In this document: one piece after another, positions 1 to 64,000 of the stretch
Numbering within the stretch: the stretch's first letter is position 1
Layout of the letters: every line of letters starts with the position of its first letter
IMG/VR virus record: IMGVR_UViG_2864804954_000001
Span: 46,193 to 110,192 of that record
Length of the DNA stretch: 64,000 bases
Reading direction: 5' to 3' (one strand)
Source: a virus
Taxonomy: Duplodnaviria > Heunggongvirae > Uroviricota > Caudoviricetes
Notes under the pieces: generated by a model
Databases searched by the model: none
What the model saw: the letters and a program-made list of their open reading frames with translations, nothing else
What the model was told of the DNA's origin: nothing
Position numbers and translations under genes: made by a program

Positions 1-18
1 TGATGCTATCTAACCGTG

Positions 19-64
19 CTTGGGCGACTTGGGTATCCAAACCGCTATCGTATATATTAATAAG
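19..64 (+). repeat. 45-bp promoter-like repeat R1 (plus orientation)
   Basis: CTTGGGCGACTTGGGTATCCAAACCGCTATCGTATATATTAATAAG. TTGGGT-16-TATATA resembles a sigma70 promoter. Confidence 0.45.
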
Positions 65-246
65 ATCATTTAAGTTTTTATTAAATAAATACGACGCGGT
101 TTGGATGTTTCGCTTCCCAAGTTCCAAGTCTGAAGGCATGGGTTGCACACCTACCTTACGGCTTACGAAGAATGCTCCATTGATGGCCATAACGAAGTTT
201 TGCGCGACTTCGTGTGCGCGTAATCCTGCGATGTCGAAATTTTCCA

Positions 247-1062
247 TTACCCTGCTCGTCCAATTTTTTTGTTAAGTGAGATGTACTGCCCCAAGTAGCG
301 GAGTGCGGTCTTTGACAGGCGCATATCCAGCGGTGCGGTCGTGCGGTAGGTCTCTTGGGTTTCGCCAATGGTTTGTGAGGTCAGTCCATTACGTCGGTAA
401 AGTGTTGACTGATCACCACCGCCGAGGATTTCTTCTGCTTCCGCGAGCTGTGCCAATTTCAACGCCTTGACGAATCGTGGCGTGAGTCTTTTGAACTCTC
501 TTGGCGGTAGCAAGCTGAGATTGCCGACAAGGTGACTTTCACCCAAGTAAGCTTGGCCGACAGTGACGTCCTCGAATCGGAAGGTGCAGATTCGCAATCG
601 CGCTTCAATCATGGCTGCGACACGTTCATCTTCGTTAGCGGCTGTCCATGCAGCTGTGCCAGGAATGGACATCGAGGTCAGGTAGGCTTCGCGCAACGTC
701 TGGAAGCTATTCAATCCCGTGATCAATCGTTCGCGTGGGACGATGATGTAAGGGAGGTCGAATGCCTGAATGTTGCCGTCTTCGAGTGTCACCTCAAATT
801 CGACGATTCTCGCTTCGTTTAAGCGCGCCAATTCCATTGTCTCGTAAGTGAGCGCGTCAAGGTCAATGGCTGCGATCTGATTCAATTCAGACGCAATGGT
901 GAGGGTTGTTTGGGTAGTGTCGAACGACGTACTCGCTTGAATCTCGGTCGAGTTATCATCCACGATGCGATATGTGGCCGAGGTGACTGACAGCGGGTTT
1001 CCATCGCTGTCAGTAAAGCTCACAGCCAGTTGAACTGGGGTTCCTGCGAGGTAAGTGTTCAT
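247..1062 (-). CDS. hypothetical virion structural protein (271 aa), last gene of head block
   Basis: Long minus-strand ORF immediately downstream of the capsid genes. Its start overlaps the stop of the upstream gene (ATGA-type). No recognisable catalytic motif. Confidence 0.45.
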   Translation of the reverse strand: MNTYLAGTPVQLAVSFTDSDGNPLSVTSATYRIVDDNSTEIQASTSFDTTQTTLTIASELNQIAAIDLDALTYETMELARLNEARIVEFEVTLEDGNIQAFDLPYIIVPRERLITGLNSFQTLREAYLTSMSIPGTAAWTAANEDERVAAMIEARLRICTFRFEDVTVGQAYLGESHLVGNLSLLPPREFKRLTPRFVKALKLAQLAEAEEILGGGDQSTLYRRNGLTSQTIGETQETYRTTAPLDMRLSKTALRYLGQYISLNKKIGRAG

Positions 1063-1610
1063 TATTCGGCTTCACCCGCAACTTCTAGGATGCGATCAAT
1101 TAAGTCGTTAATTGAGCCAGCTTTTACACCGACCTGAGTGCCAATTTCGCGTAGACCTGTTAGGCCACTTTCGTCCACAACCGCTTCCAGTTGAGCGCGT
1201 GTGTATTTCACATCCACATTAGTAGCAGAATTATCAACCACGCGATCGCCAACAGCGGCAGTAGGTTGAGCATTTGCCACAACATTTACCCCCTCCGCTT
1301 TGAATTGAGCGTGGGCGACCACCGTAGTCACATCAATTGCCTGCGCTGCGTTTTGGACGCCCACGACTGCCGCTAAGTGATCAAGGCGAGCTTCTTGCAG
1401 GCCAGTTGGTGCAGGCGTTTGTAAGTTGGCTGCGTACACATCGCCGATGTTGGCATGTGAACCATCTTCCCAAATGGCGCCAATTGTTCCCGCGATTCGC
1501 ATCCCATCTACAGGCAGTACATCGTTAATCGATAGACCATCTTGGAAGTAGATCACTCCCATTTGACCCGTGTAGTTCTCAAAGCCTGAGCCTGTTAATC
1601 GTAATTTCAT
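1062..1610 (-). CDS. hypothetical structural protein (182 aa), Ala/Val/Gly-rich
   Basis: ORF directly after the MCP terminator. RBS AAGGA 8 nt upstream of the ATG. Composition typical of a decoration/fibre-like protein. Confidence 0.5.
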   Translation of the reverse strand: MKLRLTGSGFENYTGQMGVIYFQDGLSINDVLPVDGMRIAGTIGAIWEDGSHANIGDVYAANLQTPAPTGLQEARLDHLAAVVGVQNAAQAIDVTTVVAHAQFKAEGVNVVANAQPTAAVGDRVVDNSATNVDVKYTRAQLEAVVDESGLTGLREIGTQVGVKAGSINDLIDRILEVAGEAE

Positions 1611-1650
1611 GTTTTACATCCTTGTTTCAGCCGTTCTTTGGCTGTGAAGT

Positions 1651-1675
1651 ATGATAAGTCAGCGGTGACTTTATT
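1651..1675. promoter_or_regulatory. palindromic element PAL (inverted-flank variant)
   Basis: GATAAGTCAGCGGTGACTTTAT, 40 nt upstream of gene 1062-1610. Confidence 0.45.
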
Positions 1676-1831
1676 ACAACGCAAAACATTGAAAGCCATC
1701 GCCATATTCCCTGTGTAAATCTTGGTTCTTCCGACCAGTCTGGGACTGAGCAGATTGTGAAGAACAAACTTGCCTTCGTTTAAGCGTTCGCCTTTGTATC
1801 GTTTGGTTTTCATCACTTTCCTTGAGACGTA

Positions 1832-1864
1832 AAAAAAGAGGAAGCATTGCGCTTCCCCTTTCTA
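1832..1864 (-). terminator. intrinsic terminator after major capsid gene
   Basis: Hairpin GGAAGC-attgc-GCTTCC flanked by an A-run and T-run (bidirectional), 25 nt downstream of the MCP stop. Confidence 0.5.
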
Positions 1865-1889
1865 AATCTGACCAACTAAAGGCAGTTTA

Positions 1890-2792
1890 TTAGATGTTTA
1901 CCACACCTTTTAAACGCGCCAAAGAGCGGGTTGATTTCAATGCTAAACCGCAGTACCACTTCAAGCGGATACGGGTCGCATCTTTGTTCTGAACCGTACC
2001 GATGTTTTCAACAACGATACCCGCAGAACTGCCGCCGTAGATACCATGCAAGCCATCAGCTTCGTTCAAGCGTACTGCGTACACTGAACAAGTTTTGGTT
2101 GCAGTGCCTTGCACTTCATTCGCTGCCAAAAACTCGTTCATGATGATAGGGATACCATTATGAGTAAGCATCGGACGACCGAAGTTTTCAAGCTGTTGCA
2201 TTACCGCATCAGTGCCGTAAGTTGCGCGAAGCAATGAACGGAATGCGCGGATTGTGCCGCGACGCATTACTAATACGTCTGCACCCAATGGAATCAAGTC
2301 AACCAACTCGTCGAGCTTGGCAAGTGTCAATGCACCACCATTTTCGCCCATGTCAATTGTCTGTTCGGCAGTAACCAACTTCGCAATACCATCGAACGAT
2401 TTAGGAGTCGTTGCGGTATCACCAGTGGCTAAAGTTTGATGGAATTGACGCGCTACACCTTTCGCTTTTTTGGCAATCTGAATCGCCATTTGGTCGTTAG
2501 TGTCGCCCATCGTTGAATCGAGGAACTTATCGATGTCCACATCGCCAGCTAAGATGCGAAGTTTCGCAACTTGTTCTGTGAACGTAGACGCACTTTCTTG
2601 GATTTGTTCGTTCGGATCAATCCAGTCTGCTGCGGCTAACGTATCTTCGCGGTTATACAAGTAAGCCTTCGAGTTCACTTGCATGAACGGTAAGATGGCA
2701 AACAAGTCATCACGGTCGATGATTTCGTCGATCACGCCTGCTTCAAGCGTGTTATTACTGAGTTTCTCGGCTTCTTCGCGTAAAAGTGGCAT
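1890..2792 (-). CDS. major capsid protein (300 aa)
   Basis: Position after portal and scaffold. Strong SD AAGGAGAGG. Followed by a terminator. Size and composition of an HK97/T7-fold MCP. Confidence 0.6.
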   Translation of the reverse strand: MPLLREEAEKLSNNTLEAGVIDEIIDRDDLFAILPFMQVNSKAYLYNREDTLAAADWIDPNEQIQESASTFTEQVAKLRILAGDVDIDKFLDSTMGDTNDQMAIQIAKKAKGVARQFHQTLATGDTATTPKSFDGIAKLVTAEQTIDMGENGGALTLAKLDELVDLIPLGADVLVMRRGTIRAFRSLLRATYGTDAVMQQLENFGRPMLTHNGIPIIMNEFLAANEVQGTATKTCSVYAVRLNEADGLHGIYGGSSAGIVVENIGTVQNKDATRIRLKWYCGLALKSTRSLARLKGVVNI

Positions 2793-2890
2793 CCTTGCCT
2801 CTCCTTGTGCTTTATTTGATTGAGTTAATTCGGGTCTAACTCGCTCTAGTCACCGACAGAACAAATCCTACCATCCTTGGTAGGACTTGT

Positions 2891-2914
2891 AAAGTCACCG
2901 CTGACTTACTTTTA
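2891..2914. promoter_or_regulatory. palindromic element PAL
   Basis: AAAGTCACCGCTGACTTACTTTTA, about 100 nt upstream of MCP. Confidence 0.5.
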
Positions 2915-2922
2915 TAAGGAAG

Positions 2923-3801
2923 TTAGGCTTTTTGTTTCAATAGAGCGTTTAAGCCCGCTTGAATCTTTTCCTGACCTGTAAGGGCTTTCGGTGGGGTGTT
3001 GAGGTTTTGACCTTTAGGTGTCGAGATAGAACCTGCACCTTGTTTAACTTTGGATTTGATCAAGTGATCTTTTTCAGGGTCGGCTTCGATGATCTTGCGC
3101 ATTGCTTCATCAAAACTTACCGTTTGACCGTAGGCGTCTACGATCGCTGTGCGGTTTGCTTCGCCACGCGGCTTGTCATAGCCAACTACTTTTCCATCTT
3201 CAATTTCGAAGTGTTCGCCGTACAATGCGCGGGCTTTGGCAGGTGGCAACACCAACTCACCAGTAACAAACTCAGATTGGCTAAATTGAGTGCCAACCGT
3301 TAAGTCGCTGATGCGTTGTTCAGACGCGCCTTTTGCACCTTTAAGGTCTGCAATTTCCTGCTGCAGCTTGGCAACTTCCGCTTTGTGTTGATCTGCCATG
3401 CTTTGCTTCACGCGTTCGTATTCGCCACGATCTTCAAGAGCTTTAACTTCGGCAGCTTTTTTGTCAGCCAACACTTGACGGACTTCAGCTAAGTCCAAGT
3501 CACCGATGCTTTCACGTAATGCTGCTTCTGCTTCTTTTGCTTTTTTCGCAGCTTCCTTGTGCTTCATTACGTCTTTAAGCAATGCCGCTTCTTTGTCGGT
3601 CAACGAACCTTCTGCTTTTGGTGGAGCTGTCGCAGGGTTTGCTTCGCCACCTTCTGCACCTGAGCCAGTGCCAGCGTTTTCTTCAGCGCCCTCTGCAGGA
3701 GTTGGAGCTTGACCACCAGCGCCACCTAAATCACCACCCTCACCATCGGCAGGGTTAGATAGGTGTCCACCATTCGTTAAAAGTTGCATCCATAAAGGCA
3801 T
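2923..3801 (-). CDS. scaffolding protein (292 aa)
   Basis: Gly/Ala-rich N-terminus then a long charged coiled-coil (KEAAKKAKEAEAALRE...). Located between portal and MCP. Confidence 0.55.
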   Translation of the reverse strand: MPLWMQLLTNGGHLSNPADGEGGDLGGAGGQAPTPAEGAEENAGTGSGAEGGEANPATAPPKAEGSLTDKEAALLKDVMKHKEAAKKAKEAEAALRESIGDLDLAEVRQVLADKKAAEVKALEDRGEYERVKQSMADQHKAEVAKLQQEIADLKGAKGASEQRISDLTVGTQFSQSEFVTGELVLPPAKARALYGEHFEIEDGKVVGYDKPRGEANRTAIVDAYGQTVSFDEAMRKIIEADPEKDHLIKSKVKQGAGSISTPKGQNLNTPPKALTGQEKIQAGLNALLKQKA

Positions 3802-3841
3802 ATTCAGTTCCTTGCTATTCTCTTAGCTGTTGAGCCGACGA

Positions 3842-5539
3842 TCACTTGTCGGCTGTATTTTTGGTTACTTGACCTTGGCGTTTGTTTTTGACTGCCTTGG
3901 CTTCAGTGTTTCCTTGTGGGTCTTTCGCTTTCGCGTCAGTTTGGGCGGCGCCTGGATTGGTTGACGTTGTGTTCGTCAGCTTCCCTGCGTTGTTGTTGTC
4001 AGTTAGACGGTTGGCAAGCTCAATCGGATCTACAGGCCATTCTTTTAACTCACTGACCATCTTCGCTTTCAGGTCTTTGGCGAGTTGTGGGAACAACTTG
4101 TCGATGATTGATTCCATTTGATGACGACGAATCGTTTCAGGCGCATCAATCAGCATCAGACGTGCCGCGATGTCGAACTCGTCATATAAGCCGCGTGTGT
4201 CGAAGTTGTCAGGGTAAGAAATGAACTCATTTGCCCCTTCTTCTTTTTCGCCATGCCACTTGAGGACAAGTCGAGAAATCTGTTCTTCAACCCACTCTAG
4301 GGAATCCGACTTCGCACAGAGCAATGCGTTTACTCGCTCGAAATCGTATGCCTTCGCAACACCGCTTGAGTTATCAATACCCACCGCGTTGTCTTGCTTG
4401 GTGCGCTCCCCTGCTAAACCTACCGTGTGATAAATTTCACCCACGATCTTGTTTACAGCGGTAATGATGAGATCAGCCTGCTTCACGTCTGGAGAGAGGA
4501 AGAATGGCGTTCCACCTTCTCCGTCATACAAGAAGATACGGCTAGTACCCATCTCGATGAGCTTGGCGTGCGTGTCGTCGCCTGGCAGTACATTCTGCGC
4601 AGGCATCGCCAACTGACTGAATGTTTGATCTTGAATGATGGCATCCAAGTTTGAGAGGTAGTTAGCTACCGCTCGGTCGAGGTACGCAATGTCGTCGATC
4701 ATCGCGGGCGCCTCATATTCTTCATCGCCAATCATGTGATCGGCCAGAATTACAGGCACTTCACCTAAGCCGTGATTGTCACTGCCGATTTTGACGATCT
4801 GTGTCTTCTTGGTTGTGCCAATACGCTTTTCTTCGTACAGCGTCCAATCTAACTTCGTCCAAAGGCGATAACGATGGATGGGTTCACCTGTCGAACCAAA
4901 CGGATCTGAATCGTCTCGTCCAATTTCGTGAATCAACACCCACTGAAGGCGTCCTTCGTCGTCAAATGAGTAATCAAGCAACTGTTGTGGCCCAACAATG
5001 TAGGCATAGGCTTTCATGCCTGCCTTCTTCTCATCAGCCCGAGTTTTCACCTCCAACCCATCTTTAGGCTGGCTCATGTCCACCACAATGCCTACGCGTC
5101 CGTACTGTGAGGTTCGCTTGCTCACTTGACGCATAAAGTCATCAATGGTTAGACCGTTGCGTGTTGCTCGTTTCCAAAATCCTTGCAATGCTTCAGGCGA
5201 ATCTTTGACGTTGCGCGTGATGGACTGCTTGAATAGGTACTTGTTGATGAGGTCTACAACTTCGCGGGTATGGTTGAAGCGGTAGGCGCGTTTTAAACGA
5301 TCGCCATACTCTTTGTCGCCTTCCTTGATGTAGCGGAAGACATTTGTTTCAAACCACTCGCGACCGCCCTCATAGGTTGCTTGCATGAAGTTCCAGTGAG
5401 GGAGTTGTTGCTTGTACTTCGGGTGACGTCGCTCAACGAATTTGCGTAAACGCTTCTGCTCATCCCCACCGACTGTACTGCCACTTCCTGTCGCAGTTAC
5501 GGGGTTGATGACTTGCGTTTCTCCTTGCTTTAATGGCAT
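3842..5539 (-). CDS. portal protein (565 aa)
   Basis: Size and position directly downstream of TerL. Basic, unstructured C-terminus. Confidence 0.65.
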   Translation of the reverse strand: MPLKQGETQVINPVTATGSGSTVGGDEQKRLRKFVERRHPKYKQQLPHWNFMQATYEGGREWFETNVFRYIKEGDKEYGDRLKRAYRFNHTREVVDLINKYLFKQSITRNVKDSPEALQGFWKRATRNGLTIDDFMRQVSKRTSQYGRVGIVVDMSQPKDGLEVKTRADEKKAGMKAYAYIVGPQQLLDYSFDDEGRLQWVLIHEIGRDDSDPFGSTGEPIHRYRLWTKLDWTLYEEKRIGTTKKTQIVKIGSDNHGLGEVPVILADHMIGDEEYEAPAMIDDIAYLDRAVANYLSNLDAIIQDQTFSQLAMPAQNVLPGDDTHAKLIEMGTSRIFLYDGEGGTPFFLSPDVKQADLIITAVNKIVGEIYHTVGLAGERTKQDNAVGIDNSSGVAKAYDFERVNALLCAKSDSLEWVEEQISRLVLKWHGEKEEGANEFISYPDNFDTRGLYDEFDIAARLMLIDAPETIRRHQMESIIDKLFPQLAKDLKAKMVSELKEWPVDPIELANRLTDNNNAGKLTNTTSTNPGAAQTDAKAKDPQGNTEAKAVKNKRQGQVTKNTADK

Positions 5540-5555
5540 GGTCGTCCTTGATTTA

Positions 5556-5580
5556 GTAAGTCACGGGTGACTTACTTTTT
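5556..5580. promoter_or_regulatory. palindromic element PAL (perfect 9-bp arms)
   Basis: GTAAGTCAC-GG-GTGACTTAC-TTTTT between terL stop and portal start, 18 nt from the portal ATG. Confidence 0.5.
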
Positions 5581-5585
5581 CTAGT

Positions 5586-6830
5586 CTAAATGGAAATACC
5601 ACCAATTTCAAGTTTGCGAACAGGAAATTCCAACTCGATGCAATATCCCGCTGCATCGGCTGAGTGTTCTACGCCTGCGTCTTTATCGACGTCGCGACTT
5701 CCTGGCTTGTAGATGGTCTGCTCGAATGAGTTAATGAGGTGCTTGCAGGATTCGTCGATGCGCAAACGGATTTTGCCGTCCGCTGATCTAAGCATCCTGT
5801 TCACCGCATTGACGCGGTCGGCAATTGGTGGGTGCTTTTTGCGGTTCTTGATTCGGACAAAGCCCTTCTCCCGCATGATGTCCAAGTCGGTCTCACCCCT
5901 TGCGTGTTGACGCTGACCACTCGCAGGGTCAGGATAGATCACGACTTGTCGTTGGTATTTCCACAGCTTCTCGTCCAACGCATCGCAGATTTCCTGCGTG
6001 TTTGAACCGTACTGCACGATCTCATCAACCGCCCAAACTTCACCATTCGGCTGAGGTTGGAAAATGACGGTACTCATTGGGTCAATGTTGAAGTCCATCC
6101 CCACCCAAATTGGCAGAGCTGGATTGAACTTGTATTTCCCGACGTGTTCGTCACGGTCAAAGGCGTAGTACACACGTCCACTCATTGTCTCGAACGAAGC
6201 AAGGAACTCCTGCTTGAACGATTTGTCGTCCATATCGGCTTTCGCTGCTGCGATCTCCGACAATGGAATGAACGGTGAGGTGATGGTTGGAAACTGCCAT
6301 GACTCCCATTGGCCTGTCCGCAGCTTGTGTGGGTCTTTGCCTTGTTTGTAAACAGAGTAAAGACAGTTGTAAGCCTTCGGTGTCCCAATGAAGATGGCGT
6401 GACCACCAGTGTCGGCAAGCGTCGGTCGCAATACTTTGGTCCAAGTGTCTTCGTCCATGTCTTGATATTCATCAAGTACAAGGAAGTTGATACCTACACC
6501 ACGTAAGGAATCGGCTTTATCCGCACCTTTGAGTTCGATGCGCGAACCATTAACCAAACGAACGGTTAAGTTCGATTCATTGATCTTGGCAATCCAGGCA
6601 CGGGGAATTGCGTCGAGTAACGCAAGCCACATGATCTGCTTTGCCATTTTGTAGGTTGGCGCAACGTACCAAATCAACTGCTTTGGCTTTTGCGCTTTAG
6701 AGATCATCAGCACTTTGGAGAGCTGCGTCTTGCCCCAACGACGACCCGCTACGACACAGCGAAAACGAGCCTTCGATTGGTACACTTCCATTTGCTTAGG
6801 GTGTAATGCGAGCTTTTCCTTTAGTCCCAT
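5586..6830 (-). CDS. terL: terminase large subunit (414 aa)
   Basis: Walker A VVAGRRWGKT near the N-terminus and a Walker B-like LVLDE. C-terminal nuclease-like acidic residues. Confidence 0.8.
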   Translation of the reverse strand: MGLKEKLALHPKQMEVYQSKARFRCVVAGRRWGKTQLSKVLMISKAQKPKQLIWYVAPTYKMAKQIMWLALLDAIPRAWIAKINESNLTVRLVNGSRIELKGADKADSLRGVGINFLVLDEYQDMDEDTWTKVLRPTLADTGGHAIFIGTPKAYNCLYSVYKQGKDPHKLRTGQWESWQFPTITSPFIPLSEIAAAKADMDDKSFKQEFLASFETMSGRVYYAFDRDEHVGKYKFNPALPIWVGMDFNIDPMSTVIFQPQPNGEVWAVDEIVQYGSNTQEICDALDEKLWKYQRQVVIYPDPASGQRQHARGETDLDIMREKGFVRIKNRKKHPPIADRVNAVNRMLRSADGKIRLRIDESCKHLINSFEQTIYKPGSRDVDKDAGVEHSADAAGYCIELEFPVRKLEIGGISI

Positions 6831-6840
6831 TAATTACACT

Positions 6841-7443
6841 TTATGCAGTTGGTTGAGGGTCTTGGACTGCTTCGCCTTCTGGCATTTCAACCAACTCCTC
6901 TTGGAAGTCGTTGAAATCTCGGTTGCGTAAGTCCTCGATTTGATCTGCGGTCAATTCTTCGATCACCAGTGCTGGCAATTCGTTGGTATCGACTGCATCA
7001 GGTCGGTCAAGACCTAAGATCGCCCACCGCTCTTGACGAGCTTTTGAGATAACATTGACGGCAGCTTCAATTGCCTTAAGGTTGGATTGAGCAACGGACA
7101 GTGGCGAACCATCCTTCTTGCATTTCGAGAGTTCTTCCCACGCTAGGCGCGCAAGATGAGCGGACATCTTGTAATGCTCATCTTTCGTTTCCTTAATGCG
7201 CTGCGCGTAAATGGCTGCGTCTGCTGATGCTGCGTCCGTAACTTGTTCGGCAATCCGTTTCCGATGTTCTTCTGCTCTTGACCCGCGAACCACGCCACGT
7301 TTTTTCATGTGGAGTGATACTGCGGTGGGTGACACATCAAGCTTTTTGGCGATCTCGTCCCGTGTAGCTTCGCCTAATTCCCATAGGGCTTCCGCTTCAG
7401 CCCACTGTTTAGGCTTCGGCAGGGTTTTCTTTTCGGTAGTCAT
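6841..7443 (-). CDS. terS: terminase small subunit (200 aa)
   Basis: HTH (DEIAKKLDVSPTAVSLHMKKRG) at the N-terminus. Immediately upstream of terL. Acidic C-terminus. Confidence 0.55.
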   Translation of the reverse strand: MTTEKKTLPKPKQWAEAEALWELGEATRDEIAKKLDVSPTAVSLHMKKRGVVRGSRAEEHRKRIAEQVTDAASADAAIYAQRIKETKDEHYKMSAHLARLAWEELSKCKKDGSPLSVAQSNLKAIEAAVNVISKARQERWAILGLDRPDAVDTNELPALVIEELTADQIEDLRNRDFNDFQEELVEMPEGEAVQDPQPTA

Positions 7444-7543
7444 TCGCGTTCCATGCTTGAATGAAAAGGGGCGTGTGAGGTACTTCCATGTACTACACCG
7501 CCCCGTTGTTCAAGCGAGGATACTTTGAGCATCCTTTAAAGTC

Positions 7544-7568
7544 AAGTCACCGCTGACTTACTTTTATG
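7544..7568. promoter_or_regulatory. palindromic element PAL
   Basis: CAAGTCACCGCTGACTTACTTTTAT upstream of terS. Overlaps TTGACT -35-like hexamer. Confidence 0.5.
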
Positions 7569-7956
7569 TGTGGTATGCCAAGACGTACCATAGCGCACAA
7601 GACAGAGCCAGTGCTTCGGTATCGAATGGGATTGTCAGATGATGCTCATCGTTGAATACAAACGAAGCGATGAACATTGGTGAGTATTCTTCCCCACGTT
7701 TACGCTTCACAAAATCAATCGACGGGAAAATAAGAGGGTCTAGCCCGATGCGTTGCAGTTCAGGCATTGTGGCGTCAATATCACCACAGTAATCAGGAGC
7801 AATTGAGCAGCCGAACTGTTCGCTTCGTACCGCCTGATCGTCGAGCATGTGAGTGTTAAAACCGAGGAGGTAATCAATTTCTGAATTGGCTTGTGCGCCT
7901 GGGGAGAAGTCGTCCCCGATGATTAGAACTTCGTGTTCCGTAGTTGACTTGGGCAT
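7564..7956 (-). CDS. hypothetical protein (130 aa)
   Basis: ORF with RBS GCAAGG. Preceded by the 45-bp promoter-like repeat R2 and palindromic element. Confidence 0.45.
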   Translation of the reverse strand: MPKSTTEHEVLIIGDDFSPGAQANSEIDYLLGFNTHMLDDQAVRSEQFGCSIAPDYCGDIDATMPELQRIGLDPLIFPSIDFVKRKRGEEYSPMFIASFVFNDEHHLTIPFDTEALALSCALWYVLAYHT

Positions 7957-7983
7957 CCTTGCCGCTCCCGTGTATTAGTAATT

Positions 7984-8008
7984 AAGTAAGTCACGGATGA
8001 CTATATTA
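7984..8008. promoter_or_regulatory. palindromic element PAL
   Basis: TAAGTAAGTCACGGATGACTATATT, between repeat R2 and the gene 7956 start. Confidence 0.45.
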
Positions 8009-8050
8009 ATATATACGATAGCGGTAGGGATACCCAAGTTCACCCAAGTT
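8001..8050 (-). repeat. 45-bp promoter-like repeat R2 (minus orientation) upstream of gene 7564-7956
   Basis: Minus: CTTGGGTGAACTTGGGTATCCCTACCGCTATCGTATATATTAATATAG. Confidence 0.45.
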
Positions 8051-8061
8051 GCGGAGGATGG

Positions 8062-8337
8062 TTATTCGGCAACCGTTTTCGGTGTGTGCCACTCAACGTA
8101 TTTCTTACCAAGTTCGGTGGTGTCGAATAACACCTTACGGCGCTGTTCGCGTACGTCCGTTCCAACTTTGGCAATCAGTTTTTTACCGACCATACTGCGG
8201 ACAACAAATTGCATCGAAGGTTTGTTGGTTGGGTAAGACTGAGCCGCGATGATCTGATCGAGATCCACCAGTGTTCCATCTGCGTTTTTACCGTCGATGG
8301 TTTTGAGCAGTTCCATTTGTTTAGAAGTTAAGAGCAT
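8062..8337 (-). CDS. hypothetical protein (91 aa), possibly winged-helix
   Basis: Small basic ORF overlapping the upstream gene by 17 nt. Confidence 0.4.
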   Translation of the reverse strand: MLLTSKQMELLKTIDGKNADGTLVDLDQIIAAQSYPTNKPSMQFVVRSMVGKKLIAKVGTDVREQRRKVLFDTTELGKKYVEWHTPKTVAE

Positions 8338-9259
8338 TCAGCTTCTCCATGTTCAGCGGTTCGTCGGTGCGTTGATTGTCGAATGCCAACAACGGTAATC
8401 GCTCAGGCATGATCAACTCACGTCCTTCGAGCATTGCAGCCTTGACATCAGGGTTTTCATACATGCCGTACATTGGGCTTGCGAACACCAGTTGTTGTGT
8501 GGATTTGATCAGCATTTCCACCGAGAGTCCTTCCACGCGACTTGTGCCATTCATGCGGTTGTTCCCGGACTTCTCCATTGAGCTGTACTGGTAATAAAAC
8601 TTGCGCATTTCCGCGATGCACTTTTCACGCACCGCTTTGGGCATACCTTCCAGTTCACGCTTCACTCCGACGAAGTCACTTGGATGCGCTTCAAACCAAC
8701 TGCGGAAGAATTTCAATCCGCGCTCATAGTTGGTTGCACGTTTTGGCTGAGAGAATTGAATCCCTGCTTTTTGTGCGAATGGATTGAATTTGCTCATAGA
8801 GCTTTGGAACTCAATCAAACGGCAGCCAGTCATGCGCATCATGAGATTCTGTGCGCGGTAGGCAATCCCTGCCCCTCGGTACATGGTATCGACGACAAGA
8901 CGGCTGTTGGTGCACACATTGTCATTAATCCAGTTGGCGCGGTATTGATTCATCAGACGAGAGTCTTTGCCGCCGCTTGAGTTGGGACGTAGATGCTTGA
9001 ACAGGTCATTTCGTCCACCAAGCAGCATTTTGGGTACCGTCATCACTCCGACACCGATGGTCTTGCCGTGCAGCACCACTCGCCAACGTCGAGGGCCAAT
9101 CCCTTCACTTTTGCCTTTGTAGTGGAGTTCGTTGAGTAGTAACCAGTCCTCTTTTGTTCCTGGCTCGATGTAAATATCATCCAGTAGCGATAGGCGGTGG
9201 TTTTTAGGGACGTCGTGACGCTGAATTAAAACTTGCGGGGTGTCTTTGATTACTTTCAT
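8321..9259 (-). CDS. hypothetical protein with GNAT-like motif (312 aa)
   Basis: Motif TMYRGAGIAYRA resembles GNAT motif A (R/QxxGxG/A) after a beta-strand-like VVLHGKTIGVGVM. Confidence 0.4.
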   Translation of the reverse strand: MKVIKDTPQVLIQRHDVPKNHRLSLLDDIYIEPGTKEDWLLLNELHYKGKSEGIGPRRWRVVLHGKTIGVGVMTVPKMLLGGRNDLFKHLRPNSSGGKDSRLMNQYRANWINDNVCTNSRLVVDTMYRGAGIAYRAQNLMMRMTGCRLIEFQSSMSKFNPFAQKAGIQFSQPKRATNYERGLKFFRSWFEAHPSDFVGVKRELEGMPKAVREKCIAEMRKFYYQYSSMEKSGNNRMNGTSRVEGLSVEMLIKSTQQLVFASPMYGMYENPDVKAAMLEGRELIMPERLPLLAFDNQRTDEPLNMEKLNALNF

Positions 9260-9272
9260 GTTTCCTTCTCCT

Positions 9273-9297
9273 AAAAAAAGGGCTTTCGCCCTTTCTT
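9273..9297 (-). terminator. intrinsic terminator
   Basis: AAAAAAA-GGGC-tttc-GCCC-TTTCTT hairpin, bidirectional, downstream of thioredoxin gene. Confidence 0.5.
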
Positions 9298-9595
9298 ATA
9301 GTCCCCACTCAATCAGCTTGGCTTCTACTGAGGCGGTAGAGAGCTGCCCTGCAAAGCGGGAAAGTTCTTCTCCACCTTCGTCAACCAACATTGTGACAGG
9401 CACAGCACGAATTCCATGCCGTTCAAAGCGAGGGCGATTATCATCAGCCAGCTCCACGATTTCTAATTCAAAGCCGCGTAATTCTGCTTGAGCGGCCAGT
9501 TCAGGTTTAAGGCGTTTACATGGTCCACAAGTGGGAGAGGTAAACACCACGACTTTATTCGGCATTTTTGTATCCTTCAGGAGCTTTAATATCAA
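9296..9595 (-). CDS. thioredoxin-like protein (99 aa)
   Basis: CxxC active site in FTSPTCGPCKRLKPEL. Thioredoxin-fold length. Confidence 0.65.
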   Translation of the reverse strand: MILKLLKDTKMPNKVVVFTSPTCGPCKRLKPELAAQAELRGFELEIVELADDNRPRFERHGIRAVPVTMLVDEGGEELSRFAGQLSTASVEAKLIEWGL

Positions 9596-10211
9596 TCTTC
9601 TCGCGGAAGCGTTTGTCGATAGTCACGGTAGGCGCAAGGTCTTTCACCATGTCGCTATGTGTAGTGGCAACCAGTACAGTCGCACCCACGCTACGTGCCA
9701 CCTTCTGAAGATTGAAGGCAATTACTTTGGCGGTGGTTCGGTCGAGTACCGCTAAGAACTCGTCGGCAATCCAGACTTGCGCACCTGATTCAATTAACTT
9801 GGCAAGACGGAAACGGTAACGCTGACCATCCGACAATTCACTTGGCTTGCGAATGAACAGGTATGCGTCGTTTAAGCCTGCAACTGAAAGCAGTGTGAGC
9901 GCTTCCTTCGTGCTTGTTCCAATTTGGTCGATTAGAGGCGCATCGAGCAGTTCAACCTTGTCGATGTCGGCAACGGTTTTCCCTTCTGCCGTCATTAAGG
10001 TTGATAACTCACGCAGAACAGTGGACTTACCCGAGCCTGATTGACCCGTGATATACACCACATCACCTTCGCGAATCTCGATGCCTAGGTTATCGAACAC
10101 CACGAACTCTTTATCGTCCAACCCAAGTCCGAAGGCTTCCGCAATCTCCAAGACGCGCTTTGAGCGTTCAACTTCCGTGTTGTAACGCTTGTCAACTGTG
10201 TAGATCGGCAT
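9555..10211 (-). CDS. stand-alone ABC-type ATPase (218 aa)
   Basis: Walker A GQSGSGKST; ABC signature-like LSDGQRYRFRLA; Walker B WIADEFLAVLD; H-loop TTHSD. No transmembrane partner. Confidence 0.6.
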   Translation of the reverse strand: MPIYTVDKRYNTEVERSKRVLEIAEAFGLGLDDKEFVVFDNLGIEIREGDVVYITGQSGSGKSTVLRELSTLMTAEGKTVADIDKVELLDAPLIDQIGTSTKEALTLLSVAGLNDAYLFIRKPSELSDGQRYRFRLAKLIESGAQVWIADEFLAVLDRTTAKVIAFNLQKVARSVGATVLVATTHSDMVKDLAPTVTIDKRFREKIDIKAPEGYKNAE

Positions 10212-10861
10212 TATGCGGCTTCCATAATCTGTTTGATGTAACCCACAAAGGCTTGCGCGCCTTCTGCACCTGTCTCCGCTTCTGCTACTGCCAAAAAGCG
10301 TCGAATGGTACGTTCATCTTTGATGGCGATCTCTTTGAAGCCGAGCACCTTGTCGATACGCACGACGGCATTGTCGGTTTCTTCGATCATTTCACTGGTT
10401 TCTTCGGAGTGCTTTTCAGCTTCCGCGCTAATGTCCATCACAATCGCGTCAAGGTCGAACGTACCCAAGTCGGCAAACATGAAGTCAATTTCTTTCTTGT
10501 CGAAAATGCCGTCCATGTCAAAGTCAAGGGTTGATAACTCTTGTTGAAGAATGTCGGCATCAATGTCACCTACGGCAACGCGGTTGTCGGCAAGGCGCGA
10601 AGCTCGCGCTTGTTCTTCCGTAAGGTCATCACGCACCCATACTGGAACACTGGTAATACCTAAGTGAATCGCTGCAAGGCGACGACCATGCCCTTTGATG
10701 ACAACATGGTCTTTGTCTACGACAATTGGTTGGTCCCAACCAAACTCCGAGATTGACTTAGCAATCTTTTCGATTTGTTTTTTGTCGTGAACTTTGGCAT
10801 TCAGCTCGTATGGCTTGATGTCGTCAATGTCGAGGTAGACCACAGGAACTTTGATTGTCAT
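10211..10861 (-). CDS. ParB-like nuclease domain protein (216 aa)
   Basis: ParB N-terminal domain motif KGHGRRLAA and upstream DIDDIKPYELNAKVH. Acidic C-terminal half. Confidence 0.6.
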   Translation of the reverse strand: MTIKVPVVYLDIDDIKPYELNAKVHDKKQIEKIAKSISEFGWDQPIVVDKDHVVIKGHGRRLAAIHLGITSVPVWVRDDLTEEQARASRLADNRVAVGDIDADILQQELSTLDFDMDGIFDKKEIDFMFADLGTFDLDAIVMDISAEAEKHSEETSEMIEETDNAVVRIDKVLGFKEIAIKDERTIRRFLAVAEAETGAEGAQAFVGYIKQIMEAA

Positions 10862-11175
10862 TAGTCGATCTCCAACTCACCCATAGAACCTAAACCTACA
10901 GGTTGATAGTCAGGGTGATCAGGAGAGAGTGGCTTTTGTGATTGATCGCCTAATGTCAGTACCGCAACACGTTCCAGTGTCACCTCGCGATAATCGCGCA
11001 CCACGTCAAGTTCGTCATGAAGTAACTGTTCTTCGCGCTCGCTGATGCCGCCTGCTTTGATGATAGATTGAAGTAAGGCAACTTCGTCGGCCAGTTTGTT
11101 TGCTCGGTCGATGAGCTTTAGAACCAAAGCTGCTTTTTCTTTTGGAATTTCAACTTCCGCTGTTTGTTGTGTCAT
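10861..11175 (-). CDS. hypothetical protein (104 aa)
   Basis: ORF in ATGA overlap with both neighbours. Confidence 0.45.
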   Translation of the reverse strand: MTQQTAEVEIPKEKAALVLKLIDRANKLADEVALLQSIIKAGGISEREEQLLHDELDVVRDYREVTLERVAVLTLGDQSQKPLSPDHPDYQPVGLGSMGELEID

Positions 11176-11178
11176 TGC

Positions 11179-11820
11179 TTAATCCTTTAGCAATAGGTGT
11201 ACGAGTGCATCGCCTGCGTTGGTCATACTGTCCGAATCGTCGAAACCTTGAACCTTAATGGTCTTTTCGATGATTTGAGTTACCGCATCTACGTCCTTGA
11301 GCGGCACTTTGAATCGCATAACTTGGTGAGTTTGCACAGCTTTTTCATTGGGCAAATCATCTTCATCTTCAGGCAATGCCAAAGAGTCTAGTTCTTCCAA
11401 CGCTATACTTGAGTTAGTAAAGACCGAATCTAAATCCTCAATCGAAAGTGGCATTACAGCGATCAAGTCTTTGTAGTCACCAAGCGATTCGAGAATTTCG
11501 GCCAACTTGAAGGAATCGTCTTCACCAAAGCGACCGTTATCGACCAAGCTAATTTCTTTTGCTTTGCGATCATCAAGGATGCCGAGGTTTACGATTGGAA
11601 TCGAAGTTAAGCCAAGACGTTGTGCGATTTCAGCGCGGTGTTCACCGCCAATAATTTGAAGCGTCCCATCCAAGAGTTCGCGAACAATTACAGGCTTGAA
11701 CATGCCATAACGCTTGATGCTTTCTTCGAGTTTTGCATCGTTGTCGGGAGACACGATGTTGGAGTTCCAGGGGTTAGGAACGAGTGAGTCAGGATGTACC
11801 TGAGTGGTTTGGTATGTCAT
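11179..11820 (-). CDS. ParB-like domain protein (213 aa)
   Basis: ParB N-domain motif GGEHRAEIAQRLGLTSIPIV and PNPWNSN. Second ParB-like paralog. Confidence 0.55.
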   Translation of the reverse strand: MTYQTTQVHPDSLVPNPWNSNIVSPDNDAKLEESIKRYGMFKPVIVRELLDGTLQIIGGEHRAEIAQRLGLTSIPIVNLGILDDRKAKEISLVDNGRFGEDDSFKLAEILESLGDYKDLIAVMPLSIEDLDSVFTNSSIALEELDSLALPEDEDDLPNEKAVQTHQVMRFKVPLKDVDAVTQIIEKTIKVQGFDDSDSMTNAGDALVHLLLKD

Positions 11821-11833
11821 TCCTTATATCTAG

Positions 11834-11858
11834 TAAAGTAAGTCACGGGTGACTATAC
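11834..11858. promoter_or_regulatory. palindromic element PAL in divergent intergenic region
   Basis: TAAAGTAAGTCACGGGTGACTATAC. 14 nt from the minus-strand ATG, 42 nt from the plus-strand helicase ATG. Confidence 0.5.
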
Positions 11859-11899
11859 TTTGCCACAATCAAACATAATTTGCAAAGGACAAACACACA

Positions 11900-13621
11900 A
11901 TGACAGAAGTAGTAACCATTGCTTACAACGCAATTAATGCGAAATTGCACAACCCATCGGTAGATGCAAAACTCGCGGTTCAAGCCGTGCTGTCATACAA
12001 GGTCGATGGGTCAGAGCATTCACTGGCTTACAAACAACATAAATGGGACGGTCGTTCATCATTCTTTGAGTACAAGACCGCATCATTCCCAGCGGGTTTC
12101 GTTCACTACGTCGCTGCCAATTTGCGCAAGAAAGGTTTTGAGGTTCGCTTGGCGCGTAAACCAATGCCTGAACCTTTGGGTCCTGAACGTCCAGAAGTTG
12201 ACGCATTCGGCTATGTGGAGAAATACGACTATCAGCCACAGACTGTTGATCGCTTGGTGAAGTACGGCCAGATGATCGCTCAGGTCGCCACAGGTGGTGG
12301 TAAGAGCCGCATTGCACGTATGGCATTCCTTCGCATTGGTCGCCCTACCCTATTCCTTACTACACGCTCAATCCTGATGTACCAAATGAAGGATACTTTC
12401 GAGAAGGACTTGGGCGTGCCGTGTTCGGTGTTTGGTGACGGTCAGTTTGGTGAGACCAACGCTGCAGGACAAACCTCAGTGAAGCGCATGTCGGTTGGCA
12501 TGGTGCAGACCTTCTCGTCAAAACTTGAAGTGCCATCATTCGAGGTGGAGTTTCAAGTGCTTTACGAGGCGGTTACCAAAAAGTTTGAGGCTGAAGCAAA
12601 GGGTTTAACGTCGGAACTGAAGAAAGACGGCTTGCCACAGACCATCATCAAGAAGCGCATCGAGCAGCTTGCCGCCAAACAGCAGGCAGCCCTTAAAAAG
12701 AATGCACCCGCAATGAAGGCAAAAGCTGAGGCGAAGGTCAAAGAGAAAGAGACTGAACGCCAAAAGACCATCAAGCTACTTTCCATGTTTGAGTTTGTGA
12801 TCTTGGAAGAAGCACACGAAGCGTCAGGCAATTCGTACTATGACATTCTGCGTCACTGTGTTAATGCCAATTACCGTCTTGCTTTAACTGCTACACCGTT
12901 CATGAAGGACAGCGAAGAAAGCAATATGCGCTTAATGGCATGTAGCGGTTCAATCGGTATTAAGGTTACAGAGAAGATGTTGATTGATCGTGGCATTCTC
13001 GCAACGCCTTACTTCAAGATTGTCCAACTGCAGCGTAAGCCTGAGAAATTGATGCGTGGCACATCTTGGCAGTCTGCGTACCGCATTGGCGTGAAGGAGA
13101 ATGAAGAACGTAACCTGTCGCTTGTGGCTGAGGTCAAACGCGGTCAGAAGTATGGCTTAACTGCAATGGTGTTGGTGCAACATACGGCTCACGGTGAGCA
13201 TGTTGTGGAACAGTTGAACAAGCATGGTGTCCGTGCTGAGTTTATCTCGGGCGATTCTACACAGCCCGAACGCAAACGTGCCTTACAGCGTTTAGCCGAT
13301 GGTGAGACTGATGCGCTTGTGGGTACCACAATCCTTGATGTAGGTGTGGACGTTCCCGCAGTCGGCATGGTGATTCTTGCAGGTGGCGGCAAAGCAGAGG
13401 TTGCCATGCGTCAGCGTATTGGTCGTGGTCTGCGTGCCAAGAAGACTGGTCCAAACGTAGCATTCGTGGTTGACTTCTCCGATCACTGGAACAGTCATAC
13501 CGACGGTCATGCCAAGCAGCGTCTTGAGATCATCCAGTCTACGCCAGGATTTGCAGAGAACATCGTCCGTGATTTTGACTTCAAATCTTTAGGCTTCAGC
13601 GAAGTGGCAAAAGCTGCATAA
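11900..13621 (+). CDS. SF2 DNA helicase, UvsW/type III restriction-res-like (573 aa)
   Basis: Walker A TGGGKSRIA, DEAH-like box ILEEAHEASG, motif III TATPF, C-terminal helicase domain (FISGDS, GTTILDVGVDVP, RQRIGRGLR). Only sizeable plus-strand gene. Confidence 0.7.
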   Translation: MTEVVTIAYNAINAKLHNPSVDAKLAVQAVLSYKVDGSEHSLAYKQHKWDGRSSFFEYKTASFPAGFVHYVAANLRKKGFEVRLARKPMPEPLGPERPEVDAFGYVEKYDYQPQTVDRLVKYGQMIAQVATGGGKSRIARMAFLRIGRPTLFLTTRSILMYQMKDTFEKDLGVPCSVFGDGQFGETNAAGQTSVKRMSVGMVQTFSSKLEVPSFEVEFQVLYEAVTKKFEAEAKGLTSELKKDGLPQTIIKKRIEQLAAKQQAALKKNAPAMKAKAEAKVKEKETERQKTIKLLSMFEFVILEEAHEASGNSYYDILRHCVNANYRLALTATPFMKDSEESNMRLMACSGSIGIKVTEKMLIDRGILATPYFKIVQLQRKPEKLMRGTSWQSAYRIGVKENEERNLSLVAEVKRGQKYGLTAMVLVQHTAHGEHVVEQLNKHGVRAEFISGDSTQPERKRALQRLADGETDALVGTTILDVGVDVPAVGMVILAGGGKAEVAMRQRIGRGLRAKKTGPNVAFVVDFSDHWNSHTDGHAKQRLEIIQSTPGFAENIVRDFDFKSLGFSEVAKAA

Positions 13622-13697
13622 TTATTTGAGGCGATGTAGTCAATACTGCATCGCCTGCTATATAATGATTGCATCAATATATTATTAGAGATTTACA

Positions 13698-14003
13698 ATG
13701 AATGACAAGTTTGTGCCGCTAGAGGCAAGCGAGTTCTATCGCAACAAAGGCTTAAAGCGCGTTTCGGTCACTTTGACTGATGGCACAATTGCCTTTCTTG
13801 AGGACAAGCGTCAAGAGTTCAGCGCAATCAAGACCACCAAGCAAGGTGATGTTGTGGATGCGCTAGTTGCCACTTATCTTGACAACCCACAGTTTGCAGC
13901 TGCCGTAGACGAAACCTTACGCAACATCCTTGATCAGAAGGTGATGCAGAAGATGGGTCGCAAAGAAGGTTGGCGCAAAGACAAGTCGGATGACTCGAAG
14001 TAA
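13698..14003 (+). CDS. hypothetical protein (101 aa)
   Basis: Plus-strand ORF downstream of the helicase, followed by a terminator. Confidence 0.45.
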   Translation: MNDKFVPLEASEFYRNKGLKRVSVTLTDGTIAFLEDKRQEFSAIKTTKQGDVVDALVATYLDNPQFAAAVDETLRNILDQKVMQKMGRKEGWRKDKSDDSK

Positions 14004-14019
14004 CCCTCTCAGATCACAC

Positions 14020-14047
14020 AGAACGCTCCATGTGAGCGTTTTTTTAC
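14020..14047 (+). terminator. intrinsic terminator of plus-strand island
   Basis: AACGCTC-catgt-GAGCGTT followed by TTTTTTT. Confidence 0.6.
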
Positions 14048-14257
14048 GCTTATAGTTTGCTAGACAGTGCTTTGCTGTAACGTGTGAAATTGCGCAGCTC
14101 AGAGCCATATACGACGTTTTGCGATCTTACACGTACAGTCAGAGGCTTGCGTAAAGTTGATTTTGATGTATGATGAACCCAAACGAGTGTAGTGACTTGT
14201 TTGACCTGTAAAAGCTCAGTCGGAAACGATTGGGCTTTTGCTTTTTTCTGTATGCTA

Positions 14258-14342
14258 ATTTTCCCAAATACCCACCCCTCTTTTTCCTCCCATCCTCCCA
14301 AGTTCCCAAATTGGTAACTCCCCAAATTCCAATCTTCCCAAG
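14258..14342. repeat. strand-biased C-rich tract with CCCAA(G/A)TT units
   Basis: TTCCCAAATACCCACCCCTCTTTTTCCTCCCATCCTCCCAAGTTCCCAAATTGG...CCCCAAATTCCAATCTTCCCAAGG. Related CCCAAGTT units occur in R1-R3. Confidence 0.4.
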
Positions 14343-14642
14343 GCTGAACGCGTGCCGCATCTTGCCCTGTGCCGATGTTTGGCGATCTGTCGTTGGAAGT
14401 ATAAGGACAAGGTATCCACCACCCCATCCTGGAAATATAAGGAGGTCGTCGGAGGTCGGAGATTGAGGAAGGCTATGCACACGAAGGTTCGCGAAATTCC
14501 TAAGACTTCGCTTGTATATTATTTGATCAATTGATTCAGGTCTTGCTTAGTGTGTCGCGTCGCGTCGCGTGTTGCATCATCACTACATAGAAAAAAGCAT
14601 AGTGCTTTATACACTATGCTCTATATTGCGTTGTAATGCGTT

Positions 14643-15287
14643 TTAAGCTGCTGCTACTGCGTCGTCGTTGATGTTTAGCATGTTTAAGAAAATCTCACTG
14701 TGAGCGCTATCTTTGAAGCTTATAGCGTCGTCTTTTTTACCTTTTTCAACATGACACACATCGAGAAGCATTAACATCATGCGCGTGCTGCTGCTTTGCG
14801 TTTCAGCGGTTGACGGTGCAGTATTTTTATAGACTTTGATTTGTTTCAATTCGTCTAGTTTGAAGCTGTCTGTATTTTCGTTGACAATGTTAGCAGACAA
14901 GCAGCGCTCACACTCAAAGACAGTCAATGACTTATTAACTAGCAAATTGCGAACAATTGAGAACGTGTAACCGTCTAGTTTACGCGCGTTATTTTGCGCT
15001 ACTGCTGTCAATAGTTGACGAATTTTAGTGATCACTTTTACAGCAACGAATTTTTCGCTGTCTTTGTCGTTGATCGCAAAGTTTACTAAATCGTCGAGTT
15101 TTAAACCTTTTTTGATGCACAAGTCGATCATAGCTAAACCGCTTGCAGACGCGAAAGATTTAAGGTCGGTGCGCAATGTTTTGCATTCTTTACCTGTTAT
15201 ACCTTCGTGTAACGGTAAACGTATTTCGATCGCTTCAACGATAGCTTTTTGTAGTTTAGTTGCTTTTGCAGACGCTTTAGTAGTCAT
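14643..15287 (-). CDS. hypothetical early protein (214 aa)
   Basis: ORF preceded by promoter copy A (TTGCAT-16-TATTAT) and the conserved leader. Confidence 0.5.
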   Translation of the reverse strand: MTTKASAKATKLQKAIVEAIEIRLPLHEGITGKECKTLRTDLKSFASASGLAMIDLCIKKGLKLDDLVNFAINDKDSEKFVAVKVITKIRQLLTAVAQNNARKLDGYTFSIVRNLLVNKSLTVFECERCLSANIVNENTDSFKLDELKQIKVYKNTAPSTAETQSSSTRMMLMLLDVCHVEKGKKDDAISFKDSAHSEIFLNMLNINDDAVAAA

Positions 15288-15348
15288 GATGTATATACCT
15301 TATGTAGTGAGTGTTTAACCGTTTATCGAACCGTGTTTTGTGTTCTTC

Positions 15349-15390
15349 GTTTCGATAAAGCTATAATAGCAGATTTAAGTATTGATGCAA
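15349..15390 (-). promoter_or_regulatory. sigma70-like early promoter plus conserved leader (copy A)
   Basis: Minus strand reads TTGCAT-16 nt-TATTAT-AGCTTTATCGAAACGAAGAACAC. About 90 percent identical to copy B over roughly 100 bp. Confidence 0.55.
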
Positions 15391-15427
15391 CACTTATTTT
15401 ATAAATATTGCATCAAGTGTTCATTAT

Positions 15428-15817
15428 TTAAGCGGTTGCTTTAAGTGCTTTTTTCGCTGCTTTTTCGCGCTGCTTTTCTTCGTGCGCTGCAATCTCAGCA
15501 AAGAACAAGCGCAATAAGTCATGTTGTGAAATATTTAAGATTTTTTCAGCGTCGAACAAATTAAAACGGTACTCATCGAGCGAAGATACAACTCTCGCGA
15601 CAAAGGTTAAAAAATCACCTTCTGTTAATTCAGTCTTGACAAGCGCAAGCGTTGCAATTGTCTTTTTCAAGTTTTTAGCAATTACCTTTTTGCTTGTTTC
15701 GTCTTCAATTGAAAATTGAACCTCAAAGTGCTGTTTTGACGTGTACACGTCAAAAGTTATTTGAACAAGCGGTGTAGCGGTTGAAGCGATAAATTTCTGT
15801 TTTGCTAAAATTTGCAT
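15428..15817 (-). CDS. hypothetical early protein (129 aa)
   Basis: ORF preceded by promoter copy B. Confidence 0.5.
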   Translation of the reverse strand: MQILAKQKFIASTATPLVQITFDVYTSKQHFEVQFSIEDETSKKVIAKNLKKTIATLALVKTELTEGDFLTFVARVVSSLDEYRFNLFDAEKILNISQHDLLRLFFAEIAAHEEKQREKAAKKALKATA

Positions 15818-15870
15818 TTTTAAAACCTTATGTAGTGAGTTTGACCATCGAACCGCGTTTTGTGCATCTC

Positions 15871-15912
15871 GTTTCGATAAAGCTATAATAACAGATTTAA
15901 GTATTGATGCAA
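15871..15912 (-). promoter_or_regulatory. sigma70-like early promoter plus conserved leader (copy B)
   Basis: TTGCAT-16-TATTAT-AGCTTTATCGAAACGAGATGCAC on minus strand. Confidence 0.55.
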
Positions 15913-16184
15913 CATATAATTTTAATTATTTTTTGTTTGATCACTGATTATTCAATCAATTTTATTTGCAAAAATAACTATTGATTCAATATTTAAACTA
16001 TGTTACTCGCACGCACGCGCTCATTTATATGCAGTCAAAACTATACCGCTTGAATGCTGGAAATTTCGGGGTGGGAAATGGCTGTTTTTTGATGATTTTT
16101 TGACCGCACCTGACCGACGCACCAAGGACGCACCAAGGCGATTTCCAGGTCGGAGGTGGAGACTAATGGCGATGGCTCGTTAGG

Positions 16185-16290
16185 GGCAGGCGCTTTAGGA
16201 AAAATGTCAGCCCGCCCAAGGACTTTGAAGGCGCATGTTGGTGCAGGCGCTTTTAGGAAATAGTCAGCTCGCCCAAGGGTTTCTCGTTAG
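16185..16290. repeat. tandem 46-bp direct repeats
   Basis: GCAGGCGCTTTAGGAAAAATGTCAGCCCGCCCAAGGACTTTGAAGG and GCAGGCGCTTTTAGGAAATAGTCAGCTCGCCCAAGGGTTTCTCG. A third diverged copy lies at 18535-18580. Confidence 0.5.
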
Positions 16291-16425
16291 CTCAGGCTAT
16301 TGGTTTGATGGCTGCTATTGGTGCACGCTGGTCATGACAGGCAACACACTTCCCTGCTGCGCCCTTGGTTGATGCGTGTATTAAGAGTGACCGCCCAATG
16401 CGAGCGGTCAGTTGTCGTTTAGTCT

Positions 16426-16902
16426 TTAGTGCAAGTCGCTGTATGCTGCACAAGATTTGTCAGCGTAAACAATTACACATTTGTCCAAGTGAATTTCGAT
16501 TTCTTCTGTTGACTTCACATAATGAAGCACACGAGCTTGATCTTCTTCATCTCCTTCAGTGTAACAGTCTGCGCTTGCGTCGTTAATTTCTGCGACCGCT
16601 GTGTACATCGCTTGGTGCTGTTCATGCGTTAGGTGGTCAAGGCAAATTGTACTGAAATACTCGTAGTAATCATTTACACGCAAACCGTCATGGTAAATGA
16701 AGTCTGGTGTCATTGGCGCTGCACCTTTAGGCTGCTGTTCAGGGTGTGAAGCATAACGAAATACTTGATTGTCATTTTCTGCACCGCTACCGCACAAAGG
16801 AGATACGTTGCGCTTGCATAGAGAGATCACACAAGGACGCGAGAAACCCATTACCATTGCGTCGTATCCATGTTCTGCTATGCGGTATGCTGTAACTTTC
16901 AT
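16426..16902 (-). CDS. hypothetical early protein (158 aa)
   Basis: ORF preceded by CATAATAACTCTATCGAAACGAACAAC leader at 16927-16950. Confidence 0.45.
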   Translation of the reverse strand: MKVTAYRIAEHGYDAMVMGFSRPCVISLCKRNVSPLCGSGAENDNQVFRYASHPEQQPKGAAPMTPDFIYHDGLRVNDYYEYFSTICLDHLTHEQHQAMYTAVAEINDASADCYTEGDEEDQARVLHYVKSTEEIEIHLDKCVIVYADKSCAAYSDLH

Positions 16903-16926
16903 TTCGTTTAACTCTATGTGTTGTTC

Positions 16927-16960
16927 GTTTCGATAGAGTTATTATGAGTGTCGTTCTAAG
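16927..16960 (-). promoter_or_regulatory. early promoter/leader, TCGAAAC family
   Basis: Minus: CTCATAATAACTCTATCGAAACGAACAACAC, no SD before the ATG. Confidence 0.45.
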
Positions 16961-16994
16961 GCTTACTACACTAGGCGTAGGGTAGATGCAGATA

Positions 16995-17135
16995 GGTGAC
17001 AATGTTGCCTGCGAAAGCCTGATCTAGCCTTGGATCGGCCTGTGCCTGCCTTTGCCTGTGGCCGCCTGAATGTGCCTCGGAAAGTTTTGGGTGTGCCTGA
17101 GCCTGTAAATGCCTGCATGAGCCTGTAAATGCCGT
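16995..17135. repeat. GCCTG pentamer cluster and 15-bp direct repeat
   Basis: At least 10 GCCTG/GTGCCTG units. GAGCCTGTAAATGCC occurs twice (17099, 17119). Confidence 0.45.
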
Positions 17136-17160
17136 GGTATCTCTATAGAGAAGAACCGCA

Positions 17161-17439
17161 CTAGGCGGCCTTTCTTAACTTACGATCTGCAAAGTCCATT
17201 AGCTTTTTAGTGAATTGCAGATACTTGGCGCGGTCTTTCCCAATCAGCTCGTATGGGAAAGGCGCACCGCTCTCAATGAGTATGATCTTCTTTCTATGCT
17301 CGCATATATCAAGCACAGGCATAAAGTGACCGATCTCTCTTGTACGTGCGCCAAGATCGAGTACAGCAACTTTGAACGAATGACCTTTTAGGCGCGCTGC
17401 TATTAGCACTTGACCGTTTTTAATTAAGCGTAATTTCAT
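17161..17439 (-). CDS. hypothetical early protein (92 aa)
   Basis: True start MKLRL. Upstream ORF extension translates the leader as SIETN. Confidence 0.45.
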   Translation of the reverse strand: MKLRLIKNGQVLIAARLKGHSFKVAVLDLGARTREIGHFMPVLDICEHRKKIILIESGAPFPYELIGKDRAKYLQFTKKLMDFADRKLRKAA

Positions 17440-17462
17440 TTCTTTGTACCGTGTGTCGTTTG

Positions 17463-17520
17463 TTTCGATAGATGTATTGTGACGCACGATGTATGGACAT
17501 GAAGTGTTTGGAGTGCGAAT
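17463..17520 (-). promoter_or_regulatory. early promoter/leader, TCGAAAC family, with upstream GATGTATGGAC box
   Basis: Minus: ACTCCAAACACTTCATGTCCATACATCG-TGCGTCACAATACATCTATCGAAACAAACGAC. Confidence 0.45.
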
Positions 17521-17550
17521 TTGTGGCCTTGCCTGTGAGTGCCTTGGTTT

Positions 17551-17592
17551 TATTATATAAAGCCGCTCTATAGATAGAGCGGCTTTGTTTCT
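17551..17592 (-). terminator. intrinsic terminator (12-bp perfect stem)
   Basis: AAAGCCGCTCTA-taga-TAGAGCGGCTTT flanked by A/T runs. Confidence 0.6.
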
Positions 17593-17933
17593 TAACTGTG
17601 CAACTTGAGCAGTGAGTTATCTAATACCATTTTGGACACAAACTCGCGAGCGTCTGTCGCTTCGTAGAAGTTATGCGATCGGACGAGCTTCAATTCGTCG
17701 TATGTTAGTGCGTCAACGCATGAAATGTTGCTAATGTCACAATGACCGCTTGTATACTCGTTGATCTCGAAAATCAGCGCTTCATCACTGCTATAGACCG
17801 CAATGTCATAAATCAGATTGGACGCTTGCAGTACGATAAAATTACCATCTTCGACGTTGCAGTCTTGTTTTATGCTTTCAAGTTCTGCGATTTCGTCAGC
17901 GGTAGCGATTTGATTATTGATAAGTGTTTGCAT
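17592..17933 (-). CDS. hypothetical early protein (113 aa)
   Basis: True start MQTLINN. ORF-track N-terminal extension is leader read-through (LIETTN). Confidence 0.45.
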   Translation of the reverse strand: MQTLINNQIATADEIAELESIKQDCNVEDGNFIVLQASNLIYDIAVYSSDEALIFEINEYTSGHCDISNISCVDALTYDELKLVRSHNFYEATDAREFVSKMVLDNSLLKLHS

Positions 17934-17955
17934 AGCTCTCTTTAGAGTGTTTGTT

Positions 17956-18012
17956 GTTTCGATAAGTGAATTATGAAGCGCGATGTATGGACTTGAAGTG
18001 TTTGGAGTACGC
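17956..18012 (-). promoter_or_regulatory. early promoter/leader, TCGAAAC family with upstream GATGTATGGAC box
   Basis: Minus: ...GTCCATACATCGCGCTTCATAATTCACTTATCGAAACAACAAACAC. Confidence 0.45.
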
Positions 18013-18081
18013 TTGTTCAGCATTGCCCAAGGACGGTAGAGAGAATGGAAAGAGCCACCGCAATGATGGCTCTGTGTGGAG

Positions 18082-18312
18082 TTAGCAGGTGTGCCATTCA
18101 CCTACTATGTCCAGATCATGCACGCCAACCGCCATGCACTGCCCTGTCGGCTTCCAGATGTTGAAAGCTCTTGGGTGAAGTTTGCCGCGAAACATTTTCC
18201 ATACCAACCCTTTAACAGAGAAAGTGCCACGACCCTTCGCCTCATGCACAGTCACTCGACTGCCATTGCGTGTACGGTATTCGCCAGGTTTTGTTATTTC
18301 AAAATTTTCCAT
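18082..18312 (-). CDS. hypothetical early protein (76 aa)
   Basis: ORF with leader TATCATGACTCTATCGAAACGCACAACGAGAG directly upstream. Confidence 0.4.
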   Translation of the reverse strand: MENFEITKPGEYRTRNGSRVTVHEAKGRGTFSVKGLVWKMFRGKLHPRAFNIWKPTGQCMAVGVHDLDIVGEWHTC

Positions 18313-18319
18313 TGTTAAA

Positions 18320-19815
18320 CTCTCGTTGTGCGTTTCGATAGAGTCATGATAGACCGCAGACGGTGGGTTTCAACGCTTGGCTCAGGCAGTTTTGCATTTG
18401 TCCTCTCTCTACCGTAATAACAGCCCAAGGACGCGCCTTTGTCGCCAGTCTTCACCAAGGGGACGCCGTGGACGATCGGTGGAAATAAAAAAGCCAGCTC
18501 CGAAATTAATCTGGAACTGGCTCTTGGTTGTGTGTAGGTGCTTTAGGAAATATTCAGCTTGGAAAAAGGATTTTGAAGTTTAAAATTTTTCCTTAATTTT
18601 AATCTTTAAATTTAATCCTCCTTTCCATCGTGAAAACCTTGGAGAAGGAAACTGCCCCCCCTTACCCCCCGTGGCTTTAAATGGCTCATTTTTGGGAGAG
18701 TAAGGAGGAAGGCAATTTCTCTTGTCCTTGGCTAACACGAAGAAAGGAGGATTACTCTTTCCACATTTGCTAAACCTCGACCCAAGCAAACCGCACCCCT
18801 ATCGAAAGCAATACGTCCTGACGATTACCCAGTCAGAAACTAATCTAGGGCGAATGATAAGTCAGTGGTGACTATTTGGCAATATAAGTTTTGGGATTGG
18901 CGGTGGATTTTTAACAAGGCAATTCATAGGCTCGCATTCGCTCGCTCTCCTACAGTCCTCTCTACAGTATTCTTACCTACATACATCTCTCCTATGTTCC
19001 TCTATGTATTCCTCTCTACCGTACTACCTACATACATACTCTCTACGTTATTACTCCATGTGTGAATCCTCTCTACCGTAGTTATTGTCTTCCTTCTCTC
19101 TACCGTGGTTGTTCTCTTTATTGTTGGTTTTCTGCTTTGTGTTTAATAAGGTCTTTTTGATAGGTGTATGGAAAATTTTGGAGCTGTTCTGATTTGGGTG
19201 AATTAAGATTCTTTTTTGTGTAGGCGTATGGGTAACTTGGGAGACTTGGGGATTTGTCTCTCTACCGTAATATATAAATATATTCTTCCTGTTATTTATA
19301 TTTATTGCGGTGTGAACTTGGGAGTTTATGGAAATATGGGAATATGGGAATATTCCTTACCATATTTCTAGCCTGCGAGCCTGACGTTTTTATTTGCCTG
19401 AGTGCCTGCGGTTTTATTGTGCCTAGTATTTATTAATTCTCTCTCATTTGCGTTCTAAGCGTGTTTAGTTTGTTTGTGCTGTCGTTTATCGTTTTCTTTC
19501 TTAAAGTGTCTCTATGAGCGAATTAGAGCGGTTTTATCGCATGTTTTATATCTTTGTTTGACGGTTAAGTCGAATACTCTCCTGCGTTAAGTTAGATGAA
19601 AGGATTTATTAAATGATTGATGCAAGTATTAAATGTTTTCTTTAGGATTATCAATGGCTTATTATGTGTTTTGCCTTGGGAATATTTATGTACAAAAAAT
19701 AAGCGATCTAGGTGGTCTAAATCGCTTATTACATCATTGTGATGGAGTCTCTATTATCTCAGTGTGATCTTGGAAATCAGTCTGTTTAAACTTGTGCTTT
19801 GTCTTGTTCATACAA
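18320..19815. repeat. 1.5 kb non-coding region with iteron-like repeats
   Basis: No credible ORF. Contains CTCTCTACCGT(A/G) at least five times, TACCTACATACAT twice, the 46-bp GCAGGCGCTTTAGGAAA-type repeat, GCCTG clusters, TTGGGAG/TATGGGAATATGGGAAT tandem units and an AT-rich core. Confidence 0.5.
18856..18875. promoter_or_regulatory. palindromic element PAL (inverted-flank variant)
   Basis: GATAAGTCAGTGGTGACTAT in the iteron region. Confidence 0.4.
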
Positions 19816-20178
19816 TTAGCTCCAACCGTATGCTGTTTGTCCATTGCTAAAGTGCGATGTCATCGCGTCCAAGTTGACATACATATCTTGCGAAACTTCG
19901 TAAAGGTCTCCTGACGGTTCAAAGTCATTAATGTCGCTTAGGATTACACCGATTGCGTCGATTAAGTTGCAGTCCAATGCACTTAGGTCATGCGATGAAT
20001 GGACGCAAAAGTTTGAATCATCACACACAGAAGGAGAGATCGGACGCGAGAATGGAGTAACTTCGTTGTTGTAGATATGTAGGACGATGTCACCGCTTAA
20101 ACCAACCTTTTCAGATTCGGTTGACTTTAGGAGTGCGAAGCCCGTCGAACCGATGCGCGATATTTGCAAAGTTTTCAT
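19816..20178 (-). CDS. hypothetical early protein (120 aa)
   Basis: Leader GCATAATACATTTATCGAAACAAACAACGG, no SD. Confidence 0.45.
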   Translation of the reverse strand: MKTLQISRIGSTGFALLKSTESEKVGLSGDIVLHIYNNEVTPFSRPISPSVCDDSNFCVHSSHDLSALDCNLIDAIGVILSDINDFEPSGDLYEVSQDMYVNLDAMTSHFSNGQTAYGWS

Positions 20179-20198
20179 AAGGTTTTATAACCGTTGTT

Positions 20199-20225
20199 TG
20201 TTTCGATAAATGTATTATGCGTTAC
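20199..20225 (-). promoter_or_regulatory. early promoter/leader, TCGAAAC family
   Basis: CATAATAC-ATTTATCGAAACAAACAAC on minus strand, 21 nt before the ATG. Confidence 0.45.
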
Positions 20226-20298
20226 GGTAGAAGGATATGAAGCGTCTGGAGTACGGTAGTTTGACTGAGCCCTAACTTCACCAAGGAGAGTGACTAAC

Positions 20299-20327
20299 AA
20301 AAAGAAACCGCCTATTACAGCGGTTCT
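20299..20327 (-). terminator. intrinsic terminator
   Basis: Minus: AACCGC-tgtaatag-GCGGTT then TTCTTTTT. Confidence 0.5.
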
Positions 20328-20335
20328 TGGTGATC

Positions 20336-20704
20336 TTAGGTGTTTTCACCGTTCAGGACGCGTGTCACATTGAGGTCGCAATCAATTTTGACGGCTTCAA
20401 GCAGGGAGATGTCGTAGGACAGGTGGCTATAACAATTTGGAGCAACAACGGCATCAGAAAGCATGATGCAATGCTCAAGTAGATCATTGGCGGTAAAACC
20501 GTGAATAGGGCGATCTAGGACAAGCACAAGGTCATAATCAGCATGGTGCGCTTGGGTGACAGGGTTCAGCGTTTCAGGTTTACCGAAACCGTAGGTGAAG
20601 TGCGTCAGGAAGTGCGCATTGATTACTTCTTCACCTTTGGTGATTTTGAATTTGAAGATGTCGCTGTCTATGTGGAAGTCATCGGCGCGTTCTATGATTA
20701 ACAT
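20336..20704 (-). CDS. hypothetical early protein (about 122 aa)
   Basis: True start MLIIERADD. Upstream part of the ORF-track entry translates the leader (SIETNNEQNE). Start coordinate uncertain by 1-2 nt. Confidence 0.45.
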   Translation of the reverse strand: MLIIERADDFHIDSDIFKFKITKGEEVINAHFLTHFTYGFGKPETLNPVTQAHHADYDLVLVLDRPIHGFTANDLLEHCIMLSDAVVAPNCYSHLSYDISLLEAVKIDCDLNVTRVLNGENT

Positions 20705-20721
20705 TTCGTTTTGCTCGTTGT

Positions 20722-20750
20722 TTGTTTCGATAGAGTTATGATAGACCGCT
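20722..20750 (-). promoter_or_regulatory. early promoter/leader, TCGAAAC family
   Basis: Minus: GCGGTCTATCATAACTCTATCGAAACAAACAACGAGC. Same architecture as the 18332 copy. Confidence 0.45.
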
Positions 20751-20786
20751 AATGATGGAACACTAGCGGTTTTGAAGGACAGATGA

Positions 20787-21155
20787 TTAAGCGTCCGCTT
20801 CCTCAATCAATTTCAATTCCATCTTCATAAAGCCATCATCTTCCACTGTGACAATGGTGACGTGATTTTTGGTGCACGTTTGCGAGTGAATGCCTAGAAG
20901 CATGTTATGCACCGACGATTTGAAGGCGTTATACAGGCGAATGCCCATTTCAGAATCTTGGTCGCAGGCGCGCATTACGGTTTCAAAGTCCGCAAACTCG
21001 CTGTGAATGTCGAAGTTGCGTCCTTCTTCGTCCAATAGAGCGATACAGGAGAAGTGAAACTCCACCGATTCGTCACCAAGAATACGAGCGTCGAACTCTA
21101 CTCCTTCAGTTGCGCCAGTGTGACCGTAGTGCGCGCCAACATTCATAACTTTCAT
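20787..21155 (-). CDS. hypothetical early protein (122 aa)
   Basis: True start MKVMNVG. ISKQTT in the ORF track is the translated leader. Confidence 0.45.
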   Translation of the reverse strand: MKVMNVGAHYGHTGATEGVEFDARILGDESVEFHFSCIALLDEEGRNFDIHSEFADFETVMRACDQDSEMGIRLYNAFKSSVHNMLLGIHSQTCTKNHVTIVTVEDDGFMKMELKLIEEADA

Positions 21156-21174
21156 TTTTAAAAATCTCGTTGTT

Positions 21175-21200
21175 TGTTTCGATATGTGTATCTTGACCGC
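21175..21200 (-). promoter_or_regulatory. early leader, TCGAAAC family
   Basis: Minus: GATACACATATCGAAACAAACAACGAG, 20 nt before the ATG. Confidence 0.4.
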
Positions 21201-21235
21201 TTCACTATGGAAATGAAGCGGTTTTGATGGGCAGA

Positions 21236-21766
21236 TCAATAGGCGGCATATACTTTGTCATTGATCACGTAATAGCTTTCTTGGAGCGTGTCGCGACCGT
21301 AGGCTTCGTAATCGAAGTAATGCTGGATTTCGTCTGGAATTTCCAAGTTGCCTAACTCTTGGATGAGGTAGTATCCAAAGTCCTCATTGCCTTTAAAGTC
21401 CGTGCGAAAGTGATCGTCGTGCCATTTGCGCACATCGTCCCAATCTGAATAGCGACCTTTGACGATGGCTGCATACTGCTCGACAAGCTCCATTTCGCTG
21501 CTGTCGCAGTCTTCGATCATGGCGATGATTTTACTTAGACTGTCAAAAGCCCTGACTTCAATCTCAACGTCGGAAATGGAATCAACAAGGGCCCAAAATT
21601 CAAACTCCACATTGCGTGTTATTTCCTTGAGATCGTCCATGTCATCAAAGTTGATATTGAGACCGAATTGGTGCGTGAAGGAAAACGCCTCTATTTGATA
21701 GCGTTTGCTGCTGTCTGAGCAAAGGTTGGCGAACTGCTCTCTTGATATTTCAGTTGCAAAAGTCAT
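21236..21766 (-). CDS. hypothetical early protein (176 aa)
   Basis: True start MTFATEI. FIETNN is the translated leader. Confidence 0.45.
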   Translation of the reverse strand: MTFATEISREQFANLCSDSSKRYQIEAFSFTHQFGLNINFDDMDDLKEITRNVEFEFWALVDSISDVEIEVRAFDSLSKIIAMIEDCDSSEMELVEQYAAIVKGRYSDWDDVRKWHDDHFRTDFKGNEDFGYYLIQELGNLEIPDEIQHYFDYEAYGRDTLQESYYVINDKVYAAY

Positions 21767-21786
21767 TTTGTCTTTACCGTTGTTCG

Positions 21787-21834
21787 TTTCGATAAAGCAA
21801 TAATAAACCGCTAGTAGAGGACTACTAGCGGTTC
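21787..21834 (-). promoter_or_regulatory. terminator hairpin fused to next early promoter
   Basis: Minus: ACCGCTAGTAG-tcct-CTACTAGCGGT then TTTATTATT, whose TATTAT serves as the -10 for TGCTTTATCGAAACGAACAACGG. Confidence 0.55.
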
Positions 21835-21848
21835 TGTAGGGCGGTTCA

Positions 21849-22085
21849 TCACTTACCCTTCGTTGCGACCAACATAGCAATGGAAGTTACTGGATAACCG
21901 CCTATCGGTACGCCATACAAGCCTGCTTTCTTGCTGCGATTGTTCAACTCAGCGCGTAGGAGCGTGTTGTCACGACATAGGTTGTGCGCGGTGTTTTGTG
22001 CATCCAAGATCGCACGCTCATTGGAGCGAATCAGACGGAGTATCTCCTGCTCTGACAAAGTTTTAGCCTGAATAGCTACGTTCAT
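21849..22085 (-). CDS. hypothetical protein (78 aa)
   Basis: Start chosen at MNVAIQ to give an ATGA overlap with the upstream ORF. Confidence 0.35.
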   Translation of the reverse strand: MNVAIQAKTLSEQEILRLIRSNERAILDAQNTAHNLCRDNTLLRAELNNRSKKAGLYGVPIGGYPVTSIAMLVATKGK

Positions 22086-22297
22086 TTCAAAGATTCCTGT
22101 AATAGCGTTGGGACACAGTTGTCCAATTCTTCCCAAGTTTTCGCAAAACGGACTTTTAATTTGTCCTTATAGTCCCATAAGCGAAGTCGGTACTGTTCTA
22201 TTCCGCCAAAGATGACTTTGTGTATTTCGTACTCAAAGTGTCCATGTGGTCCATTGCCCATTGAGAGCATTATTGTTTCAAGCTGCTTTTCAGCCAT
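22082..22297 (-). CDS. hypothetical protein (71 aa)
   Basis: Small ORF in the operon. Confidence 0.35.
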   Translation of the reverse strand: MAEKQLETIMLSMGNGPHGHFEYEIHKVIFGGIEQYRLRLWDYKDKLKVRFAKTWEELDNCVPTLLQESLK

Positions 22298-22345
22298 ATA
22301 AACTCCAAAGTGTCGGTTTTGGCCTGACCGACAACAGGTGTGGAG

Positions 22346-22720
22346 CTACTCAATGGTTAAGCACTCAAGAGCCTTCTTTAGCTCGTCGTTGCCATACTCC
22401 GATTGTTGGTTGATTGTCGATTCGACGTCGCCCAGCTGCTCCACCAGTTGAAGCAATTCGTCTTTGTTTCTGCCACGCAAGCGATTGGCGATCGTGCGGA
22501 TCTCAGCGCGTATCGACGTCAGGAAATCTTCTTCAGGAAAACAGCCTTTCGCCTCTTTTACATAAACTTTGGCACTTTCGATCTGCAAGTCATTCTCGTC
22601 CTCATGCCGAATGATTAGAGCCTCAATCGTTTTTTCGCATAACGTACCATTTAGGCGAAATTCCTCTCGCGGTGTCATGGACGAAAAGTAGATATGACCG
22701 CCGTTCATTATTAGCTCCAC
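22346..22720 (-). CDS. hypothetical protein (124 aa)
   Basis: ORF overlapping the upstream gene by 10 nt. Confidence 0.45.
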   Translation of the reverse strand: MELIMNGGHIYFSSMTPREEFRLNGTLCEKTIEALIIRHEDENDLQIESAKVYVKEAKGCFPEEDFLTSIRAEIRTIANRLRGRNKDELLQLVEQLGDVESTINQQSEYGNDELKKALECLTIE

Positions 22721-22968
22721 TTACTTGCAATGAATGGAGCAGCAGCGGCAGCAATGGCATCGCCAATCGGTAAATCAGCCATTTGTTTTAACTCGCTGAG
22801 GAAGTTTGCCATGTCTTCGCCTTGCATCAAGATGTCTTTAAACACTTGGTCACGATCAACGATGCAGACGTTGTTTTTCGCCTTAGAGAAACGCACGCCA
22901 ACATTAGGGCGAGCGGCTGTCTCAATAAGAGAAGGGGCTATTTGGTGCAAATCGTGTGAAATTTTCAT
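22711..22968 (-). CDS. hypothetical protein (85 aa)
   Basis: First gene after a sigma70-like promoter. Confidence 0.4.
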   Translation of the reverse strand: MKISHDLHQIAPSLIETAARPNVGVRFSKAKNNVCIVDRDQVFKDILMQGEDMANFLSELKQMADLPIGDAIAAAAAPFIASKWS

Positions 22969-22993
22969 GTCTAAAACCTTTTTAGCTGTACGT

Positions 22994-23041
22994 CGTTTCG
23001 TTCGACAAGCTAATAATATTCAGACGTGATAGGGTTGACAA
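22994..23041 (-). promoter_or_regulatory. sigma70-like promoter with TCGAACGAAAC leader
   Basis: Minus: TTGTCA-17 nt-TATTAT-TAGCTTGTCGAACGAAACGACG. The palindromic element at 23041-23060 abuts the -35. Confidence 0.55.
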
Positions 23042-23060
23042 TAGTCACCGCTGACTTATC
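23041..23060. promoter_or_regulatory. palindromic element PAL abutting -35
   Basis: ATAGTCACCGCTGACTTATC immediately upstream of TTGTCA -35. Confidence 0.45.
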
Positions 23061-23261
23061 CTAGTATATCGCACACATTGCCTGTTCCATAGTCCTAACT
23101 CGTCATTTCGCGTATATGCGCGTTTAACCGTTCGACATATAAACACTCAAGAAAGCTTTTAAAATCGCTATACGCGCAAATTAGCGGCAGGAAATCAGCA
23201 CTAATTCATCAACTTAACTGTGAATTTTCATACTGCTGTGCGCCTTGGAAATTATCGTACG

Positions 23262-23288
23262 AAAAAAAGAGGGGCTTTCACCCCTCCT
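23262..23288 (-). terminator. intrinsic terminator
   Basis: Minus: GAGGGG-tgaaag-CCCCTC then TTTTTTT. Confidence 0.5.
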
Positions 23289-23289
23289 G

Positions 23290-23625
23290 TCACCATGCTA
23301 TCTGACCGTAGTCTTGCGATGGCTTAGGTGATGCTGTGTAACGCTTTTCTGGCGATTTTGAAACACCGTCCATGTTCAAGCATTCAGGTGACACTCTCCA
23401 CTTAGAGCGAATGTTGGCAACTTCCACACAGCTGACGGTCTTTCCATTGATTCGCTGTACAACAACCTCCACGCGTCTGCCATCGTTAGACGCGATAAAC
23501 CATCCTGTGCGCCCTGGAAGAATCGAATAGTCGTAGCGGTTGGCGAGTTCTTTTTCTGTTTCTTCCTTCAGTTTGAATAGTTGCTCGTCAGTCAGGCGTT
23601 TTAATATTTCAGTGTTCATTTCCAA
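23290..23625 (-). CDS. hypothetical protein (111 aa) with C-terminal ...DYGQIAW tail
   Basis: RBS AAGGA. Shares the C-terminal YGxxAW motif with seven other proteins. Confidence 0.45.
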   Translation of the reverse strand: MEMNTEILKRLTDEQLFKLKEETEKELANRYDYSILPGRTGWFIASNDGRRVEVVVQRINGKTVSCVEVANIRSKWRVSPECLNMDGVSKSPEKRYTASPKPSQDYGQIAW

Positions 23626-23640
23626 GTCCTTAATTTCGGT

Positions 23641-23669
23641 AAAAAAAACTAGGGCGATTTCTCGCCCTG
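23641..23669 (-). terminator. intrinsic terminator
   Basis: Minus: AGGGCGA-gaaa-TCGCCCT then TTTTTTTT. Confidence 0.55.
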
Positions 23670-23681
23670 TCGTTCGATTAT

Positions 23682-24671
23682 TTATGCTGCGTCTTTCTTA
23701 GAAAGCTCAGGGAAATACTGGTCGCGTAGTCGCGCCAAGATGGTCGATTCTTCATTTGGCACTAAGCGACCGCCTTCTTCTTTTGCAATCTTGAGCAAAG
23801 GAAGCATTTGCATCATTTGACCTGCTTGGGCGCGAGCTGTACCGATCGAGTAAGGCTTCGCAAGGAGGTCTTTCACTAGGTTGCTGTCGCGGCCACCTGA
23901 GATATAACCGTCAGTAAGGAGCAGTTTGAATGTGCGGTACATGACTTCATTCCAACGACCGTTCTGTTTGAACATCGTAAACAGGATCACTACCTTTTCA
24001 GCCACCTTCTTCTGCACCGTTTCACCGTTTGTTGTCAACGTAGGCTGTGCGTTGAGTAAGCGCAGGAACTTTTGCTGCTTCTCTTTCAGTTCTTCTTCTG
24101 GAAGATCGACGTCACCGAACTCAAGGACGATCTCGCTTGTGTCACCGCCAAGTCGGTCAAGCAGCACAGCAGAACGCTTGGAGTTTTGATACGTCGTGCG
24201 GTACGTTGTTGGTGCTTTCTCTTTCTTCTGTTTTTCAGGCTTTTCTTCTGCTTTCGGTTCTTCAACCGTTGGTGCAACTTCTTCGGTCGCAAGTGTCAAA
24301 GCGGACGCATCAAGCTCTGCTTCATCAAACATTGCGTTTAGGATTTCGTCGTCGCTTGGCTCAGTTTCGGCTGTAGCTGGCTTTTCTTCTGCGTCAAGCA
24401 GCAAGTCAAGGTCAAGTTCAGGCTCAGGTTCAGGCGTCGCTTCTTTCTTCTCAGCTTTAACAGGCTTTTCTTTTGTCTTCTTAGGTTTAGCTTCAACGAC
24501 AGGCGCTGCTTCTGCTTGTTCTACTTCATCGAGCAGCAAGCTAAGGTCGATTTCATCGGAAGCAACCGCAACAGCTTCAACGGCAGGCTCAAGAACAACG
24601 CCGTCTATTTCAGCAAAAAGATCGTCTAGGTTGATTTCGTCATTTTGAGCGATAGTGTTTTGAGTATTCAT
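23682..24671 (-). CDS. acidic low-complexity protein (329 aa)
   Basis: True start MNTQNT after the TCGAAACGAGATACAC leader. Glu/Pro/Lys-rich repeats. Confidence 0.45.
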   Translation of the reverse strand: MNTQNTIAQNDEINLDDLFAEIDGVVLEPAVEAVAVASDEIDLSLLLDEVEQAEAAPVVEAKPKKTKEKPVKAEKKEATPEPEPELDLDLLLDAEEKPATAETEPSDDEILNAMFDEAELDASALTLATEEVAPTVEEPKAEEKPEKQKKEKAPTTYRTTYQNSKRSAVLLDRLGGDTSEIVLEFGDVDLPEEELKEKQQKFLRLLNAQPTLTTNGETVQKKVAEKVVILFTMFKQNGRWNEVMYRTFKLLLTDGYISGGRDSNLVKDLLAKPYSIGTARAQAGQMMQMLPLLKIAKEEGGRLVPNEESTILARLRDQYFPELSKKDAA

Positions 24672-24712
24672 ATTTTGCACCTTATGCGTTGTGAGATGAT
24701 TTTGTGTATCTC

Positions 24713-24770
24713 GTTTCGATAAGTGCATTATGAGCGACGATGTATGGATTAGAAGTGCTTTTGATGGATA
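24713..24770 (-). promoter_or_regulatory. early promoter/leader, TCGAAAC family with GATGTATGGA box
   Basis: Minus: CATACATCGTCGCTCATAATGCACTTATCGAAACGAGATACAC. Confidence 0.45.
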
Positions 24771-24815
24771 GATGAAGTTATTATTTCTTTTATTTTCAAC
24801 AAATTAAGCCAACAC

Positions 24816-25010
24816 TCACTTATGAGTGTTGGACGCATGAAATATCTTTATAGCAATAAGAAAACACGCAATGGAGGTCAACAGGGGACACAAGGCAAAA
24901 AGTGGATTCAGATCATCTGACTGGAGCATGTGAGTGAATACGCCCTGAAAGACGCATCCAATCACAACAAAAGCAATGCTCCATTTTACATTGAGATAGG
25001 GCTTTACCAT
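24816..25010 (-). CDS. small membrane protein (64 aa, 2 TM)
   Basis: Two hydrophobic helices (AFVVIGCVFQGVF, LCPLLTSIACFLIAI). Confidence 0.35.
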   Translation of the reverse strand: MVKPYLNVKWSIAFVVIGCVFQGVFTHMLQSDDLNPLFALCPLLTSIACFLIAIKIFHASNTHK

Positions 25011-25435
25011 GCGGTGAAACCGTAATCCTGAGAAGGTGCGCTTGGTGGCGGTGGTGGGGGAGGTGGCGCTAACTGATTGCCAGTCTCAACCATTTCGCCA
25101 GTATCAAGATCAATATAGGATTCGGTCCAACTCAGCAAAAAATCCTCATAGAACGCATTGGCTTTCTTAATGTTAGAAAAGACTTTACCGAACTCCATTG
25201 ATTCACACCATTCTTGCTTGTTAGGCATGAAGTCGTACTGCTTGGCAACGAACAGCGGATAAGCACTTGGGAAACTAGCGTCAGCATTCTCAATTTTACC
25301 GACCCATTCAATCACCAGTTTGACCTTGTCATTCTGGAACTGATTTACAATGCGATATTCGTCATTGGCGATATGGTCGTTGTAAACGCCCTCTGATATT
25401 TCATCGCCATCTTTGTCAAAGTATTTGGTTACCAT
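25004..25435 (-). CDS. hypothetical protein (143 aa) with poly-Pro and C-terminal ...DYGFTAW
   Basis: PPPPPPPPSAPSQDYGFTAW tail. Same C-terminal motif family. Confidence 0.45.
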   Translation of the reverse strand: MVTKYFDKDGDEISEGVYNDHIANDEYRIVNQFQNDKVKLVIEWVGKIENADASFPSAYPLFVAKQYDFMPNKQEWCESMEFGKVFSNIKKANAFYEDFLLSWTESYIDLDTGEMVETGNQLAPPPPPPPPSAPSQDYGFTAW

Positions 25436-25806
25436 TTGGGGAATCCTCTTTCATCGTTCTCGACAAGCAAAGGCTTGTCTCTGTAACGATGTCCTTTTAG
25501 TGATGCTCTGTGTGTTGGCACTTCGTCGAACTCTTTCGCCATTTCAAAGAACACAATGGCTTCACGGCGATCTTGGAAGCACCAACGGTATGCGTATGGC
25601 GTGATCGGTGTCACATCCATACAGACCGACGTCGTGAACATCAATTCGAGTATTCCGATCACTTCGCCAGTCTCTAGCTTACGCCATGCAATAAATCTGT
25701 TTTCAACAAGGAAATCGTCGATCTCCTTGTTTGTCCAATCTTCAAAACTTAGTCTGTTTTTCATTTGCGCCATATCTCTTGCGGTTACATTGCAATAATA
25801 TCGCAT
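25429..25806 (-). CDS. hypothetical protein (125 aa)
   Basis: ORF overlapping the downstream gene by 7 nt. Confidence 0.45.
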   Translation of the reverse strand: MRYYCNVTARDMAQMKNRLSFEDWTNKEIDDFLVENRFIAWRKLETGEVIGILELMFTTSVCMDVTPITPYAYRWCFQDRREAIVFFEMAKEFDEVPTHRASLKGHRYRDKPLLVENDERGFPKW

Positions 25807-25850
25807 AGAGAGTGGGTGAGAAGTAACTTGCTAGGCTACTTCTCAGGCGG

Positions 25851-26099
25851 TTACTTGTCGCGACCGTTCCATTTAGCCGAAGTCATTTTGCCCAAGTAGA
25901 CAATGTTCTCGATTACAAATGACGGTTGGATGTGTCCGAGCTTTTCTGCCTGCATTAAGCAAAACTTCTCCAAATCCTCAATGTCTTTGTATGTAAATTG
26001 ACGAGACTTGGGCCTGCTAAATGATCGGTAGCTTTTCGTTTCGCCTCGACTTACGCTATTCACCTTGTAAACAACGATAAACCAATGCTGACGACGCAT
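25851..26099 (-). CDS. hypothetical protein (about 82 aa)
   Basis: Start moved to MRRQHW. The ORF-track N-terminus is the alternate frame of the Ser-rich tail of the upstream gene. Confidence 0.3.
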   Translation of the reverse strand: MRRQHWFIVVYKVNSVSRGETKSYRSFSRPKSRQFTYKDIEDLEKFCLMQAEKLGHIQPSFVIENIVYLGKMTSAKWNGRDK

Positions 26100-26127
26100 G
26101 TGCAACTTCCACCATGCCTTCAACTTA

Positions 26128-26646
26128 TCAATCACTCCAACTGCTCCCTGAATCAGAACTGCCCCAACCGCTATCAGAAGAACTCCAACCACTGTCAGAA
26201 CTCAATGATGACGAGCCTAGACTTGAACTGCCTAGCGAACTAAAGCTGTCATCGGAAGTCTGTGCCGGAACCGACGAGGAACGGTAGAAGTCCTCTTTCG
26301 GTTCGCTTGTCACATCTACTGGAGCAGGCTCGAGTTTTGGCGTTTCTGCTTGTTTAGGCTCGTCGCGATCTCCGAAGTTTTCAGCTGCTTCCAATAGATC
26401 ATTCAAAGCCATCGCTGCAAGCACGCCATCAGAAAAGCCTAACCCGCTCGATTGAGTAGGCGCTTCGCCTTGAACTTTGTAGGATTCAAGTGGCATTGTG
26501 TGCTGACGGAAGTTTGGCATTCTGCCAAACCCCTGGCCATATTGCGCACCAACCATGCGACTTACTTGGTGATGCTTACTCACGCAAGCGTCACGATCTT
26601 TCTTTGTCCAGTGTCGCTTAAAGCAATATTCGCATTTAAACAGCAT
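26128..26646 (-). CDS. zinc-finger protein with Ser/Gly/Trp-rich repeat tail (172 aa)
   Basis: CEYCFKRHWTKKDRDACVSKHH zinc-binding-like N-terminus. C-terminal SSLGSSSLGSSSLSSDSGWSSSDSGWGSSDSGSSWSD. TAATG overlap with the upstream gene. Confidence 0.45.
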   Translation of the reverse strand: MLFKCEYCFKRHWTKKDRDACVSKHHQVSRMVGAQYGQGFGRMPNFRQHTMPLESYKVQGEAPTQSSGLGFSDGVLAAMALNDLLEAAENFGDRDEPKQAETPKLEPAPVDVTSEPKEDFYRSSSVPAQTSDDSFSSLGSSSLGSSSLSSDSGWSSSDSGWGSSDSGSSWSD

Positions 26647-26885
26647 TATTCGCGCTCCAAAAGATGAACCTGACAAAGCATGAACTGATTGATGCTTGGC
26701 TTGTCTACGCGAATATCCCAAACTTCACTGTTGATGCCTGTACCGTGACCACCGACGCATTTAGCGTCAGTGATTGTTAAAGTTTTGGCGTCTTCAAATT
26801 CCTGCTCAGAAGTGAGGTGCATTGATTCATAACCTTTAGGCGAAAGTTTGACTTTCATACCTGCATACGGTTGGCGAGTTAGCAT
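26646..26885 (-). CDS. hypothetical protein (79 aa)
   Basis: ORF in an overlapping operon. Confidence 0.4.
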   Translation of the reverse strand: MLTRQPYAGMKVKLSPKGYESMHLTSEQEFEDAKTLTITDAKCVGGHGTGINSEVWDIRVDKPSINQFMLCQVHLLERE

Positions 26886-27487
26886 GTTGCCTCCTGATAC
26901 TGATCGAGCAGATCCTCCGCGTATTCGCTTTCGCCATAGAAAGCCTCTACAGCTTCACAGTAAGTACCTGCGCGATCTTCTTCCTCTGCTTTGATGACGC
27001 TCAAGTATTTGTCTCCACCTTCAAGCGGCTTCATCCAAAGGTAGCTGTGTGCACCAAAGTTCCCTTCAGCTTCTTCAAGGAAGATATGCTTGACGTTGCA
27101 CTGCAGGCGGTTAGCGATCTGCTTTAATAGCTTTTCTCCCGCAGGGCCCCAAGCAGTGCTGAATCGAACCTCAAACATGCCTGAAAGCTCACAGCAATAA
27201 TCTTCCTTGTGACTGGCAAAATCAGATTCATGGGCGTTGTGTGTCGTTCCCCAATTTGTCTCCAACCACTTGCGCTGCATAACTTCAGGCATCACTGGCA
27301 TACGCAAGATGCGATCAAAATCAACACGGCATTCAATAGGCTCTGCAAGGAAGTGATGAGGACCTAAAAAATGCACTAGACGCTTCTTGCGGGTAAACTT
27401 CCGCATAAAAGCCTTTTTGTGCGCAAGAGGAATAATGATTGAGTTTTGGCACCAGTTAGGCATCTTCAAGCTCCTTTTTACAATCAA
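26879..27487 (-). CDS. hypothetical protein (202 aa)
   Basis: ORF, Cys/His-containing. Confidence 0.45.
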   Translation of the reverse strand: MIVKRSLKMPNWCQNSIIIPLAHKKAFMRKFTRKKRLVHFLGPHHFLAEPIECRVDFDRILRMPVMPEVMQRKWLETNWGTTHNAHESDFASHKEDYCCELSGMFEVRFSTAWGPAGEKLLKQIANRLQCNVKHIFLEEAEGNFGAHSYLWMKPLEGGDKYLSVIKAEEEDRAGTYCEAVEAFYGESEYAEDLLDQYQEATC

Positions 27488-27650
27488 TTACCGCCTGCTT
27501 TAAAAGCTCAAGAGAGCAGGGCTCACAAAAGTCCACGCACATTTTTAAAAGCGACATTGCACTTTTGGCTGCAGGCGTTGACATCTTCATCATGTACTGT
27601 GCGACGTCTTTATTAATTCCTGCCGCCTGTTCAATTTGAGATTGATTCAT
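27456..27650 (-). CDS. hypothetical protein (64 aa)
   Basis: Small ORF overlapping its neighbours. Confidence 0.35.
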   Translation of the reverse strand: MNQSQIEQAAGINKDVAQYMMKMSTPAAKSAMSLLKMCVDFCEPCSLELLKQAVIDCKKELEDA

Positions 27651-27883
27651 TCGTCTTCTCCTGCAGTCTTGCTGTAAAACTCCAAAAGCGCACAGTGGTA
27701 CTTTGCTGCCGCCTGTTCATTGACAATGCAATACTCTGAATAAGCATCACACGCGGGTCCACCTTCGTATGAATTTTCCATGTCAACTTTGACGCCTAAA
27801 CTTTCAGGTGTAGGCGCGCCCTTTTCAAGCGCACGTTCGTCAAGTCGAAAGTAGGAAGCGTTTTGCTGAATGTTGATATTCAT
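27647..27883 (-). CDS. hypothetical protein (78 aa)
   Basis: Small ORF in ATGA overlap. Confidence 0.35.
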   Translation of the reverse strand: MNINIQQNASYFRLDERALEKGAPTPESLGVKVDMENSYEGGPACDAYSEYCIVNEQAAAKYHCALLEFYSKTAGEDE

Positions 27884-29214
27884 GCTAATTCCTCCTCATC
27901 TTCTTCGCAGGCGACGTCATAGTGGTACACCGCTTCGATTACTTCGCCTTTGTCGTTGGTGCGGTAATACAGTGGAGCAGAGCCGTCACCGTGCGCTGTG
28001 TGCGAGTTACAGCCATGCTCAAACGTGCCACCTTCTTCTTTTTCAGGATTGTTGGCATTGCGGTATGAATCGCCACCTGATGACAGTGCGCATAGCTCAA
28101 AGTAGGCTTTGCGGTCGTCGCGATCTGTGTCGCCACCGTACTCGTTCTGATACCAACCTTCATCAAAGAAGCCCGCCTGACCTGAATCGACACCCACATC
28201 GAATTTGTTGTTTTCAATCCATACACCCTGATCGAAGGTGGTAAACTCAGGCACAGATTCATGCTTGACGTGCAGGAAGTGTGTGCGCTGTGGTTTACCG
28301 CTGTCAAACAGCTGTTGCGTGTACTCCACCGATTTTTTGAGCGCCTGCACGCAGACTGGATTTGACATGGTGAAATATACTTGGTCATGCGCTTCGTTGG
28401 CCGTACCTTCTGGAACACGCATACGCATTAATGCCATTGTTAGATGATGCCCATCACTCGAACGAGCGCGGTCAAGAATATGCGAGTATTTTTCAACAAG
28501 GACGTAATTGACTAGCTTCTCTAGGCAGTTCTGCGCGTAATCTTCCTCTTTCCACCAACTTCTGTGAGTGTTCAGCGGGGCAAATTTAGGCACTAAGGCT
28601 TCAATGATTGGCATAACTTCGGACGGATACCCGATTGACTTCCACGAAACGTAAATAGAGCGTCCATTCGCCTTCTCATACGCCTTAATTGCGTCGTAAA
28701 TTTGGACGTACTTTGCGTATTCGCCGTATTCAGTCATTGGCTCAAGAATTTCTATGGCCATCTTTTTCACAGCGATTAATTCAAGCAACTCGCCTTCGTC
28801 GTAACGATCACGGAAGAAACCGATTCGCGCTTGGTACTGACCATTGGCAGCAGGCATAGAGCCTTTGCACCACGTATCGTTGCTGTAGCATGGGTCGGTA
28901 AAGCGGATCGCGCCCGACTTAACTGTGAACACACCAAGATCGCGAACAGAACGTGTTGGCGAAGCGGCATTGATGCTCACGTAAGGAATCAACGACATTA
29001 CTTCAGTTACAGTTTGAGTGGCATCATCAAAAACAATCCAACCGTTTGCGAAGATGCCCCATTCAAATTTTTCGTTGGCAAGGTCTTCACCAACTTCGGG
29101 TGGAACAACAGAGAACCCAGTCTCACCGCGAACATATTCGAGAAAGGCGGGTATCGTTTTGTCTTTTTCGTGGCTCTTGCGCAAATCAGCAAGAACGCTT
29201 ACAAACTTCTTCAT
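27880..29214 (-). CDS. large hypothetical protein (444 aa)
   Basis: True start MKKFVSV with RBS AGAGG. The upstream 67 codons of the ORF-track entry translate the promoter/leader (IIIDLSKQ = ATTATCATTGACTTATCGAAACAAG). Confidence 0.5.
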   Translation of the reverse strand: MKKFVSVLADLRKSHEKDKTIPAFLEYVRGETGFSVVPPEVGEDLANEKFEWGIFANGWIVFDDATQTVTEVMSLIPYVSINAASPTRSVRDLGVFTVKSGAIRFTDPCYSNDTWCKGSMPAANGQYQARIGFFRDRYDEGELLELIAVKKMAIEILEPMTEYGEYAKYVQIYDAIKAYEKANGRSIYVSWKSIGYPSEVMPIIEALVPKFAPLNTHRSWWKEEDYAQNCLEKLVNYVLVEKYSHILDRARSSDGHHLTMALMRMRVPEGTANEAHDQVYFTMSNPVCVQALKKSVEYTQQLFDSGKPQRTHFLHVKHESVPEFTTFDQGVWIENNKFDVGVDSGQAGFFDEGWYQNEYGGDTDRDDRKAYFELCALSSGGDSYRNANNPEKEEGGTFEHGCNSHTAHGDGSAPLYYRTNDKGEVIEAVYHYDVACEEDEEELA

Positions 29215-29243
29215 GGGTTTAACCTCTTTGGTCAGTGTGACTT

Positions 29244-29270
29244 GTTTCGATAAGTCAATGATAATGCGTA
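29244..29270 (-). promoter_or_regulatory. early promoter/leader, TCGAAAC flanked by TGACTTA/AAGTCAC half-sites
   Basis: Minus: CATTATCATTGACTTATCGAAACAAGTCACACTG. The leader motif sits inside a palindrome resembling the intergenic palindromic element. Confidence 0.45.
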
Positions 29271-29284
29271 AACTTTGGAAAGGT

Positions 29285-30007
29285 TTAGGCAGATTGAGCT
29301 TCTGCTTTAAGCGCCCTAACATCAGCAGCGGTAAGCGTGGTGACTGGTCTAAACGTGTAATGTGCGTTGTAGATACGGTCGTCACCGATTGGGTCTGAGA
29401 ATACGAAAGTGCCATCTGCTCGTTGCATCATGTTTGCGCCATGCAGATCGACAAATGCGCGGTCGTAATCCTGCATGAACTGCGCAAGTTCATCTAAGGC
29501 GTCGATGATGGTTGGGTTGTCGTGCTGATAGAACGCGTTGTCGCGTAGGTGGTGCGCGATGTCTTTTGCTCTTGAGCGATAGTCAGGAACTTGTGACCGC
29601 TTGTCACCTTCGCGCCAATCTTTTGCAATACGACGAGACAAGGTGGCATTGCGCGTACCTTGAGGAATTTTATGCAATCTCTCAATCTCATAAAGATAGA
29701 TTGGCACTTGCAGCTCGATAGGATTTGTCAGCTTCGTGCGTGTCACGTTTTTTGATGTCGTGAACGTGCCAACGCGACCGAAGTTGCGAATGACATTTGC
29801 GAAGTGATGGCTGTCAGGTCGGTAAAGCGCGTCTGTATGGAACAGATAGCTTGCTTCATCAATGCTTAATTTTAAGACTGTGTTTTCGTTGTCGGATTCA
29901 AAGACGCCTGAATACTGGCCGCTACCGATAAGTTTACGACCTGCGAGGGCAGGATGATTCTTTCTGATCTCTTTAACGAGAGGGTCAGTTAATGTGAAAA
30001 TTTTCAC
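29285..30007 (-). CDS. putative protein kinase-like protein (240 aa)
   Basis: Gly-rich loop LIGSGQYSGVF followed by a VLKL lysine. Later HGANMMQRADGTFVFSDPIGD resembles the catalytic/Mg-binding segment of kinase-fold enzymes. Confidence 0.4.
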   Translation of the reverse strand: MKIFTLTDPLVKEIRKNHPALAGRKLIGSGQYSGVFESDNENTVLKLSIDEASYLFHTDALYRPDSHHFANVIRNFGRVGTFTTSKNVTRTKLTNPIELQVPIYLYEIERLHKIPQGTRNATLSRRIAKDWREGDKRSQVPDYRSRAKDIAHHLRDNAFYQHDNPTIIDALDELAQFMQDYDRAFVDLHGANMMQRADGTFVFSDPIGDDRIYNAHYTFRPVTTLTAADVRALKAEAQSA

Positions 30008-30113
30008 GGTGTACCTTTATTTGCTTTCGTTTCAATTGTGCTATTAAACAATGCGAATTGTGGAAAGTGTTGATTTTGTTGATATTGCCGAGCAGGGCAT
30101 AAAACAACAGGCA

Positions 30114-30143
30114 ATAAAAAACGGGCAAGTTTCCCTGCCCGTT
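30114..30143 (-). terminator. intrinsic terminator
   Basis: Minus: ACGGGCAG-ggaaact-TGCCCGT then TTTTT. Confidence 0.5.
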
Positions 30144-30259
30144 CCTCGACTGGAGTTGTAGCCTAAAGTTCACTTGCGGAAAACTTTAGCTCGAAACGCA
30201 CAACGCACCAACCAAAAAGGTAAGGTCAAAATAGCTCTTATACTTTGACCTGTCAAGGA

Positions 30260-30553
30260 TTACGCTTGTGGATTTTGATAAAAGTAACGGAAATACTCAT
30301 CCAAACCAGGCGCTCTATCCAACCTTTCCAATTCTCTGTCGGCTTGTTGAGCCTTCGCCAAACCCCAACGATGTAGGCAGTAACACAGTCCTGCGATAAC
30401 AAGGCAAGGAAAAAAGAAAATCCCCAGTACGCCAAAAATCATTACGGATAATAAAGATTGTCTGGCTTTTTCTTCGTACCACACCTTTTCTTCGGCAAGG
30501 TGTAATGCGCGTTCGCAAAGCTCATCCATCTCTTTAGTGCGTTCTAGTTCCAT
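30260..30553 (-). CDS. membrane protein (97 aa, 1-2 TM)
   Basis: Hydrophobic core LLSVMIFGVLGIFFFPCLVIAGLCYCL between charged helices. Confidence 0.4.
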   Translation of the reverse strand: MELERTKEMDELCERALHLAEEKVWYEEKARQSLLSVMIFGVLGIFFFPCLVIAGLCYCLHRWGLAKAQQADRELERLDRAPGLDEYFRYFYQNPQA

Positions 30554-30576
30554 TTTTTCCCCATGCAGAGGGCTTA

Positions 30577-30924
30577 TTAACCCTCTTTAGCTTCTTCCGT
30601 TACCGCTGTAGTTGATGCAAGTTCAGCTTGCATAGCGTCCAAACGGGTCAGGCTCGTAATGACAAAATTATCTTCACGAATATCATAGTTCTGGCAGAGC
30701 AACTTTTTAAGGGATTGATAGTGATCATGGGTCAAAATTACACCATCCAAACCCACTATGCCGTCAAACCATGTTGTTTGGCCATCTTGACCCACTCGAA
30801 ACGCTGCAAAGTGATAGCTTACAGGCGATAGCGGCGGTGCAGAGTCAGTTCGAGCTTCTTTCTTTGGAAAGTTCAAAACATTATCTTCAGGCTCAACTTT
30901 CGCCGCTGTTTGTCCTTTTGACAA
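30577..30924 (-). CDS. hypothetical protein (115 aa)
   Basis: ORF upstream of dnaQ-like gene. Confidence 0.4.
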   Translation of the reverse strand: MSKGQTAAKVEPEDNVLNFPKKEARTDSAPPLSPVSYHFAAFRVGQDGQTTWFDGIVGLDGVILTHDHYQSLKKLLCQNYDIREDNFVITSLTRLDAMQAELASTTAVTEEAKEG

Positions 30925-30936
30925 TTCTAAATCCTT

Positions 30937-31479
30937 TTAACTGATTGGTAATTTGTAGAAGCCGCGATCAATGCCCTTAAACAGACATTCGGCGAGGACT
31001 TCGGTGTCATAGTCGGCAGCATGGGCTGCTGTCGGGTCATAATCGACGCCCAATGCAAAGCAGAGTTCACCAAGCTTAGGTGATTTACCGTTGAAGGTTG
31101 CCCAACGACCATTGTCCATCGTACAGAAGGAGTTCACTAGCGGCACGGTCTTGCCAACGCGTAGCATTTCTCCTGCGATGAATGGCGCATCGAACGCGAG
31201 ATTATGTGCAATGAGGCACTTTGAACCTGAAATGATTCGATGCACTTCATCTGCGACATCCTCCCACTTGGGGCAACCCATCAGCATTTCATAGCTAATA
31301 CCATGAACCGCTTGTGCAGCAGGGTCGATAGGGCGATCGGGGTCGATACGTTGCACATATCGGTTTACGAGGCTTCGGGTGTCAAGGTCATACGTGAGTA
31401 GGGCAATCTCGATGATCTTGTCACCTTTTTCCTGACTTAGACCTGTAGTTTCTGTATCTGCGCATGTGATAAGTGTCAT
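30937..31479 (-). CDS. dnaQ: DnaQ-like 3'-5' exonuclease, DEDDh (180 aa)
   Basis: Exo I DTETTG, Exo II CLIAHNLAFDAPF, Exo III HAADYDTEVLAECL. Confidence 0.7.
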   Translation of the reverse strand: MTLITCADTETTGLSQEKGDKIIEIALLTYDLDTRSLVNRYVQRIDPDRPIDPAAQAVHGISYEMLMGCPKWEDVADEVHRIISGSKCLIAHNLAFDAPFIAGEMLRVGKTVPLVNSFCTMDNGRWATFNGKSPKLGELCFALGVDYDPTAAHAADYDTEVLAECLFKGIDRGFYKLPIS

Positions 31480-31571
31480 GCTGTTCTCCTAACGCCTTAT
31501 TGATGTGATCACTAATTGCTTAATGATCACATTGTAAAACGTCAATCTAGGGGTTGATGTTCTACAGCTGG

Positions 31572-32405
31572 CTACTTCACATTAACCAACGGTGATGCAC
31601 TTCCGTTGCCCAAAAAGACTGTATGAGTGCCTTCTTTTGCAAATGATGCTTCGGCTTCAATTTCCATTTTCCGCACTAGCATTGGCGTAAGTGACTGAGC
31701 AATTACATGGTTGGCTTCAGCGTCGGCGCGCGCCTTGATCAAGCGTACTTCCGCCTGAGCTTCCGCTAACTGCTTCTGACCTTCTGCGCGTTGGGTTTCA
31801 AACTGCACCTGAGCTGCTTGGCGAATCGAATCCTCCAATTTGCTGTCGGTCGTCAATGTGCGCACTGTGGCACCAGGAATAACGAACACACCAGGCATTT
31901 CTTTATTCAAGGACTTCTGTAGCTCACTGGTGACGTCGGCAGCAATTTCATCACGATGTTTGTGAATCTCCGCTGAATCATACTTGGCAGCAGCTTTGAA
32001 GATCGCTTCCAGTGCATGACGCTTCACGTAGCGCTCACCTACAACCTGATCACCGTCGGCATTTTCCGACAAGTCACCCGCCAATTTAGACAGCGTATCT
32101 GCCACCATGTTTGGCTGAATCATGTAGCGGATGTCGATGTCCACATTTTGCATAGTCACGTTGTCTTGCGTTTTAGGATGCAAGTTTTCGAGTGGCACAG
32201 TCGTTTCGCGGACACTTACCACTTTCAGGTCACGTGTGATGGTTTGATATGGACCAGGCGGCAGTTCATCCATTTTCATTTTGCCAAGCACCGATTCCAC
32301 ACCGACATGACCTGTTTCAACCTTGGTACAACCAGTGAAGGCCAATGCCATACCGATCGTTAAGATTCCTAATAATTTTTTCACTTTAAGTCCCTGTAAG
32401 TGCAT
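31572..32405 (-). CDS. SPFH/band-7 (prohibitin/HflKC-like) lipoprotein (277 aa)
   Basis: Lipobox LAFTGC after the signal peptide. Band-7 core followed by an Ala/Glu-rich coiled-coil (QFETQRAEGQKQLAEAQAEVRLIKARADAEA). Confidence 0.6.
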   Translation of the reverse strand: MHLQGLKVKKLLGILTIGMALAFTGCTKVETGHVGVESVLGKMKMDELPPGPYQTITRDLKVVSVRETTVPLENLHPKTQDNVTMQNVDIDIRYMIQPNMVADTLSKLAGDLSENADGDQVVGERYVKRHALEAIFKAAAKYDSAEIHKHRDEIAADVTSELQKSLNKEMPGVFVIPGATVRTLTTDSKLEDSIRQAAQVQFETQRAEGQKQLAEAQAEVRLIKARADAEANHVIAQSLTPMLVRKMEIEAEASFAKEGTHTVFLGNGSASPLVNVK

Positions 32406-32568
32406 AAGTGAGGATTGCAGTAAAGATCACTACAATCAGGATGATTTGAATTGCATACTTGCGGATAAAGGCAAACACTGGTGTACGAACCTGTTTCGAG
32501 CTAAGTCCGACGACCAGTGCCGCAATTACAGCAAGCACAAATCCCCATTTAATGAGAGCGGCAATCAC
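32386..32568 (-). CDS. small 2-TM membrane protein (60 aa)
   Basis: Two hydrophobic helices. Overlaps the SPFH gene start. Possible NfeD-like partner. Confidence 0.4.
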   Translation of the reverse strand: MIAALIKWGFVLAVIAALVVGLSSKQVRTPVFAFIRKYAIQIILIVVIFTAILTYALTGT

Positions 32569-32810
32569 TTTTTCTTGCGACCGCCCTGATGTTTAACTTT
32601 CGAGCTTTCGATAATCTTCACCAAGACATCCGTGTTTTGCTCCACAAACAATTTGAAGTTTGCTTCTGCCTGTTCGTCAGTGAAGTAATCTTCACCAAAC
32701 GCTTTCTTCCACGCTTCTTGGAAGTTGATACCTTCTTGGTGAATCACGAAATCGTCGTAATTCTTAAACAGTTTGCCGTCACTGGCTTCATGAACACGCA
32801 CTAATGGCAT
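32565..32810 (-). CDS. hypothetical protein (81 aa)
   Basis: ORF in ATGA overlap. Confidence 0.4.
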   Translation of the reverse strand: MPLVRVHEASDGKLFKNYDDFVIHQEGINFQEAWKKAFGEDYFTDEQAEANFKLFVEQNTDVLVKIIESSKVKHQGGRKKK

Positions 32811-32870
32811 GAGTAAATCCTTTTTGGTTGGGCGGTGACAGGTTTCGAGACTGCCACCGACGTTGTTTGT

Positions 32871-33590
32871 TTAAGCCGCTTTTAAGCCTAGATCACCAAG
32901 AGCTTGAATGGTTGCTTCTTTCACTTTGATGTGAATGGCACCTTCAAGACCCACTCGCAACAAGTCTTTCGCTGCATCCAATTGATCAGGCTCGTAACCC
33001 ATCAGAACTAAACCAAGCAATGAAGTGAGTGCTTCAAATTTGTCTTCAGGGGCAACAGTGGCTAATGCGGCTGCTGAATTGATAACTGAAATTTCGTAGT
33101 TGCGTGGGTCTTGCGCATGATCGGGGAACAGGATGTCGGCAAATTTATGACCAGAAGTTACGATGTCTTCCAATGTAGCGAATGGCTTGATTTTGATGTT
33201 GTGCGTGTTTTCAACCACCAAAGTTTTTTCGTCTTTGCCGTGAGCTGCGATTTTTGCTTGGTCTTGAGCGAGAAGCTTCTCTGCAATGTCCACTGCTAAT
33301 TTGGCAGCCACCACCACAGGTTTGTTTTCGTAGGCAGGCTTATTGCGAAGTTGAAGTTCAAAAATGGCGCGACGCACTAATTTGTCGGCTTCAACTGGAG
33401 TTAGCGACTTGTCACGTGTGAAGCCCGCAAGTGCGGCAATAAAAATTGCTGCTTCGCGATTAATGGCAGGGTGTAACTTTAAATCGCCAGTCTCAGTACG
33501 AGCAGGCTGTGTACTTGGGTCGGTAGCTTTCGATGCACGTTGACACATAATGGAAACCTTTTTGGTTGGTGCGACGCCCACATCGAGCAT
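32871..33590 (-). CDS. hypothetical protein (239 aa)
   Basis: ORF preceded by the palindromic element at 33605-33628. Confidence 0.45.
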   Translation of the reverse strand: MLDVGVAPTKKVSIMCQRASKATDPSTQPARTETGDLKLHPAINREAAIFIAALAGFTRDKSLTPVEADKLVRRAIFELQLRNKPAYENKPVVVAAKLAVDIAEKLLAQDQAKIAAHGKDEKTLVVENTHNIKIKPFATLEDIVTSGHKFADILFPDHAQDPRNYEISVINSAAALATVAPEDKFEALTSLLGLVLMGYEPDQLDAAKDLLRVGLEGAIHIKVKEATIQALGDLGLKAA

Positions 33591-33604
33591 CGCTACGTCG
33601 CCAT

Positions 33605-33628
33605 TATAGTCACCGCTGACTTACTTTT
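33605..33628. promoter_or_regulatory. palindromic element PAL
   Basis: TATAGTCACCGCTGACTTACTTTT, 15 nt upstream of the 33590 start. Confidence 0.5.
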
Positions 33629-33651
33629 TACGAATAGATGACATTGAATGG

Positions 33652-34419
33652 CTAAGGTTTAGCCAAATGATGATTATTCAGGATAATATCTAACTGTTTG
33701 GCGTCTAATGGCGAATCCGCTCGAAATACGTCAAGTCCAATTTGACGCAACTTATGCTCAACGCTGGCTTCAATTTCGATTTGCGCGTCATGTACCGCCT
33801 TATCAATGGTTTCCTCCGCACACTCCAATGCAAAGTGTAGGTTGTTCGGCAGCTTGCCAACATTACGCTTTGCGACGTCCAGTAGCGGTTCAAGTAGCGT
33901 TGTGATGTCTTTCTTGCTCACGGACTTCTGAGATTTGATTTCATCCACCTTCTCCGCGAGTTTCTGCAACGAGAGTTCTGCCAAGCGAATCGCTTTCTTG
34001 GCGTCATTGCGGATTTCACTCTTAATCAAGTCCGTCTTTGTTTCAATCGGCTCGATATTGGGCATCCGCGTTGTGGTCTTTTCAAACTCAGCGGGAGCAT
34101 ACTGGATGGTACATGGCGTACCTTCACCTTTACCGCTCGACTGAATCATAGAAACAAACTGCGCATGGCTCATCGCCACCTGAATGATCGACTGACGCTT
34201 GCCGTGAACCCAGTCAGTATTTAAACCACGCTGTAGGTATGCGCTTGAAATTTCCAACTGAATGTAATCGCGGTGCGATACGTCAGAGCCAAACAGAACT
34301 CGATCGCCTTGCGGATTAGACAGGCGAACTACACCGAATGCAGGATGTCTGTGAACTGCATAATCGCCGTCTTGCTCTACCGTTGGTCGTTGAGGTTTAA
34401 CCGCCCTTGTATGTGACAT
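33652..34419 (-). CDS. hypothetical protein (255 aa)
   Basis: ORF with no recognisable motif. Confidence 0.45.
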   Translation of the reverse strand: MSHTRAVKPQRPTVEQDGDYAVHRHPAFGVVRLSNPQGDRVLFGSDVSHRDYIQLEISSAYLQRGLNTDWVHGKRQSIIQVAMSHAQFVSMIQSSGKGEGTPCTIQYAPAEFEKTTTRMPNIEPIETKTDLIKSEIRNDAKKAIRLAELSLQKLAEKVDEIKSQKSVSKKDITTLLEPLLDVAKRNVGKLPNNLHFALECAEETIDKAVHDAQIEIEASVEHKLRQIGLDVFRADSPLDAKQLDIILNNHHLAKP

Positions 34420-34616
34420 GCCTTTAGTCTCTTATATACCGTGATTGAATTGTGACGCATGATGCTTGGAAAACATGACGTCAAAAGATTTAGCCAAAAG
34501 AAATCCCAAGTACCGCGAAGTGACTTGGGAAGACTTGGGGTCCGCGAGTGCTATCGTATATTTATATAAACCGCTATTAACTAATTTATATTTAATACGA
34601 TCGCGGGTTGGGAAAA

Positions 34617-35273
34617 CTACTGTCGGACTGAGGTGGCAAACTCCACACCACCAAGAGTACGAAGCTCACGGGCTTTACCAGCGTTCTTGCGTTCCAGTGA
34701 CCGCTTAATGCCAAGCTCGCAGGCTTTGATACGCATGTTGATGTCCAACATTGCGCGTGGAATGTAGAAGTGCGGAACAATCAGTCGCTCGTCTGAGAAA
34801 GTACCCAAGTAAATCAGGTTCAATTTCTCCATCAAAGCTAGAACAGATTTCGCTGACGTTTCACTTGATGTTAGGGGTACGCCTGGTTGCAACAGAACGA
34901 GCGATGTAAAGCGTTCGTTTGTCAAGTTGACGCAATCGGTCACGTACTGAGTTAGGCGCGCACTCTGCGCATCTGAGAGGTCATCCGTAACCGCTAACAT
35001 TGCATAGCCAATCAAGTCCAACGGTGTGCGATCACACACCGCGTCCAGACCTTTGATTGAGGAGTAAATCTCATCAAAACGTCGGAGCAAATGTTCTTGA
35101 ATGTCCATGCGGGTGTCAAAGTCATACGACTGGTTTGAAGAATCGTACCCAAGTTCCTTTTGAAGTGTGCCGATCTCCATTTTAACTAGAGTAGCACCTG
35201 ACTTTTTCGCATAGGCTTCCGCAAGTGTTGTTTTACCCGTGCGGTGTGCGCCTACTAACCCTAACATGATCAT
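34617..35273 (-). CDS. P-loop kinase, possibly dNMP kinase (218 aa)
   Basis: P-loop LVGAHRTGKTT at residues 6-16, like the T4 gp1/thymidylate-kinase arrangement. Confidence 0.45.
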   Translation of the reverse strand: MIMLGLVGAHRTGKTTLAEAYAKKSGATLVKMEIGTLQKELGYDSSNQSYDFDTRMDIQEHLLRRFDEIYSSIKGLDAVCDRTPLDLIGYAMLAVTDDLSDAQSARLTQYVTDCVNLTNERFTSLVLLQPGVPLTSSETSAKSVLALMEKLNLIYLGTFSDERLIVPHFYIPRAMLDINMRIKACELGIKRSLERKNAGKARELRTLGGVEFATSVRQ

Positions 35274-35653
35274 TAGCTGCGTAATTCCTGTTTGTCGGCA
35301 CGCACCTGAGCTTGAGCGTTCGAGTAAGTGCCTTGACTGTAGCGTTTGCCCAACTTTGCAATGTTGGCTTGAATTGTTTGTTCGCGAGTAATTCCTGTCA
35401 TCTGACGGATACGCTCCATGAAGAACTCAAGATCACCCAATTCTTCAATGACGTTTTCCATGTCAATCGGTTTGCGGTAGATGGTCACTCTTTTGATGGC
35501 GTCCAAAAGTTCACCCGCTTCGCCCGATACACCCATTGCCATGTGAGTTAATTCCGCATCTGCAGGAGTTAATTCACGGACGATCACTTCGCCTGGCTTA
35601 GATAGGGCTGCGACCATGTCAGAAAATACGATTGGTGATGTTGCTGCGTTCAT
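35273..35653 (-). CDS. MazG-like nucleotide pyrophosphohydrolase (126 aa)
   Basis: EAGELLDAIKR ... EELGDLEFF MazG helix pair. Confidence 0.55.
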   Translation of the reverse strand: MNAATSPIVFSDMVAALSKPGEVIVRELTPADAELTHMAMGVSGEAGELLDAIKRVTIYRKPIDMENVIEELGDLEFFMERIRQMTGITREQTIQANIAKLGKRYSQGTYSNAQAQVRADKQELRS

Positions 35654-35934
35654 TGGCTAAGTTCCTTCTTTAAGTCAGACAATGTTTGAGTTTTCGGCTT
35701 TTGGATTAAGTTCTTAATCGATTCTGCTATGTGTCGCGCTGCTTCTTCTTCTGCTTCTGCTTCGCTTTGCTTTGCGAGAGCTTTTTGCACTTTAAGCGCG
35801 TGTTTTGCTTGTTCGTCGCGTTGTTGTCGTGCGACTTCTTCAAGCTGCTTTACTTGCTTGTTAAAGTTGACCATCACGCTTGCGACACTCGCTGGGCTAA
35901 ACAAGGACTTAATGAAAACGAATAACTTGTTCAT
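35650..35934 (-). CDS. hypothetical coiled-coil protein (94 aa)
   Basis: ORF with an N-terminal hydrophobic stretch, rest charged helix. Confidence 0.4.
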   Translation of the reverse strand: MNKLFVFIKSLFSPASVASVMVNFNKQVKQLEEVARQQRDEQAKHALKVQKALAKQSEAEAEEEAARHIAESIKNLIQKPKTQTLSDLKKELSQ

Positions 35935-35991
35935 CGTCTGACTCCGAGGGAGCGGCTTGCTCCCTATATGTTAGTGAGGTTAGAGGTAGTT

Positions 35992-36867
35992 TTAGTAAAA
36001 TTTGGATTCAATTAACTTACGATGCTGTACCCAACCCGAGAAGTTTCCGTGTTGATGCGGGTTGCGGTACTGTTTGCCAGTCATAAGTTTGGTGAACCAA
36101 TTGGCTTGAACGTCAGGTGTTGCCTGATGCTCAAATGGCGATGCGTGCAACGGGCGCGCACCTACGAGTTGCTCGCAGAGAGCCAAGTCTTTTTGTACGT
36201 CTGGCGCTTGACCGTCATGGCGCAAGTAGGACACACGACAACAACGAGCTGCCGACACCTGCAACAAAAGGTCGGTTGGATAGAGTTCACGTTCTTCATC
36301 CGTAATGTATGGAAGATGCCATTCACCAGGCTGCAGGAGCAACGGTAGGCTGTGGTCCATACATTCGCGCATCGCAATGGCTAATTCGCGAATTTCAGGC
36401 TGTGCATCTTCGTGATCGCGCAATTCAAACCAGTTGCCGTATTCAGTGGCAGTCAACACCACCGAGATATATTGAAATGGTTCAAGAATGCGGTTAGCGA
36501 CTTGCTTGTGCAGGCCAATTCCTACCATCTGCTCCGCAATGTCTGCTGCCATATCTGCTGCAAGTTTCCACTGCTCGATTGCTTCGTCACGTAAGGTTGG
36601 CTCAAGCTCAACTTTGGCTTGCATACCTGATTGGTTTTTACCCCAATGACAAGGCATAGCAGGCTCGTTGCGTACTTGCTCCAACATGCGAACCACTGGA
36701 ATTGCGCGAGAGGATGAAGCGTTGCGGCTAAATACACGGTGCGTCATCAACTCACTGTGAATGAAGCGCGGATAACGCAGTTGGAACGTGGTAATGCGCT
36801 GACCTGATGGACTGATCGAGTCTGCAAGAATAGTTGCTTCAACTTTAAACGTCATGATTATTCCCAC
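35992..36867 (-). CDS. thyX: flavin-dependent thymidylate synthase ThyX (291 aa)
   Basis: ThyX motif RHRVFSRNASSSRAIP and second RHxxxS-type repeat. Confidence 0.75.
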   Translation of the reverse strand: MGIIMTFKVEATILADSISPSGQRITTFQLRYPRFIHSELMTHRVFSRNASSSRAIPVVRMLEQVRNEPAMPCHWGKNQSGMQAKVELEPTLRDEAIEQWKLAADMAADIAEQMVGIGLHKQVANRILEPFQYISVVLTATEYGNWFELRDHEDAQPEIRELAIAMRECMDHSLPLLLQPGEWHLPYITDEERELYPTDLLLQVSAARCCRVSYLRHDGQAPDVQKDLALCEQLVGARPLHASPFEHQATPDVQANWFTKLMTGKQYRNPHQHGNFSGWVQHRKLIESKFY

Positions 36868-37874
36868 TCCAACGCGCCAGTTTGGTACGCGTCCACTTTT
36901 GTTTCAAAGAAGTTCTTTTCCACACCGTTAGGCGCAGAGAAGCGCTCAACCCACTCGTAAGGGTTGGTGACGTTGCCGTAAGGCAAGAATGGCGCGTCGA
37001 TGTAATCGGCACGTTTGTTGCCCAATGTTTTGATGTAGTTTTCAAGCATGTCGTCGGTAGCACCAAAGACACCGCCACTGAAAATGTATTTCGCCCATGA
37101 AACTTCCAACTGAACTGATTCATGGAAGATTTGATAAGCGTCACGCCAAAACGCATCGTCGAACACTTCAGGATTTTCAATACGCATGGTGTTAAGCATG
37201 TGCATGAATAGAGTTAAGTGGTTTTGCTCCTCATCACGCTGGATGAAGCGAATCATGTCGGCAGAACCGAGCATCTTTCCTTGACGCGCCAATAGGTAGA
37301 ACACCAAGAAGCCCGAGAAGAAGTACACGCCTTCAAGTAGAATGTTTGACACCAATGCCAACGCGAAGCCACGCGCCGTAAATTCTTCAGCACCAAGCAC
37401 CTTGGATTGTTCAAGAATGAACTCATTCTTTTTCGCCAAAATCCCGTCACGCTCGAAGGTCATGTAAATGCTCATCGGGTCAAGGGAGATGGCTTCAATC
37501 ATTTGCGAGTAAGAGTCAACGTGTAACGCTTCCTCGAATGCTTGACGCGACAGACACATTTCAACTTCTGGAGAAGTGACATGCGCTGCAATATTCATGT
37601 TGATGTTGTGAAATTGGATACCATCCAAGTTCGACAAGAAAGCGAGAGCTTTGTCGTAGGCATTGCGCTCTGCTTCTGTGAGATTTTCGCGATAGCAGAT
37701 TACATCGTCCGCTAAGTTGACCTCGCCAGGCGTCCAAGTGTTTGCAAGCATCAGCTTCCAAACGTCACGCGCCCACTTGTGTTTCATAGGCGAGATCGCC
37801 ATGAGGTCATCGCGTGGGCCAAGGATTAAACGTCGGTCGTTTACTCGCTTGGCATAATTAGTTTGTTTGTCCAT
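36858..37874 (-). CDS. nrdB: ribonucleotide reductase small subunit NrdB (338 aa)
   Basis: Di-iron ligand helices (EALHVDSY, EEQNHLTLF, LLEGVYFFSGF). Start set at MDKQTNY with RBS AAAGGA. The ORF-track extension to 37949 crosses a terminator hairpin. Confidence 0.75.
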   Translation of the reverse strand: MDKQTNYAKRVNDRRLILGPRDDLMAISPMKHKWARDVWKLMLANTWTPGEVNLADDVICYRENLTEAERNAYDKALAFLSNLDGIQFHNINMNIAAHVTSPEVEMCLSRQAFEEALHVDSYSQMIEAISLDPMSIYMTFERDGILAKKNEFILEQSKVLGAEEFTARGFALALVSNILLEGVYFFSGFLVFYLLARQGKMLGSADMIRFIQRDEEQNHLTLFMHMLNTMRIENPEVFDDAFWRDAYQIFHESVQLEVSWAKYIFSGGVFGATDDMLENYIKTLGNKRADYIDAPFLPYGNVTNPYEWVERFSAPNGVEKNFFETKVDAYQTGALEWE

Positions 37875-37894
37875 AAAATCCTTTTCCTTAGAAC

Positions 37895-37932
37895 AATAAA
37901 AAAGTGGTGGAGCGTTCGTTCTCCCCACCACT
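37895..37932 (-). terminator. strong hairpin plus U6 in the nrdB leader (terminator/attenuator)
   Basis: Minus: GUGGUGGGG-agaacgaacg-CUCCACCAC then UUUUUUAUU, 20 nt upstream of the nrdB ATG. Confidence 0.55.
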
Positions 37933-37952
37933 TCCTCGTTCTCTCTCACAGT

Positions 37953-37976
37953 ATAGTCACCGCTGACTTACTTTTA
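37953..37976. promoter_or_regulatory. palindromic element PAL upstream of nrdB leader hairpin
   Basis: TATAGTCACCGCTGACTTACTTTT. Confidence 0.5.
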
Positions 37977-38115
37977 AGGAAGGACTTTAACTGTTTGGAC
38001 GATTTGTAGCCATGTTGAAAGATTGGATTAATAAATGAGCGACTTGATTTTTATTATTACGTGTTCTATATTTACTTGGAGAGCTAAAGCAGCTGTCACT
38101 GCTCTAGCCATGTTC

Positions 38116-38211
38116 TTAGTACGCTGATTGAGAAATCAACAACACCAAGAGCATGATAACGATGATCATTAGGGTGCGCATCGTCAATCCTCCAAGTTCA
38201 ATGGGTAACAT
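38116..38211 (-). CDS. possible small hydrophobic peptide (31 aa)
   Basis: MLPIELGGLTMRTLMIIVIMLLVLLISQSAY. Below the ORF-track cutoff. Confidence 0.2.
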   Translation of the reverse strand: MLPIELGGLTMRTLMIIVIMLLVLLISQSAY

Positions 38212-38281
38212 CTAGCTGTTACGTGCCACCGAACGCCGAATTGCGTTCGGCATAAGCATGATACAGTAAAAACAAAGGCTT

Positions 38282-38674
38282 CTATTTAGAAGCCTTTGTT
38301 TTGTCTAAAGATTGCCGATACTTTCTTCGTGGTCGCATCTTCACCTGGCGCGTATGCAAGTAAGCATAAGGCGGGGTATTTTTGCTATTCACTTTCAAGC
38401 TGTCATTCAAGCCGCTTGCTACCCAATCCACAAATTTTCGATTACTTACACGTAGGCGGGGTTCTTCATTTTTAATGATTGCAATCTGCCCAACTAAAAG
38501 TCCCAACAAGTGATTGACCGACCTTGTAACTGCGAATGATCGATTGTATTTAGCCCACTGAGCCACAATTATTGAATCCGTCATTTCGAGCTTTGGTTTG
38601 CTGCAGGCGACTCTTATCGCGTTAAACACCAAGCGAAGGCGGGCTTTGATTTCCTTTTTAATCTTTTTGATCAT
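38282..38674 (-). CDS. hypothetical basic protein (130 aa)
   Basis: ORF preceded by TATAAT-AGCAACTCGAAACGAC promoter/leader. Confidence 0.4.
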   Translation of the reverse strand: MIKKIKKEIKARLRLVFNAIRVACSKPKLEMTDSIIVAQWAKYNRSFAVTRSVNHLLGLLVGQIAIIKNEEPRLRVSNRKFVDWVASGLNDSLKVNSKNTPPYAYLHTRQVKMRPRRKYRQSLDKTKASK

Positions 38675-38776
38675 TTCTTGCCCCGACGTAGAGCGTCCTG
38701 AACTTCTTGTGGTAGGTTTTTAAATTCGTCGTTGGTTAAGATCATGTCTTGATTCCTTTTCAGTTAAGCGTTAGTC

Positions 38777-38800
38777 GTTTCGAGTTGCTATTATATCAAA
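38777..38800 (-). promoter_or_regulatory. promoter/leader, TCGAAAC family
   Basis: Minus: GATATAATAGCAACTCGAAACGACTAACG. -10 TATAAT. Confidence 0.45.
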
Positions 38801-39371
38801 CTAAGTCACGGGTGACTTTTAAAGTTTTGGACGAATGTGCAATTATTTTCAAATGTCCAAATAAGTGATTCACAACCAAACCGATCTCAGATAGAGAATA
38901 TTCGTCCAAGTCTTTCTCAAGGCGCGTGCCTTCTCCGATCATGTTGACCAACTTCAGCCCTGCTTCATCATTGTCGCCAATTGCAAACAGGCGGTAGGGT
39001 AGCGCTTTAAACCATGAGCGCATCTGTTTTGGATTGTTGCACAGGACAGCAATGGCATTGTGACCCAAGCGATGTAAGGCTGCCGCCTTAAAGATTCCCT
39101 CCACTACAAAACAAACGGGCTTTGATGGATTGAGCAATTCAAGCCCCCATACTGCCACCTGACCATCTGTTCGATAAGTATAGTAACGCGCTTCATCTTT
39201 GAAGTTGATGCGCTTGTTATCGCTGTTAGGGTTGTACTGCTGATAACCAGTGAACTGACCTGACAAGTTGTTCAAATACACCGTAAGGAGCTGATTTTCG
39301 TCATCTAGCACAATATTGTGATAGAGATTAGGATCGAAATGTCTTTCGATTAGGTGTTGGCGCAAGTTCAT
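38796..39371 (-). CDS. Toprim-domain protein, primase-like (191 aa)
   Basis: CFVVEGIFKAAAL ... LFAIGDNDEAGLK: Toprim Glu plus DxD. Confidence 0.45.
   Translation of the reverse strand: MNLRQHLIERHFDPNLYHNIVLDDENQLLTVYLNNLSGQFTGYQQYNPNSDNKRINFKDEARYYTYRTDGQVAVWGLELLNPSKPVCFVVEGIFKAAALHRLGHNAIAVLCNNPKQMRSWFKALPYRLFAIGDNDEAGLKLVNMIGEGTRLEKDLDEYSLSEIGLVVNHLFGHLKIIAHSSKTLKVTRDLV
38801..38820. promoter_or_regulatory. palindromic element PAL
   Basis: CTAAGTCACGGGTGACTTTT overlapping the stop of the Toprim gene. Directly upstream of TATAAT. Confidence 0.45.
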
Positions 39372-39508
39372 TGTTTAGGCTCACATTTGTAAATCTTGTC
39401 CACGTAGTAAAATCCACCAACGCGCTCACATTCTTTTCCTATGGTCCACACAGAAGCATCCCAAAAGAAAATCCCACCAACGACAATGCCGAGAAAGAAA
39501 TGTTTCAT
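39368..39508 (-). CDS. possible small membrane peptide (46 aa)
   Basis: MKHFFLGIVVGGIFFW... with ATGA overlaps to both neighbours. Not in the ORF track (<60 aa). Confidence 0.3.
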   Translation of the reverse strand: MKHFFLGIVVGGIFFWDASVWTIGKECERVGGFYYVDKIYKCEPKQ

Positions 39509-40014
39509 GCTGCGTTCCGTAATGTGTATGTGCGATCGGTTAAATGTTTAGGCTTCTTGTAGCGCTCGTTGTAGCAAGGCTTGCATAGTGACTCCAATCG
39601 AGTCTCGCTCTTTCGACTACGGCCATAAAAGAACTCTTTGGTTGCCGGGTGATAGTCGTCGCACCCTTTGCAATACTTGTGGCGCTCACCGTCAATAAAT
39701 TCATACAGCGGCTTTTTGCGCGTTCTGTCCTGTCTTGCTGAGAAGCGGTAAAAGTGATGAATCGCAGAGTGATGGACGCAAATTACCTCCTCACCTTTGA
39801 AAATGCCGAAGCCGTATGAGACATGCCAATCCTGATGCAGCATGAGTCCACCTTTCTTCTGCAAGGCGTAACCAAGTGATTTAGCAAGTGTGTAGTAATC
39901 TTCAAGATCAATTACATCCTTTACGCGCTGAAGTTCTACAAGTCGCTCTGTGGTGTCATAGGCTTCTACTTCTTCTGCGGTCGCCTGTACGCATGTTGTA
40001 ATAAGTTCGATCAC
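39505..40014 (-). CDS. Cys/His-rich protein, possible HNH-type nuclease (169 aa)
   Basis: HHSAIHHF and CKGCDDYHP ... CKPCYNERY zinc-ribbon-like pairs. Confidence 0.4.
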   Translation of the reverse strand: MIELITTCVQATAEEVEAYDTTERLVELQRVKDVIDLEDYYTLAKSLGYALQKKGGLMLHQDWHVSYGFGIFKGEEVICVHHSAIHHFYRFSARQDRTRKKPLYEFIDGERHKYCKGCDDYHPATKEFFYGRSRKSETRLESLCKPCYNERYKKPKHLTDRTYTLRNAA

Positions 40015-40901
40015 GCTAAACGCCCCAATTCTTTTAATTTTCTATTCTTGGCTTTCTCCCGATCACTTTCCGCTTGCGACCGACATGGCTTGCACTTTGA
40101 AACAGGCTTACCATTGCGCATAGTCCAGTATTGTGCAGTCATAGGAAAATACTTTTTACATTCAAAACAACATTGACTTTGTGAGCCATCTTCGTTGGTG
40201 ACAATCTTCTCAAGACCTAACTTTTTCTCGAATCTCCTTATGACCACATTTGCTCTGCTCTCTAGCTTTGACACTACTTTCAGGTTGGAAATATCAACGT
40301 TCCCACTGTCGCCATCAATAAAGCAAACCTCACTATTGTCATCTACAGGGGAAATGAACGCATTTGCAACAATGCGAGACAAAGTCCTATTTTCTTGATT
40401 GGAATCTCTACGAAGATTAATCATGAAGTTGATGGATTTGTTAAACTTCCTGTTTGTTTCACTCAGATGAGGAGGTACAAGATACTCTTGCCTGATGTAC
40501 TCAATGCCTCCAGCGTTTCTTCTAGCTTTAAGTCGCTTTACCCTGCTGAAGTTTGAAACCATGTACTCGTCGAAGCCCTCAATTTTTCTCCAAACTTCAC
40601 CTTCAATGTTTTCAATTGGCGGGAACTTGTCTGGATAGACAGCTTGCATCAAGGCGTTTATGGCGACAATTGCAGGCTTCTCACGACCGCGACAAAGTGA
40701 CACTTTGTTCAGGGAGTCAATTTTGTTTCCATGTCTGTTCTTGCCGCCAACAGCTTTCAACTGTTTCCCTCTCACGTATCTACGAACGGCATTTGACATA
40801 ACGATCTCTCGCGGCAGTGAGAATACAGCGCCATCTTCACGCAATTCGTAAAGCCCCTCAAAACCAGGAACTTTGCGACGTTCCAATTTAATTTCGCTCA
40901 T
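40011..40901 (-). CDS. NUMOD4/HNH_3-type homing endonuclease (296 aa)
   Basis: N-terminal PGFEGLYELREDGAVFS (NUMOD4 signature). C-terminal CCFECKKYF...CKPCR zinc finger. Located between nrdB and nrdA. Confidence 0.6.
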   Translation of the reverse strand: MSEIKLERRKVPGFEGLYELREDGAVFSLPREIVMSNAVRRYVRGKQLKAVGGKNRHGNKIDSLNKVSLCRGREKPAIVAINALMQAVYPDKFPPIENIEGEVWRKIEGFDEYMVSNFSRVKRLKARRNAGGIEYIRQEYLVPPHLSETNRKFNKSINFMINLRRDSNQENRTLSRIVANAFISPVDDNSEVCFIDGDSGNVDISNLKVVSKLESRANVVIRRFEKKLGLEKIVTNEDGSQSQCCFECKKYFPMTAQYWTMRNGKPVSKCKPCRSQAESDREKAKNRKLKELGRLA

Positions 40902-41104
40902 GCTAAACGCTCCAACAATTGCTCATAAGAAATGTTGCCCAGCGAGTTCACCGCTTGGCGTACCGTAAAACCGTCGCCATTTAAGCGTCTCGCGAACGTA
41001 GAGCGATTTGCTCCACATAGCTTCGCGATTGCATAGGCGGTAAGAGAATGCGCTCCTACGTCAAATAAGCGCGGTTTTAGAGGGGGTTGCGATTCACGAA
41101 TCAT
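40898..41104 (-). CDS. small HTH protein (68 aa)
   Basis: LTAYAIAKLCGANRSTFARRLNG helix-turn-helix. Confidence 0.4.
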   Translation of the reverse strand: MIRESQPPLKPRLFDVGAHSLTAYAIAKLCGANRSTFARRLNGDGFTVRQAVNSLGNISYEQLLERLA

Positions 41105-41460
41105 GCTCGGTTCTCCAACATAGAGATTAGGTCGCTAACTGTGTACTTCGAGCCAACCATTCTTAGGGTGCGCTCAAGTGAAAATTTCTGCACACGTAAG
41201 CGATAATCAACACGACGGTTGGTTACGCCTATTAGTTTTGCTATTTGTCCAGAGGTAAGCTTGTGAGAGCCAACTGCAAATCTAGCAACAGGCGTTGTGC
41301 GGTTGCTTTCTTTGAGATACTGAACCGCCTCATCAACGGTCATATTCTTTTTAGTAACCAAGTTAAAAAGGGTTGAAAGGTTTGTTTCCGCAAGTAGAGC
41401 GAGGTAATACAAAGAGCCAGTGTGACCATTCCAGCTGTGAATATGTTTTGATGTAGCCAT
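41101..41460 (-). CDS. HTH protein (119 aa)
   Basis: LTSGQIAKLIGVTNRRVDYRLR helix-turn-helix. Confidence 0.4.
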   Translation of the reverse strand: MATSKHIHSWNGHTGSLYYLALLAETNLSTLFNLVTKKNMTVDEAVQYLKESNRTTPVARFAVGSHKLTSGQIAKLIGVTNRRVDYRLRVQKFSLERTLRMVGSKYTVSDLISMLENRA

Positions 41461-41499
41461 AAAAAAATAACGCTATCTGTTTCGAGATAGCGTCATTTT
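41461..41499 (-). terminator. hairpin with UCGAAAC loop, A/T flanked
   Basis: ACGCTATC-tgtttcga-GATAGCGT flanked by AAAAAAA and CATTTTAT. Confidence 0.45.
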
Positions 41500-41520
41500 A
41501 TGAAGTTGATCTAGGCTTGT

Positions 41521-41542
41521 AAAGTCACGGGTGACTTACTTC
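41521..41542. promoter_or_regulatory. palindromic element PAL
   Basis: AAAGTCACGGGTGACTTACTTC between nrdA stop and the HTH gene. Confidence 0.45.
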
Positions 41543-41696
41543 AACTTTTTACCCTTGCGTAAGAAGCAACAGCCCATGCACTTCGGTTGAAGTGTTACCC
41601 CATCACGTTTCAAGTAAAAGAACTTGTCATTGGCAGGGTAGTAGGTATCACAGCACTTGCAGAGCTTGCGTCCGTCAACATACAAAGCCTTAGCTG

Positions 41697-44036
41697 TCAT
41701 TGGCAGCTCTCACAATCAGGGTTGTCGATTGAACACATATTCAACTCCTGATTCATGATGTCGGTGTTCGGCGAAGTGGTCGCAACTGGCTGTGTTTTCA
41801 CCACTTTGCTTGCTTCCTGCGATTCGTTGCGTAAGTAGTAAGTTGTTTTCAAGCATAGTACCCATGCAAGTGTGTACCAACCTGCCAACTGACTACCTTT
41901 GACGCCACGTTTAGCGAACAGGTTGGTTGACTGTGATTGATCAATCCACTTCTGACGAACAGCGGCAGCGCGGATAATCCAAGTTTGATCAATGTCATAC
42001 GCAGACTTCACTAAATGCGCAGCAGGATAAGCCAATGAAGGGTCAATCCAGTCGAACGGTCCACTGAGGTTAGACTTCACACATTCAAGCTCGTATGGTG
42101 GCTCGATACATGCAGTCGTACCAAGAATGTTGGAGATCGTTGCGGTCGGTGCAATCGCCATTACGTTTGAGTTGCGCATACCCTGACGCTTCACTTTTTC
42201 ACGGAGCGCATCCCAATCTAAGCGAGTTTCTGGAGCAGTCTGCCATTCGTGTTTAGGGCGAGACTTCAACAGTTCCGCATAGGTATCAATTGGCATGATG
42301 CCCTTAGACCAGTCAGAACCTTTAAATGATGGGTACGCGCCACGTTCTGCAGCCAAGTCGCTTGATGCTTCAATCGCGAAGTAAGCAATTTTTTCAAACA
42401 AGACATCCTGTTCAAGCAATGCCGCTTCTGAATCAAAAGCAATGCCACGCTGAATGAGGTATTCAGCCAAGCCCATCACACCGAGACCAACAGGGCGGTG
42501 ACGTTGGTTAGATGCTTTGGCGCGTGATGACGGATAGAAGTTAATGTCGATCACGTTGTCCAACATGCGCACACCAGTACGGATAATCCGACGTAGGTGT
42601 TCGTCATTCTTCACCATGCTAAGGTTGATTGAGCCTAAGTTGCACACCGCTGTTTCGTCATCAGACGTGTTTAGGGTGATTTCGGTACAAAGGTTCGAGC
42701 TGTGAACAACCCCTGCGTGGCGCTGCGGAGAACGCAAATTACATGCGTCTTTGAATGTCACCCAAGGGTGGCCAGTCTCAAACAGTGAGGTGATGATCTT
42801 CTTCCACACTTGCATGATTGGCATTTGATGACGGTATTTGCCTTCACGCTCCAACTGCTCATAGCGATCTTCAAACTCTTTGCCGTAGAGTTCGTGCAAT
42901 TCAGGGTATTCGTTTGGTGAGAAGAACGACCACATTGCATCAGGCGTTTCGATCACGCGACGCATAAACAAGTCACACGTCCATGCTGCAGGGAAGATGT
43001 CATGCGCACGGAGACGTTCGTCACCTGAGTTCTTCTTCAATTCGCAGAATGCCCAAAAGTCGGGGTGCCAAGTTTCCATGTAAGGTGCGAATGAGCCTTT
43101 ACGTTTACCGCCCTGATTCACCGCAACAGCTGTATCGTTGTAAACCTTCAAGTAAGGCACTGTGCCGCTTGATTTACCTTGTGTGCCGCGAATGATGTCA
43201 CCTGACGAACGTACACGCGTCCAGTCTGTACCAATACCACCAGCGTATTTAGATAAACGCGCACATTCTTCGATTGTTCCATAGATCGACGCATAGCGGT
43301 TTTCATCATCTTCCGATGATAATCTGTCTGCCATTGTATTCAGGTAGCAAGACGAAAGCTGTTGGTGTAGACCCGCTGAGTTGAATAGCGTCGGTGTCGA
43401 AGCCAAGTAGTCGTGATAACTAAACTGCAAATAGAACTCAATGGCTTTGTTTGTGCGATCTTCGGGCTTTTCGCCGAGCGCAAGACCCATTGCCACACGC
43501 ATGAAGAAGTGTTGTGGCGCTTCAATGATTTTGCCTGACTCTTTCACACCCACTTCCAAGCGTGAGCGTACAAAGTAGCGGTCAGTCAGAATGGTGATGC
43601 CGAGGTATTCAAACAGAAGATCGTTCGCAGGGACGATAACCGCATCTAGCGCCTCAAGGTCGAAGTGTTCAAGTAATTCAGGAGTAAGAACCTGATCTGC
43701 AACACCACGTTCAATGTAGGTGCGTAACGGCGCATAGCCGAAACCTGTGTGACCCAATTCAGCATTTACTTTGCTGTAGATGTCCAGTAACGCAAGGCGT
43801 GCAGCCGCTTTGCTTGCATCCATGCAGCTACGCTTAATAAGTTTGGCCGCAGACTGCACCAATGAAAGCTGAATTTCAGAAGTAGGCATATTCGGTCGAA
43901 TCAACATTACCGTGCCATCTTTGATAATGTTCGGGTCAACGTCTAAGCCTTGAGTTGCCCAATCGACTGCTTTGTCGATCTTGCTTGCGTCAAAGGGTTG
44001 GGTTGTTCCGTCGCGTTTTACAACCATCGTGGTCAT
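41697..44036 (-). CDS. nrdA: ribonucleotide reductase large subunit NrdA, class Ia (779 aa)
   Basis: ATP-cone at the N-terminus (VVKRDGTTQPFDASKI). Catalytic NLCTEI, C-terminal CESC pair. Confidence 0.85.
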   Translation of the reverse strand: MTTMVVKRDGTTQPFDASKIDKAVDWATQGLDVDPNIIKDGTVMLIRPNMPTSEIQLSLVQSAAKLIKRSCMDASKAAARLALLDIYSKVNAELGHTGFGYAPLRTYIERGVADQVLTPELLEHFDLEALDAVIVPANDLLFEYLGITILTDRYFVRSRLEVGVKESGKIIEAPQHFFMRVAMGLALGEKPEDRTNKAIEFYLQFSYHDYLASTPTLFNSAGLHQQLSSCYLNTMADRLSSEDDENRYASIYGTIEECARLSKYAGGIGTDWTRVRSSGDIIRGTQGKSSGTVPYLKVYNDTAVAVNQGGKRKGSFAPYMETWHPDFWAFCELKKNSGDERLRAHDIFPAAWTCDLFMRRVIETPDAMWSFFSPNEYPELHELYGKEFEDRYEQLEREGKYRHQMPIMQVWKKIITSLFETGHPWVTFKDACNLRSPQRHAGVVHSSNLCTEITLNTSDDETAVCNLGSINLSMVKNDEHLRRIIRTGVRMLDNVIDINFYPSSRAKASNQRHRPVGLGVMGLAEYLIQRGIAFDSEAALLEQDVLFEKIAYFAIEASSDLAAERGAYPSFKGSDWSKGIMPIDTYAELLKSRPKHEWQTAPETRLDWDALREKVKRQGMRNSNVMAIAPTATISNILGTTACIEPPYELECVKSNLSGPFDWIDPSLAYPAAHLVKSAYDIDQTWIIRAAAVRQKWIDQSQSTNLFAKRGVKGSQLAGWYTLAWVLCLKTTYYLRNESQEASKVVKTQPVATTSPNTDIMNQELNMCSIDNPDCESCQ

Positions 44037-44064
44037 ATATTCTGTCCTTAGTTTTTGGGGTGGC

Positions 44065-44090
44065 TATAGTAAGTCACCTATGACTTACTA
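44065..44090. promoter_or_regulatory. palindromic element PAL upstream of nrdA
   Basis: TATAGTAAGTCACCTATGACTTACTA, 30 nt upstream of the nrdA ATG. Confidence 0.45.
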
Positions 44091-44103
44091 TAAAGAGTTT
44101 TTT

Positions 44104-44562
44104 TTAAGTCCAGTCAAAACCTTGTGGTGGTTTGGTGACTGGCGTTGCTGTGAGCGGCTCAGGCTCGGATTTAGGTTCAGAAGTGAATGTCTTTGCATAG
44201 TCTGAAACTTCCCCTGTTGTGAAGAAGTCTTCCTTGCGGTAGTGGCCAACAAATTCGCCCAGCTTATCCAAGAGGTCACGCGTAGAGGGTTCGCTGCGCG
44301 CTCCGCCTGCTACATGCTTCATGTGACGCGCACGTAAAGATGAAAGGTCAATACCAGTGCCGCCTGGCGTAGATGCTGCAATCAGTCTTTCTTTGGCAAT
44401 CTTGCTCACATAATCTTGCGCCCACTTGTGCGATGCCTCATCGGCAAGTTGCGCTCTGAGCATTTCTTCCGCGCTAAATGCAGGAAACTTAACTTCGTAA
44501 GTAGGCTTTTTGCCGCTGTTAAACCAGTCAGTTAAAGCTTTGCTATCAATCGCCATCACCAA
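44104..44562 (-). CDS. hypothetical protein (152 aa)
   Basis: ORF in ATGA-type overlap. Ends ...PPQGFDWT. Confidence 0.45.
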   Translation of the reverse strand: MVMAIDSKALTDWFNSGKKPTYEVKFPAFSAEEMLRAQLADEASHKWAQDYVSKIAKERLIAASTPGGTGIDLSSLRARHMKHVAGGARSEPSTRDLLDKLGEFVGHYRKEDFFTTGEVSDYAKTFTSEPKSEPEPLTATPVTKPPQGFDWT

Positions 44563-45380
44563 GCCACCTGTCCGTATCGTTCCGAGATCATTTCTGGCGA
44601 CTGCTGATTTAAGAGAATTTCGAGTGAATCTTCAATGTCGGCTTTTTCTTTGGCTGCTGCCAGTGCAAGCTCTACCTCGCGCTTCTGTTTGGCAATGAGT
44701 TCGCGCTCTCTTTGTAGTTCCATTTCTTTTTGTGCGTCTTTGGCTTTCTTGCGCATACGTTCCTCTCTTTCTTCGCTTTCCTTTCTCATTCGTTCTGCTT
44801 CGGACAATCCATTCACACGGATAGTGCCCCTCTGTTCACGCTTAGGGGTTGATGATGCAATTGAGATTCGCTTTTCGGAGATGCATGACTCCGCTGTGAT
44901 CATTCCAAAATGATCTACTGCACTTGAAACGTAACCCCTGTTGACTGATTCCACTTCAACATCAAGGTTGATGTAGAGTTCATTTTGGCGTTCTAGCTTT
45001 TCTGCATTTTCTACGAACTCCTCACGCGCTTGATCGCAACCGCCACGATTACAGCGGAGCGAAATGCCGAATTTATGCTTACGGTTAAGGTTGTCTTGAT
45101 AGCTGCTTGATTCACACATGCGGTTGGAACAGCCAATGCACGTCGTAGGAAAGCCGCCGCTCATGTGCAACTGCTTTCCAATTTCGTGCTTGAAGACATC
45201 TCCAATGGTCTGCATGGTTTGGTCATACATACGAGAAACGCTGATGTTACGCGAATCAAGGTAATGTTTTGCATCCATTGGGTCGATGAGCATCACCGCC
45301 TGGATCAAATCGCCATTCAAAAATCTGACAGTGTTAAGTTGGGATTCTGCGGGTGAAAAACCAGTCACTTTATTGTCCAT
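44556..45380 (-). CDS. hypothetical protein (274 aa) with C-terminal ...ERYGQVAW
   Basis: Cys cluster CIGCSNRMCESS...CNRGGCDQ, charged coiled-coil, then the shared C-terminal tail. Confidence 0.45.
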   Translation of the reverse strand: MDNKVTGFSPAESQLNTVRFLNGDLIQAVMLIDPMDAKHYLDSRNISVSRMYDQTMQTIGDVFKHEIGKQLHMSGGFPTTCIGCSNRMCESSSYQDNLNRKHKFGISLRCNRGGCDQAREEFVENAEKLERQNELYINLDVEVESVNRGYVSSAVDHFGMITAESCISEKRISIASSTPKREQRGTIRVNGLSEAERMRKESEEREERMRKKAKDAQKEMELQRERELIAKQKREVELALAAAKEKADIEDSLEILLNQQSPEMISERYGQVAW

Positions 45381-45408
45381 AAAAAAAGGCTAGAAAATAT
45401 CTAGCCTA
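45381..45408 (-). terminator. intrinsic terminator
   Basis: Minus: AGGCTAG-atattt-TCTAGCC then TTTTTTT. Confidence 0.5.
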
Positions 45409-45410
45409 AT

Positions 45411-45433
45411 TATAGTCACCGCTGACTTACTTT
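45411..45433. promoter_or_regulatory. palindromic element PAL
   Basis: TATAGTCACCGCTGACTTACTTT upstream of gene 44556-45380. Confidence 0.5.
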
Positions 45434-45441
45434 CTACCTAA

Positions 45442-46080
45442 TCAATGGAGCAACTGTCCATTTTTTAGCTGCTCAGCATATTCAGCAAAGGCCTCTGTGC
45501 GAATCCCTGCGCGAATAATAAAGCAAGCATCGGCTAAGTGTTCGTTGTCGTTGATGATCGGATATTCCTTCTGATCTTTACGCTTGGTCTTTGCGCGTAA
45601 CCAAGGTGCGTCAGGGAATAGTTTTGTCGCTGCCTCAATCATTTCATGCTTGGTTGCTGTAATGTCGCTACAGCCCGCCAGTTTCGCTGCTGAGGGCGAG
45701 ACTTCAATCAAGGGCTTGGGACACGTCCCAAGCAGCCCCAAGCTCACACCGTATGACGTCATAGCGCGACTTGATTGTGAACCGATGGGAATCTCTGCAA
45801 TGACGATGTCTGCATCTTTTACCGCCTCATGAAAGGCTGCGCTGAGAATTTTGGCACGACGTAGATCGTCAGAGCCAACCGAGACACCTTTCGGCAGCTC
45901 CCGCACCTTCGTCACTTTGCCTTCACGCGACTTCTTCAGGCGTTCGACTTTGCCGTCTTCTGTCTGTGCCAATTTAAGATCGTAGACTTCGTAATTTTCG
46001 GGGTTGTCCAAATCTACCATTGCTATCGCAAGTCCCATATTTGAAAGCGCAGGGTCGCAACCGACCACTTTGATTTTCAT
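45442..46080 (-). CDS. RuvC-like Holliday junction resolvase (212 aa)
   Basis: N-terminal KIKVVGCDPALSNMGLAI (RuvC D7 region) and C-terminal NEHLADACFI (catalytic D/H region). Confidence 0.5.
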   Translation of the reverse strand: MKIKVVGCDPALSNMGLAIAMVDLDNPENYEVYDLKLAQTEDGKVERLKKSREGKVTKVRELPKGVSVGSDDLRRAKILSAAFHEAVKDADIVIAEIPIGSQSSRAMTSYGVSLGLLGTCPKPLIEVSPSAAKLAGCSDITATKHEMIEAATKLFPDAPWLRAKTKRKDQKEYPIINDNEHLADACFIIRAGIRTEAFAEYAEQLKNGQLLH

Positions 46081-46182
46081 GTGTTGTTTCCTTTTTGGTT
46101 GGACGGTCGTTTCGAGTGACCGTGTTGGGAGTTGGGAGTGCCGTTCGCTACCGTAATATTTATAAGTAATTCTAGTAAGAAT

Positions 46183-46220
46183 CTATATTAAATATACGAT
46201 AGCTATGGCGGTTCCCAAGT
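46183..46220 (-). repeat. promoter-like repeat R3 (minus orientation) upstream of ruvC-like operon
   Basis: Minus: CTTGGGAACCGCCATAGCTATCGTATATTTAATATAG. Confidence 0.4.
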
Positions 46221-46222
46221 GA

Positions 46223-46795
46223 TTACCAAGAACCTTCCTGAGTGTAGGCTTTGCTGTCACCTGTGCGCTTGATCTGACGTTGGCGGTCGCGCTCTGCGTA
46301 TTCGCGTTGCAGATTCACCACGTTGTTGTTAATGTCATCCATTGCGGTAAGGAAATACTTGGTCAGCACCGCTTTAAATTCGCTGCCGAACATATCAACC
46401 GCCTTGTCGAATGGAACAATCAAGTAACCGACATCACGGACGATCGCGGTAGGCTTAAATAGAATATTCACCATCGACTTTGAGCGTTGTACGTCCGACA
46501 GCTCGAAGCCGTAAAAGTTAAACACTTCACCCGCAAGAAAGTGTCTGGCACTTGGTACTCCGTTGCCGTTAAGTTGCACTACCTGATTGCCTGATTCAAG
46601 CAAGGTGAAGATCGGCAAGACGTTTGGGTCTCGAAGTTTGTTCTTCAGCACCTCATCGTTGAGTTCATCAATGGCGCAGGCCATTAAATCCTCATAACGC
46701 TCCCGAAATTCGGCACGATCAGCATCAGCTTCCTTTTCGTCTTGCTCTGCTTCGTTGACAACCTCTGCCAACAGTTCGAGTTCAAGTTCATTCAT
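46223..46795 (-). CDS. hypothetical acidic protein (190 aa)
   Basis: ORF with no recognisable motif. Confidence 0.45.
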   Translation of the reverse strand: MNELELELLAEVVNEAEQDEKEADADRAEFRERYEDLMACAIDELNDEVLKNKLRDPNVLPIFTLLESGNQVVQLNGNGVPSARHFLAGEVFNFYGFELSDVQRSKSMVNILFKPTAIVRDVGYLIVPFDKAVDMFGSEFKAVLTKYFLTAMDDINNNVVNLQREYAERDRQRQIKRTGDSKAYTQEGSW

Positions 46796-46857
46796 GTTTC
46801 AATTTTCCCTTTGATTTAACGCGCCGTGTCATCAAGGTATGCAATCGCATACGCTAG

Positions 46858-46902
46858 ACAACAAAAAACGCTAGAAACGCAAATCATGCGAATCTAGCGT
46901 GC
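46858..46902 (-). terminator. intrinsic terminator after sbcC-like gene
   Basis: Minus: ACGCTAGA-...-TCTAGCGT then TTTTTTGTTG. Confidence 0.45.
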
Positions 46903-46908
46903 GTCCTA

Positions 46909-46936
46909 ATTGCTATTTTAGTGACTTACTTTGTAG
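46909..46936. promoter_or_regulatory. degenerate PAL half-site
   Basis: TAGTGACTTACTTTG...TATCACCGCT. Only the right arm is conserved. Confidence 0.3.
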
Positions 46937-48863
46937 TATCACCGCTCACGACGGATTGACCGCCTTTTTTCTGCACAACAATGACTTGGTCGATGTAGTC
47001 TCGGAGTTCATTGTGAGAAATCACCAGGACTGTGCCACGCTCACGCGCTTTACGTTCCAACACACCCATCAATCGCTCGATGCCTGCTTCATCAAGAGCG
47101 TCGTCAATTTCATCACCAATGAACAATTGAATCGGCTTTGTTGCGCGTGATGCCACCAAGTCTTGCAGTGCCAATGCGGTTGCAAGGCGCACCTTACGCT
47201 TTTCACCGCCTGACAACCCTGCGAAGCTGTCAGAGCCACAATCGTTCGTGACCGCAATGGAGAACTTCTCTTTCAACTCACCTTTGGCAGTCGTTGTCAG
47301 TGTGGTCCACGTTGCGTGAATGTTGCCATCAGATAGCGCACCCAAGTAGTCGCGTGTACGATCATTCAAAAATGGCGTCACAGTATCAAGGATGTGCGCA
47401 CGGACACCACCCTGACCATACACGCCCACCGCTGCGGTATGCAGATCAACAAGCTCATTGGCTTTTTCAAACATAGCTTCAAGTTCAGTGTGCTTCGTCT
47501 TTAAGGCGTCAAGTGTCTCTTGGATTTTCTTCACTGAATCGGTGAATGGGTTTGCTTCATTGTAAAGTTCGTTCGCAACCTTCTTGATGCCTTCGATGTT
47601 GCTCTTGTGCATGTCAATTTTGGTTTTTACACCTTCCAATGAGCTGAGTGCATTCTCAATGGTACGCACTTTGTTGGTGAGTTCGATAACATCTACCGTC
47701 GGAGCGTCTTTAGCAATCTGCTCCAACTCTTTTGCTTCCGCTAACTTAGCATCAGCGGTCGCTTTCAACTGCTTGGCTTCTGCTGCGCTGCTTTCTGCTG
47801 CTGTACGCTTTGCGGTTCGCGCTGCTTCAATGTCATGATCACAAATCGTTTTGCCGCATTCTTTACAGCCTGTACCAACAAGCGATGTGATGGTTTTGAT
47901 CTCTGCAACTTGACCGCGAACCGAGCTAAGCTTGTGGTCGTAGTCTCGCTGCAGGAGTTGTGCTTCGTGATTGGCTTTCTTCCAAGCGTCGCTCTTGTCT
48001 TGAGCTGCTTTGTTGGTGTCTTTTGCGGAAGCGATTGCTGCCTCCAAACGCGATTTTCCACCAAGCAGGGCAGACTCGTCGAATTTGGCTTTGTGATCTT
48101 CTGCCGCCTTGATCGCTTCCTGTTCATGGAGTACGCCAGCAAGTTTGGCTTTAACGCGGTCGCGCTTGGTTTCATCGAACTCTTTCTCTTTTTGTTGTGT
48201 ATCTTCGAGGTTTTTTGATGTGAGGTGAATGCGGTCGATCGCCAATTGCAATGCGCTTTTGATTTCGTCCGCTTTGAGTTTTTCAGTCTTCAGTTTGGCT
48301 CTTGCGATCTCATGTGCCTTCTCAAGCATCTGAACACCCGCAGCCTCCTCAATGAGTACCTTTAAGAATTTGTCGGTCATTGCAGGCAAGTCCGGCATCT
48401 TCTCCTGACCCGCATAGATGGATGACGTGAACACATCATAAGAACAACCCAAGATCGTGTTGACAACCTCTTGCGTTTCCTTGTCTGTGCCTTTCGTCAA
48501 CGACGTTTCGACCGTGCCCATTGAATCGAGTTTGTCAACAAGCAATGCGTTCTTGTTGGTGCTATGTTTGCGGTGACGCGTCACGCGGTAGACCGCGCCA
48601 TCATCTTCAATCAATACTTGACCGATACACTCTTTTTTGGCTGTGCGGTTGACGACTGCGTCACCTGTAATGCCACGCGCTGTGACGCCATGCAGCACCC
48701 AACACAAACCATCGACGATAGAGGACTTGCCCGCACCGTTTGATTTAGCGGAGCTGTCTTGTTCGTTCTCGCCTTGAATCAGGATGAGCCCTCGATCAGC
48801 CAAGTCAATTGCGGCCTTGCCGATGGTAAGGAAGTTTTGTAAATCAAGTTCTAAAAATCGCAT
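46926..48863 (-). CDS. SbcC/Rad50-like ATPase, T4 gp46-like (645 aa)
   Basis: Walker A NGAGKSSI, long coiled-coil with a CxxC zinc hook (GCKECGKTIC), signature LSGGEKRKVRLA, Walker B LFIGDEIDDALD. Confidence 0.75.
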   Translation of the reverse strand: MRFLELDLQNFLTIGKAAIDLADRGLILIQGENEQDSSAKSNGAGKSSIVDGLCWVLHGVTARGITGDAVVNRTAKKECIGQVLIEDDGAVYRVTRHRKHSTNKNALLVDKLDSMGTVETSLTKGTDKETQEVVNTILGCSYDVFTSSIYAGQEKMPDLPAMTDKFLKVLIEEAAGVQMLEKAHEIARAKLKTEKLKADEIKSALQLAIDRIHLTSKNLEDTQQKEKEFDETKRDRVKAKLAGVLHEQEAIKAAEDHKAKFDESALLGGKSRLEAAIASAKDTNKAAQDKSDAWKKANHEAQLLQRDYDHKLSSVRGQVAEIKTITSLVGTGCKECGKTICDHDIEAARTAKRTAAESSAAEAKQLKATADAKLAEAKELEQIAKDAPTVDVIELTNKVRTIENALSSLEGVKTKIDMHKSNIEGIKKVANELYNEANPFTDSVKKIQETLDALKTKHTELEAMFEKANELVDLHTAAVGVYGQGGVRAHILDTVTPFLNDRTRDYLGALSDGNIHATWTTLTTTAKGELKEKFSIAVTNDCGSDSFAGLSGGEKRKVRLATALALQDLVASRATKPIQLFIGDEIDDALDEAGIERLMGVLERKARERGTVLVISHNELRDYIDQVIVVQKKGGQSVVSGDTTK

Positions 48864-48873
48864 GTCTTACTCC

Positions 48874-49047
48874 TTACGCGAACAGGTTGGCGGCGATGAC
48901 GATGAATGAAAGCACCAATAACACTTCGTCTGCATACTTACGACGAAAAATCTTGAACAACAGCGGACGGCCAGGGATTGCCTGCACGCTGAGAACTAAC
49001 GCAATGGCAAGGAGAATGTTTGATGCGATAAGTGCGTAAAAGGTCAT
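48874..49047 (-). CDS. possible small 2-TM membrane protein (57 aa)
   Basis: MTFYALIASNILLAIALVLSV...VLLVLSFIVIAANLFA. ATGA overlap with the sbcD-like stop. Confidence 0.3.
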   Translation of the reverse strand: MTFYALIASNILLAIALVLSVQAIPGRPLLFKIFRRKYADEVLLVLSFIVIAANLFA

Positions 49048-50129
49048 TCTGCTGACTCCATACGTGCTTCTGCCAAGATTGTGGCGCACAATTTGTTTAG
49101 TGCCACTTTGTCTACTGCAGGGGATTTGTTGACAAATTCTGTGACAGATTCTTCGATACTGGCACCCGCCTTCACAGTGGAGCTTGAGCGTGATGCTTCG
49201 ATCACAACTTTGGTGGTGATGATCATCACACCCTTTGCGCCACAATCGGTTAAGAACTTACGGACACGCTCAACGTCTGCGGTCTTTGCTGAGTTGATCT
49301 TGGCGCGAACATACGCACCATCAACCGCTGCCTTGATTTCAACCTCGTCCATATCGCCGTCGATTTCGACAAAGTCTGGCGCATGTGACTTGTGCCACTT
49401 CACACCCGCATCAGAGACAATTAAGAAGCCTGCTTTTGATTTCAGGTCAGACCATGTTTGATGTGTGGACGCGCCGACTGAATAAACGCCGTTGCCAAAA
49501 TCTTTGTGGTGGTGGTAGTGACCGCTGAATACATACTTGAAGCCATAGTCTGACAAGTCTTTGTCTGTCATGCCGTGCGCAGGCAGACCCGCAATTACAC
49601 CATCAACAGGCGCATGAATCATTAAAGCCCAATCGTTGTGACGGTCACTGTACATGCTGCCATTGATGTCATCGACCGCTTTTGCAATGGCTGCTTTGAG
49701 CGTTGCGACATCCTGAATCCAGGGAATCATTACAACGCGGTCATCGCCAAAGAATGTTGTCTCATTTACGATTTCACACCCGATACCTTCAAGTGCGGTA
49801 ATTGCAGAAGATACGCGCTGCGCGTCACGCCCTTCTAAGTCATGGTTGCCCGCCAAAATGCGAACCTTCAAACCAAGCTCTTTAATAATGCGACTGTAGA
49901 CGTCGAGCGTTGGATTTAATACTGACGGTGCAATGTTACCGCGAACGTGAAATAGATCGCCTGTGTGATACATCGTGCTGCCGCCTTGCGCTTTAATTTC
50001 ACAAGCAAGACGCCACTTTTCGTCGAGAATCGTTTGAAGGCGGTTATTAACACCTGAAGGTAGTATGGTTGAGAAGGCGTGCCAGTTATGGCAGTGAGTA
50101 TCTGACTGAATACCGTAAGGTAGTTTCAT
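49044..50129 (-). CDS. SbcD/Mre11-like nuclease, T4 gp47-like (361 aa)
   Basis: Phosphoesterase motifs QSDTHCH, GDLFH, LAGNHD, FSGHYHHH. Confidence 0.75.
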   Translation of the reverse strand: MKLPYGIQSDTHCHNWHAFSTILPSGVNNRLQTILDEKWRLACEIKAQGGSTMYHTGDLFHVRGNIAPSVLNPTLDVYSRIIKELGLKVRILAGNHDLEGRDAQRVSSAITALEGIGCEIVNETTFFGDDRVVMIPWIQDVATLKAAIAKAVDDINGSMYSDRHNDWALMIHAPVDGVIAGLPAHGMTDKDLSDYGFKYVFSGHYHHHKDFGNGVYSVGASTHQTWSDLKSKAGFLIVSDAGVKWHKSHAPDFVEIDGDMDEVEIKAAVDGAYVRAKINSAKTADVERVRKFLTDCGAKGVMIITTKVVIEASRSSSTVKAGASIEESVTEFVNKSPAVDKVALNKLCATILAEARMESAE

Positions 50130-50185
50130 ATTCGTTCCAGTTAGTTGTTCAATTGTTTGTGCGTTTCGAGCGTATTATATAACAA

Positions 50186-50210
50186 GTTAAGTCACCCATA
50201 ACTTACTTAT
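50186..50210. promoter_or_regulatory. palindromic element PAL upstream of sbcD-like gene
   Basis: GTTAAGTCACCCATAACTTACTTAT followed (minus sense) by TATAAT-ACGCTCGAAACGCAC. Confidence 0.45.
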
Positions 50211-50620
50211 TCTGGGTAGTTTTTAGGTTTGTAGTACACATGCCCACCGACACGACCAAGTGATGTAAAATCATGTCGCCATTTCGGACGTGTGGATGGG
50301 GTGTGGAAGTTGCTCACATTGCGGTACTTCGTAGGTACATCAAGTGAGCCGCCCAGTGCCTTGCGAGCGATCATTTGGCATTCCTCCCACGTGTCTTGTT
50401 CTTGCGGTTTTCCTGCAGGACGTAATGTTCTGCCGACAACTAAGTGCTTTGTCCAACTGAACTGCGAGGGTCTCATAACTTCGGCACAGACATTGCTATT
50501 GTTGTCTCTTGCGCGGTTAATGGTTGTTTGTGCAATGATTTTTTTGCCTAGCTCTGGTTCACCACGTCCTTCATGGTAAATGTTCAAAGCTAGGCAGGTC
50601 AGCGCGGTTGAAAGTATCAT
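50207..50620 (-). CDS. SleB/CwlJ-type cell-wall hydrolase, putative endolysin (137 aa)
   Basis: ALNIYHEGRGEP...TINRAR...CAEVMRPSQFSW matches the Hydrolase_2 family. Start set at MILSTAL. Confidence 0.5.
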   Translation of the reverse strand: MILSTALTCLALNIYHEGRGEPELGKKIIAQTTINRARDNNSNVCAEVMRPSQFSWTKHLVVGRTLRPAGKPQEQDTWEECQMIARKALGGSLDVPTKYRNVSNFHTPSTRPKWRHDFTSLGRVGGHVYYKPKNYPE

Positions 50621-50621
50621 T

Positions 50622-50828
50622 TTAGGGTCTAACTCCTCGTTGAATCTTTCGCACAGCGTTGTGCCAATTCCTCGCTGCGTGACTGCATGACGGAGAGCCT
50701 GGGACGGGTAATGTGTACCCATTTGGTGACTTTAGAACGACATGGTTGCCACCTCGACGGTAGGACCAGCCATTTTTGATGAGGGATTGCGCTGTGCTTT
50801 GGATTGATTTGTCGTTTGATAATCGCAT
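50622..50828 (-). CDS. HicA/YcfA-like small protein (68 aa)
   Basis: LIKNGWSYRRGGNHVVLKSPNGYTLPVPG matches the HicA G(S/G)(S/N)H...P.G...VP pattern. Confidence 0.35.
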   Translation of the reverse strand: MRLSNDKSIQSTAQSLIKNGWSYRRGGNHVVLKSPNGYTLPVPGSPSCSHAARNWHNAVRKIQRGVRP

Positions 50829-50885
50829 TACATATTCTCCATATCGGTGAAAAATGAGCTTTATAGCTCTGTAATGCGATTATAT

Positions 50886-50913
50886 AAGTAAGTTACTGGT
50901 GACTTACTTTTAT
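50886..50913. promoter_or_regulatory. palindromic element PAL
   Basis: TAAGTAAGTTACTGGTGACTTACTTTTA upstream of the 50828/50620 operon. Confidence 0.45.
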
Positions 50914-50914
50914 T

Positions 50915-51301
50915 TTAACGAATTTCGAGGGCAGTTTCTAGGGCTTCGGCTGTATGTGAGGAATTGGCAACGAACAGATTGCGGTTCAAACGACGCATCG
51001 GCTCTTTGCCGGACACGTAATGAACCTCAGAAGGGGCGTTAAGGAAGTCCTGCATATTGGCGATATATGTGGTCTTTTTCTTGCCAATCTTATGCAGCAC
51101 GCCAATCTGTGTGCATCCTGCCGCTTCTGCTTGGCGAATGGTTGCTGTCGGCAATGTCCAAGCGTTGTGCTTGTGATCGAGAGCGCGTGTCTTTTCGCCA
51201 CCGATATGTTCAAGGTAAAGCTTGCGGCCATCCCCAAAGTCGTAATAGCGACCCTTGAATTTGCCGTTTACCGTTCTGTCTGTGCGTTTAATCACTACCA
51301 T
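50915..51301 (-). CDS. hypothetical protein (128 aa)
   Basis: ORF. First gene of the cluster after the palindromic element at 50886-50913. Confidence 0.45.
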   Translation of the reverse strand: MVVIKRTDRTVNGKFKGRYYDFGDGRKLYLEHIGGEKTRALDHKHNAWTLPTATIRQAEAAGCTQIGVLHKIGKKKTTYIANMQDFLNAPSEVHYVSGKEPMRRLNRNLFVANSSHTAEALETALEIR

Positions 51302-51711
51302 GCTCCAAATGCTTTGTTGTTTCTCATTTTGTTGACCGTTCCAAGATCAACCTGAACTGTCATTAATCCTCTAGTGAACTGTGCGACAAGCTGTGGTGAA
51401 GGCTGATAGGTGAGAAATAGCTCCTCGACCTGTTCGGCAATTGCTACAAATGACGTCTCAAAGGTGCAGCTTTCGGTATGCTCAATCAAACCCCAACCTT
51501 GTTTCTTTAGGCTGTTCACTTTCATCATGGCAGCGTAATGCAGCGAGCCATTAATGAGCGATTGTGAGTTGTTGATCGCCAAGCTGCTGACAATGCAAAA
51601 CCAAGACGAGTTGCTGTGGATGTTGTAGACCAATACAACGATGCACCCGACATCATTCTTAGACAGCTTCCACACATAAAGTCTCAAGTCTGAATCTGGA
51701 ATCACGACCAT
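51295..51711 (-). CDS. tandem-array protein 1 with C-terminal ...NKAFGAW (138 aa)
   Basis: Shares the C-terminal tail and the conserved junction TTTGGAGCATGGTCATGA with its neighbours. Confidence 0.5.
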   Translation of the reverse strand: MVVIPDSDLRLYVWKLSKNDVGCIVVLVYNIHSNSSWFCIVSSLAINNSQSLINGSLHYAAMMKVNSLKKQGWGLIEHTESCTFETSFVAIAEQVEELFLTYQPSPQLVAQFTRGLMTVQVDLGTVNKMRNNKAFGAW

Positions 51712-52166
51712 GCTCCAAACGCTTTGTAGTTCTTCACGCCTAAGACAACTGGGTCGAACGGCATTTCCATGAGTTTGAAATACTCAATGATCGTAAACTC
51801 GTCCATGATTGCCTTTAGGTGCGTAAACAATTGGGTCTGATCGACAACGGTGTTGAAGTCATACGCTGTGCGGACATCATCCTGTGCGCCAGGGTGAAGA
51901 ACAATCTCCCATCCGTAGCGACCATGCTGCCGTTTGTACTGCTCAAACTCCCGATAAACCAAACCTTCGCCCGACTTAACGAGCTTCGGTGGCTCTTGTC
52001 TGTCTTTTGGTTGATCCAGTCTGACGATGATGCTGAACGGATTTCTTTTGTGGGATTGGTTGGCAACAATACAGATTAACTGCATCTGTTCTTCATCGTT
52101 GGAGGTACTTTTGAAGGTTGCTGTTGCCATTGTCAGAACGCGAAAGTTATCATCACTCATGACCAT
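51702..52166 (-). CDS. tandem-array protein 2 with C-terminal ...NYKAFGAWS (154 aa)
   Basis: Same tail and junction. Confidence 0.5.
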   Translation of the reverse strand: MVMSDDNFRVLTMATATFKSTSNDEEQMQLICIVANQSHKRNPFSIIVRLDQPKDRQEPPKLVKSGEGLVYREFEQYKRQHGRYGWEIVLHPGAQDDVRTAYDFNTVVDQTQLFTHLKAIMDEFTIIEYFKLMEMPFDPVVLGVKNYKAFGAWS

Positions 52167-52588
52167 GCTCCAAAATTACCGTATCGCTCGCTTGGATCTT
52201 CCTTTAGATCAAGTTCCTGTGAACCTGTAACAGCCTGAACAAGTGTATGAATGACAATCTCGTCATTCGTGCCAATACGGATGAGGTCAATCAAAGCGTC
52301 CAAGCCTTTTTGTTTGCTGACGTCTTGGTTGTACGTGCTATTGCGGTAAATCGAATCGTAGCCGCTATCTCTGATCGCCTCACAGAAGTCTTCAAGACCT
52401 TCAAGGCTTGGGCTTTCATAAGTGACGTGGCTTTTCAGATTAATCTTTTCGATCTCTTTGCCGTTGTCTCGCAAGGCGAATACCTGACGACGTTTAATCT
52501 CAGGCGTATTAATAACGAGGATGCTGATGCGGTCGTCCAGTGTTTTGTTTTTGTATTCACTGATGAATCCCGATACGATCATGACCAT
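52157..52588 (-). CDS. tandem-array protein 3 with C-terminal ...RYGNFGAWS (143 aa)
   Basis: Same tail and junction. Confidence 0.5.
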   Translation of the reverse strand: MVMIVSGFISEYKNKTLDDRISILVINTPEIKRRQVFALRDNGKEIEKINLKSHVTYESPSLEGLEDFCEAIRDSGYDSIYRNSTYNQDVSKQKGLDALIDLIRIGTNDEIVIHTLVQAVTGSQELDLKEDPSERYGNFGAWS

Positions 52589-53037
52589 GCTCCAAAGTTA
52601 GCGTAAGTTTCTTGTTCCAGTGTCAACTTTGCCTCGCGCACTTCTTCTGCCATAGCGATAGACTTGTTGATGTTTTCAATAAACAGGCGAAGTTGATCTT
52701 CTTTGTAAATTGCGGAACGAATATGGTTAGCAATGTCGAGATTGGCTTCATCTGTACCGTCGCAGTCGATAGTGACTTCTACTAAAGGGTCTCCTGTAGT
52801 TACCCAGCCCTTTTTTGCATAGTCATCCCAAAGCTCGTTGTGCTTTTCGGCCGAGTCACTCAGGCTCTCAAACGTATGGATTTTGGCTACTTCAGCACCA
52901 AAACATTCAGCCATCAAAAAGATGCCAAGCACCTGATTGTCGAAGCAGACAAGGTGTCTTGCAGGAACGGTCGATTCAAGAATGAACTCGGACACAATTA
53001 CGTCAAAATGATGTCGTTTCATTACCAAGCCGCCCAT
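52579..53037 (-). CDS. tandem-array protein 4 with C-terminal ...TYANFGAWS (152 aa)
   Basis: Same tail and junction. Confidence 0.5.
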   Translation of the reverse strand: MGGLVMKRHHFDVIVSEFILESTVPARHLVCFDNQVLGIFLMAECFGAEVAKIHTFESLSDSAEKHNELWDDYAKKGWVTTGDPLVEVTIDCDGTDEANLDIANHIRSAIYKEDQLRLFIENINKSIAMAEEVREAKLTLEQETYANFGAWS

Positions 53038-53525
53038 GTGTCTTTGTAGCGTAATTCGCGTTCTTTGGCTGCCAACTCAGCTTGTATGCGTTCGAGTTCT
53101 TCGCGTTGTCGTCTTTCTGTTTCGCGCTGTATCAGTATTGCGGTTCTAGCTTCTTCTTTCGCTTTCTGCTCTGCTTTGTATTGTTCAAGCTGTCTTTGCT
53201 TTTCAGCTTTCTTTTCTAGCTCTCGCAGCTTCTCAGCTTTCATTTCAGCGAGCCAAAGACTGTACTCAGCTTTCGTGAAGCGTGTCTTGTAGGTTGCGTT
53301 GTAACGCTCATTCTTGCGGAGAAAACTATCGAGGACGTGGTGCAGACTTGCACTCATTCGCGTGTGCTTGGAGCGCGGTACTTTTGGGTCTGTACCGCGT
53401 AGGTCAAGAAAGTATTCGATGGCAGTTAGATTGCCTTTTTTGATTAAGTCTATTGGCTTAAAGCCTGCGTACACGCCAGAAGCCAAAGGTTCATCTATTT
53501 CTATGAATGATGATCTTGAACTCAC
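53022..53525 (-). CDS. coiled-coil protein with C-terminal ...RYKDTWAAW (167 aa)
   Basis: Long charged helix (KAEKLRELEKKAEKQRQLEQYKAEQKAKEE) then the AW tail. Confidence 0.45.
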   Translation of the reverse strand: MSSRSSFIEIDEPLASGVYAGFKPIDLIKKGNLTAIEYFLDLRGTDPKVPRSKHTRMSASLHHVLDSFLRKNERYNATYKTRFTKAEYSLWLAEMKAEKLRELEKKAEKQRQLEQYKAEQKAKEEARTAILIQRETERRQREELERIQAELAAKERELRYKDTWAAW

Positions 53526-53875
53526 TCAATCCTCCTCAAGTAAACCACACATGCTTTCTTGCTGTGGTTTACGATATGTGGACCAAGAAACTTGGTCATA
53601 AGTTTGTAAATACGGCTAGCTGAATTACCATCTGCTCGACCAATTTCCGAGTGATTATTCGCGGCATGGTACAAACAGATTTGACCGAACGTGTCCTGTT
53701 CGACGCTGATAACTTCTGCTTTTGCGAAAATCATTTTATCTTTTGAGTTTTGGAGATAGACGTGATCGCCACACTGGAGCAACTTTGTCCACTTAACACC
53801 CATGCGAATCGTATTAAATTCGCCATCGAAACCTTCAAGCGGTGGCACGAAGTCCAACACATAACCTTGAATCAT
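53522..53875 (-). CDS. hypothetical protein, possible ASCH/PUA-like fold (117 aa)
   Basis: ORF in ATGA overlap. Beta-rich small domain. Weak call. Confidence 0.35.
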   Translation of the reverse strand: MIQGYVLDFVPPLEGFDGEFNTIRMGVKWTKLLQCGDHVYLQNSKDKMIFAKAEVISVEQDTFGQICLYHAANNHSEIGRADGNSASRIYKLMTKFLGPHIVNHSKKACVVYLRRIE

Positions 53876-53882
53876 AAGAAAG

Positions 53883-53921
53883 CCCTAAACTAAAACTTGC
53901 ATTCTAGTTTAGGGCGGTTCC
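53883..53921 (-). terminator. intrinsic terminator after recA-like gene
   Basis: 11-bp perfect stem GCCCTAAACTA-...-TAGTTTAGGGC followed by TTTCTT on the minus strand. Confidence 0.55.
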
Positions 53922-53940
53922 GACTACTTTTAAGCGAAAA

Positions 53941-55023
53941 TTATGCAGCTTCTTCCTCTACTGCCTTTTCTTCACTTGGTAAGAATGCCTTCAATTGCTC
54001 TAAGCCATCCTCTTGCTCGTTCAAATGCTTCGCAAGCGCCTTCTCGTAATACTTCTTGCCGTCTGTCCACGTCACGTAAGGTTTGCTGTAGTTCACCCAA
54101 CCTTTCTTGATGGCCAAGTTGAGTGTCGATGCGACATGGTCGAAGTTGGCACAGCCGATCTCGTCGTACATCAGGCGAAGGTCACACTCTTGGAACGGTC
54201 GAGTGAGTTTGTTCTTCACGGTCTGCACTGTGATGTTTTGACCGACGAACTCTTTCTCTCCATCAGCACCTTTGTCCATGATCTTTTGACGGCCAAGCGC
54301 AAGACGAACCGAAGCGTAAAACTCCATCGCTTTACCTCCTGGGGTAGTTCGAGGATCACCAAAAGCAACGCCCGGCTTTAAGCGCATTTGGTTCAAGTAC
54401 CAAAAGGTTGCGTTTAATTCTTCGGCTTTGGCTGCAACAACTTTTAACGTCGTTGATGTCACACGTGCTAAGGCTGTCGTGTCGTTCATCGTGTACGTGT
54501 CCATTTCGCGCTCATTGCCTTTTGAATCATGCAGCATTGATTCAGGTACGGCAGACGCAATTGAATCGCCCACAACAAGAATAGGTGCATCATCAGGGAT
54601 TGCTTTTGAGCGACGGATAATCTGACATGCTCGAATGGCAGTTGCGTTACCTTCCTCCCAAGTTTTCGGTTTGATGTAAATCCAGTAAGGACGCTGCGTG
54701 TTCAAGCCAAAACCTTCTGCAAGGTTGACATCAAATGAACGCTCCCAATCAATGAAGATGGCAACGCCACCCATCTTTTGAGTTTGCACCATACACTTTG
54801 TTGCAATGGCGGTTTTACCTGTAGAGGACTCGCCGAAGGTTTCAAGCAAGCGACCGACTGGAACGCCGCCGTCGTAGCTACCTGAAATGATGCGGTTAAG
54901 TTCAGGATTACCTGTATCAATCCATTGTGTAACAGACTGCTGATCGTCGTTCTCGCCAATGCCTTTGTCGAGTGCGAGTGCCAACATTTCGAGTTTTGGG
55001 TCTAGTGGGATTGTTGTAGCCAT
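53941..55023 (-). CDS. RecA/UvsX-like recombinase (360 aa)
   Basis: Walker A GESSTGKT in a RecA-core context (LNRIISGSYDGGVPVGRLLETFGESSTGKTAIA). Walker B IFIDWE. Confidence 0.75.
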   Translation of the reverse strand: MATTIPLDPKLEMLALALDKGIGENDDQQSVTQWIDTGNPELNRIISGSYDGGVPVGRLLETFGESSTGKTAIATKCMVQTQKMGGVAIFIDWERSFDVNLAEGFGLNTQRPYWIYIKPKTWEEGNATAIRACQIIRRSKAIPDDAPILVVGDSIASAVPESMLHDSKGNEREMDTYTMNDTTALARVTSTTLKVVAAKAEELNATFWYLNQMRLKPGVAFGDPRTTPGGKAMEFYASVRLALGRQKIMDKGADGEKEFVGQNITVQTVKNKLTRPFQECDLRLMYDEIGCANFDHVASTLNLAIKKGWVNYSKPYVTWTDGKKYYEKALAKHLNEQEDGLEQLKAFLPSEEKAVEEEAA

Positions 55024-55041
55024 GTGTTGTGTCCTTTTTGT

Positions 55042-56076
55042 TTAGTGCTTGAATGGTTGTACGAAGTTGTCCAGACCTTTCAGAATGGACATGAACGCAA
55101 ACTCACCGCAGAAGTCCGCAAACTCATCACGGTTGTATGCGCCTTTTGTTAGAACAAGTTTCGATTTGTCTAACGGTTGCGGCACTAAGAGTTGCATTAG
55201 CTTGAGATTACGCCCAAACAAAATACGACCTTGACCGACGTAGGCATCTTTGTGTTTCTTTAATGCCTTCTTGTGTGCCTTCTCGTTGTCTTCCGCTGAC
55301 AGTGCAGGGTCTTCAACGTAGATGAACTGTTTCTCCCATTCCTCCTTTGTTAATTCTGAATTACCTTGCCATAATGATCGTTCAGCTTTGGTACGCGGCT
55401 CGTATGTGCCTTCGTCGCATTTCTTCCAGAAGTTTTGTACCGAACCATGCTCCGCAAGTAGCAATGGCGCTGTACCTTCACCGATACCACCTACACCGCT
55501 AATGCAGTCTGAGGTATCGCCGTGCAGGCATTTACCTTGCAAGAAGGCATACGGTGTTTTGTAGCCTGTCTTTTCAAAGAAGTTGCCTATGGTGATGATT
55601 CGAGTATCTTCACGTAGATCGCGCCACGTTACGCCTTCACGAACCAATTGCGCCCAGTCCATATCTCCTGAAATCAACAAAACCGTGTTGCCTGCGACCG
55701 ACATTAGGCGCTTTACAAACACACCCGCCAAGTCATCTGCTTCGAGATTTTTGGCGCGCATCTGTGTAATGCCTAAAAGAGTTAAGACACGTTGAATGTG
55801 CGGCTGCTGTGACTTGTAGGCTTCATGCTCTGCTTGTTGCTTGGGTGTTGAATTGCGATCGCCTTTGTAGCCTGGGTGAAGGTCATAGCGAAATTCTGCT
55901 CTACCATCCCATAGCGCAAGCATTGATGCTGCTGGATAGCTCATACGCAACTGACGCATCACTTTAATGAAGCCAAGTATTGCTTGTGTTTGCTGACCAT
56001 TAATTGAAAGTTTGGTTGCGTGATGACATGCGTAACCAATAGAGTTCGCGTCGATCAAAATAGTTAAATTGCCCAT
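55042..56076 (-). CDS. FEN/5'-3' exonuclease, RNase H-like (344 aa)
   Basis: N-terminal LTILIDANSIGYA (PIN-like) and downstream acidic clusters (LISGDMD, GVGGIGEGTA helix-3-turn-helix). Confidence 0.65.
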   Translation of the reverse strand: MGNLTILIDANSIGYACHHATKLSINGQQTQAILGFIKVMRQLRMSYPAASMLALWDGRAEFRYDLHPGYKGDRNSTPKQQAEHEAYKSQQPHIQRVLTLLGITQMRAKNLEADDLAGVFVKRLMSVAGNTVLLISGDMDWAQLVREGVTWRDLREDTRIITIGNFFEKTGYKTPYAFLQGKCLHGDTSDCISGVGGIGEGTAPLLLAEHGSVQNFWKKCDEGTYEPRTKAERSLWQGNSELTKEEWEKQFIYVEDPALSAEDNEKAHKKALKKHKDAYVGQGRILFGRNLKLMQLLVPQPLDKSKLVLTKGAYNRDEFADFCGEFAFMSILKGLDNFVQPFKH

Positions 56077-56090
56077 ACATATTCCCCTCT

Positions 56091-56119
56091 AAAGAAAAGC
56101 CACCGCAAGGGTGGCTGTT
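56091..56119 (-). terminator. intrinsic terminator after SSB-like gene
   Basis: Minus: AGCCACC-cttgc-GGTGGCT then TTTTCTTT. Confidence 0.5.
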
Positions 56120-56140
56120 CTAGTTGCGCTCAGTCAGCGA

Positions 56141-56968
56141 TTAACCCGCTGCGTCCAATTCTGCAAAGATGTCGTTAAGATCGGAATCTAACGCCACTTC
56201 TGCAACTGTTGAGCGAGAGGCTTCGGCTGCGCGAGAGGTTTCATGCACTTCGATCGCTTCTGCTGAAGGGGCAGCAATCGCTTTCGTTTCAGGAGTTGCA
56301 GCAGGCAATAAGCCAACTACACCTTTCACCGCACCGATGGCACGTTGCATGTTTTCTTCATTCTCTTGGCGAACGTATTCGTCAAGATCGTTCAGGCGAC
56401 TCAAGATTGAAGCATCAAGAGGATGCTTGTTCATTGTTGGCTGAACGCTGTATTTTGTATTCAAACCTTTACCTTCGCGGACAACCTTAATGATGATCGG
56501 CTCTTGAGGGTCGAACATTGCTGCACCCCAATCTTCCATCAGGTCAAGGATTTGACCAAAGACTGTTTTGCGAATTTCGAAGATTTGTGGATCAACTTTG
56601 TTTTCGCCATCTAAAGTGATGACGTTTAACAAGAATGATTGACCAGAGTTTGCATCTTTCAATGCCTTGATTTGCTCGTCATCAGTTACGCTTTGAGACG
56701 CTTGGCTGATTGCCTGACAAACAGGACAAGGTTTATTGAATGTCTTATCAAGACAAGGGTAAACAGCTTGCAATTCGCCTGCTGTGTTTTTGACATAGTG
56801 TTGACCAAAGTCGTGGAAGAAAATTTCTTCTTGACCTTTACGCCATCCTGGCAATAACACAATACGGTTCACGCCATCCTTTGGCTTCACCGTTTTCGCA
56901 CGTTGTTTGATTGCTTCTTGTTTAGACTTTGCCGCTGCTAAGATTTTGTCGATTGCTGCGTTACTCAT
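56141..56968 (-). CDS. gp32-like ssDNA-binding protein (275 aa)
   Basis: RIVLLPGW...FFHDFGQHYVKN...YPCLDKTFNKPCPVCQ parallels the T4 gp32 Zn-binding core (H, C, C, C). Acidic C-terminal tail. Confidence 0.5.
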   Translation of the reverse strand: MSNAAIDKILAAAKSKQEAIKQRAKTVKPKDGVNRIVLLPGWRKGQEEIFFHDFGQHYVKNTAGELQAVYPCLDKTFNKPCPVCQAISQASQSVTDDEQIKALKDANSGQSFLLNVITLDGENKVDPQIFEIRKTVFGQILDLMEDWGAAMFDPQEPIIIKVVREGKGLNTKYSVQPTMNKHPLDASILSRLNDLDEYVRQENEENMQRAIGAVKGVVGLLPAATPETKAIAAPSAEAIEVHETSRAAEASRSTVAEVALDSDLNDIFAELDAAG

Positions 56969-57069
56969 GGGTTTAATCCTTTTTGGTTTGTGTCGTTTGA
57001 CGTTTCAAGTTTTAAGTTCGAGGACTTGTTGACTAAGTGATTTCGAGTTACTTAGTCAACGATTGAAAG

Positions 57070-57094
57070 TATAGTCACGGGTGACTTACTTTTC
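57070..57094. promoter_or_regulatory. palindromic element PAL upstream of SSB-like gene
   Basis: TATAGTCACGGGTGACTTACTTTTC. Confidence 0.5.
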
Positions 57095-57113
57095 AATATA
57101 TTTTTAGCGGCAA

Positions 57114-58214
57114 TTAAGCAGCTTTACGGTTCATTGCTTCTTTGGCAGCCAACACCGCTCGCTCTGCCATTGACAGGTCTTCCGAACGACGTTGAGTGGC
57201 CGCAGGGGTAGTAGGGTCGCCCGCTGATTCACGAATACGCATTGTGCCTTTCATTTCTTCACGACGGTCTGAGCCAAGTTGAATCAACATGGCACGTCGA
57301 TCGTGCATGGCATTCACAAAACCTTTGTGCGTGTCGGCAACCGCTTGGGCGTCAATCAGCTCCAAGTATTTATCGACCCACTGTTGGTCCATGCGCACCG
57401 CATTTTCAATTGCTTTTTCGGTTGCTTTCTCTCCTTCTTTCAGGAACTTCTTGCGATAGGCGTCATACAGTCGCGCTTCGAGCGTGTTGAATTGCTGCTT
57501 GGTGCGCGACAACTGTCGTTCCGCTTCTGCATTCTTTGCAACGTAGTACGCCATCAGACCTGATTGGTCGTACATACACTCTTGCAAGGTGGCTTCGGTA
57601 ACGCGAGTTTCACGCATGAAGCCTTTTAAATCGGGCTGCAAGCTGAGTTTCGCCGCTTCTTTACGTGCTGCCGCTGATACCTTTGGAGCTTCCGCTTCAC
57701 GCGGCTTCATTTCGACTTCAGGGAGCGTTGCAACTTCCGCATCAGGCATGGTGGCTGTCACAGCTTCTTCAATCACCTCGCTGACCGCAATGTCTGCTAC
57801 TGGCGGGGCAACATTAGCAACAGGCGGTGGTTGTGTTGTTGCTGGAGCTGCTGGCTGAATATCTGAATGAACTTCCATCTTTGGTTCAAAGGCAATTTCG
57901 AGACCGACTTGTTGCTCCGCATTGAGCTTGTCTGCCTGCGTTGGCGTCATCGCTTCGAGTTCTGCAATCAATGCCGCATCTTCTAACTCAAATGGCTCGT
58001 CATCTGTAGATGGGTGAATAACTTCTGGAGTAGGCGGTGTTGAGCTGCCTGCTTGCCAGTGTTCATTTTCAGGAACGGGCGTTGCGACCGTAACAGGTTC
58101 AGGCGCGGGCGCGGGCTTTTCAATCGCCGCATCTGTATTGAATAGACTGGCATTCTGAGCTTCTAACTCAGCCATTAAGCTATTTAGATCGTCGTCGTTT
58201 ATATCAACTGTCAT
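57114..58214 (-). CDS. hypothetical protein, acidic/Pro-Ala-rich N-terminus, helical C-terminus (366 aa)
   Basis: ORF between SSB-like gene and dnaE. Possible replisome accessory protein. Confidence 0.45.
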   Translation of the reverse strand: MTVDINDDDLNSLMAELEAQNASLFNTDAAIEKPAPAPEPVTVATPVPENEHWQAGSSTPPTPEVIHPSTDDEPFELEDAALIAELEAMTPTQADKLNAEQQVGLEIAFEPKMEVHSDIQPAAPATTQPPPVANVAPPVADIAVSEVIEEAVTATMPDAEVATLPEVEMKPREAEAPKVSAAARKEAAKLSLQPDLKGFMRETRVTEATLQECMYDQSGLMAYYVAKNAEAERQLSRTKQQFNTLEARLYDAYRKKFLKEGEKATEKAIENAVRMDQQWVDKYLELIDAQAVADTHKGFVNAMHDRRAMLIQLGSDRREEMKGTMRIRESAGDPTTPAATQRRSEDLSMAERAVLAAKEAMNRKAA

Positions 58215-58325
58215 GTTGAATGTCCTTTTTGATTGCTGCTGTAGCGTGTTTCGTTGCTACATTTCTAATGTTAAGTGACGATGTCAGGAAAGCGACACGG
58301 CAGTGTCACTCCCTGAACACTCTCC

Positions 58326-61300
58326 CTATTCGAGAATTTCTGCGACCTTCTCGAAAGTTTGGACAAGACCAGTCATCTTCGACGGGTCGAAGTGGACTTG
58401 TTGTGGATTTAAGCCGCACACAATCGTTGCGTCGAGCTTAGGGTCATAGAAGGACTTACCAATCAGGTCAGCGGTGCTACCTTTGGTGCCTGGTAAGAAG
58501 TGTTTGATCGCTGCTGAACCGAGCGCAACGATAATGCTAGGCTTGATCAGTTCAACTTCTTCACTAATGAATTTCTTGCAGCCGTTAAGCTGTTCATTGC
58601 TCAAGAACTTATCTTGCTTTTTGGCTTTGACTAGCGTCGTGTAATAACCTTCATTCGCTGATAGGTCTGCTTCCTTGATTGCGTTCTTCACGTACTTAGA
58701 GGCGTCACCTTCCATCAAGCGACCTTTCTTTTCTTCCTCCCAAGTAGGGCAGTCCGTAACAACCATGAACTTGACTGTTTTGCCACAGCGCACAGTCGGA
58801 TGCGGTTGACCTTTCAGTGAGCAGCCATCGCACTTCAAGAAGTCTTGAGATAGTGAGATCAGGCGCGAACGCAAGTGTCCTTCAGTTAGATCGGTGGTGC
58901 GATCAGCCTTGACCGTGTCGATGATAAGTCCTGGCATCAACTCGATTTGGTCTTTACGTCTGTCCATGTGATTTGCAGGCAGTTCGTCACTGTCAATACT
59001 GGCGAATGCACCGACCTTGCGTAAGGCTTCGATGACCGCTGCATTGACACCTGAACCTTTAAATCCTGCTGCTTCGACCACTTCTTGAATTGAATCAAAT
59101 TTGCCTTTGACTGGACTTTCAATGTCGTAACCGTAGACAGGCGTTTTCTCTGCATTGCGCTTGTATCGGACGATGGTGATGTCTCGATGCTTCTGTCGCA
59201 TGGCAACAATCTTACGCGCTGTCGTTTCAGATACGCCTTTGACTGCACTGAATGGCGACAGAATGGTGCTGTTGTTTGGAATGGTGAACTTATCACTCGA
59301 CACGTTGATGTCAGGCGGTAACACTTCAATGCCGTACTCTCGCGCATCACGCACAAGTCCAGTGAGTTTGTCTTCACCTACGACCGACAATGAGGCAGCA
59401 AAGTATTCGGCAGGGTAGTGGACACGAATGTAGGCGCACCATACTGAGATAATCGAATACTCGACAGAGTGGCTTTTGTTGAAACCGTAACCTGCGAACG
59501 CTTCAATTTTATGGAAGATTCGACCTGCTTCGGCTGCCGCCACACCTGACTTTGTCATTGCGCCGTTTACGAATTTCTCAGCAAGTGCCGCCATCTTGGT
59601 CGCATCTTTTTTACCCATCGCTTTACGCAAGCCATCTGCTTCTGCGTTGGTGAAGCCTGCAAAGTCAACTGCGACCTTCATTACCTGTTCCTGATAGATA
59701 ATGACGCCTAGCGTGTCCTTGAGTGCGTCGGTCATGTTTGGATGATCGTACTCGACCGCCTTCAGACCTTGACGCACAGCAACGTAATCATCCATCAGAC
59801 CTGAGTCCATTGGGCCAGGGCGATACAGGGCGGTTGCTGCTGCAATATCATCAAAGGTCATTGCGCCACCCTTTGCGATGTTCTTAAGCAAGGCACGCAT
59901 ACCGTTCGATTCAAACTGGAACACGCCTGTCGTGTCACCTCTTGCGAAGGCATTCATCGTCTTAGGGTCATCAAGTGGAATCTTGAGTAGATCGAGTTCT
60001 ACGCCATGACGTTCTTTAATGTACCGCTGCGCAATGTGCAACGTGTCTAAGGTGGACAGACCGAGTAAGTCCATCTTGACCAAGCCCCACAGTTCTACAC
60101 AGCGTTTGTCCCAATTGACCACTGGAGCTTCACCACGCGTTTCGAGTACCGCACGGTTTGCAATCGGTTCGCCTGCAACGATAATCCCTGCTGCGTGTTG
60201 TCCGAATGACTTCATCGTGCCTTCGAGTTTGACGGCATGACTCCAAATTGCAGGATGGTCGAGTTTGAATTTCTCAAGCTCAGGCACAGCACTTGCTGAT
60301 TCTTCAAGTCCTACGGTTTGACCATGATCTTTCAGCACGTACTTGGTGGCGGTCAATTCAAGCGGTGATAGACCGCTAATACGCCCTGCATCGCGCAAAG
60401 CTGACGCCGACGCAAGTGTTGAGTAGTTACTGATGCCTGCGACGTGATCTGCGCCATATTTGTCAACAAGATAGTTCACCACTTTGTAACGTGCCGACGA
60501 TGCAAAGTCCAAGTCGGCATCGGGCAAGTCGAGACGTTCAGGGTTAATGAAACGCTCAAAGATTAGACCGAAACGAATTGGATCTACTTCTGTGATGCCA
60601 AGTAAATACGCGACAAGCGAACCACCAACTGAACCACGACCAGGACCCACAATCACACCGTTGTCTTTCGCCCATGCGACCAAGTCTTCAACAAGTAAGA
60701 AGTATGATTCAAAGCCCATGTTCTTGAGGACGTTGAGTTCATAGCGTAGACGGTCACGATAGACGCCTGATAGCTCTGCTGCTGAAGGCTTATGGCCAAG
60801 AACTTCAACCGAGAAGCGTTTCTTCCAACCTTCGGCACATAGGCCGCACAGGAGCTTGAACTCGTCATCGCCAAACTTAGGCAATGAAACGTCGCGCTTG
60901 TCAAAGGTATATTTCGCCTTGTCTGAAATTTCACCTAAATAGCCTAAGCCTGCTGTCCATACCGAAATGTCGCGCACACCGTTGTATTTTGCTTGGCGGT
61001 ACGCTGCTTGTTTAACACGTTCGAGGATGTCTTTTGGCTCAAAGAACGCAAAGTCCTTCACATGCTGCTTTGGTCGCCATGATTCTGACATCTGCGTATT
61101 CGTTGCAATGGCACTCATGAGGTCAAGTGTGCTTGCGTCCGCATTGTCAGCGTAGCAGAAAGGGTAGGTAACGATCGGCGCTGCGCTGAATGTGTTGATG
61201 AACTCAATTGCCTTGCTGTTCATGCGGTCAAACAATGGCGTATCGACAGGGGAGAGTTCAACATAGAAGTCGTCGCCAAAATGTCGCTGCAATTCACTTG

Positions 61301-61772
61301 CAATGGCAGTTGCATTCGGATGACTGAACAGACCGAACATATCGCCAGTCGTCACAACAACATCCTCAAGCTCTAACAGACTTTTAAGGTCAGTACGGCT
61401 GTGGTAGTAATACTGCTCTTTGGTGTTTGCTGCGGTCAGTAGTTTGAACAGGCTTTTCAGGCCAGCTTCCGACTTCACATACACTTTCGGTTGAAACATT
61501 GGATTCGCTTTTGGTGCGATACCTGATGATTTTGATGGCACGCGGTACGTTGCATCATCATACACACGAAGGCGACAACCGATGACCGGCTGAATACCTT
61601 TCGCTTTGCACTTATCTGAAAACTCCACAAGCGCGTGAACGCTCATGTCGTCAACAAGCGCGACAGACGCATAGCCTAGCTCTGCTGCTTTGTCTGCTAT
61701 CTGTCCGATCTGCAGTAGTGAACTACCAATCGAGAAGTGACTCTGGACTGATAGTGCGTGATTAATTTGCAT
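58326..61772 (-). CDS. dnaE: DNA polymerase III alpha subunit DnaE (1148 aa)
   Basis: PHP domain at the N-terminus (SVHALVEFS, histidine clusters), polymerase core (GPGRGSVGGSLVAYLLGIT, FDIDF-like acidic pair), OB/tau-binding C-terminus. Full length. Confidence 0.9.
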   Translation of the reverse strand: MQINHALSVQSHFSIGSSLLQIGQIADKAAELGYASVALVDDMSVHALVEFSDKCKAKGIQPVIGCRLRVYDDATYRVPSKSSGIAPKANPMFQPKVYVKSEAGLKSLFKLLTAANTKEQYYYHSRTDLKSLLELEDVVVTTGDMFGLFSHPNATAIASELQRHFGDDFYVELSPVDTPLFDRMNSKAIEFINTFSAAPIVTYPFCYADNADASTLDLMSAIATNTQMSESWRPKQHVKDFAFFEPKDILERVKQAAYRQAKYNGVRDISVWTAGLGYLGEISDKAKYTFDKRDVSLPKFGDDEFKLLCGLCAEGWKKRFSVEVLGHKPSAAELSGVYRDRLRYELNVLKNMGFESYFLLVEDLVAWAKDNGVIVGPGRGSVGGSLVAYLLGITEVDPIRFGLIFERFINPERLDLPDADLDFASSARYKVVNYLVDKYGADHVAGISNYSTLASASALRDAGRISGLSPLELTATKYVLKDHGQTVGLEESASAVPELEKFKLDHPAIWSHAVKLEGTMKSFGQHAAGIIVAGEPIANRAVLETRGEAPVVNWDKRCVELWGLVKMDLLGLSTLDTLHIAQRYIKERHGVELDLLKIPLDDPKTMNAFARGDTTGVFQFESNGMRALLKNIAKGGAMTFDDIAAATALYRPGPMDSGLMDDYVAVRQGLKAVEYDHPNMTDALKDTLGVIIYQEQVMKVAVDFAGFTNAEADGLRKAMGKKDATKMAALAEKFVNGAMTKSGVAAAEAGRIFHKIEAFAGYGFNKSHSVEYSIISVWCAYIRVHYPAEYFAASLSVVGEDKLTGLVRDAREYGIEVLPPDINVSSDKFTIPNNSTILSPFSAVKGVSETTARKIVAMRQKHRDITIVRYKRNAEKTPVYGYDIESPVKGKFDSIQEVVEAAGFKGSGVNAAVIEALRKVGAFASIDSDELPANHMDRRKDQIELMPGLIIDTVKADRTTDLTEGHLRSRLISLSQDFLKCDGCSLKGQPHPTVRCGKTVKFMVVTDCPTWEEEKKGRLMEGDASKYVKNAIKEADLSANEGYYTTLVKAKKQDKFLSNEQLNGCKKFISEEVELIKPSIIVALGSAAIKHFLPGTKGSTADLIGKSFYDPKLDATIVCGLNPQQVHFDPSKMTGLVQTFEKVAEILE

Positions 61773-61789
61773 GGGTTTACTCTTACTGA

Positions 61790-62482
61790 TTACTTGCTGT
61801 CATTGTCATTGAGCAATGTAGGGTTTGCGACGATTCGGGCGTCTTCCTCAATGGCAATGTCAAACATGGTGAACAACTTAATGGCGAGCGACACATGGCT
61901 TGCTGCGGTCTCGTTTGACCACTGGAGTTGTTCAGTGAATGTGACGCGTAAGCCTGCTCGATCAAAACCGCCGTCGATTAGCTTTACCAAAGCAACTGAC
62001 AGCCATTTAGGGCCCGTCTTTTCAAGTGGGTTTCCGCCAGTCTTGAGATTTGCTTTGATTTGCGCAATTAAACCCGCCTTGCACAGCTGCGTAGCGAAAG
62101 TTCGCGCCTTCACAGGTAATGCCATGATTAGGGTTTCGGTGCGCTCGTCGATCTCGTAGACGATCTTTTCCACCTTGCTTGCACGTTCGACCTGTTTCGG
62201 CATCGGACGCATTGGCTTTTCAAGGTCAGGCTTTGTTTCTTCCGCCTTCTTCTCTTTGCGTTCGTTACGCGCCTTAGCGAGTGCCTGATTGTGCTTGTGA
62301 AGCATGTCCTCTACATTCACAATGCCTTTGATGCGTTCTAAAGTGGCTGTCACTTCCTGGCCGCATTGTTTATACGCCACGCAACCTTCACAAATTTTGC
62401 TATTGCTGGCATAACATGAAGGTGCGCCAAAACATGCAGGAGCTTGTTGTGCTTCTGCGCTATCTGCGTTCGGTTTACTCAT
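61790..62482 (-). CDS. hypothetical protein with N-terminal Cys cluster (230 aa)
   Basis: CFGAPSCYASNSKICEGCVAYKQC, then a charged helical region. Confidence 0.45.
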   Translation of the reverse strand: MSKPNADSAEAQQAPACFGAPSCYASNSKICEGCVAYKQCGQEVTATLERIKGIVNVEDMLHKHNQALAKARNERKEKKAEETKPDLEKPMRPMPKQVERASKVEKIVYEIDERTETLIMALPVKARTFATQLCKAGLIAQIKANLKTGGNPLEKTGPKWLSVALVKLIDGGFDRAGLRVTFTEQLQWSNETAASHVSLAIKLFTMFDIAIEEDARIVANPTLLNDNDSK

Positions 62483-62554
62483 GATTAAATCGCTCTATTT
62501 GCGCTGTACGCGCTCAATTGACCTTTAGACGTGTATTGATACTCGCTTGATGCT

Positions 62555-63211
62555 TTACGTGTGAAATGCGTTAGCTACTGCGGTTTTAACTTCATTAACC
62601 GCATTCACAATAAACCGCTGTGCTTCTGGAGTATCAACCGTCATCTTGAGGCAGTTCGCAACGAACTTAATGTCAATCTCCACTGCATGACTTGTCTTGA
62701 GTCCATTTGCCGATGCAAACGCACATTGCGCTCGTTGGGCATAAAACTCTTGCTTGACAAAGTCAGGTGGACTCATCGAGTAATCCAATAACGTGCGAGC
62801 CATCGGGCTGAGGCTGTCGCGTAAATGATTAACCTCGCTTTGTAACTCCACTTCTTCCTCAGCCGAACTTGATTCATCAGCGAACGAATCGAACCATTCG
62901 CCTTCGCTATCTTCGCCCGTGTGGGATTGACTGCCACTGATGGTTTTCATTTCGTAGCGATAGAGGCGTTCAATTTCGTTTGTCACTGCATTGGTTGCTG
63001 CTGTCACAAAGTAGGTGGAGAACTTTGCTCTCTCTGGATCAAAGCCGTGATAGCTTTTGATAAACACTTCGCGGAGCTGGCCGTGTATTTCGTCATAATC
63101 AAAGTGATCAGCTAAGCCCGCAGCCGCAAAGCGTCGAGACGCTTTTTGGCTTGCGAAATGGATAAGTTTCTCGTTCTCTTGAAAGAATTGTTCTAAAGGT
63201 AGCTTGTCCAT
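62555..63211 (-). CDS. phage sigma factor, sigma70 family regions 2 and 4 (218 aa)
   Basis: FDPERAKFSTYFVTAATNAVTNEIER closely follows sigma70 region 2.1-2.3 (FDP..G.KFSTYA..WIR.AI). C-terminal LSPMARTLLDY region-4-like. Confidence 0.5.
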   Translation of the reverse strand: MDKLPLEQFFQENEKLIHFASQKASRRFAAAGLADHFDYDEIHGQLREVFIKSYHGFDPERAKFSTYFVTAATNAVTNEIERLYRYEMKTISGSQSHTGEDSEGEWFDSFADESSSAEEEVELQSEVNHLRDSLSPMARTLLDYSMSPPDFVKQEFYAQRAQCAFASANGLKTSHAVEIDIKFVANCLKMTVDTPEAQRFIVNAVNEVKTAVANAFHT

Positions 63212-63235
63212 TGCGGTCTCCCCTGGGAGTTCGGA

Positions 63236-64000
63236 TTAACCGAACACTCGTTGAGAGAATTTTTCCACCGCTTCTTTATCCACGCGTGATAGCTTGTTGA
63301 TGAATGACAGCTGCACACCCATTGCAAAGTTACCGCGACAGATACCGATCTGCGCCGCATTGATCATGGTACGCAGGGAAATTGTGTCGCTAATCTTCGA
63401 GCCATCGTATGCTTCACGCACAAGAGAGGCGAACTCTACAATCTTTTTGCTATCCGCTTCTGCTAAACCGCAACGCTTGTTCAGTGCTGCAATCTCCATT
63501 GCTTTAGGCATATAGTGTTTTTGAATACACATACCGAAACGGTCGAAGTTGGCAGAGTTTTGAATGTTCGTACCTTGATACAAGCCTGTCTCGTCACCTG
63601 AGCCGTTGGTGTTACCTGTCGCAACGAAGCGGAAGTTCGGATGTGGCTTAATGATACGGTTGGCTGCATCAGCTTCTTTGATCATCAAAGGTTTGCCTTC
63701 AAGTACCGCCTGATACACAGACAATACCGCTGGTGATGCGAAGTCGTATTCGTCTGCTAAGTACATCCAACCGTTCTGCATTGCCAACGCTAATGGCCCT
63801 AACTCGAATACAGTCGCGCCATCTTTCACCGTCCACATACCGACGATGTGCGATTCTTCGGTGTTGGCCGTATGCTGAATACGAACGAATGGGCGGTTAG
63901 TACGTGCCGCGACCTGTTCAAACAGTTCCGACTTGCCTGTACCTTTATGACCCCATACATACGGATTAATGTTGAGCGACAGTGCCAACATGACATTTTT
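63236..64000 (-). CDS. AAA+ ATPase, MoxR/CobS-like, 5'-truncated by window edge
   Basis: Walker A GHKGTGKSE only about 15 residues from the first Met of the ORF, so the true N-terminus probably lies beyond 64000. Walker B LADEYD. Confidence 0.5.
   Translation of the reverse strand, partial: KNVMLALSLNINPYVWGHKGTGKSELFEQVAARTNRPFVRIQHTANTEESHIVGMWTVKDGATVFELGPLALAMQNGWMYLADEYDFASPAVLSVYQAVLEGKPLMIKEADAANRIIKPHPNFRFVATGNTNGSGDETGLYQGTNIQNSANFDRFGMCIQKHYMPKAMEIAALNKRCGLAEADSKKIVEFASLVREAYDGSKISDTISLRTMINAAQIGICRGNFAMGVQLSFINKLSRVDKEAVEKFSQRVFG

Follow-up and report, generated by a model that had tools for sequence, protein, structure and literature searches.

Tandem direct repeats take the place of a −35 element at promoters that depend on class II activators, such as the pho boxes of PhoB/OmpR-type regulators. 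Conserved families of long intergenic hairpins are also known, including the T7 RNase III sites and the hairpin-embedded late promoters of T4 (e, soc and I-TevI), where the promoter lies in the 5′ arm of the hairpin and the ribosome binding site (RBS) is free only on transcripts begun there. The switches of P2 and 186 are built on convergent promoters 40–60 bp apart (186 pR and pL with Apl; P2 Pe and Pc with Cox) between a repressor gene and an early operon, and the sites of the Apl/Cox-type regulators are direct repeats 10–11 bp apart (PMC7498355). In the phage-plasmid P1 a master regulator acts at many scattered operator/promoter sites, and there is a separate class of late promoters (PMC8198154). 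The RinA-dependent promoters of staphylococcal phages serve the late operon and lie upstream of terS (PMC3152322).

The three repeats considered here lie in a 64-kb stretch of DNA (the window) that is part of an approximately 111-kb SSU5-like Acinetobacter phage-plasmid, and our analysis confirms that they genuinely belong to a larger conserved family, made up of promoter-like units of about 50 bp. These units mark control points of the phage-plasmid genome and are usually arranged as facing pairs; that they are the arms of such pairs is absent from the preliminary description. One complete pair, P0, is located just beyond the window in the repressor/early-operon region, and like the P2 and 186 switches it stands face-to-face between a repressor-type gene and an early operon. 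The ACTTGGG heptads within each arm likewise resemble the regulator sites of those phages in being direct repeats 9–12 bp apart, about one helical turn, but their place is over and upstream of each −35 and not between the starts, the predicted starts are closer together (∼20 bp), and the unit recurs at six or more loci, including one within a structural gene. No homologue of Apl/Cox or of 186-CI was identified. Control sites dispersed over a phage-plasmid genome also recall the C1 operators and Lpa-dependent late promoters of P1, although the units here are larger, contain heptad direct repeats, and often form face-to-face pairs. We know of no sequence similarity between the arms and the 17-bp P1 C1 operator. 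Paired 7-bp direct repeats spaced by about one helical turn, next to a −10 that is good and a −35 that is poor, are reminiscent of pho boxes, but heptads are found here in inverted sets and in an isolated array (14258–14342) as well, and no response-regulator-type protein was identified. Arm c2, immediately upstream of a terS-led morphogenesis operon, is placed like a RinA promoter; the hosts and sequences differ, however, and c2 belongs to a multi-copy family with members at non-late loci as well. Its layout, with heptads pairing to the RBS region, is similar to that of the T4 hairpin-embedded promoters, whereas covariation is lacking, arm sequence is kept across loci and most copies have no RBS involvement, unlike the T7 and T4 hairpins.

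The arm family and its geometry

Each arm consists of two ACTTGGG heptads, a 16-bp gap, and an AT-rich block of the CGTATAT type, and the proximal heptad occupies the −35 position. Facing arms flank an AT-rich center of 40–55 bp, the distance between their cores varying from 39 to 55 bp, and together form imperfect palindromes of 85–115 bp. The three copies reported earlier (c1, c2 and c3) indeed read TTGGG(T/A), 16 nt and TATAT(A/T) at the positions and on the strands given for them; the direct heptad sub-repeats said to precede these elements are present in c1 and c2, but c3 has only one good heptad. Related units are also present, as CCCAAGT at 116–130 and as a box-rich tract at 14258–14342. 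A profile trained on relatives only and run over the whole 64-kb window yields five significant arms (c1–c5) and three weak inverted partner arms (c1′, c2′ and c3′), with no arm beyond these (Table 1), so that the further copies which the preliminary description thought worth seeking do exist: c4, the degenerate c5, the three inverted partners and the P0 pair. The core GCTATCGTATATWTWAATA, with up to three mismatches, has 4 matches in the window against 0.00 expected, the geometry CTTGG[GA]-N16-18-TATAT-like has 7 against 0.44, and ACTTGGG occurs 29 times where 5.4 are expected, 13 of the 29 falling within family modules or arrays.

Table 1. Coordinates of arms, partner arms and related elements in the window.
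Element	Position	Strand	Composition and context	Profile E
Arm c1	18-67	+	heptads 19-24 and 27-33; 16-bp gap; then CGTATATATTAATA	1.8e-12
Partner arm c1′	78-130	-	core ACCGCGTCGTATTTATTT at 84-104; heptads 116-122 and 124-130	0.04
Arm c2	8000-8051	-	heptads 8043-8049 and 8033-8039; 16-bp gap; then CGTATATATTAATATAG	1.1e-12
Partner arm c2′	7943-7983	+	ACTTGGGC, 16 nt, TGTATT; motif family D12	0.014
Arm c3	46181-46230	-	heptad 46214-46220; degenerate distal heptad CTTGGT at 46225-46230; 16-bp gap; then CGTATATTTAATATAG	6.5e-7
Partner arm c3′	46124-46165	+	contiguous heptads GTTGGGAGTTGGGA, 16 nt, TAATAT	1e-3
Arm c4	34523-34571	+	heptads 34523-34529 and 34533-34539; 16-bp gap; then CGTATATTTATATAA; core partner at 34591-34606; inverted heptad at 34505-34511	1.8e-8
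Arm c5 (degenerate)	19233-19283	+	two heptads; iteron-like spacer unit TCTCTCTACCGTAATA at 19257-19272; then TAATATATAAATAT; core partner ATTTATTGCGGT at 19300-19311	1.6e-6
TTGGG(A/G) box array	14258-14342	-	5-7 boxes in direct orientation, 7-16 bp apart	
Heptad cluster GCTTGGGGCTGCTTGGGACGTGTCCCAAGC	45715-45747		inside RuvC-like gene, ∼450 bp downstream of c3; seen in the sequence	
205-aa head-tail gene, 5′ part	1-247	-	hosts c1 module; runs off the window; start ATG at 245-247 overlaps stop of upstream gene	

The arrangement TTGGGN, 16 nt and a TA-rich hexamer is found in every arm of this genome as well as in at least eight diverged relatives, an A. baumannii plasmid and L042, and because this intra-arm gap is fixed while the distance between cores varies, the rigid unit is the arm rather than the pair. 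The 16-nt spacers fall into types that recur at different loci: aligned arms match at 14 of 16 positions for c2 and P0−, 14 of 16 for c3 and P0+, and 15 of 16 for c4+ and c3− of L074, whereas partners within one pair share only 9–12 of 16, which argues for sequence-specific recognition over mere hairpin complementarity. A −10-like hexamer (TATATT, TATATA or TAATAT, a 4–5 of 6 match) is present in every arm, but its register within the AT-rich block is ambiguous, since TATATA lacks the −7 T and TATATT stands at 18 bp in c1 and c2. The genome also contains two further intergenic motif families that resemble other promoter classes, which fits the expectation of temporal classes.

Placement and conservation of the arms

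Arm c2 is directly upstream of, and co-oriented with, the packaging and structural operon (130-aa/terS/terL/portal/capsid), about 55 nt from its first gene, and a heptad of c2′ overlaps the RBS and ATG (7954–7956) of the 130-aa gene. Arm c3 precedes the RuvC-like gene (45442–46080) by about 105 nt and is co-oriented with its operon. The positions of these two copies ahead of minus-strand operons agree with the preliminary description, and both are kept in relatives. The P0 pair, at 5916 (+) and 6029 (−) of L063 and with cores about 55 bp apart, separates the gene for an HTH_3-like 135-aa protein from the 63-aa/CobT/AAA_5/DnaE early operon. The HTH_3-like regulator gene is divergently placed, recombinase, ParA and partner genes come after it, and each P0 arm is directed at the gene on the far side of the pair. 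The first early ORF encodes a 63-aa Cys-rich protein with no match in Pfam, PHROG or NCBIfam, and no RDF homologue was found. A co-oriented gene lies downstream of c2, c3, P0+ and P0− but not of c1, c4 or c5; of the window's five significant arms, three point against all of their neighboring genes, c4 being intergenic and opposed to the genes that flank it, and c5 sitting in an iteron-rich non-coding hub. There are no Rfam covariance-model matches at gathering score in the window, and none downstream of the arms.

The positions and orientations of the arms are kept in genomes down to about 60% protein identity, and arms in modified form are found in A. baumannii plasmids and in Salmonella phage SSU5. 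The c2 locus upstream of the terS operon is retained from Acinetobacter to SSU5, with orthologues in L031, L032, L037, L038, L039, L067, L068, an A. baumannii plasmid, L042 and SSU5 itself, and c2′ has two heptads in L037 and L038. Pairs orthologous to c3 are present in L072, L073 and L074, and the contiguous-heptad arm c3′ is kept in L072; the same three genomes have an antisense c4 arm at the same locus, with a full pair in L074. An A. baumannii plasmid carries a near-perfect heptad pair immediately after repB. At c1 and c4 conservation extends to the palindromic core but not to the second heptad set.

The preliminary description took c1, at the very start of the window, as a possible divergent control region or genome-end feature. 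Neither suggestion is supported: the window begins in the interior of a 110,906-bp contig, and c1 is antisense within a conserved 205-aa structural (head-tail) gene that continues past the window. Synonymous identity is 0.855 over codons 63–76 (c1), and the values of 0.855 and 0.763 within the c1 element compare with 0.37–0.49 elsewhere in the gene; a sliding window peaks at 0.825 against a median of 0.443, and none of 5000 permutations reaches the peak. Codons 50–55, corresponding to the c1′ core, are invariant at nearly all synonymous sites; the c1′ heptads are 7 bp too distant from the core and are unconstrained (synonymous identity 0.51 over codons 37–49). The antisense arm c1 is under purifying selection at the DNA level.

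Candidate promoters and rival readings

We regard the chances as roughly even that the repeats are regulator-dependent promoter/operator units, some of them forming convergent promoter pairs like that of the P2/186 switch. The strict 16-bp spacing between −35-like and −10-like elements is consistent with the sigma70 promoter proposed previously, but TTGGGT matches TTGACA at only three of six positions (TTG), at a spacing of 16 (or 18) bp in all arms, and a standard sigma70 consensus scan requiring at least 4 of 6 per hexamer calls no arm; an auxiliary factor binding the heptads is thus more probable than unaided sigma70 recognition. Neither a sigma factor nor a phage RNA polymerase was noticed, and no regulator was identified. 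The box array, which is the densest CCCAA cluster of the window and is flanked by two convergent terminator-like hairpins, is possibly a further binding array for such a putative factor; its conservation does not extend to the A. baumannii plasmid. Counting against promoters are the ambiguous −10 register, the three arms directed against their neighbors, the convergent starts, which at only about 20 bp apart would be unusual, and the fact that every module also folds into a very stable hairpin (z of −5 to −9); moreover, the persistence of the palindromic core with one-sided heptads goes beyond the needs of a simple one-way promoter.

This stability raises the alternative that the whole 85–115 nt imperfect palindrome acts as an RNA hairpin in read-through transcripts, either as an RNase III-type processing or stability site between operons or, at c2, by sequestering the first late gene's RBS and start codon except on transcripts begun within the hairpin. 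Against shuffled sequences the modules fold with z = −8.0 (c1), −5.3 (c2), −5.2 (c3) and −9.1 (P0), and those of relatives with z of −7.7 to −8.3; a palindrome that functions either way round would account for the mixed strands, in each of the seven orthologues aligned at c2 the heptads pair with the RBS/ATG/CCCAAGT region, and in L042 and the high-GC relative L057 heptad complements overlap start codons too. Covariation is nearly absent, however (compensatory changes in 3 of 24 pairs, covariation term +0.77), changes in the c1 core partner of L037 are uncompensated, and arm sequence is better conserved across loci and genera than it is matched between partners. In addition c4 and c5 give only weak folds (z of −3.4 and −2.8), the right arm touches no RBS at c3, c4 or P0, and a strong hairpin or cleavage site at c1 would fall within an essential structural ORF, all of which leads us to think RNA hairpins improbable as the explanation. 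An intrinsic terminator scan of 1–20000, covering c1, c2 and c5, reported no arm or module, and no T-run follows the stem in the c3 and c4 sequences.

It is unlikely, too, that the modules are protein-binding palindromes at the DNA level whose main role is other than transcription initiation, such as a lytic replication origin or unwinding element, an insulator or roadblock, or, at c2, a recognition site for packaging beside terS. HSV oriS has an AT-rich center flanked by inverted initiator boxes, and the symmetric order of heptads, core, AT-rich center, core and heptads is conserved here, the core outlasting one set of heptads; a near-perfect pair follows repB in the A. baumannii plasmid, c5 has an iteron unit as its spacer, and the SSU5 GenBank record is linearized within the c2-orthologous palindrome. 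The start of the Cyrano record is copied from SSU5, however, and so lends no independent support to a physical end, and at least six copies per genome, one of which sits in a structural gene, would be odd for origins and cannot be reconciled with a single pac or cos site. Spacing between cores varies while that within arms is fixed, and c5 is the only arm with an iteron-like unit. An iteron-type origin was considered and set aside, as the A. baumannii relative has a separate classical array of iterons and DnaA boxes upstream of repB, with the heptad pair downstream; so was a parS/parC centromere, the par system having its own, different palindrome (ATATGGCAATATGGGAATATTCC...) and no heptad arm in the region upstream of parA; that palindrome recurs at 19331–19369. 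Lastly, a dispersed palindromic repeat of about 100 bp, one copy of which lies in frame within a gene, might be thought the relic of a small mobile palindrome (MITE, Correia or RPE-like) or, as the preliminary description allowed, of duplicated insertion flanks. We give this almost no credence and consider it already refuted: the c1 segment aligns to 20 homologues, down to 36% identity, with no indel at the module, so that nothing was inserted; every locus is orthologous across diverged genomes and keeps its place; target-site duplications are absent; and synonymous sites are constrained rather than decaying.

A proposed mechanism for the arms

If the arms are regulator-dependent promoters, host sigma70 RNA polymerase would initiate at an arm, and a heptad-binding protein of the phage-plasmid would either substitute for the poor −35 (activation) or occlude it (repression); where arms face one another across the AT-rich center, polymerase would be unable to occupy both simultaneously. 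The sense arms head three large operons, for replication (P0+), recombination and nucleotide metabolism (c3), and packaging and morphogenesis (c2). The opposing arms are P0−, directed towards the repressor gene, together with c2′, c3′, c4, c5 and c1; they point in the direction of the maintenance genes and may oppose or gate transcription in the lytic direction through transcriptional interference or antisense RNA. Initiation itself, which regulator acts and with what sign, and what the antisense arms do are points that we infer.

A more speculative, and in our view rather unlikely, extension is that the modules are genome-wide directional toggles, convergent promoter pairs under one heptad-binding factor that include a switching of arms between plasmid and lytic states. 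In the plasmid state the maintenance-direction arms P0−, c4, c5 and c1, of which c1 is overprinted on a structural gene, would fire, and the resulting antisense transcription and interference would keep the lytic operons silent; upon induction the sense arms P0+, c3 and c2 would take over. If true, this would extend the single face-to-face switch of P2 and 186 to a distributed, multi-site switch.

Anatomy and genomic setting of the repeat

The three copies of a promoter-like repeat listed in the preliminary description are real and lie where it placed them, each consisting of TTGGG(T/A), 16 nt and TATAT(A/T), but the list was incomplete, a canonical copy (c4) and a degenerate one (c5) having been missed. 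The 19-nt core occurs four times in the window against 0.00 expected, and the box-gap-hexamer geometry seven times against 0.44 expected. Each copy, which we call an arm, carries the heptad ACTTGGG twice at a spacing of 9-12 bp (7 bp in c3', the partner of c3, whose heptads are contiguous), the proximal heptad being followed after exactly 16 bp by an AT-rich block that begins with CGTATAT. At c1, c2, c3 and P0, a full pair just outside the window, a second arm opposes the first, an AT-rich centre of 40-55 bp separating the two and giving an imperfect palindrome of 85-115 bp in total. Single-strand folding compared with shuffled sequences gives z = -8.0 (c1), -5.3 (c2), -5.2 (c3) and -9.1 (P0), and c4 and c5 fold less well (z = -3.4 and -2.8). 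Rfam and tRNA scans of the window returned no matches, and no Rfam family fits the element.

To avoid circularity, an nhmmer profile was built from 17 arms taken from relatives only. It recovers c2 (E=1e-12), c1 (2e-12), c4 (2e-8), c3 (6.5e-7) and c5 (1.6e-6), and more weakly the inverted partners c3' (1e-3), c2' (0.014) and c1' (0.04), with no further arm in the 64-kb window. Further copies do exist beyond it, since P0 lies within 9 kb past the right edge and both of its arms score ~1e-10 with this profile.

An exact-protein look-up places the window inside the 110,906-bp contig Logan SRR12415433_13, window position 1 being contig position 83,709, and near-identical or related contigs of 97-111 kb were found, one of them from an Acinetobacter tibetensis assembly. 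In the terminase region, 966 plasmid records match with an identity of 60-80%, among them A. baumannii plasmids of 107-114 kb. Because of these plasmid matches and the related Acinetobacter contigs, the element is identified on sequence grounds as an SSU5-like Acinetobacter phage-plasmid. By the same terminase-region records such elements are common in Klebsiella, Escherichia, Salmonella, Yersinia and Acinetobacter, and resistance genes occur in some of them, with msr(E), mph(E) and aph(3')-Ia in the A. baumannii relative. Searches of phage records by megablast with 12 kb and by tblastn with the 130-aa and 205-aa proteins gave no matches, and one ORF (63236-63991) has no record in the protein look-up.

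Nearly all genes of the window are on the minus strand. The replicative polymerase is only ~42% identical to its counterparts in Rhizobium, Pseudomonas and Stenotrophomonas phages and Salmonella phage SSU5; it also has a C-terminal domain of the uracil-DNA-glycosylase superfamily (residues 999-1126, E=1.6e-9). A 296-aa ORF resembling NUMOD4/HNH_3 homing endonucleases has only two homologues, one of them identical, among 5.8 billion proteins, and was likely inserted near the RNR genes recently, as a mobile element; in its place relatives have inteins in RNR and RecA.

Coordinates of features in the window (window numbering unless stated)
Feature	Position	Strand	Remark
Arm c1	18-67	+	
Arm c2	8000-8051	-	
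Arm c3	46181-46230	-	
Arm c4	34523-34571	+	
Arm c5	19233-19283	+	
Sequence ACTTGGGNNNACTTGGG			Named as probe for a candidate heptad-binding protein
Portal, large terminase, capsid genes	1.9-7.4 kb		
Ribonucleotide reductase (RNR), SbcC-like ATPase			Encoded in window
Homing-endonuclease-like ORF	40011-40901	-	
DnaE-type alpha subunit (replicative polymerase)	58326-61772	-	PHP, pol3_alpha, finger, HhH domains
Box-rich tract	14258-14342	-	
Terminator-like hairpins	14208-14241; 14594-14622	+; -	Convergent
Solitary ACTTGGG, examples	290-296, 542-548, 10122-10128, 10464-10470, 47341-47347, 54657-54663, 58739-58745	-	
Palindromic ACTTGGG cluster	45715-45747		Within RuvC-like gene
Second motif family	1652, 2890, 5554, 7542, 7984, 11836, 33605, 37952, 38799, 41520, 44067, 45411, 50187, 50886, 57070		22-nt sites
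Third motif family	15342-21794	-	E.g. 15325-15400, 15847-15922, 20702-20787
Six iteron-like units YCTCTCTACCGTA	18404-19272		
Palindrome ATATGGGAATATGGGAATATTCCTTACCATATTTC	19331-19369		Recurs upstream of parA outside the window (4265-4415 of L063, the contig that carries P0)
GCCTG(C/A)G repeats	19371-19410		

A copy within a structural gene and its counterparts in relatives

The position of c1 at the start of the window had suggested a genome-end feature or a divergent control region. Neither reading holds, as an open minus-strand frame spans c1 and the full contigs show that it belongs to a 205-aa gene of the head-tail module, whose start and stop codons overlap the neighbouring genes and to which the arm is antisense. 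Nor did c1 arise as the flank of a mobile insertion: the segment aligns without an indel in 20 homologues, down to 36% identity, and the loci of the repeat are orthologous in relatives. The antisense arm is nearly base-for-base identical in eight genomes at 59-88% protein identity. Identity at synonymous codons is 0.855 at codons 63-76 (heptads and core) and 0.763 at codons 50-62 (AT-rich centre and core partner), compared with 0.37-0.49 in the rest of the gene, where amino-acid identity is similar to that of the element part; the sense-strand heptads of the module (codons 37-49) are unconstrained at 0.51. The maximum of a 27-codon sliding window (0.825, median 0.443) sits on the element, and none of 5000 column permutations reaches it. 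Because of this synonymous-codon constraint, selection at c1 acts on DNA and not on protein alone. A conserved antisense ORF downstream of c1 is not supported, because its ATG is lost in L038, a related genome.

At the c2 locus, 5' of the 130-aa gene and terS, every close relative and an A. baumannii plasmid keep both heptads with the 16-bp gap and T(A/T)TATATTAATATA, and the IMG/VR contig L042 has a complete two-sided pair. c3 is a pair in the related contigs L072 and L074. In L073 (Logan SRR31860680_2445, 82.8 kb) a rearrangement makes the repressor/recombinase/ParA block adjoin the RuvC-like/RNR operon at 7548-9063 with one heptad pair between them, so that the switch-region and c3 pairs are interchangeable or were fused in this way. 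In L072, L073 and L074 a 218-aa gene, the same as here, is followed by a canonical c4 arm that points against gene direction, and L074 has a full pair; no orthologue was found in the A. baumannii plasmid, and c4 is specific to the closer clade. That plasmid has a near-perfect pair directly after repB and a lone sense arm within its SbcC gene.

SSU5 has at the c2 locus a near-perfect palindrome, CCTGCTTCCGTATATATAAATA...TATATACGGAAGCAGG, between CTGGGAG-type boxes, and a second copy at 78285; where Acinetobacter elements have the heptad ACTTGGG, SSU5 has CTGGGAG/TTGAGAG. The SSU5 record (NC_018843.1) begins and ends within the first of these (103244-103299 and 1-40; L069/L070). Cyrano (OV696614), the only other record with the SSU5 start base, is a re-annotated plasmid aligned to SSU5; because its start derives from that alignment, the cut counts as a coincidence and not as evidence for a physical end, and may reflect a physical terminus, an assembly break at the palindrome or the authors' choice.

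Farther away, a high-GC relative (L057; ~111-113 kb; RNR 57% identical) combines three CTTGGGT boxes with TATATAAAAC across a 16-bp gap, at a different locus where the boxes overlap the start of a divergent gene; blastn of this locus gave no matches. The heptad-plus-core pattern has four matches in IMG/VR, three being this relative at a non-orthologous locus of like architecture and one due to chance, and 25 in metagenomes, where L078, L080 and L090 are the only true relatives and the others are coding coincidences. The 30 exact-core matches in IMG/VR all fall in one unrelated conserved coding stretch of other phages and are without heptads. In exact-pattern scans the ACTTGGG/TCGTATAT version is otherwise confined to this Acinetobacter lineage.

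Neighbouring motif families

The C-rich tract in which the preliminary description saw related units does contain five to seven TTGGG(A/G) boxes between convergent terminator-like hairpins. The A. baumannii plasmid has not conserved this array, which may serve a putative heptad-binding factor as a sink or landing pad. Solitary ACTTGGG outside the modules occurs ~16 times against 5.4 expected for the whole window under a non-codon-aware null, mostly on the coding strand, and the excess may reflect Leu-Gly/Thr-Trp codon bias rather than added binding sites. A palindromic cluster of the heptad lies within the RuvC-like gene.

Another family, AAGTAAGTCA-N4-TGACT(A/T)TA(AT), combines a short palindrome with an adjacent TATAAT-like hexamer and is present at 15 loci (18 matches against 0.16 expected in the window), mostly intergenic and co-oriented with genes; its sites precede the capsid, portal, terS, helicase and RNR genes among others, and a perfect copy lies within the c2 module in opposite orientation. 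It looks like another promoter/operator class; an inverted repeat immediately preceding the -10 is also a feature of P1 late promoters. A third family (nine matches against 0.34 expected) lies upstream of many small minus-strand ORFs. Its sigma70-like hexamers (e.g. TTGCAT-N16-TATTAT) lead into a conserved leader, TATCGAAAC(A/G)A(A/C)(C/G)AAC, and a CCGCTA...TAGCGG hairpin often precedes the whole unit; these are probably early promoters and leaders. The repeat-rich 1.5 kb at 18320-19815, which has no ORFs of at least 80 aa, is probably a cis-acting hub of plasmid maintenance, combining copy control and partition.

The recognised unit, its likely function and alternatives

Three observations favour the single arm, rather than the palindrome, as the unit recognised. 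Box-to-core spacing is constant at 16 bp while core-to-core distance varies between 39 and 55 bp; types of the variable spacer, read from aligned arms, are common to different loci (c2 and P0-, 14/16; c3 and P0+, 14/16; L074 c4+ and c3-, 15/16) and not to partners of one pair (9-12 of 16); and compensatory change is nearly absent in an alignment of seven c2 orthologues (3/24 pairs, covariation term +0.77). The palindromic core is nonetheless retained at c1 and c4 although the second heptad set is not, which a purely one-way promoter would leave unexplained.

Each arm combines a poor -35, which has only the TTG, with a decent -10 placed at 16-18 bp; the two heptads, in helical phase, cover the -35 and the DNA upstream of it. 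This is most likely the layout of a factor-dependent promoter/operator. A standard sigma70 scan calls none of these sites, which fits dependence on a factor. An ECF-sigma reading (GAACTT ... TCGTA) was dropped, since the AAC varies from arm to arm and the spacing exceeds what this reading allows. P0 has on one side the gene for a 135-aa HTH_3-like regulator, with a terminator of its own and, beyond it, genes for a short tyrosine recombinase, for ParA and for a 142-aa partner; on the other side is an early operon (a 63-aa Cys-rich ORF, CobT/AAA_5, DnaE and more). Each arm aims at the far-side gene. P2-like phages have this face-to-face lytic/lysogenic arrangement, and their Apl/Cox regulators bind direct repeats at a spacing of 10-11 bp (PMC7498355). 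Sense arms head operons for replication (P0+), recombination and nucleotide metabolism (c3) and morphogenesis (c2), and P0-, c2', c3', c4, c5 and c1 aim in the maintenance-gene direction. We infer that a single putative heptad-binding factor would set which arm of each pair fires, and that the opposing arms would gate transcription in the lytic direction. The 135-aa, 142-aa and 63-aa proteins are candidate regulators, and candidates for binding the heptads are the 135-aa and 63-aa proteins and the 130-aa protein encoded downstream of c2. At this last locus alone, the heptads could by pairing with the RBS/ATG region also block translation of read-through transcripts, as at T4 gene e.

That the modules act instead as RNA hairpins, as processing sites or by occluding the RBS, would account for their fold stability and orientation-independence; it is distinctly unlikely given that covariation is lacking, the sequence is conserved across loci and one copy is intragenic. 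We also think it unlikely that they are DNA palindromes other than promoters, such as origin-like unwinding elements, roadblocks or, at c2, a packaging site. Their symmetry, the location after repB in the A. baumannii relative and the iteron-rich surroundings of c5 would suit such roles, but that relative has a separate plasmid origin, an array of iterons and DnaA boxes, the par system possesses a palindrome of its own, which lies upstream of parA and recurs in the window, and six or more copies speak against a unique pac or cos site. A parS reading was rejected, a different palindrome being found at parA, and origin as a mobile element (MITE) is excluded by the absence of indels in homologues and the orthology of the loci in relatives.

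The putative promoter/operator modules are best filed with phage promoter/operator repeat families and face-to-face switches, their unusual features being the six or more loci, the conserved antisense arms and the copy overprinted on a structural gene. We found no account in the searchable literature of promoters, operators or transcriptional control in SSU5-like phage-plasmids. If our reading is true, this conserved cis-element family flags the switch region, the main operon heads and conserved antisense points, and would give handles on the regulator that decides whether the plasmid is maintained or lysis follows; the structural-gene copy, with its frozen synonymous sites, would be a clean case of a regulatory element overprinted on coding sequence.

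Follow-up and report, generated by a model that had tools for sequence, protein, structure and literature searches.

A dispersed palindrome at the gene junctions of a phage-plasmid, a candidate operator for a phage-encoded Xre-type regulator

The 64,000-nt stretch of phage DNA analysed here (the window) carries the same short palindrome over and over between its genes, which raises the question of what reads this element, as DNA or as RNA, and to what effect. The window comes from a phage-plasmid whose relatives include the Acinetobacter AB_1 and SSU5 types. The motif AGTCA-N4-TGACT is present in 17 full copies and one half copy. At no more than one mismatch, AGTCACNNGTGACT gave 16 matches against 0.20 expected, a number that none of 100 shuffles reached, and a PWM scan added one full site with two mismatches. 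The roughly 18 copies listed in the original prediction are thus real, with coordinates that agree within a few bases, and their placement between genes was confirmed: with ORFs covering ~91% of the window, 17 of 17 full sites are intergenic or lie at the extreme end of doubtful small ORFs, and all 17 strong sites fall within the ~9% non-coding share. An additional match with one mismatch (52764-52777) lies inside an ORF, lacks the flanks and is probably due to chance. Distances to the start codon had been given as 5-125 nt; they are short, 5-168 nt, for 17 sites, but the site at 23043 is 322 nt away. Sites cluster at 1.6-11.9 kb and 33.6-57.1 kb, and the accessory region at 14-33 kb holds only two, both weak.

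The dyad has a 14-bp core of two 5-bp half sites, AGTCA and TGACT, with centres 9 bp apart; AT-rich flanks lengthen it to ~26 bp, and its centre is variable and lineage-specific. On the gene strand the centre reads GCGG in six copies, CCCG in five and inverted in one (1657-1670; this site and all other window sites given below are on the minus strand unless stated otherwise). The right flank TGACTTACTTTT was earlier called invariant, a description that did not hold: it is exact in seven copies and within one mismatch in ten, and the upstream flank AAAAGTA is the more conserved of the two. The shared polarity of the copies was recovered, and the flanks track gene direction. A symmetric dimer does not need such polarity of flank and centre, for which promoter context or the common descent of cassettes offers only an indirect explanation. 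The most perfect copy, with 9-bp arms, lies at the terminase/portal junction (5559-5572), where an A. baumannii plasmid and SSU5 also carry a site. A nearly symmetric copy without assigned strand (11841-11854) occupies the divergent gap between a ParB-like gene (11179-11820, minus strand) and a helicase gene (11900-13621, plus strand), and both of its flanks match the consensus. Sites with one mismatch precede 7564-7956 (7989-8002) and 50207-50722 (50891-50904), the site with two mismatches (50190-50203; AGTTATGGGTGACT on the gene strand) is upstream of an SbcD-like gene, and a weak-flank site is found in the accessory region (23043-23056). The site at 44072-44085 lies upstream of the gene 41697-44036, named nrdA in the original prediction, whose homologues adjoin sites in related loci. 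The half site AAAGTAAGTCAC (46921-46932) overlaps the stop codon of 46926-48863.

In relatives of 42-68% GC, each genome has 20-35 copies of the same palindrome, and these stand at syntenic gene junctions. A 108-kb A. baumannii phage-plasmid has 33 copies oriented with the genes, including a divergent pair at a gene for an Xre-type protein, and SSU5 has ~20 variant sites. Many viral contigs, again of 42-68% GC, contain 3-6 copies per ~10 kb, and 39 of the first 95 loci have proteins in common with the window at the same junctions. Across these relatives each lineage has its own centres and flanks, which points to a reader that is encoded by the phage rather than by the host. No prior description of this site network was found in the literature.

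Does the element act as RNA? A stem-loop in a 3' trailer or 5' leader could be a processing, stabilising or protein-binding signal. The stop codon of the upstream gene is nearer to the element than the start codon, so that ~11 of 18 sites stand right behind it (-1 to 30 nt); the element is transcribed in the sense orientation; and hairpins form in minimum-free-energy folds, with z-scores that reach -8.9 in the best copy. Terminator-like hairpins lie downstream of some copies, such as those at 37955-37968 (with a T-run), 41523-41536 and 45414-45427 (a strong one, 6 nt downstream). However, the sequence of the stem is invariant over genomes of 42-68% GC and does not covary. The half-site variants AGTAA and AATCA arise independently and on either arm, and loci with mixed variants contain 27 non-complementary arm combinations versus 12 that are doubly changed and complementary, which argues against a hairpin of either RNA or DNA. 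Hybrid arms with A.G or C.U mismatches in mid-stem are common, most single mismatches are not G.U-compatible, and several copies have a stem of only 5 bp (-4.8 kcal/mol; z ~ -2). The copy at 11841 is symmetric in both directions, and a search of Rfam gave no match for the element. The stem-loop interpretation offered earlier is therefore quite improbable.

The earlier argument that the element is not a terminator agrees with our results: the gene strand has no U-run, and a scan of 1-20 kb flagged one of seven copies, on the antisense strand. An intrinsic terminator of antisense (plus-strand) transcription would be in keeping with this one copy (5555-5576) and with the TACTTTT that follows the dyad on the plus strand. 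We nevertheless regard it as extremely unlikely, given that the six other scanned copies were not flagged, that the stem ends before TAC in most copies and the T-run is thus not adjacent, that GC-rich relatives lack the T-run, and that a terminator requires structure, not sequence conservation.

The copies do overlap -35-like and -10-like hexamers, as had been noted. When the best sigma70-like promoter was taken for each of 246 distinct sites, 64 cases scored high, of which 19 had the -10 at palindrome position 13-14 and 9 had it at position 35-38; these calls are consensus matches only, and the register signal is partly inherent in the motif, as TGACT resembles a -35 hexamer and the TA of the flank starts a -10 hexamer. 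There are at least two registers, one with the palindrome inside the promoter spacer and one with the palindrome abutting the -35, an overlap that speaks for a dimeric protein binding double-stranded DNA. Within the spacer lie the site at 1657-1670 (TTGTAA, 1679-1674, 17 nt, TATCAT, 1656-1651), the site upstream of a gp32-like SSB gene (57073-57086; TTGAAA, 57096-57091, 17 nt, TATACT, 57073-57068) and the site at 18860-18873 (TTGCCA-17-TATCAT), which precedes a conserved non-coding block. The last base of the palindrome starts a TATACT at 37955, upstream of 36858-37949, and a TATAAT at 33608-33621 and at 45414; at 38804-38817 a TATAAT follows 8 nt downstream. The gene 36858-37949 is nrdB by the original annotation only. 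In the other register, the site at 2893-2906, which precedes the major capsid gene (1890-2792), directly adjoins the -35 of TTTACA (2893-2888)-17-TAGGAT (2870-2865), the end of the site at 7545-7558, which precedes a small-terminase-like gene (6841-7443), overlaps the -35 of TTGACT-17-TATCCT, and the site at 41523 abuts the -35 of TTTACA-17-TAAAAT. Directly downstream of the capsid promoter is a second, degenerate half site, TCGGTGACTAGAG (2844-2856), which is a full palindrome in two related loci, L028 and L032. The order of site, -35, 17 nt, -10 and second (half) site is kept in the window, the A. baumannii plasmid, L028 and L026, and L032, L061 and L095 likewise have two sites upstream of the capsid gene. 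Good promoter hexamers are also present in L182, of 68% GC, and the variant TGATT at three A. baumannii sites creates the hexamers TTGACA, TTGACT or TTGATC. Counting against an operator function, a convincing sigma70 promoter is absent near many sites, especially in the A. baumannii plasmid.

Which protein might read the dyad? The original prediction had pointed to the sigma-like protein encoded at 62555-63211 (minus strand), which contains region 2 only and is probably not the binder. On that earlier reading the element would be a promoter of a middle/late class used by host RNA polymerase together with this protein, which we consider unlikely. The presence of region 2, the conservation of the gene beside dnaE in many site-bearing lineages and the polarity of the conserved block, in step with gene direction, would fit. 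So would the hexamer directly upstream of the dyad, which is -10-like (xAxAxT) and has no -35 upstream of it, an arrangement that recalls the late promoters of T4 gp55, which have a -10 only. A sigma factor, however, reads asymmetric -35 and -10 elements ~23 bp apart, whereas the dyad is symmetric, with equivalent and independent half sites 9 bp apart. Most sites of L182 lack the -10-like upstream hexamer, and some sites are separated from the start codon by only 4-16 nt. Sites also occur where no sigma homologue was detected: in SSU5, in L183, which has no sigma gene at the syntenic position between CobS and DnaE, and at L185, where the site adjoins an isolated Xre gene.

A better candidate could not be seen in the original prediction because its gene lies ~3.6 kb beyond the end of the window. 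It encodes a 135-aa Xre/Cro-C1-type HTH protein, heads a resolvase-ParA partition/maintenance operon and keeps its place upstream of the CobT-CobS-(sigma)-DnaE operon in relatives; the A. baumannii counterpart is WP_001107553.1. The Xre proteins match HTH_3, with the Pfam threshold passed by the L113 protein only, and an S24 peptidase domain was not detected. Their nearest solved relatives are 8bny, deposited as 'immunity repressor', and the restriction-modification (R-M) controllers C.BclI and C.AhdI, the similarity to these controllers being weak (E = 0.008-0.04). Among 120 homologues the recognition helix, (P)N-x-x-[STY]-M-x-[KR], hardly varies; in the two lineages with AGTAA half sites only, F or L replaces its M. 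A site lies within 330 nt upstream in 21 of 24 distinct Xre variants, compared with 14% of control windows, and the L185 copy of the gene, isolated among IS elements, has a site 112 nt upstream. The imperfect sites are those adjoining the Xre gene.

One of the ParB-N-domain proteins encoded at 9.5-11.8 kb could be proposed as the binder instead, in a silencing or partition network of the KorB or parS kind. In RK2, KorB binds 12 palindromes that are likewise dispersed; the family conserves at least two ParB-like genes, and the site at 11841 is directly upstream of one of them. This is very unlikely, as sites cluster at the Xre gene and not at the ParB genes, the isolated Xre gene and site of L185 have no neighbouring ParB gene, and a polarity linked to transcription is unexpected for centromere sites.

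The earlier proposal of a recognition site for a phage transcription regulator is supported. We suggest, with the balance tipped modestly in its favour, that the element serves as an operator, read as double-stranded DNA by a dimer of the phage-encoded Xre-type protein, which would hold the lytic programme off. The identity of the binder and a net effect of repression are both inferred from sequence. One Xre-type dimer would bind the two half sites of the 14-bp dyad. As copies overlap or adjoin the core promoters of nearly all operons for replication, nucleotide metabolism, packaging and the head, this single protein could keep the lytic programme off for as long as the element persists as a plasmid prophage, and the weaker, imperfect copies beside the Xre gene would provide autoregulation. 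Besides the polarity of flank and centre and the many sites that lack a convincing sigma70 promoter nearby, the following counts against this repressor. Despite its ~20 variant sites, SSU5 has no detectable Xre homologue, which calls for another, or a strongly diverged, binder in that genome. Specificity also tends to diversify among immunity repressors, whereas half site and recognition helix are here conserved in hosts that range from Acinetobacter to Rhizobium and Azospirillum, an uncommon feature for a lysogeny repressor.

It is possible, though doubtful, that the Xre-type dimer is instead a timing device rather than a pure lysogeny repressor, repressing early and replication promoters from a dyad in the spacer (centre ~-19) and activating the late promoters of capsid, small terminase and holin (centre ~-41.5). 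A position near -41.5 is where activators work, for example CRP or, at PRM, lambda cI, so that the sign of regulation may differ between the two preferred registers. The capsid (2893) and small-terminase (7545) promoters of the window have the -35-abutting register, as do those of small terminase (27976), capsid (32616) and holin (59090) in the A. baumannii plasmid, and the spacer register occurs at the promoters of SSB, CobS, thyX and the window site 37955. R-M controllers, which recognise AGTC boxes and can act as activators as well as repressors, belong to the nearest solved relatives, and a broadly conserved specificity is more in keeping with a core regulator than with an immunity factor. 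Genes do not sort cleanly into the two registers, however, in that 41523 and A. baumannii 83972 do not precede late genes, and the sorting depends on promoters called by consensus match. The second site lies over the +1 of the capsid promoter in several lineages, a repressing position. Moreover, the place of the Xre gene at the head of a plasmid-maintenance operon suggests that its protein is made during lysogeny, a state in which late genes have to stay silent.

The favoured operator reading has parallels in known systems. P1 C1 is the repressor of a plasmid prophage, with operators scattered before separate lytic operons and its own gene. One repressor with many genome-wide operators in a plasmid prophage is what we propose here, the repressor being a candidate from sequence; P1 operators, however, are asymmetric, 17 bp long and read by a monomer of an unrelated protein, in contrast to a 14-bp dyad and a candidate Xre-type dimer. 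Late structural operons also carry the site here, whereas those of P1 are served by the activator Lpa. The gp71 'stoperators' of mycobacteriophage L5, reportedly described by Brown et al. in 1997, similarly number some 20-30 per genome, in short intergenic gaps only and in a single orientation to transcription. They are asymmetric 13-bp sites that lie inside operons and diversify in sequence along with immunity, whereas the dyad keeps its half site in very distant hosts and many of its copies overlap promoter hexamers. The CIRs of Streptomyces phage phiC31 are conserved inverted repeats bound by the c repressor, with many intergenic copies, also at the repressor gene, but the repeat sequence, protein family and relation to promoters differ, and the phiC31 host is Gram-positive. 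The Cro/CI operators of 434 and lambda share the 14-bp dyad with conserved outer bases and variable centre, the weaker sites adjoining the regulator gene and, with the candidate binder proposed here, an HTH_3-type domain; those phages have six operators at one or two loci rather than ~20-35 genome-wide, and the protein here has no detectable S24 domain. R-M C proteins are likewise small Xre-type dimers and act as concentration-dependent activators and repressors. Their boxes, with consensus GACT..AGTC, of which helix 3 reads AGTC (PMC3351150), are GACT-N3-AGTC in two adjacent operators at a single promoter, in contrast to single AGTCA-N4-TGACT dyads at many promoters.

In conclusion, we read the sites as a dispersed operator network that would resemble those of P1 C1, the L5 stoperators and the phiC31 CIRs. 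If this is true, one protein could control the whole lytic programme of a plasmid-like prophage.

Allowing one mismatch, AGTCACNNGTGACT matches the window 16 times, against a mean of 0.20 and a maximum of 2 in dinucleotide-preserving shuffles, and the flank TGACTTACTTTT matches 10 times at the same stringency where 0.46 are expected. A position weight matrix (PWM) built from these copies gives 17 strong sites, the added copy at 50190-50203 having two mismatches. The degenerate half site of the original prediction, located here at 46921-46932, proved to be real. The predicted confinement to intergenic DNA also held. All 17 strong sites lie between genes or at the very tip of small, doubtful ORFs, and the half site is likewise intergenic, in a window of which ~91% is ORF. 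One within-ORF match with a single mismatch, at 52764-52777, lacks the flanks and is probably due to chance.

On the minus strand, which carries 85 of the 97 ORFs called, the consensus is ttaaAAgtA-AGTCA-cCgG-TGACT-ta..tt. Among window copies the upstream flank is more conserved than the downstream flank, and the centre is directional (GCGG in six copies, CCCG in five, the inverted CCGC in one). In about 11 of 18 cases the element follows the preceding gene's stop codon at a distance of -1 to 30 nt, and the next start codon follows after 5-168 nt at 17 sites and after 322 nt at site 23043. Sites cluster at 1.6-11.9 kb, among head and packaging genes, and at 33.6-57.1 kb, among genes of replication and nucleotide metabolism. 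The accessory region at 14000-33500 contains many small ORFs, 22 gaps of at least 35 nt and only two weak dyads; its regulation may therefore differ from that of the remaining genome.

No deposited phage proved to be a close DNA relative in a megablast search of a phage collection, and relatives were reached through proteins. The window DnaE (1148 aa) is 67% identical to DnaE of ~108-kb non-mobilizable Acinetobacter baumannii plasmids and 36-42% identical to that of SSU5, Rhizobium phage RHEph10, Pseudomonas phage nickie and others. The product of its gene (58326-61772) also has a uracil-DNA-glycosylase-like domain, PF03167, at the C-terminal end, as judged by precomputed Pfam matches of an identical gene. 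The annotated A. baumannii plasmid NZ_CP140432.1 has the gene order of the window genome: terminase, portal, capsid, tail, RepB, DnaB, primase, ligase, ParA/resolvase, HTH regulator, CobT-like, CobS-like, DnaE, SSB, RecA-like recombinase, SbcCD and NrdAB. By our own assignment, it matches the AB_1 phage-plasmid type of the literature. A 110,906-bp Logan contig, 100% identical to the window over 10.6 kb, supplied the DNA directly past the window end.

Comparison with relatives, a check called for in the original prediction, showed that the same dyad recurs. The 108-kb A. baumannii plasmid has 33 copies at up to one mismatch, with the consensus aAAaAATC-AGTCA-sTAC-TGACT-gA.ttt, oriented with the genes. 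Its sole divergent spot is the HTH regulator gene, where two copies are opposed, each pointing towards its own gene. A AAAGTAAGTCANNNNTGACT scan of viral contigs yielded 95 loci, many with 3-6 copies of AGTCA-N4-TGACT per ~10 kb and at GC contents of 42-68%; 39 of the 95 encode homologues of window proteins, often with the same junctions near capsid or replication genes. Every lineage has its own centre and flanks. The site reads GTC-A(G/A)TCA-ATAT-TGACT in RHEph10, ATT-AGTAA-GCAC-TTACT in a second Acinetobacter lineage (the L113 group), TCT-AGTAA-N4-T(G/T)ACT-AGA in locus L107 and TA(A/G)GTAAGTRCTTAC(T/C)TA in about 20 copies of SSU5. Positions before CobT, in the CobT-CobS gap and after DnaE are syntenic across lineages, and the SSU5 copies occupy like junctions, for example terminase/portal and CobT/CobS. 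The second Acinetobacter phage-plasmid lineage (L113-L116, L119-L125, L141) has the same synteny at a DnaE identity of 66-70%; it lacks AGTCA sites, uses AGTAAGCACTTACT instead and has an altered recognition helix, GINQ-NMVSFIVRG, in its Xre-type protein.

A conserved RNA stem-loop in 5' leaders, one reading put forward in the original prediction, would keep its pairing by compensatory changes. We observed instead that the stem sequence is conserved without covariation. The tolerated half-site changes are C4>A, G2>A and their mirror images, in one arm per site, and the distinct sites of loci using more than one variant comprise 48 C/G, 15 C/T, 12 A/G and 12 A/T arm combinations, that is, 27 non-complementary against 12 compensated. 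If a dimer reads two equivalent half sites in double-stranded DNA, such independent variation of single arms is expected. RNA folds of several copies gave only a 5-bp stem of -4.8 kcal/mol (z about -2), single mismatches on the sense strand are mostly G.U-incompatible, and searches for Rfam families and tRNAs returned none in the window and none at 18.2-19.0 kb. The leader stem-loop was thus not supported. The geometry of the dyad (14 bp with a variable centre, its half sites centred 9 bp apart, about one helical turn) is that of Xre/Cro-C1 operators.

We concur with the earlier view that the element is not a simple terminator. A GC-rich stem followed by a U-run on the transcribed strand was not found: the U-run is absent from the gene strand, and in a terminator scan of 1-20 kb, covering seven copies, one copy passed, on the antisense strand. 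Terminator-like hairpins do adjoin some sites, downstream of 4 of 18 in the window and 6 of 33 in the A. baumannii plasmid, and upstream of three of the latter. Given this minority, and their occurrence before some sites, they are not part of the element, and terminator identity was rejected.

The original prediction had named the protein encoded at 62555-63211 on the minus strand as a sigma factor that might recognize the sites. Its sigma-like nature was confirmed: it gives a weak Sigma70_r2 match, its profile matches region 2.2-2.3 of sigma factors including RpoD, and it also matches a PHROG with a sigma-factor annotation; the gene lies between CobS and DnaE in many lineages. Judged from sequence, this protein is nevertheless a poor fit for the site, because sigma factors do not target dyads of equivalent halves and because sites occur where no sigma homologue was detected. 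The core is a symmetric dyad with a 4-bp gap, not an asymmetric -35/-10 pair or a single -10-type element. In SSU5 sites are present and a sigma homologue was not detected. Locus L183 has about 14 matches at up to one mismatch, at least two of them inside ORFs, and its syntenic position holds only a 56-aa ORF and no sigma gene; in L185, too, sites occur without a detectable sigma gene. Only region 2 is detectable in the 62555-63211 protein, and the A. baumannii relative encodes a separate 113-aa protein with a Sigma70_r4_2-like HTH (L096, 13745-14086); this might represent a split sigma or a co-factor arrangement.

A host factor was also considered as reader of the site. To our knowledge, none of the sites of IHF, CRP, LexA, Fis, TyrR, sigma28 or sigma54 fits the dyad, and the lineage-specific centres point to a phage-encoded reader; a host factor was therefore rejected.

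An Xre/Cro-C1-type protein is a better candidate binder than the sigma-like protein. In the window genome it has 135 aa, and its gene, 3.6-4.0 kb past the window end, is the first of a leftward operon with a tyrosine recombinase and ParA. Homologues are found at the same place in A. baumannii plasmids, RHEph10 (gp041), L106, L182, L183 and others. They give HTH_3 or HTH_19 matches, of which only that of the L113 protein is above the Pfam threshold (36.1 bits, cut-off 23). A profile of these proteins matched PDB entry 8bny, deposited as 'immunity repressor', with E = 2e-4, followed by the restriction-modification (R-M) controllers C.BclI and C.AhdI and 434 repressor. The phage-plasmid thus encodes its own putative cognate protein of HTH_3 type, as is characteristic of this operator class.

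Several observations tie the protein to the site. Across the 120 best database homologues there is almost no variation in the presumed recognition helix, (P)N-x-x-[STY]-M-x-[KR], matching the invariance of the half site. AGTAA is used exclusively in only two lineages, those in which the Met is replaced by F (the L113 group) or L (L109); the association is suggestive and rests on these two events. A site lies within 330 nt upstream of the gene in 21 of 24 distinct Xre variants, compared with 14% of random windows from the same loci, and all four lineages fetched blind by protein alone have sites around the Xre gene. In L184, which appears to be the remnant of an integrated prophage, the sites are confined to the phage part. 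It is the imperfect copies that adjoin the regulator gene, which is what lower-affinity autoregulation would predict. In SSU5, with its ~20 variant dyads, an Xre homologue was not detected.

Two further arrangements around the Xre gene were noted. At 5690-5900 of L177, the window's own genome 3.9-4.1 kb past the window end, the two imperfect Xre-CobT dyads face each other, whereas the corresponding dyads of the A. baumannii plasmid stand back to back; the facing pair may mark convergent instead of divergent switch promoters. In L185, a 210-kb contig, an Xre homologue (2127-2679) lies alone among IS110 and DDE transposase genes and retains a one-mismatch dyad 112 nt upstream.

Promoters were searched with simple scans and a sigma70-type PWM, and the matches are at consensus level. 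At eight window sites the -10 starts at dyad position 13 or 14, so that the dyad fills the 17-bp spacer, as at 57073 (TTGAAA-17-TATACT), 18860 (TTGCCA-17-TATCAT) and 1657 (TTGTAA-17-TATCAT). At five window sites the -35 overlaps or abuts the right end of the dyad, as at 41523 (TTTACA-17-TAAAAT), 7545 (TTGACT-17-TATCCT) and 2893 (TTTACA-17-TAGGAT). Among 246 distinct sites with 64 high-scoring promoters, the -10 begins at position 13-14 in 19 of the 64 and at 35-38 in nine, a signal partly intrinsic to the motif because TGACT is itself -35-like and the TA flank supplies the first bases of a -10. At many sites no convincing promoter lies close by. The Azospirillum locus L182 (68% GC) has TTGACC-17-TAGGGT and TTGACA-17-TATACA in the same two registers, and the right-arm variant TGATT at three A. 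baumannii sites creates TTGACA, TTGACT or TTGATC. Upstream of the capsid gene, the layout site, -35, 17 nt, -10 and second (half) site is shared by the window, the A. baumannii plasmid, L028 and L026 although the surrounding sequence has diverged; two sites also precede the capsid gene in L032, L061 and L095. In SSU5, two variant dyads fill perfect promoters, TTGAAA-17-TATGAT or TATCAT.

A layout with the upstream flank as -10 and the dyad over +1 was an appealing fit to AT-rich genomes and to some capsid promoters. However, the A-rich hexamer of this flank has no conserved -35 at 16-18 bp upstream, and most L182 sites lack the hexamer. This layout was therefore rejected as a general one; the upstream flank as -10 is a possible third register.

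The leaders and gaps around the sites contain other conserved sequences. The capsid-gene leader at 2820-2856 (minus strand) shares ATCGGTGAC(T)AGAG(C/A)GA(G/C)TTAG with L096 (the A. baumannii plasmid locus), L028, L026 and L032, lineages that have otherwise diverged. A non-coding block 3' of site 18860 (18640-18850, minus strand) matches the A. baumannii plasmid at the DNA level (L096, 16850-17080), where the counterpart is free of CDSs. It shares the blocks TTTCGATAGGGGTGCGGTTTGCTTGGGTCG and GGGGGGTAAGGGGGGGCAGTTTC, follows TTGCCA-17-TATCAT, whose spacer contains the dyad, and could be an ncRNA or origin-like element. CTCGAAAY occurs 18 times in the window (5.8 expected), 14 of them on the gene strand, with minus-strand copies at 32842, 38777, 41479, 46109, 50163 and 57040. 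Its intergenic copies lie in hairpin loops of 5' leaders, and some are followed by CCAACCAAAAAGGA and a start codon, also in gaps without the palindrome; it looks like a second repeated leader module.

We consider it most likely that the dyads are operators of the Xre-type regulator. Operators would then overlap or adjoin the promoters of almost every operon for replication, nucleotide metabolism, packaging and the head, and would also be present at the regulator's own gene, where the regulator would set its own level. The regulator is predicted to silence the lytic programme during the plasmid-prophage life. The polarity of flanks and centre would derive from the directional promoter context around each dyad, and perhaps also from common descent of promoter-operator cassettes. 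With its centre near -19, a bound protein would occlude RNA polymerase, and with its centre near -41.5 it could either occlude or activate the enzyme. A less likely reading is late-gene activation by the Xre-type protein, in which the same dimer would repress early and replication promoters and activate late ones; it is suggested by the -41.5 register, seen at the promoters of capsid, small terminase and holin.

Proceeding from the operator reading, dispersed operator networks are known from P1 C1, the L5 gp71 stoperators and the phiC31 CIRs (c repressor), and these are functionally closest to the present dyads. As in such networks, copies are many and intergenic (17 plus one half site in 64 kb, and 33 in the 108-kb relative), and copies are found at the regulator's own gene, including that of the window genome. 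Systems of the 434/lambda Cro-CI type have the same site geometry and protein family. In R-M controller proteins, helix 3 reads AGTC boxes (PMC3351150), a suggestive parallel to the Xre-type protein; the C-box operators have the same tetranucleotides in the opposite order, whereas the present sites are single dyads at many loci. For each of C-box operators, terminators, sigma promoters and structured RNAs, a defining feature was looked for and not found, and the element is not a member of these four classes. Literature searches with the exact site strings and on SSU5, phage-plasmid, Acinetobacter and operator topics gave no description of the motif, and none was found on how ~100 kb of lytic genes stay silent in phage-plasmids of the AB_1 and SSU5 groups.

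In conclusion, the comparisons point to an unusual conservation of operator and recognition helix over a very wide host range. A wider reading, which we regard as rather unlikely, is that one Xre-type master regulator with a near-invariant helix is common to a whole supergroup of phage-plasmids and siphoviruses related to them (AB_1-like, RHEph10-like and others), whose hosts range from Acinetobacter to Rhizobium, Azospirillum and a Methylobacter-assigned MAG, and that the regulator's 20-35 dyads per genome act in two registers, keeping early and replication promoters off (centre ~-19) and turning late promoters on (~-41.5). If true, it would amount to a temporal switch made of a single protein, and would imply cross-immunity or cross-talk among phage-plasmids that are only very distantly related. 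Published accounts describe the AB_1 and SSU5 groups as common in clinical Acinetobacter and Enterobacteriaceae and as able to carry resistance genes. A single candidate regulator whose defined 14-bp site lies at almost all lytic operons would offer a target for inducing, curing or engineering these elements, and the site may serve as a marker of operon boundaries and promoters in hundreds of unannotated contigs. The conservation of operator and helix across hosts also poses an evolutionary puzzle: immunity specificity, which diversifies in lambdoid phages and Cluster A mycobacteriophages, appears not to have diversified here.
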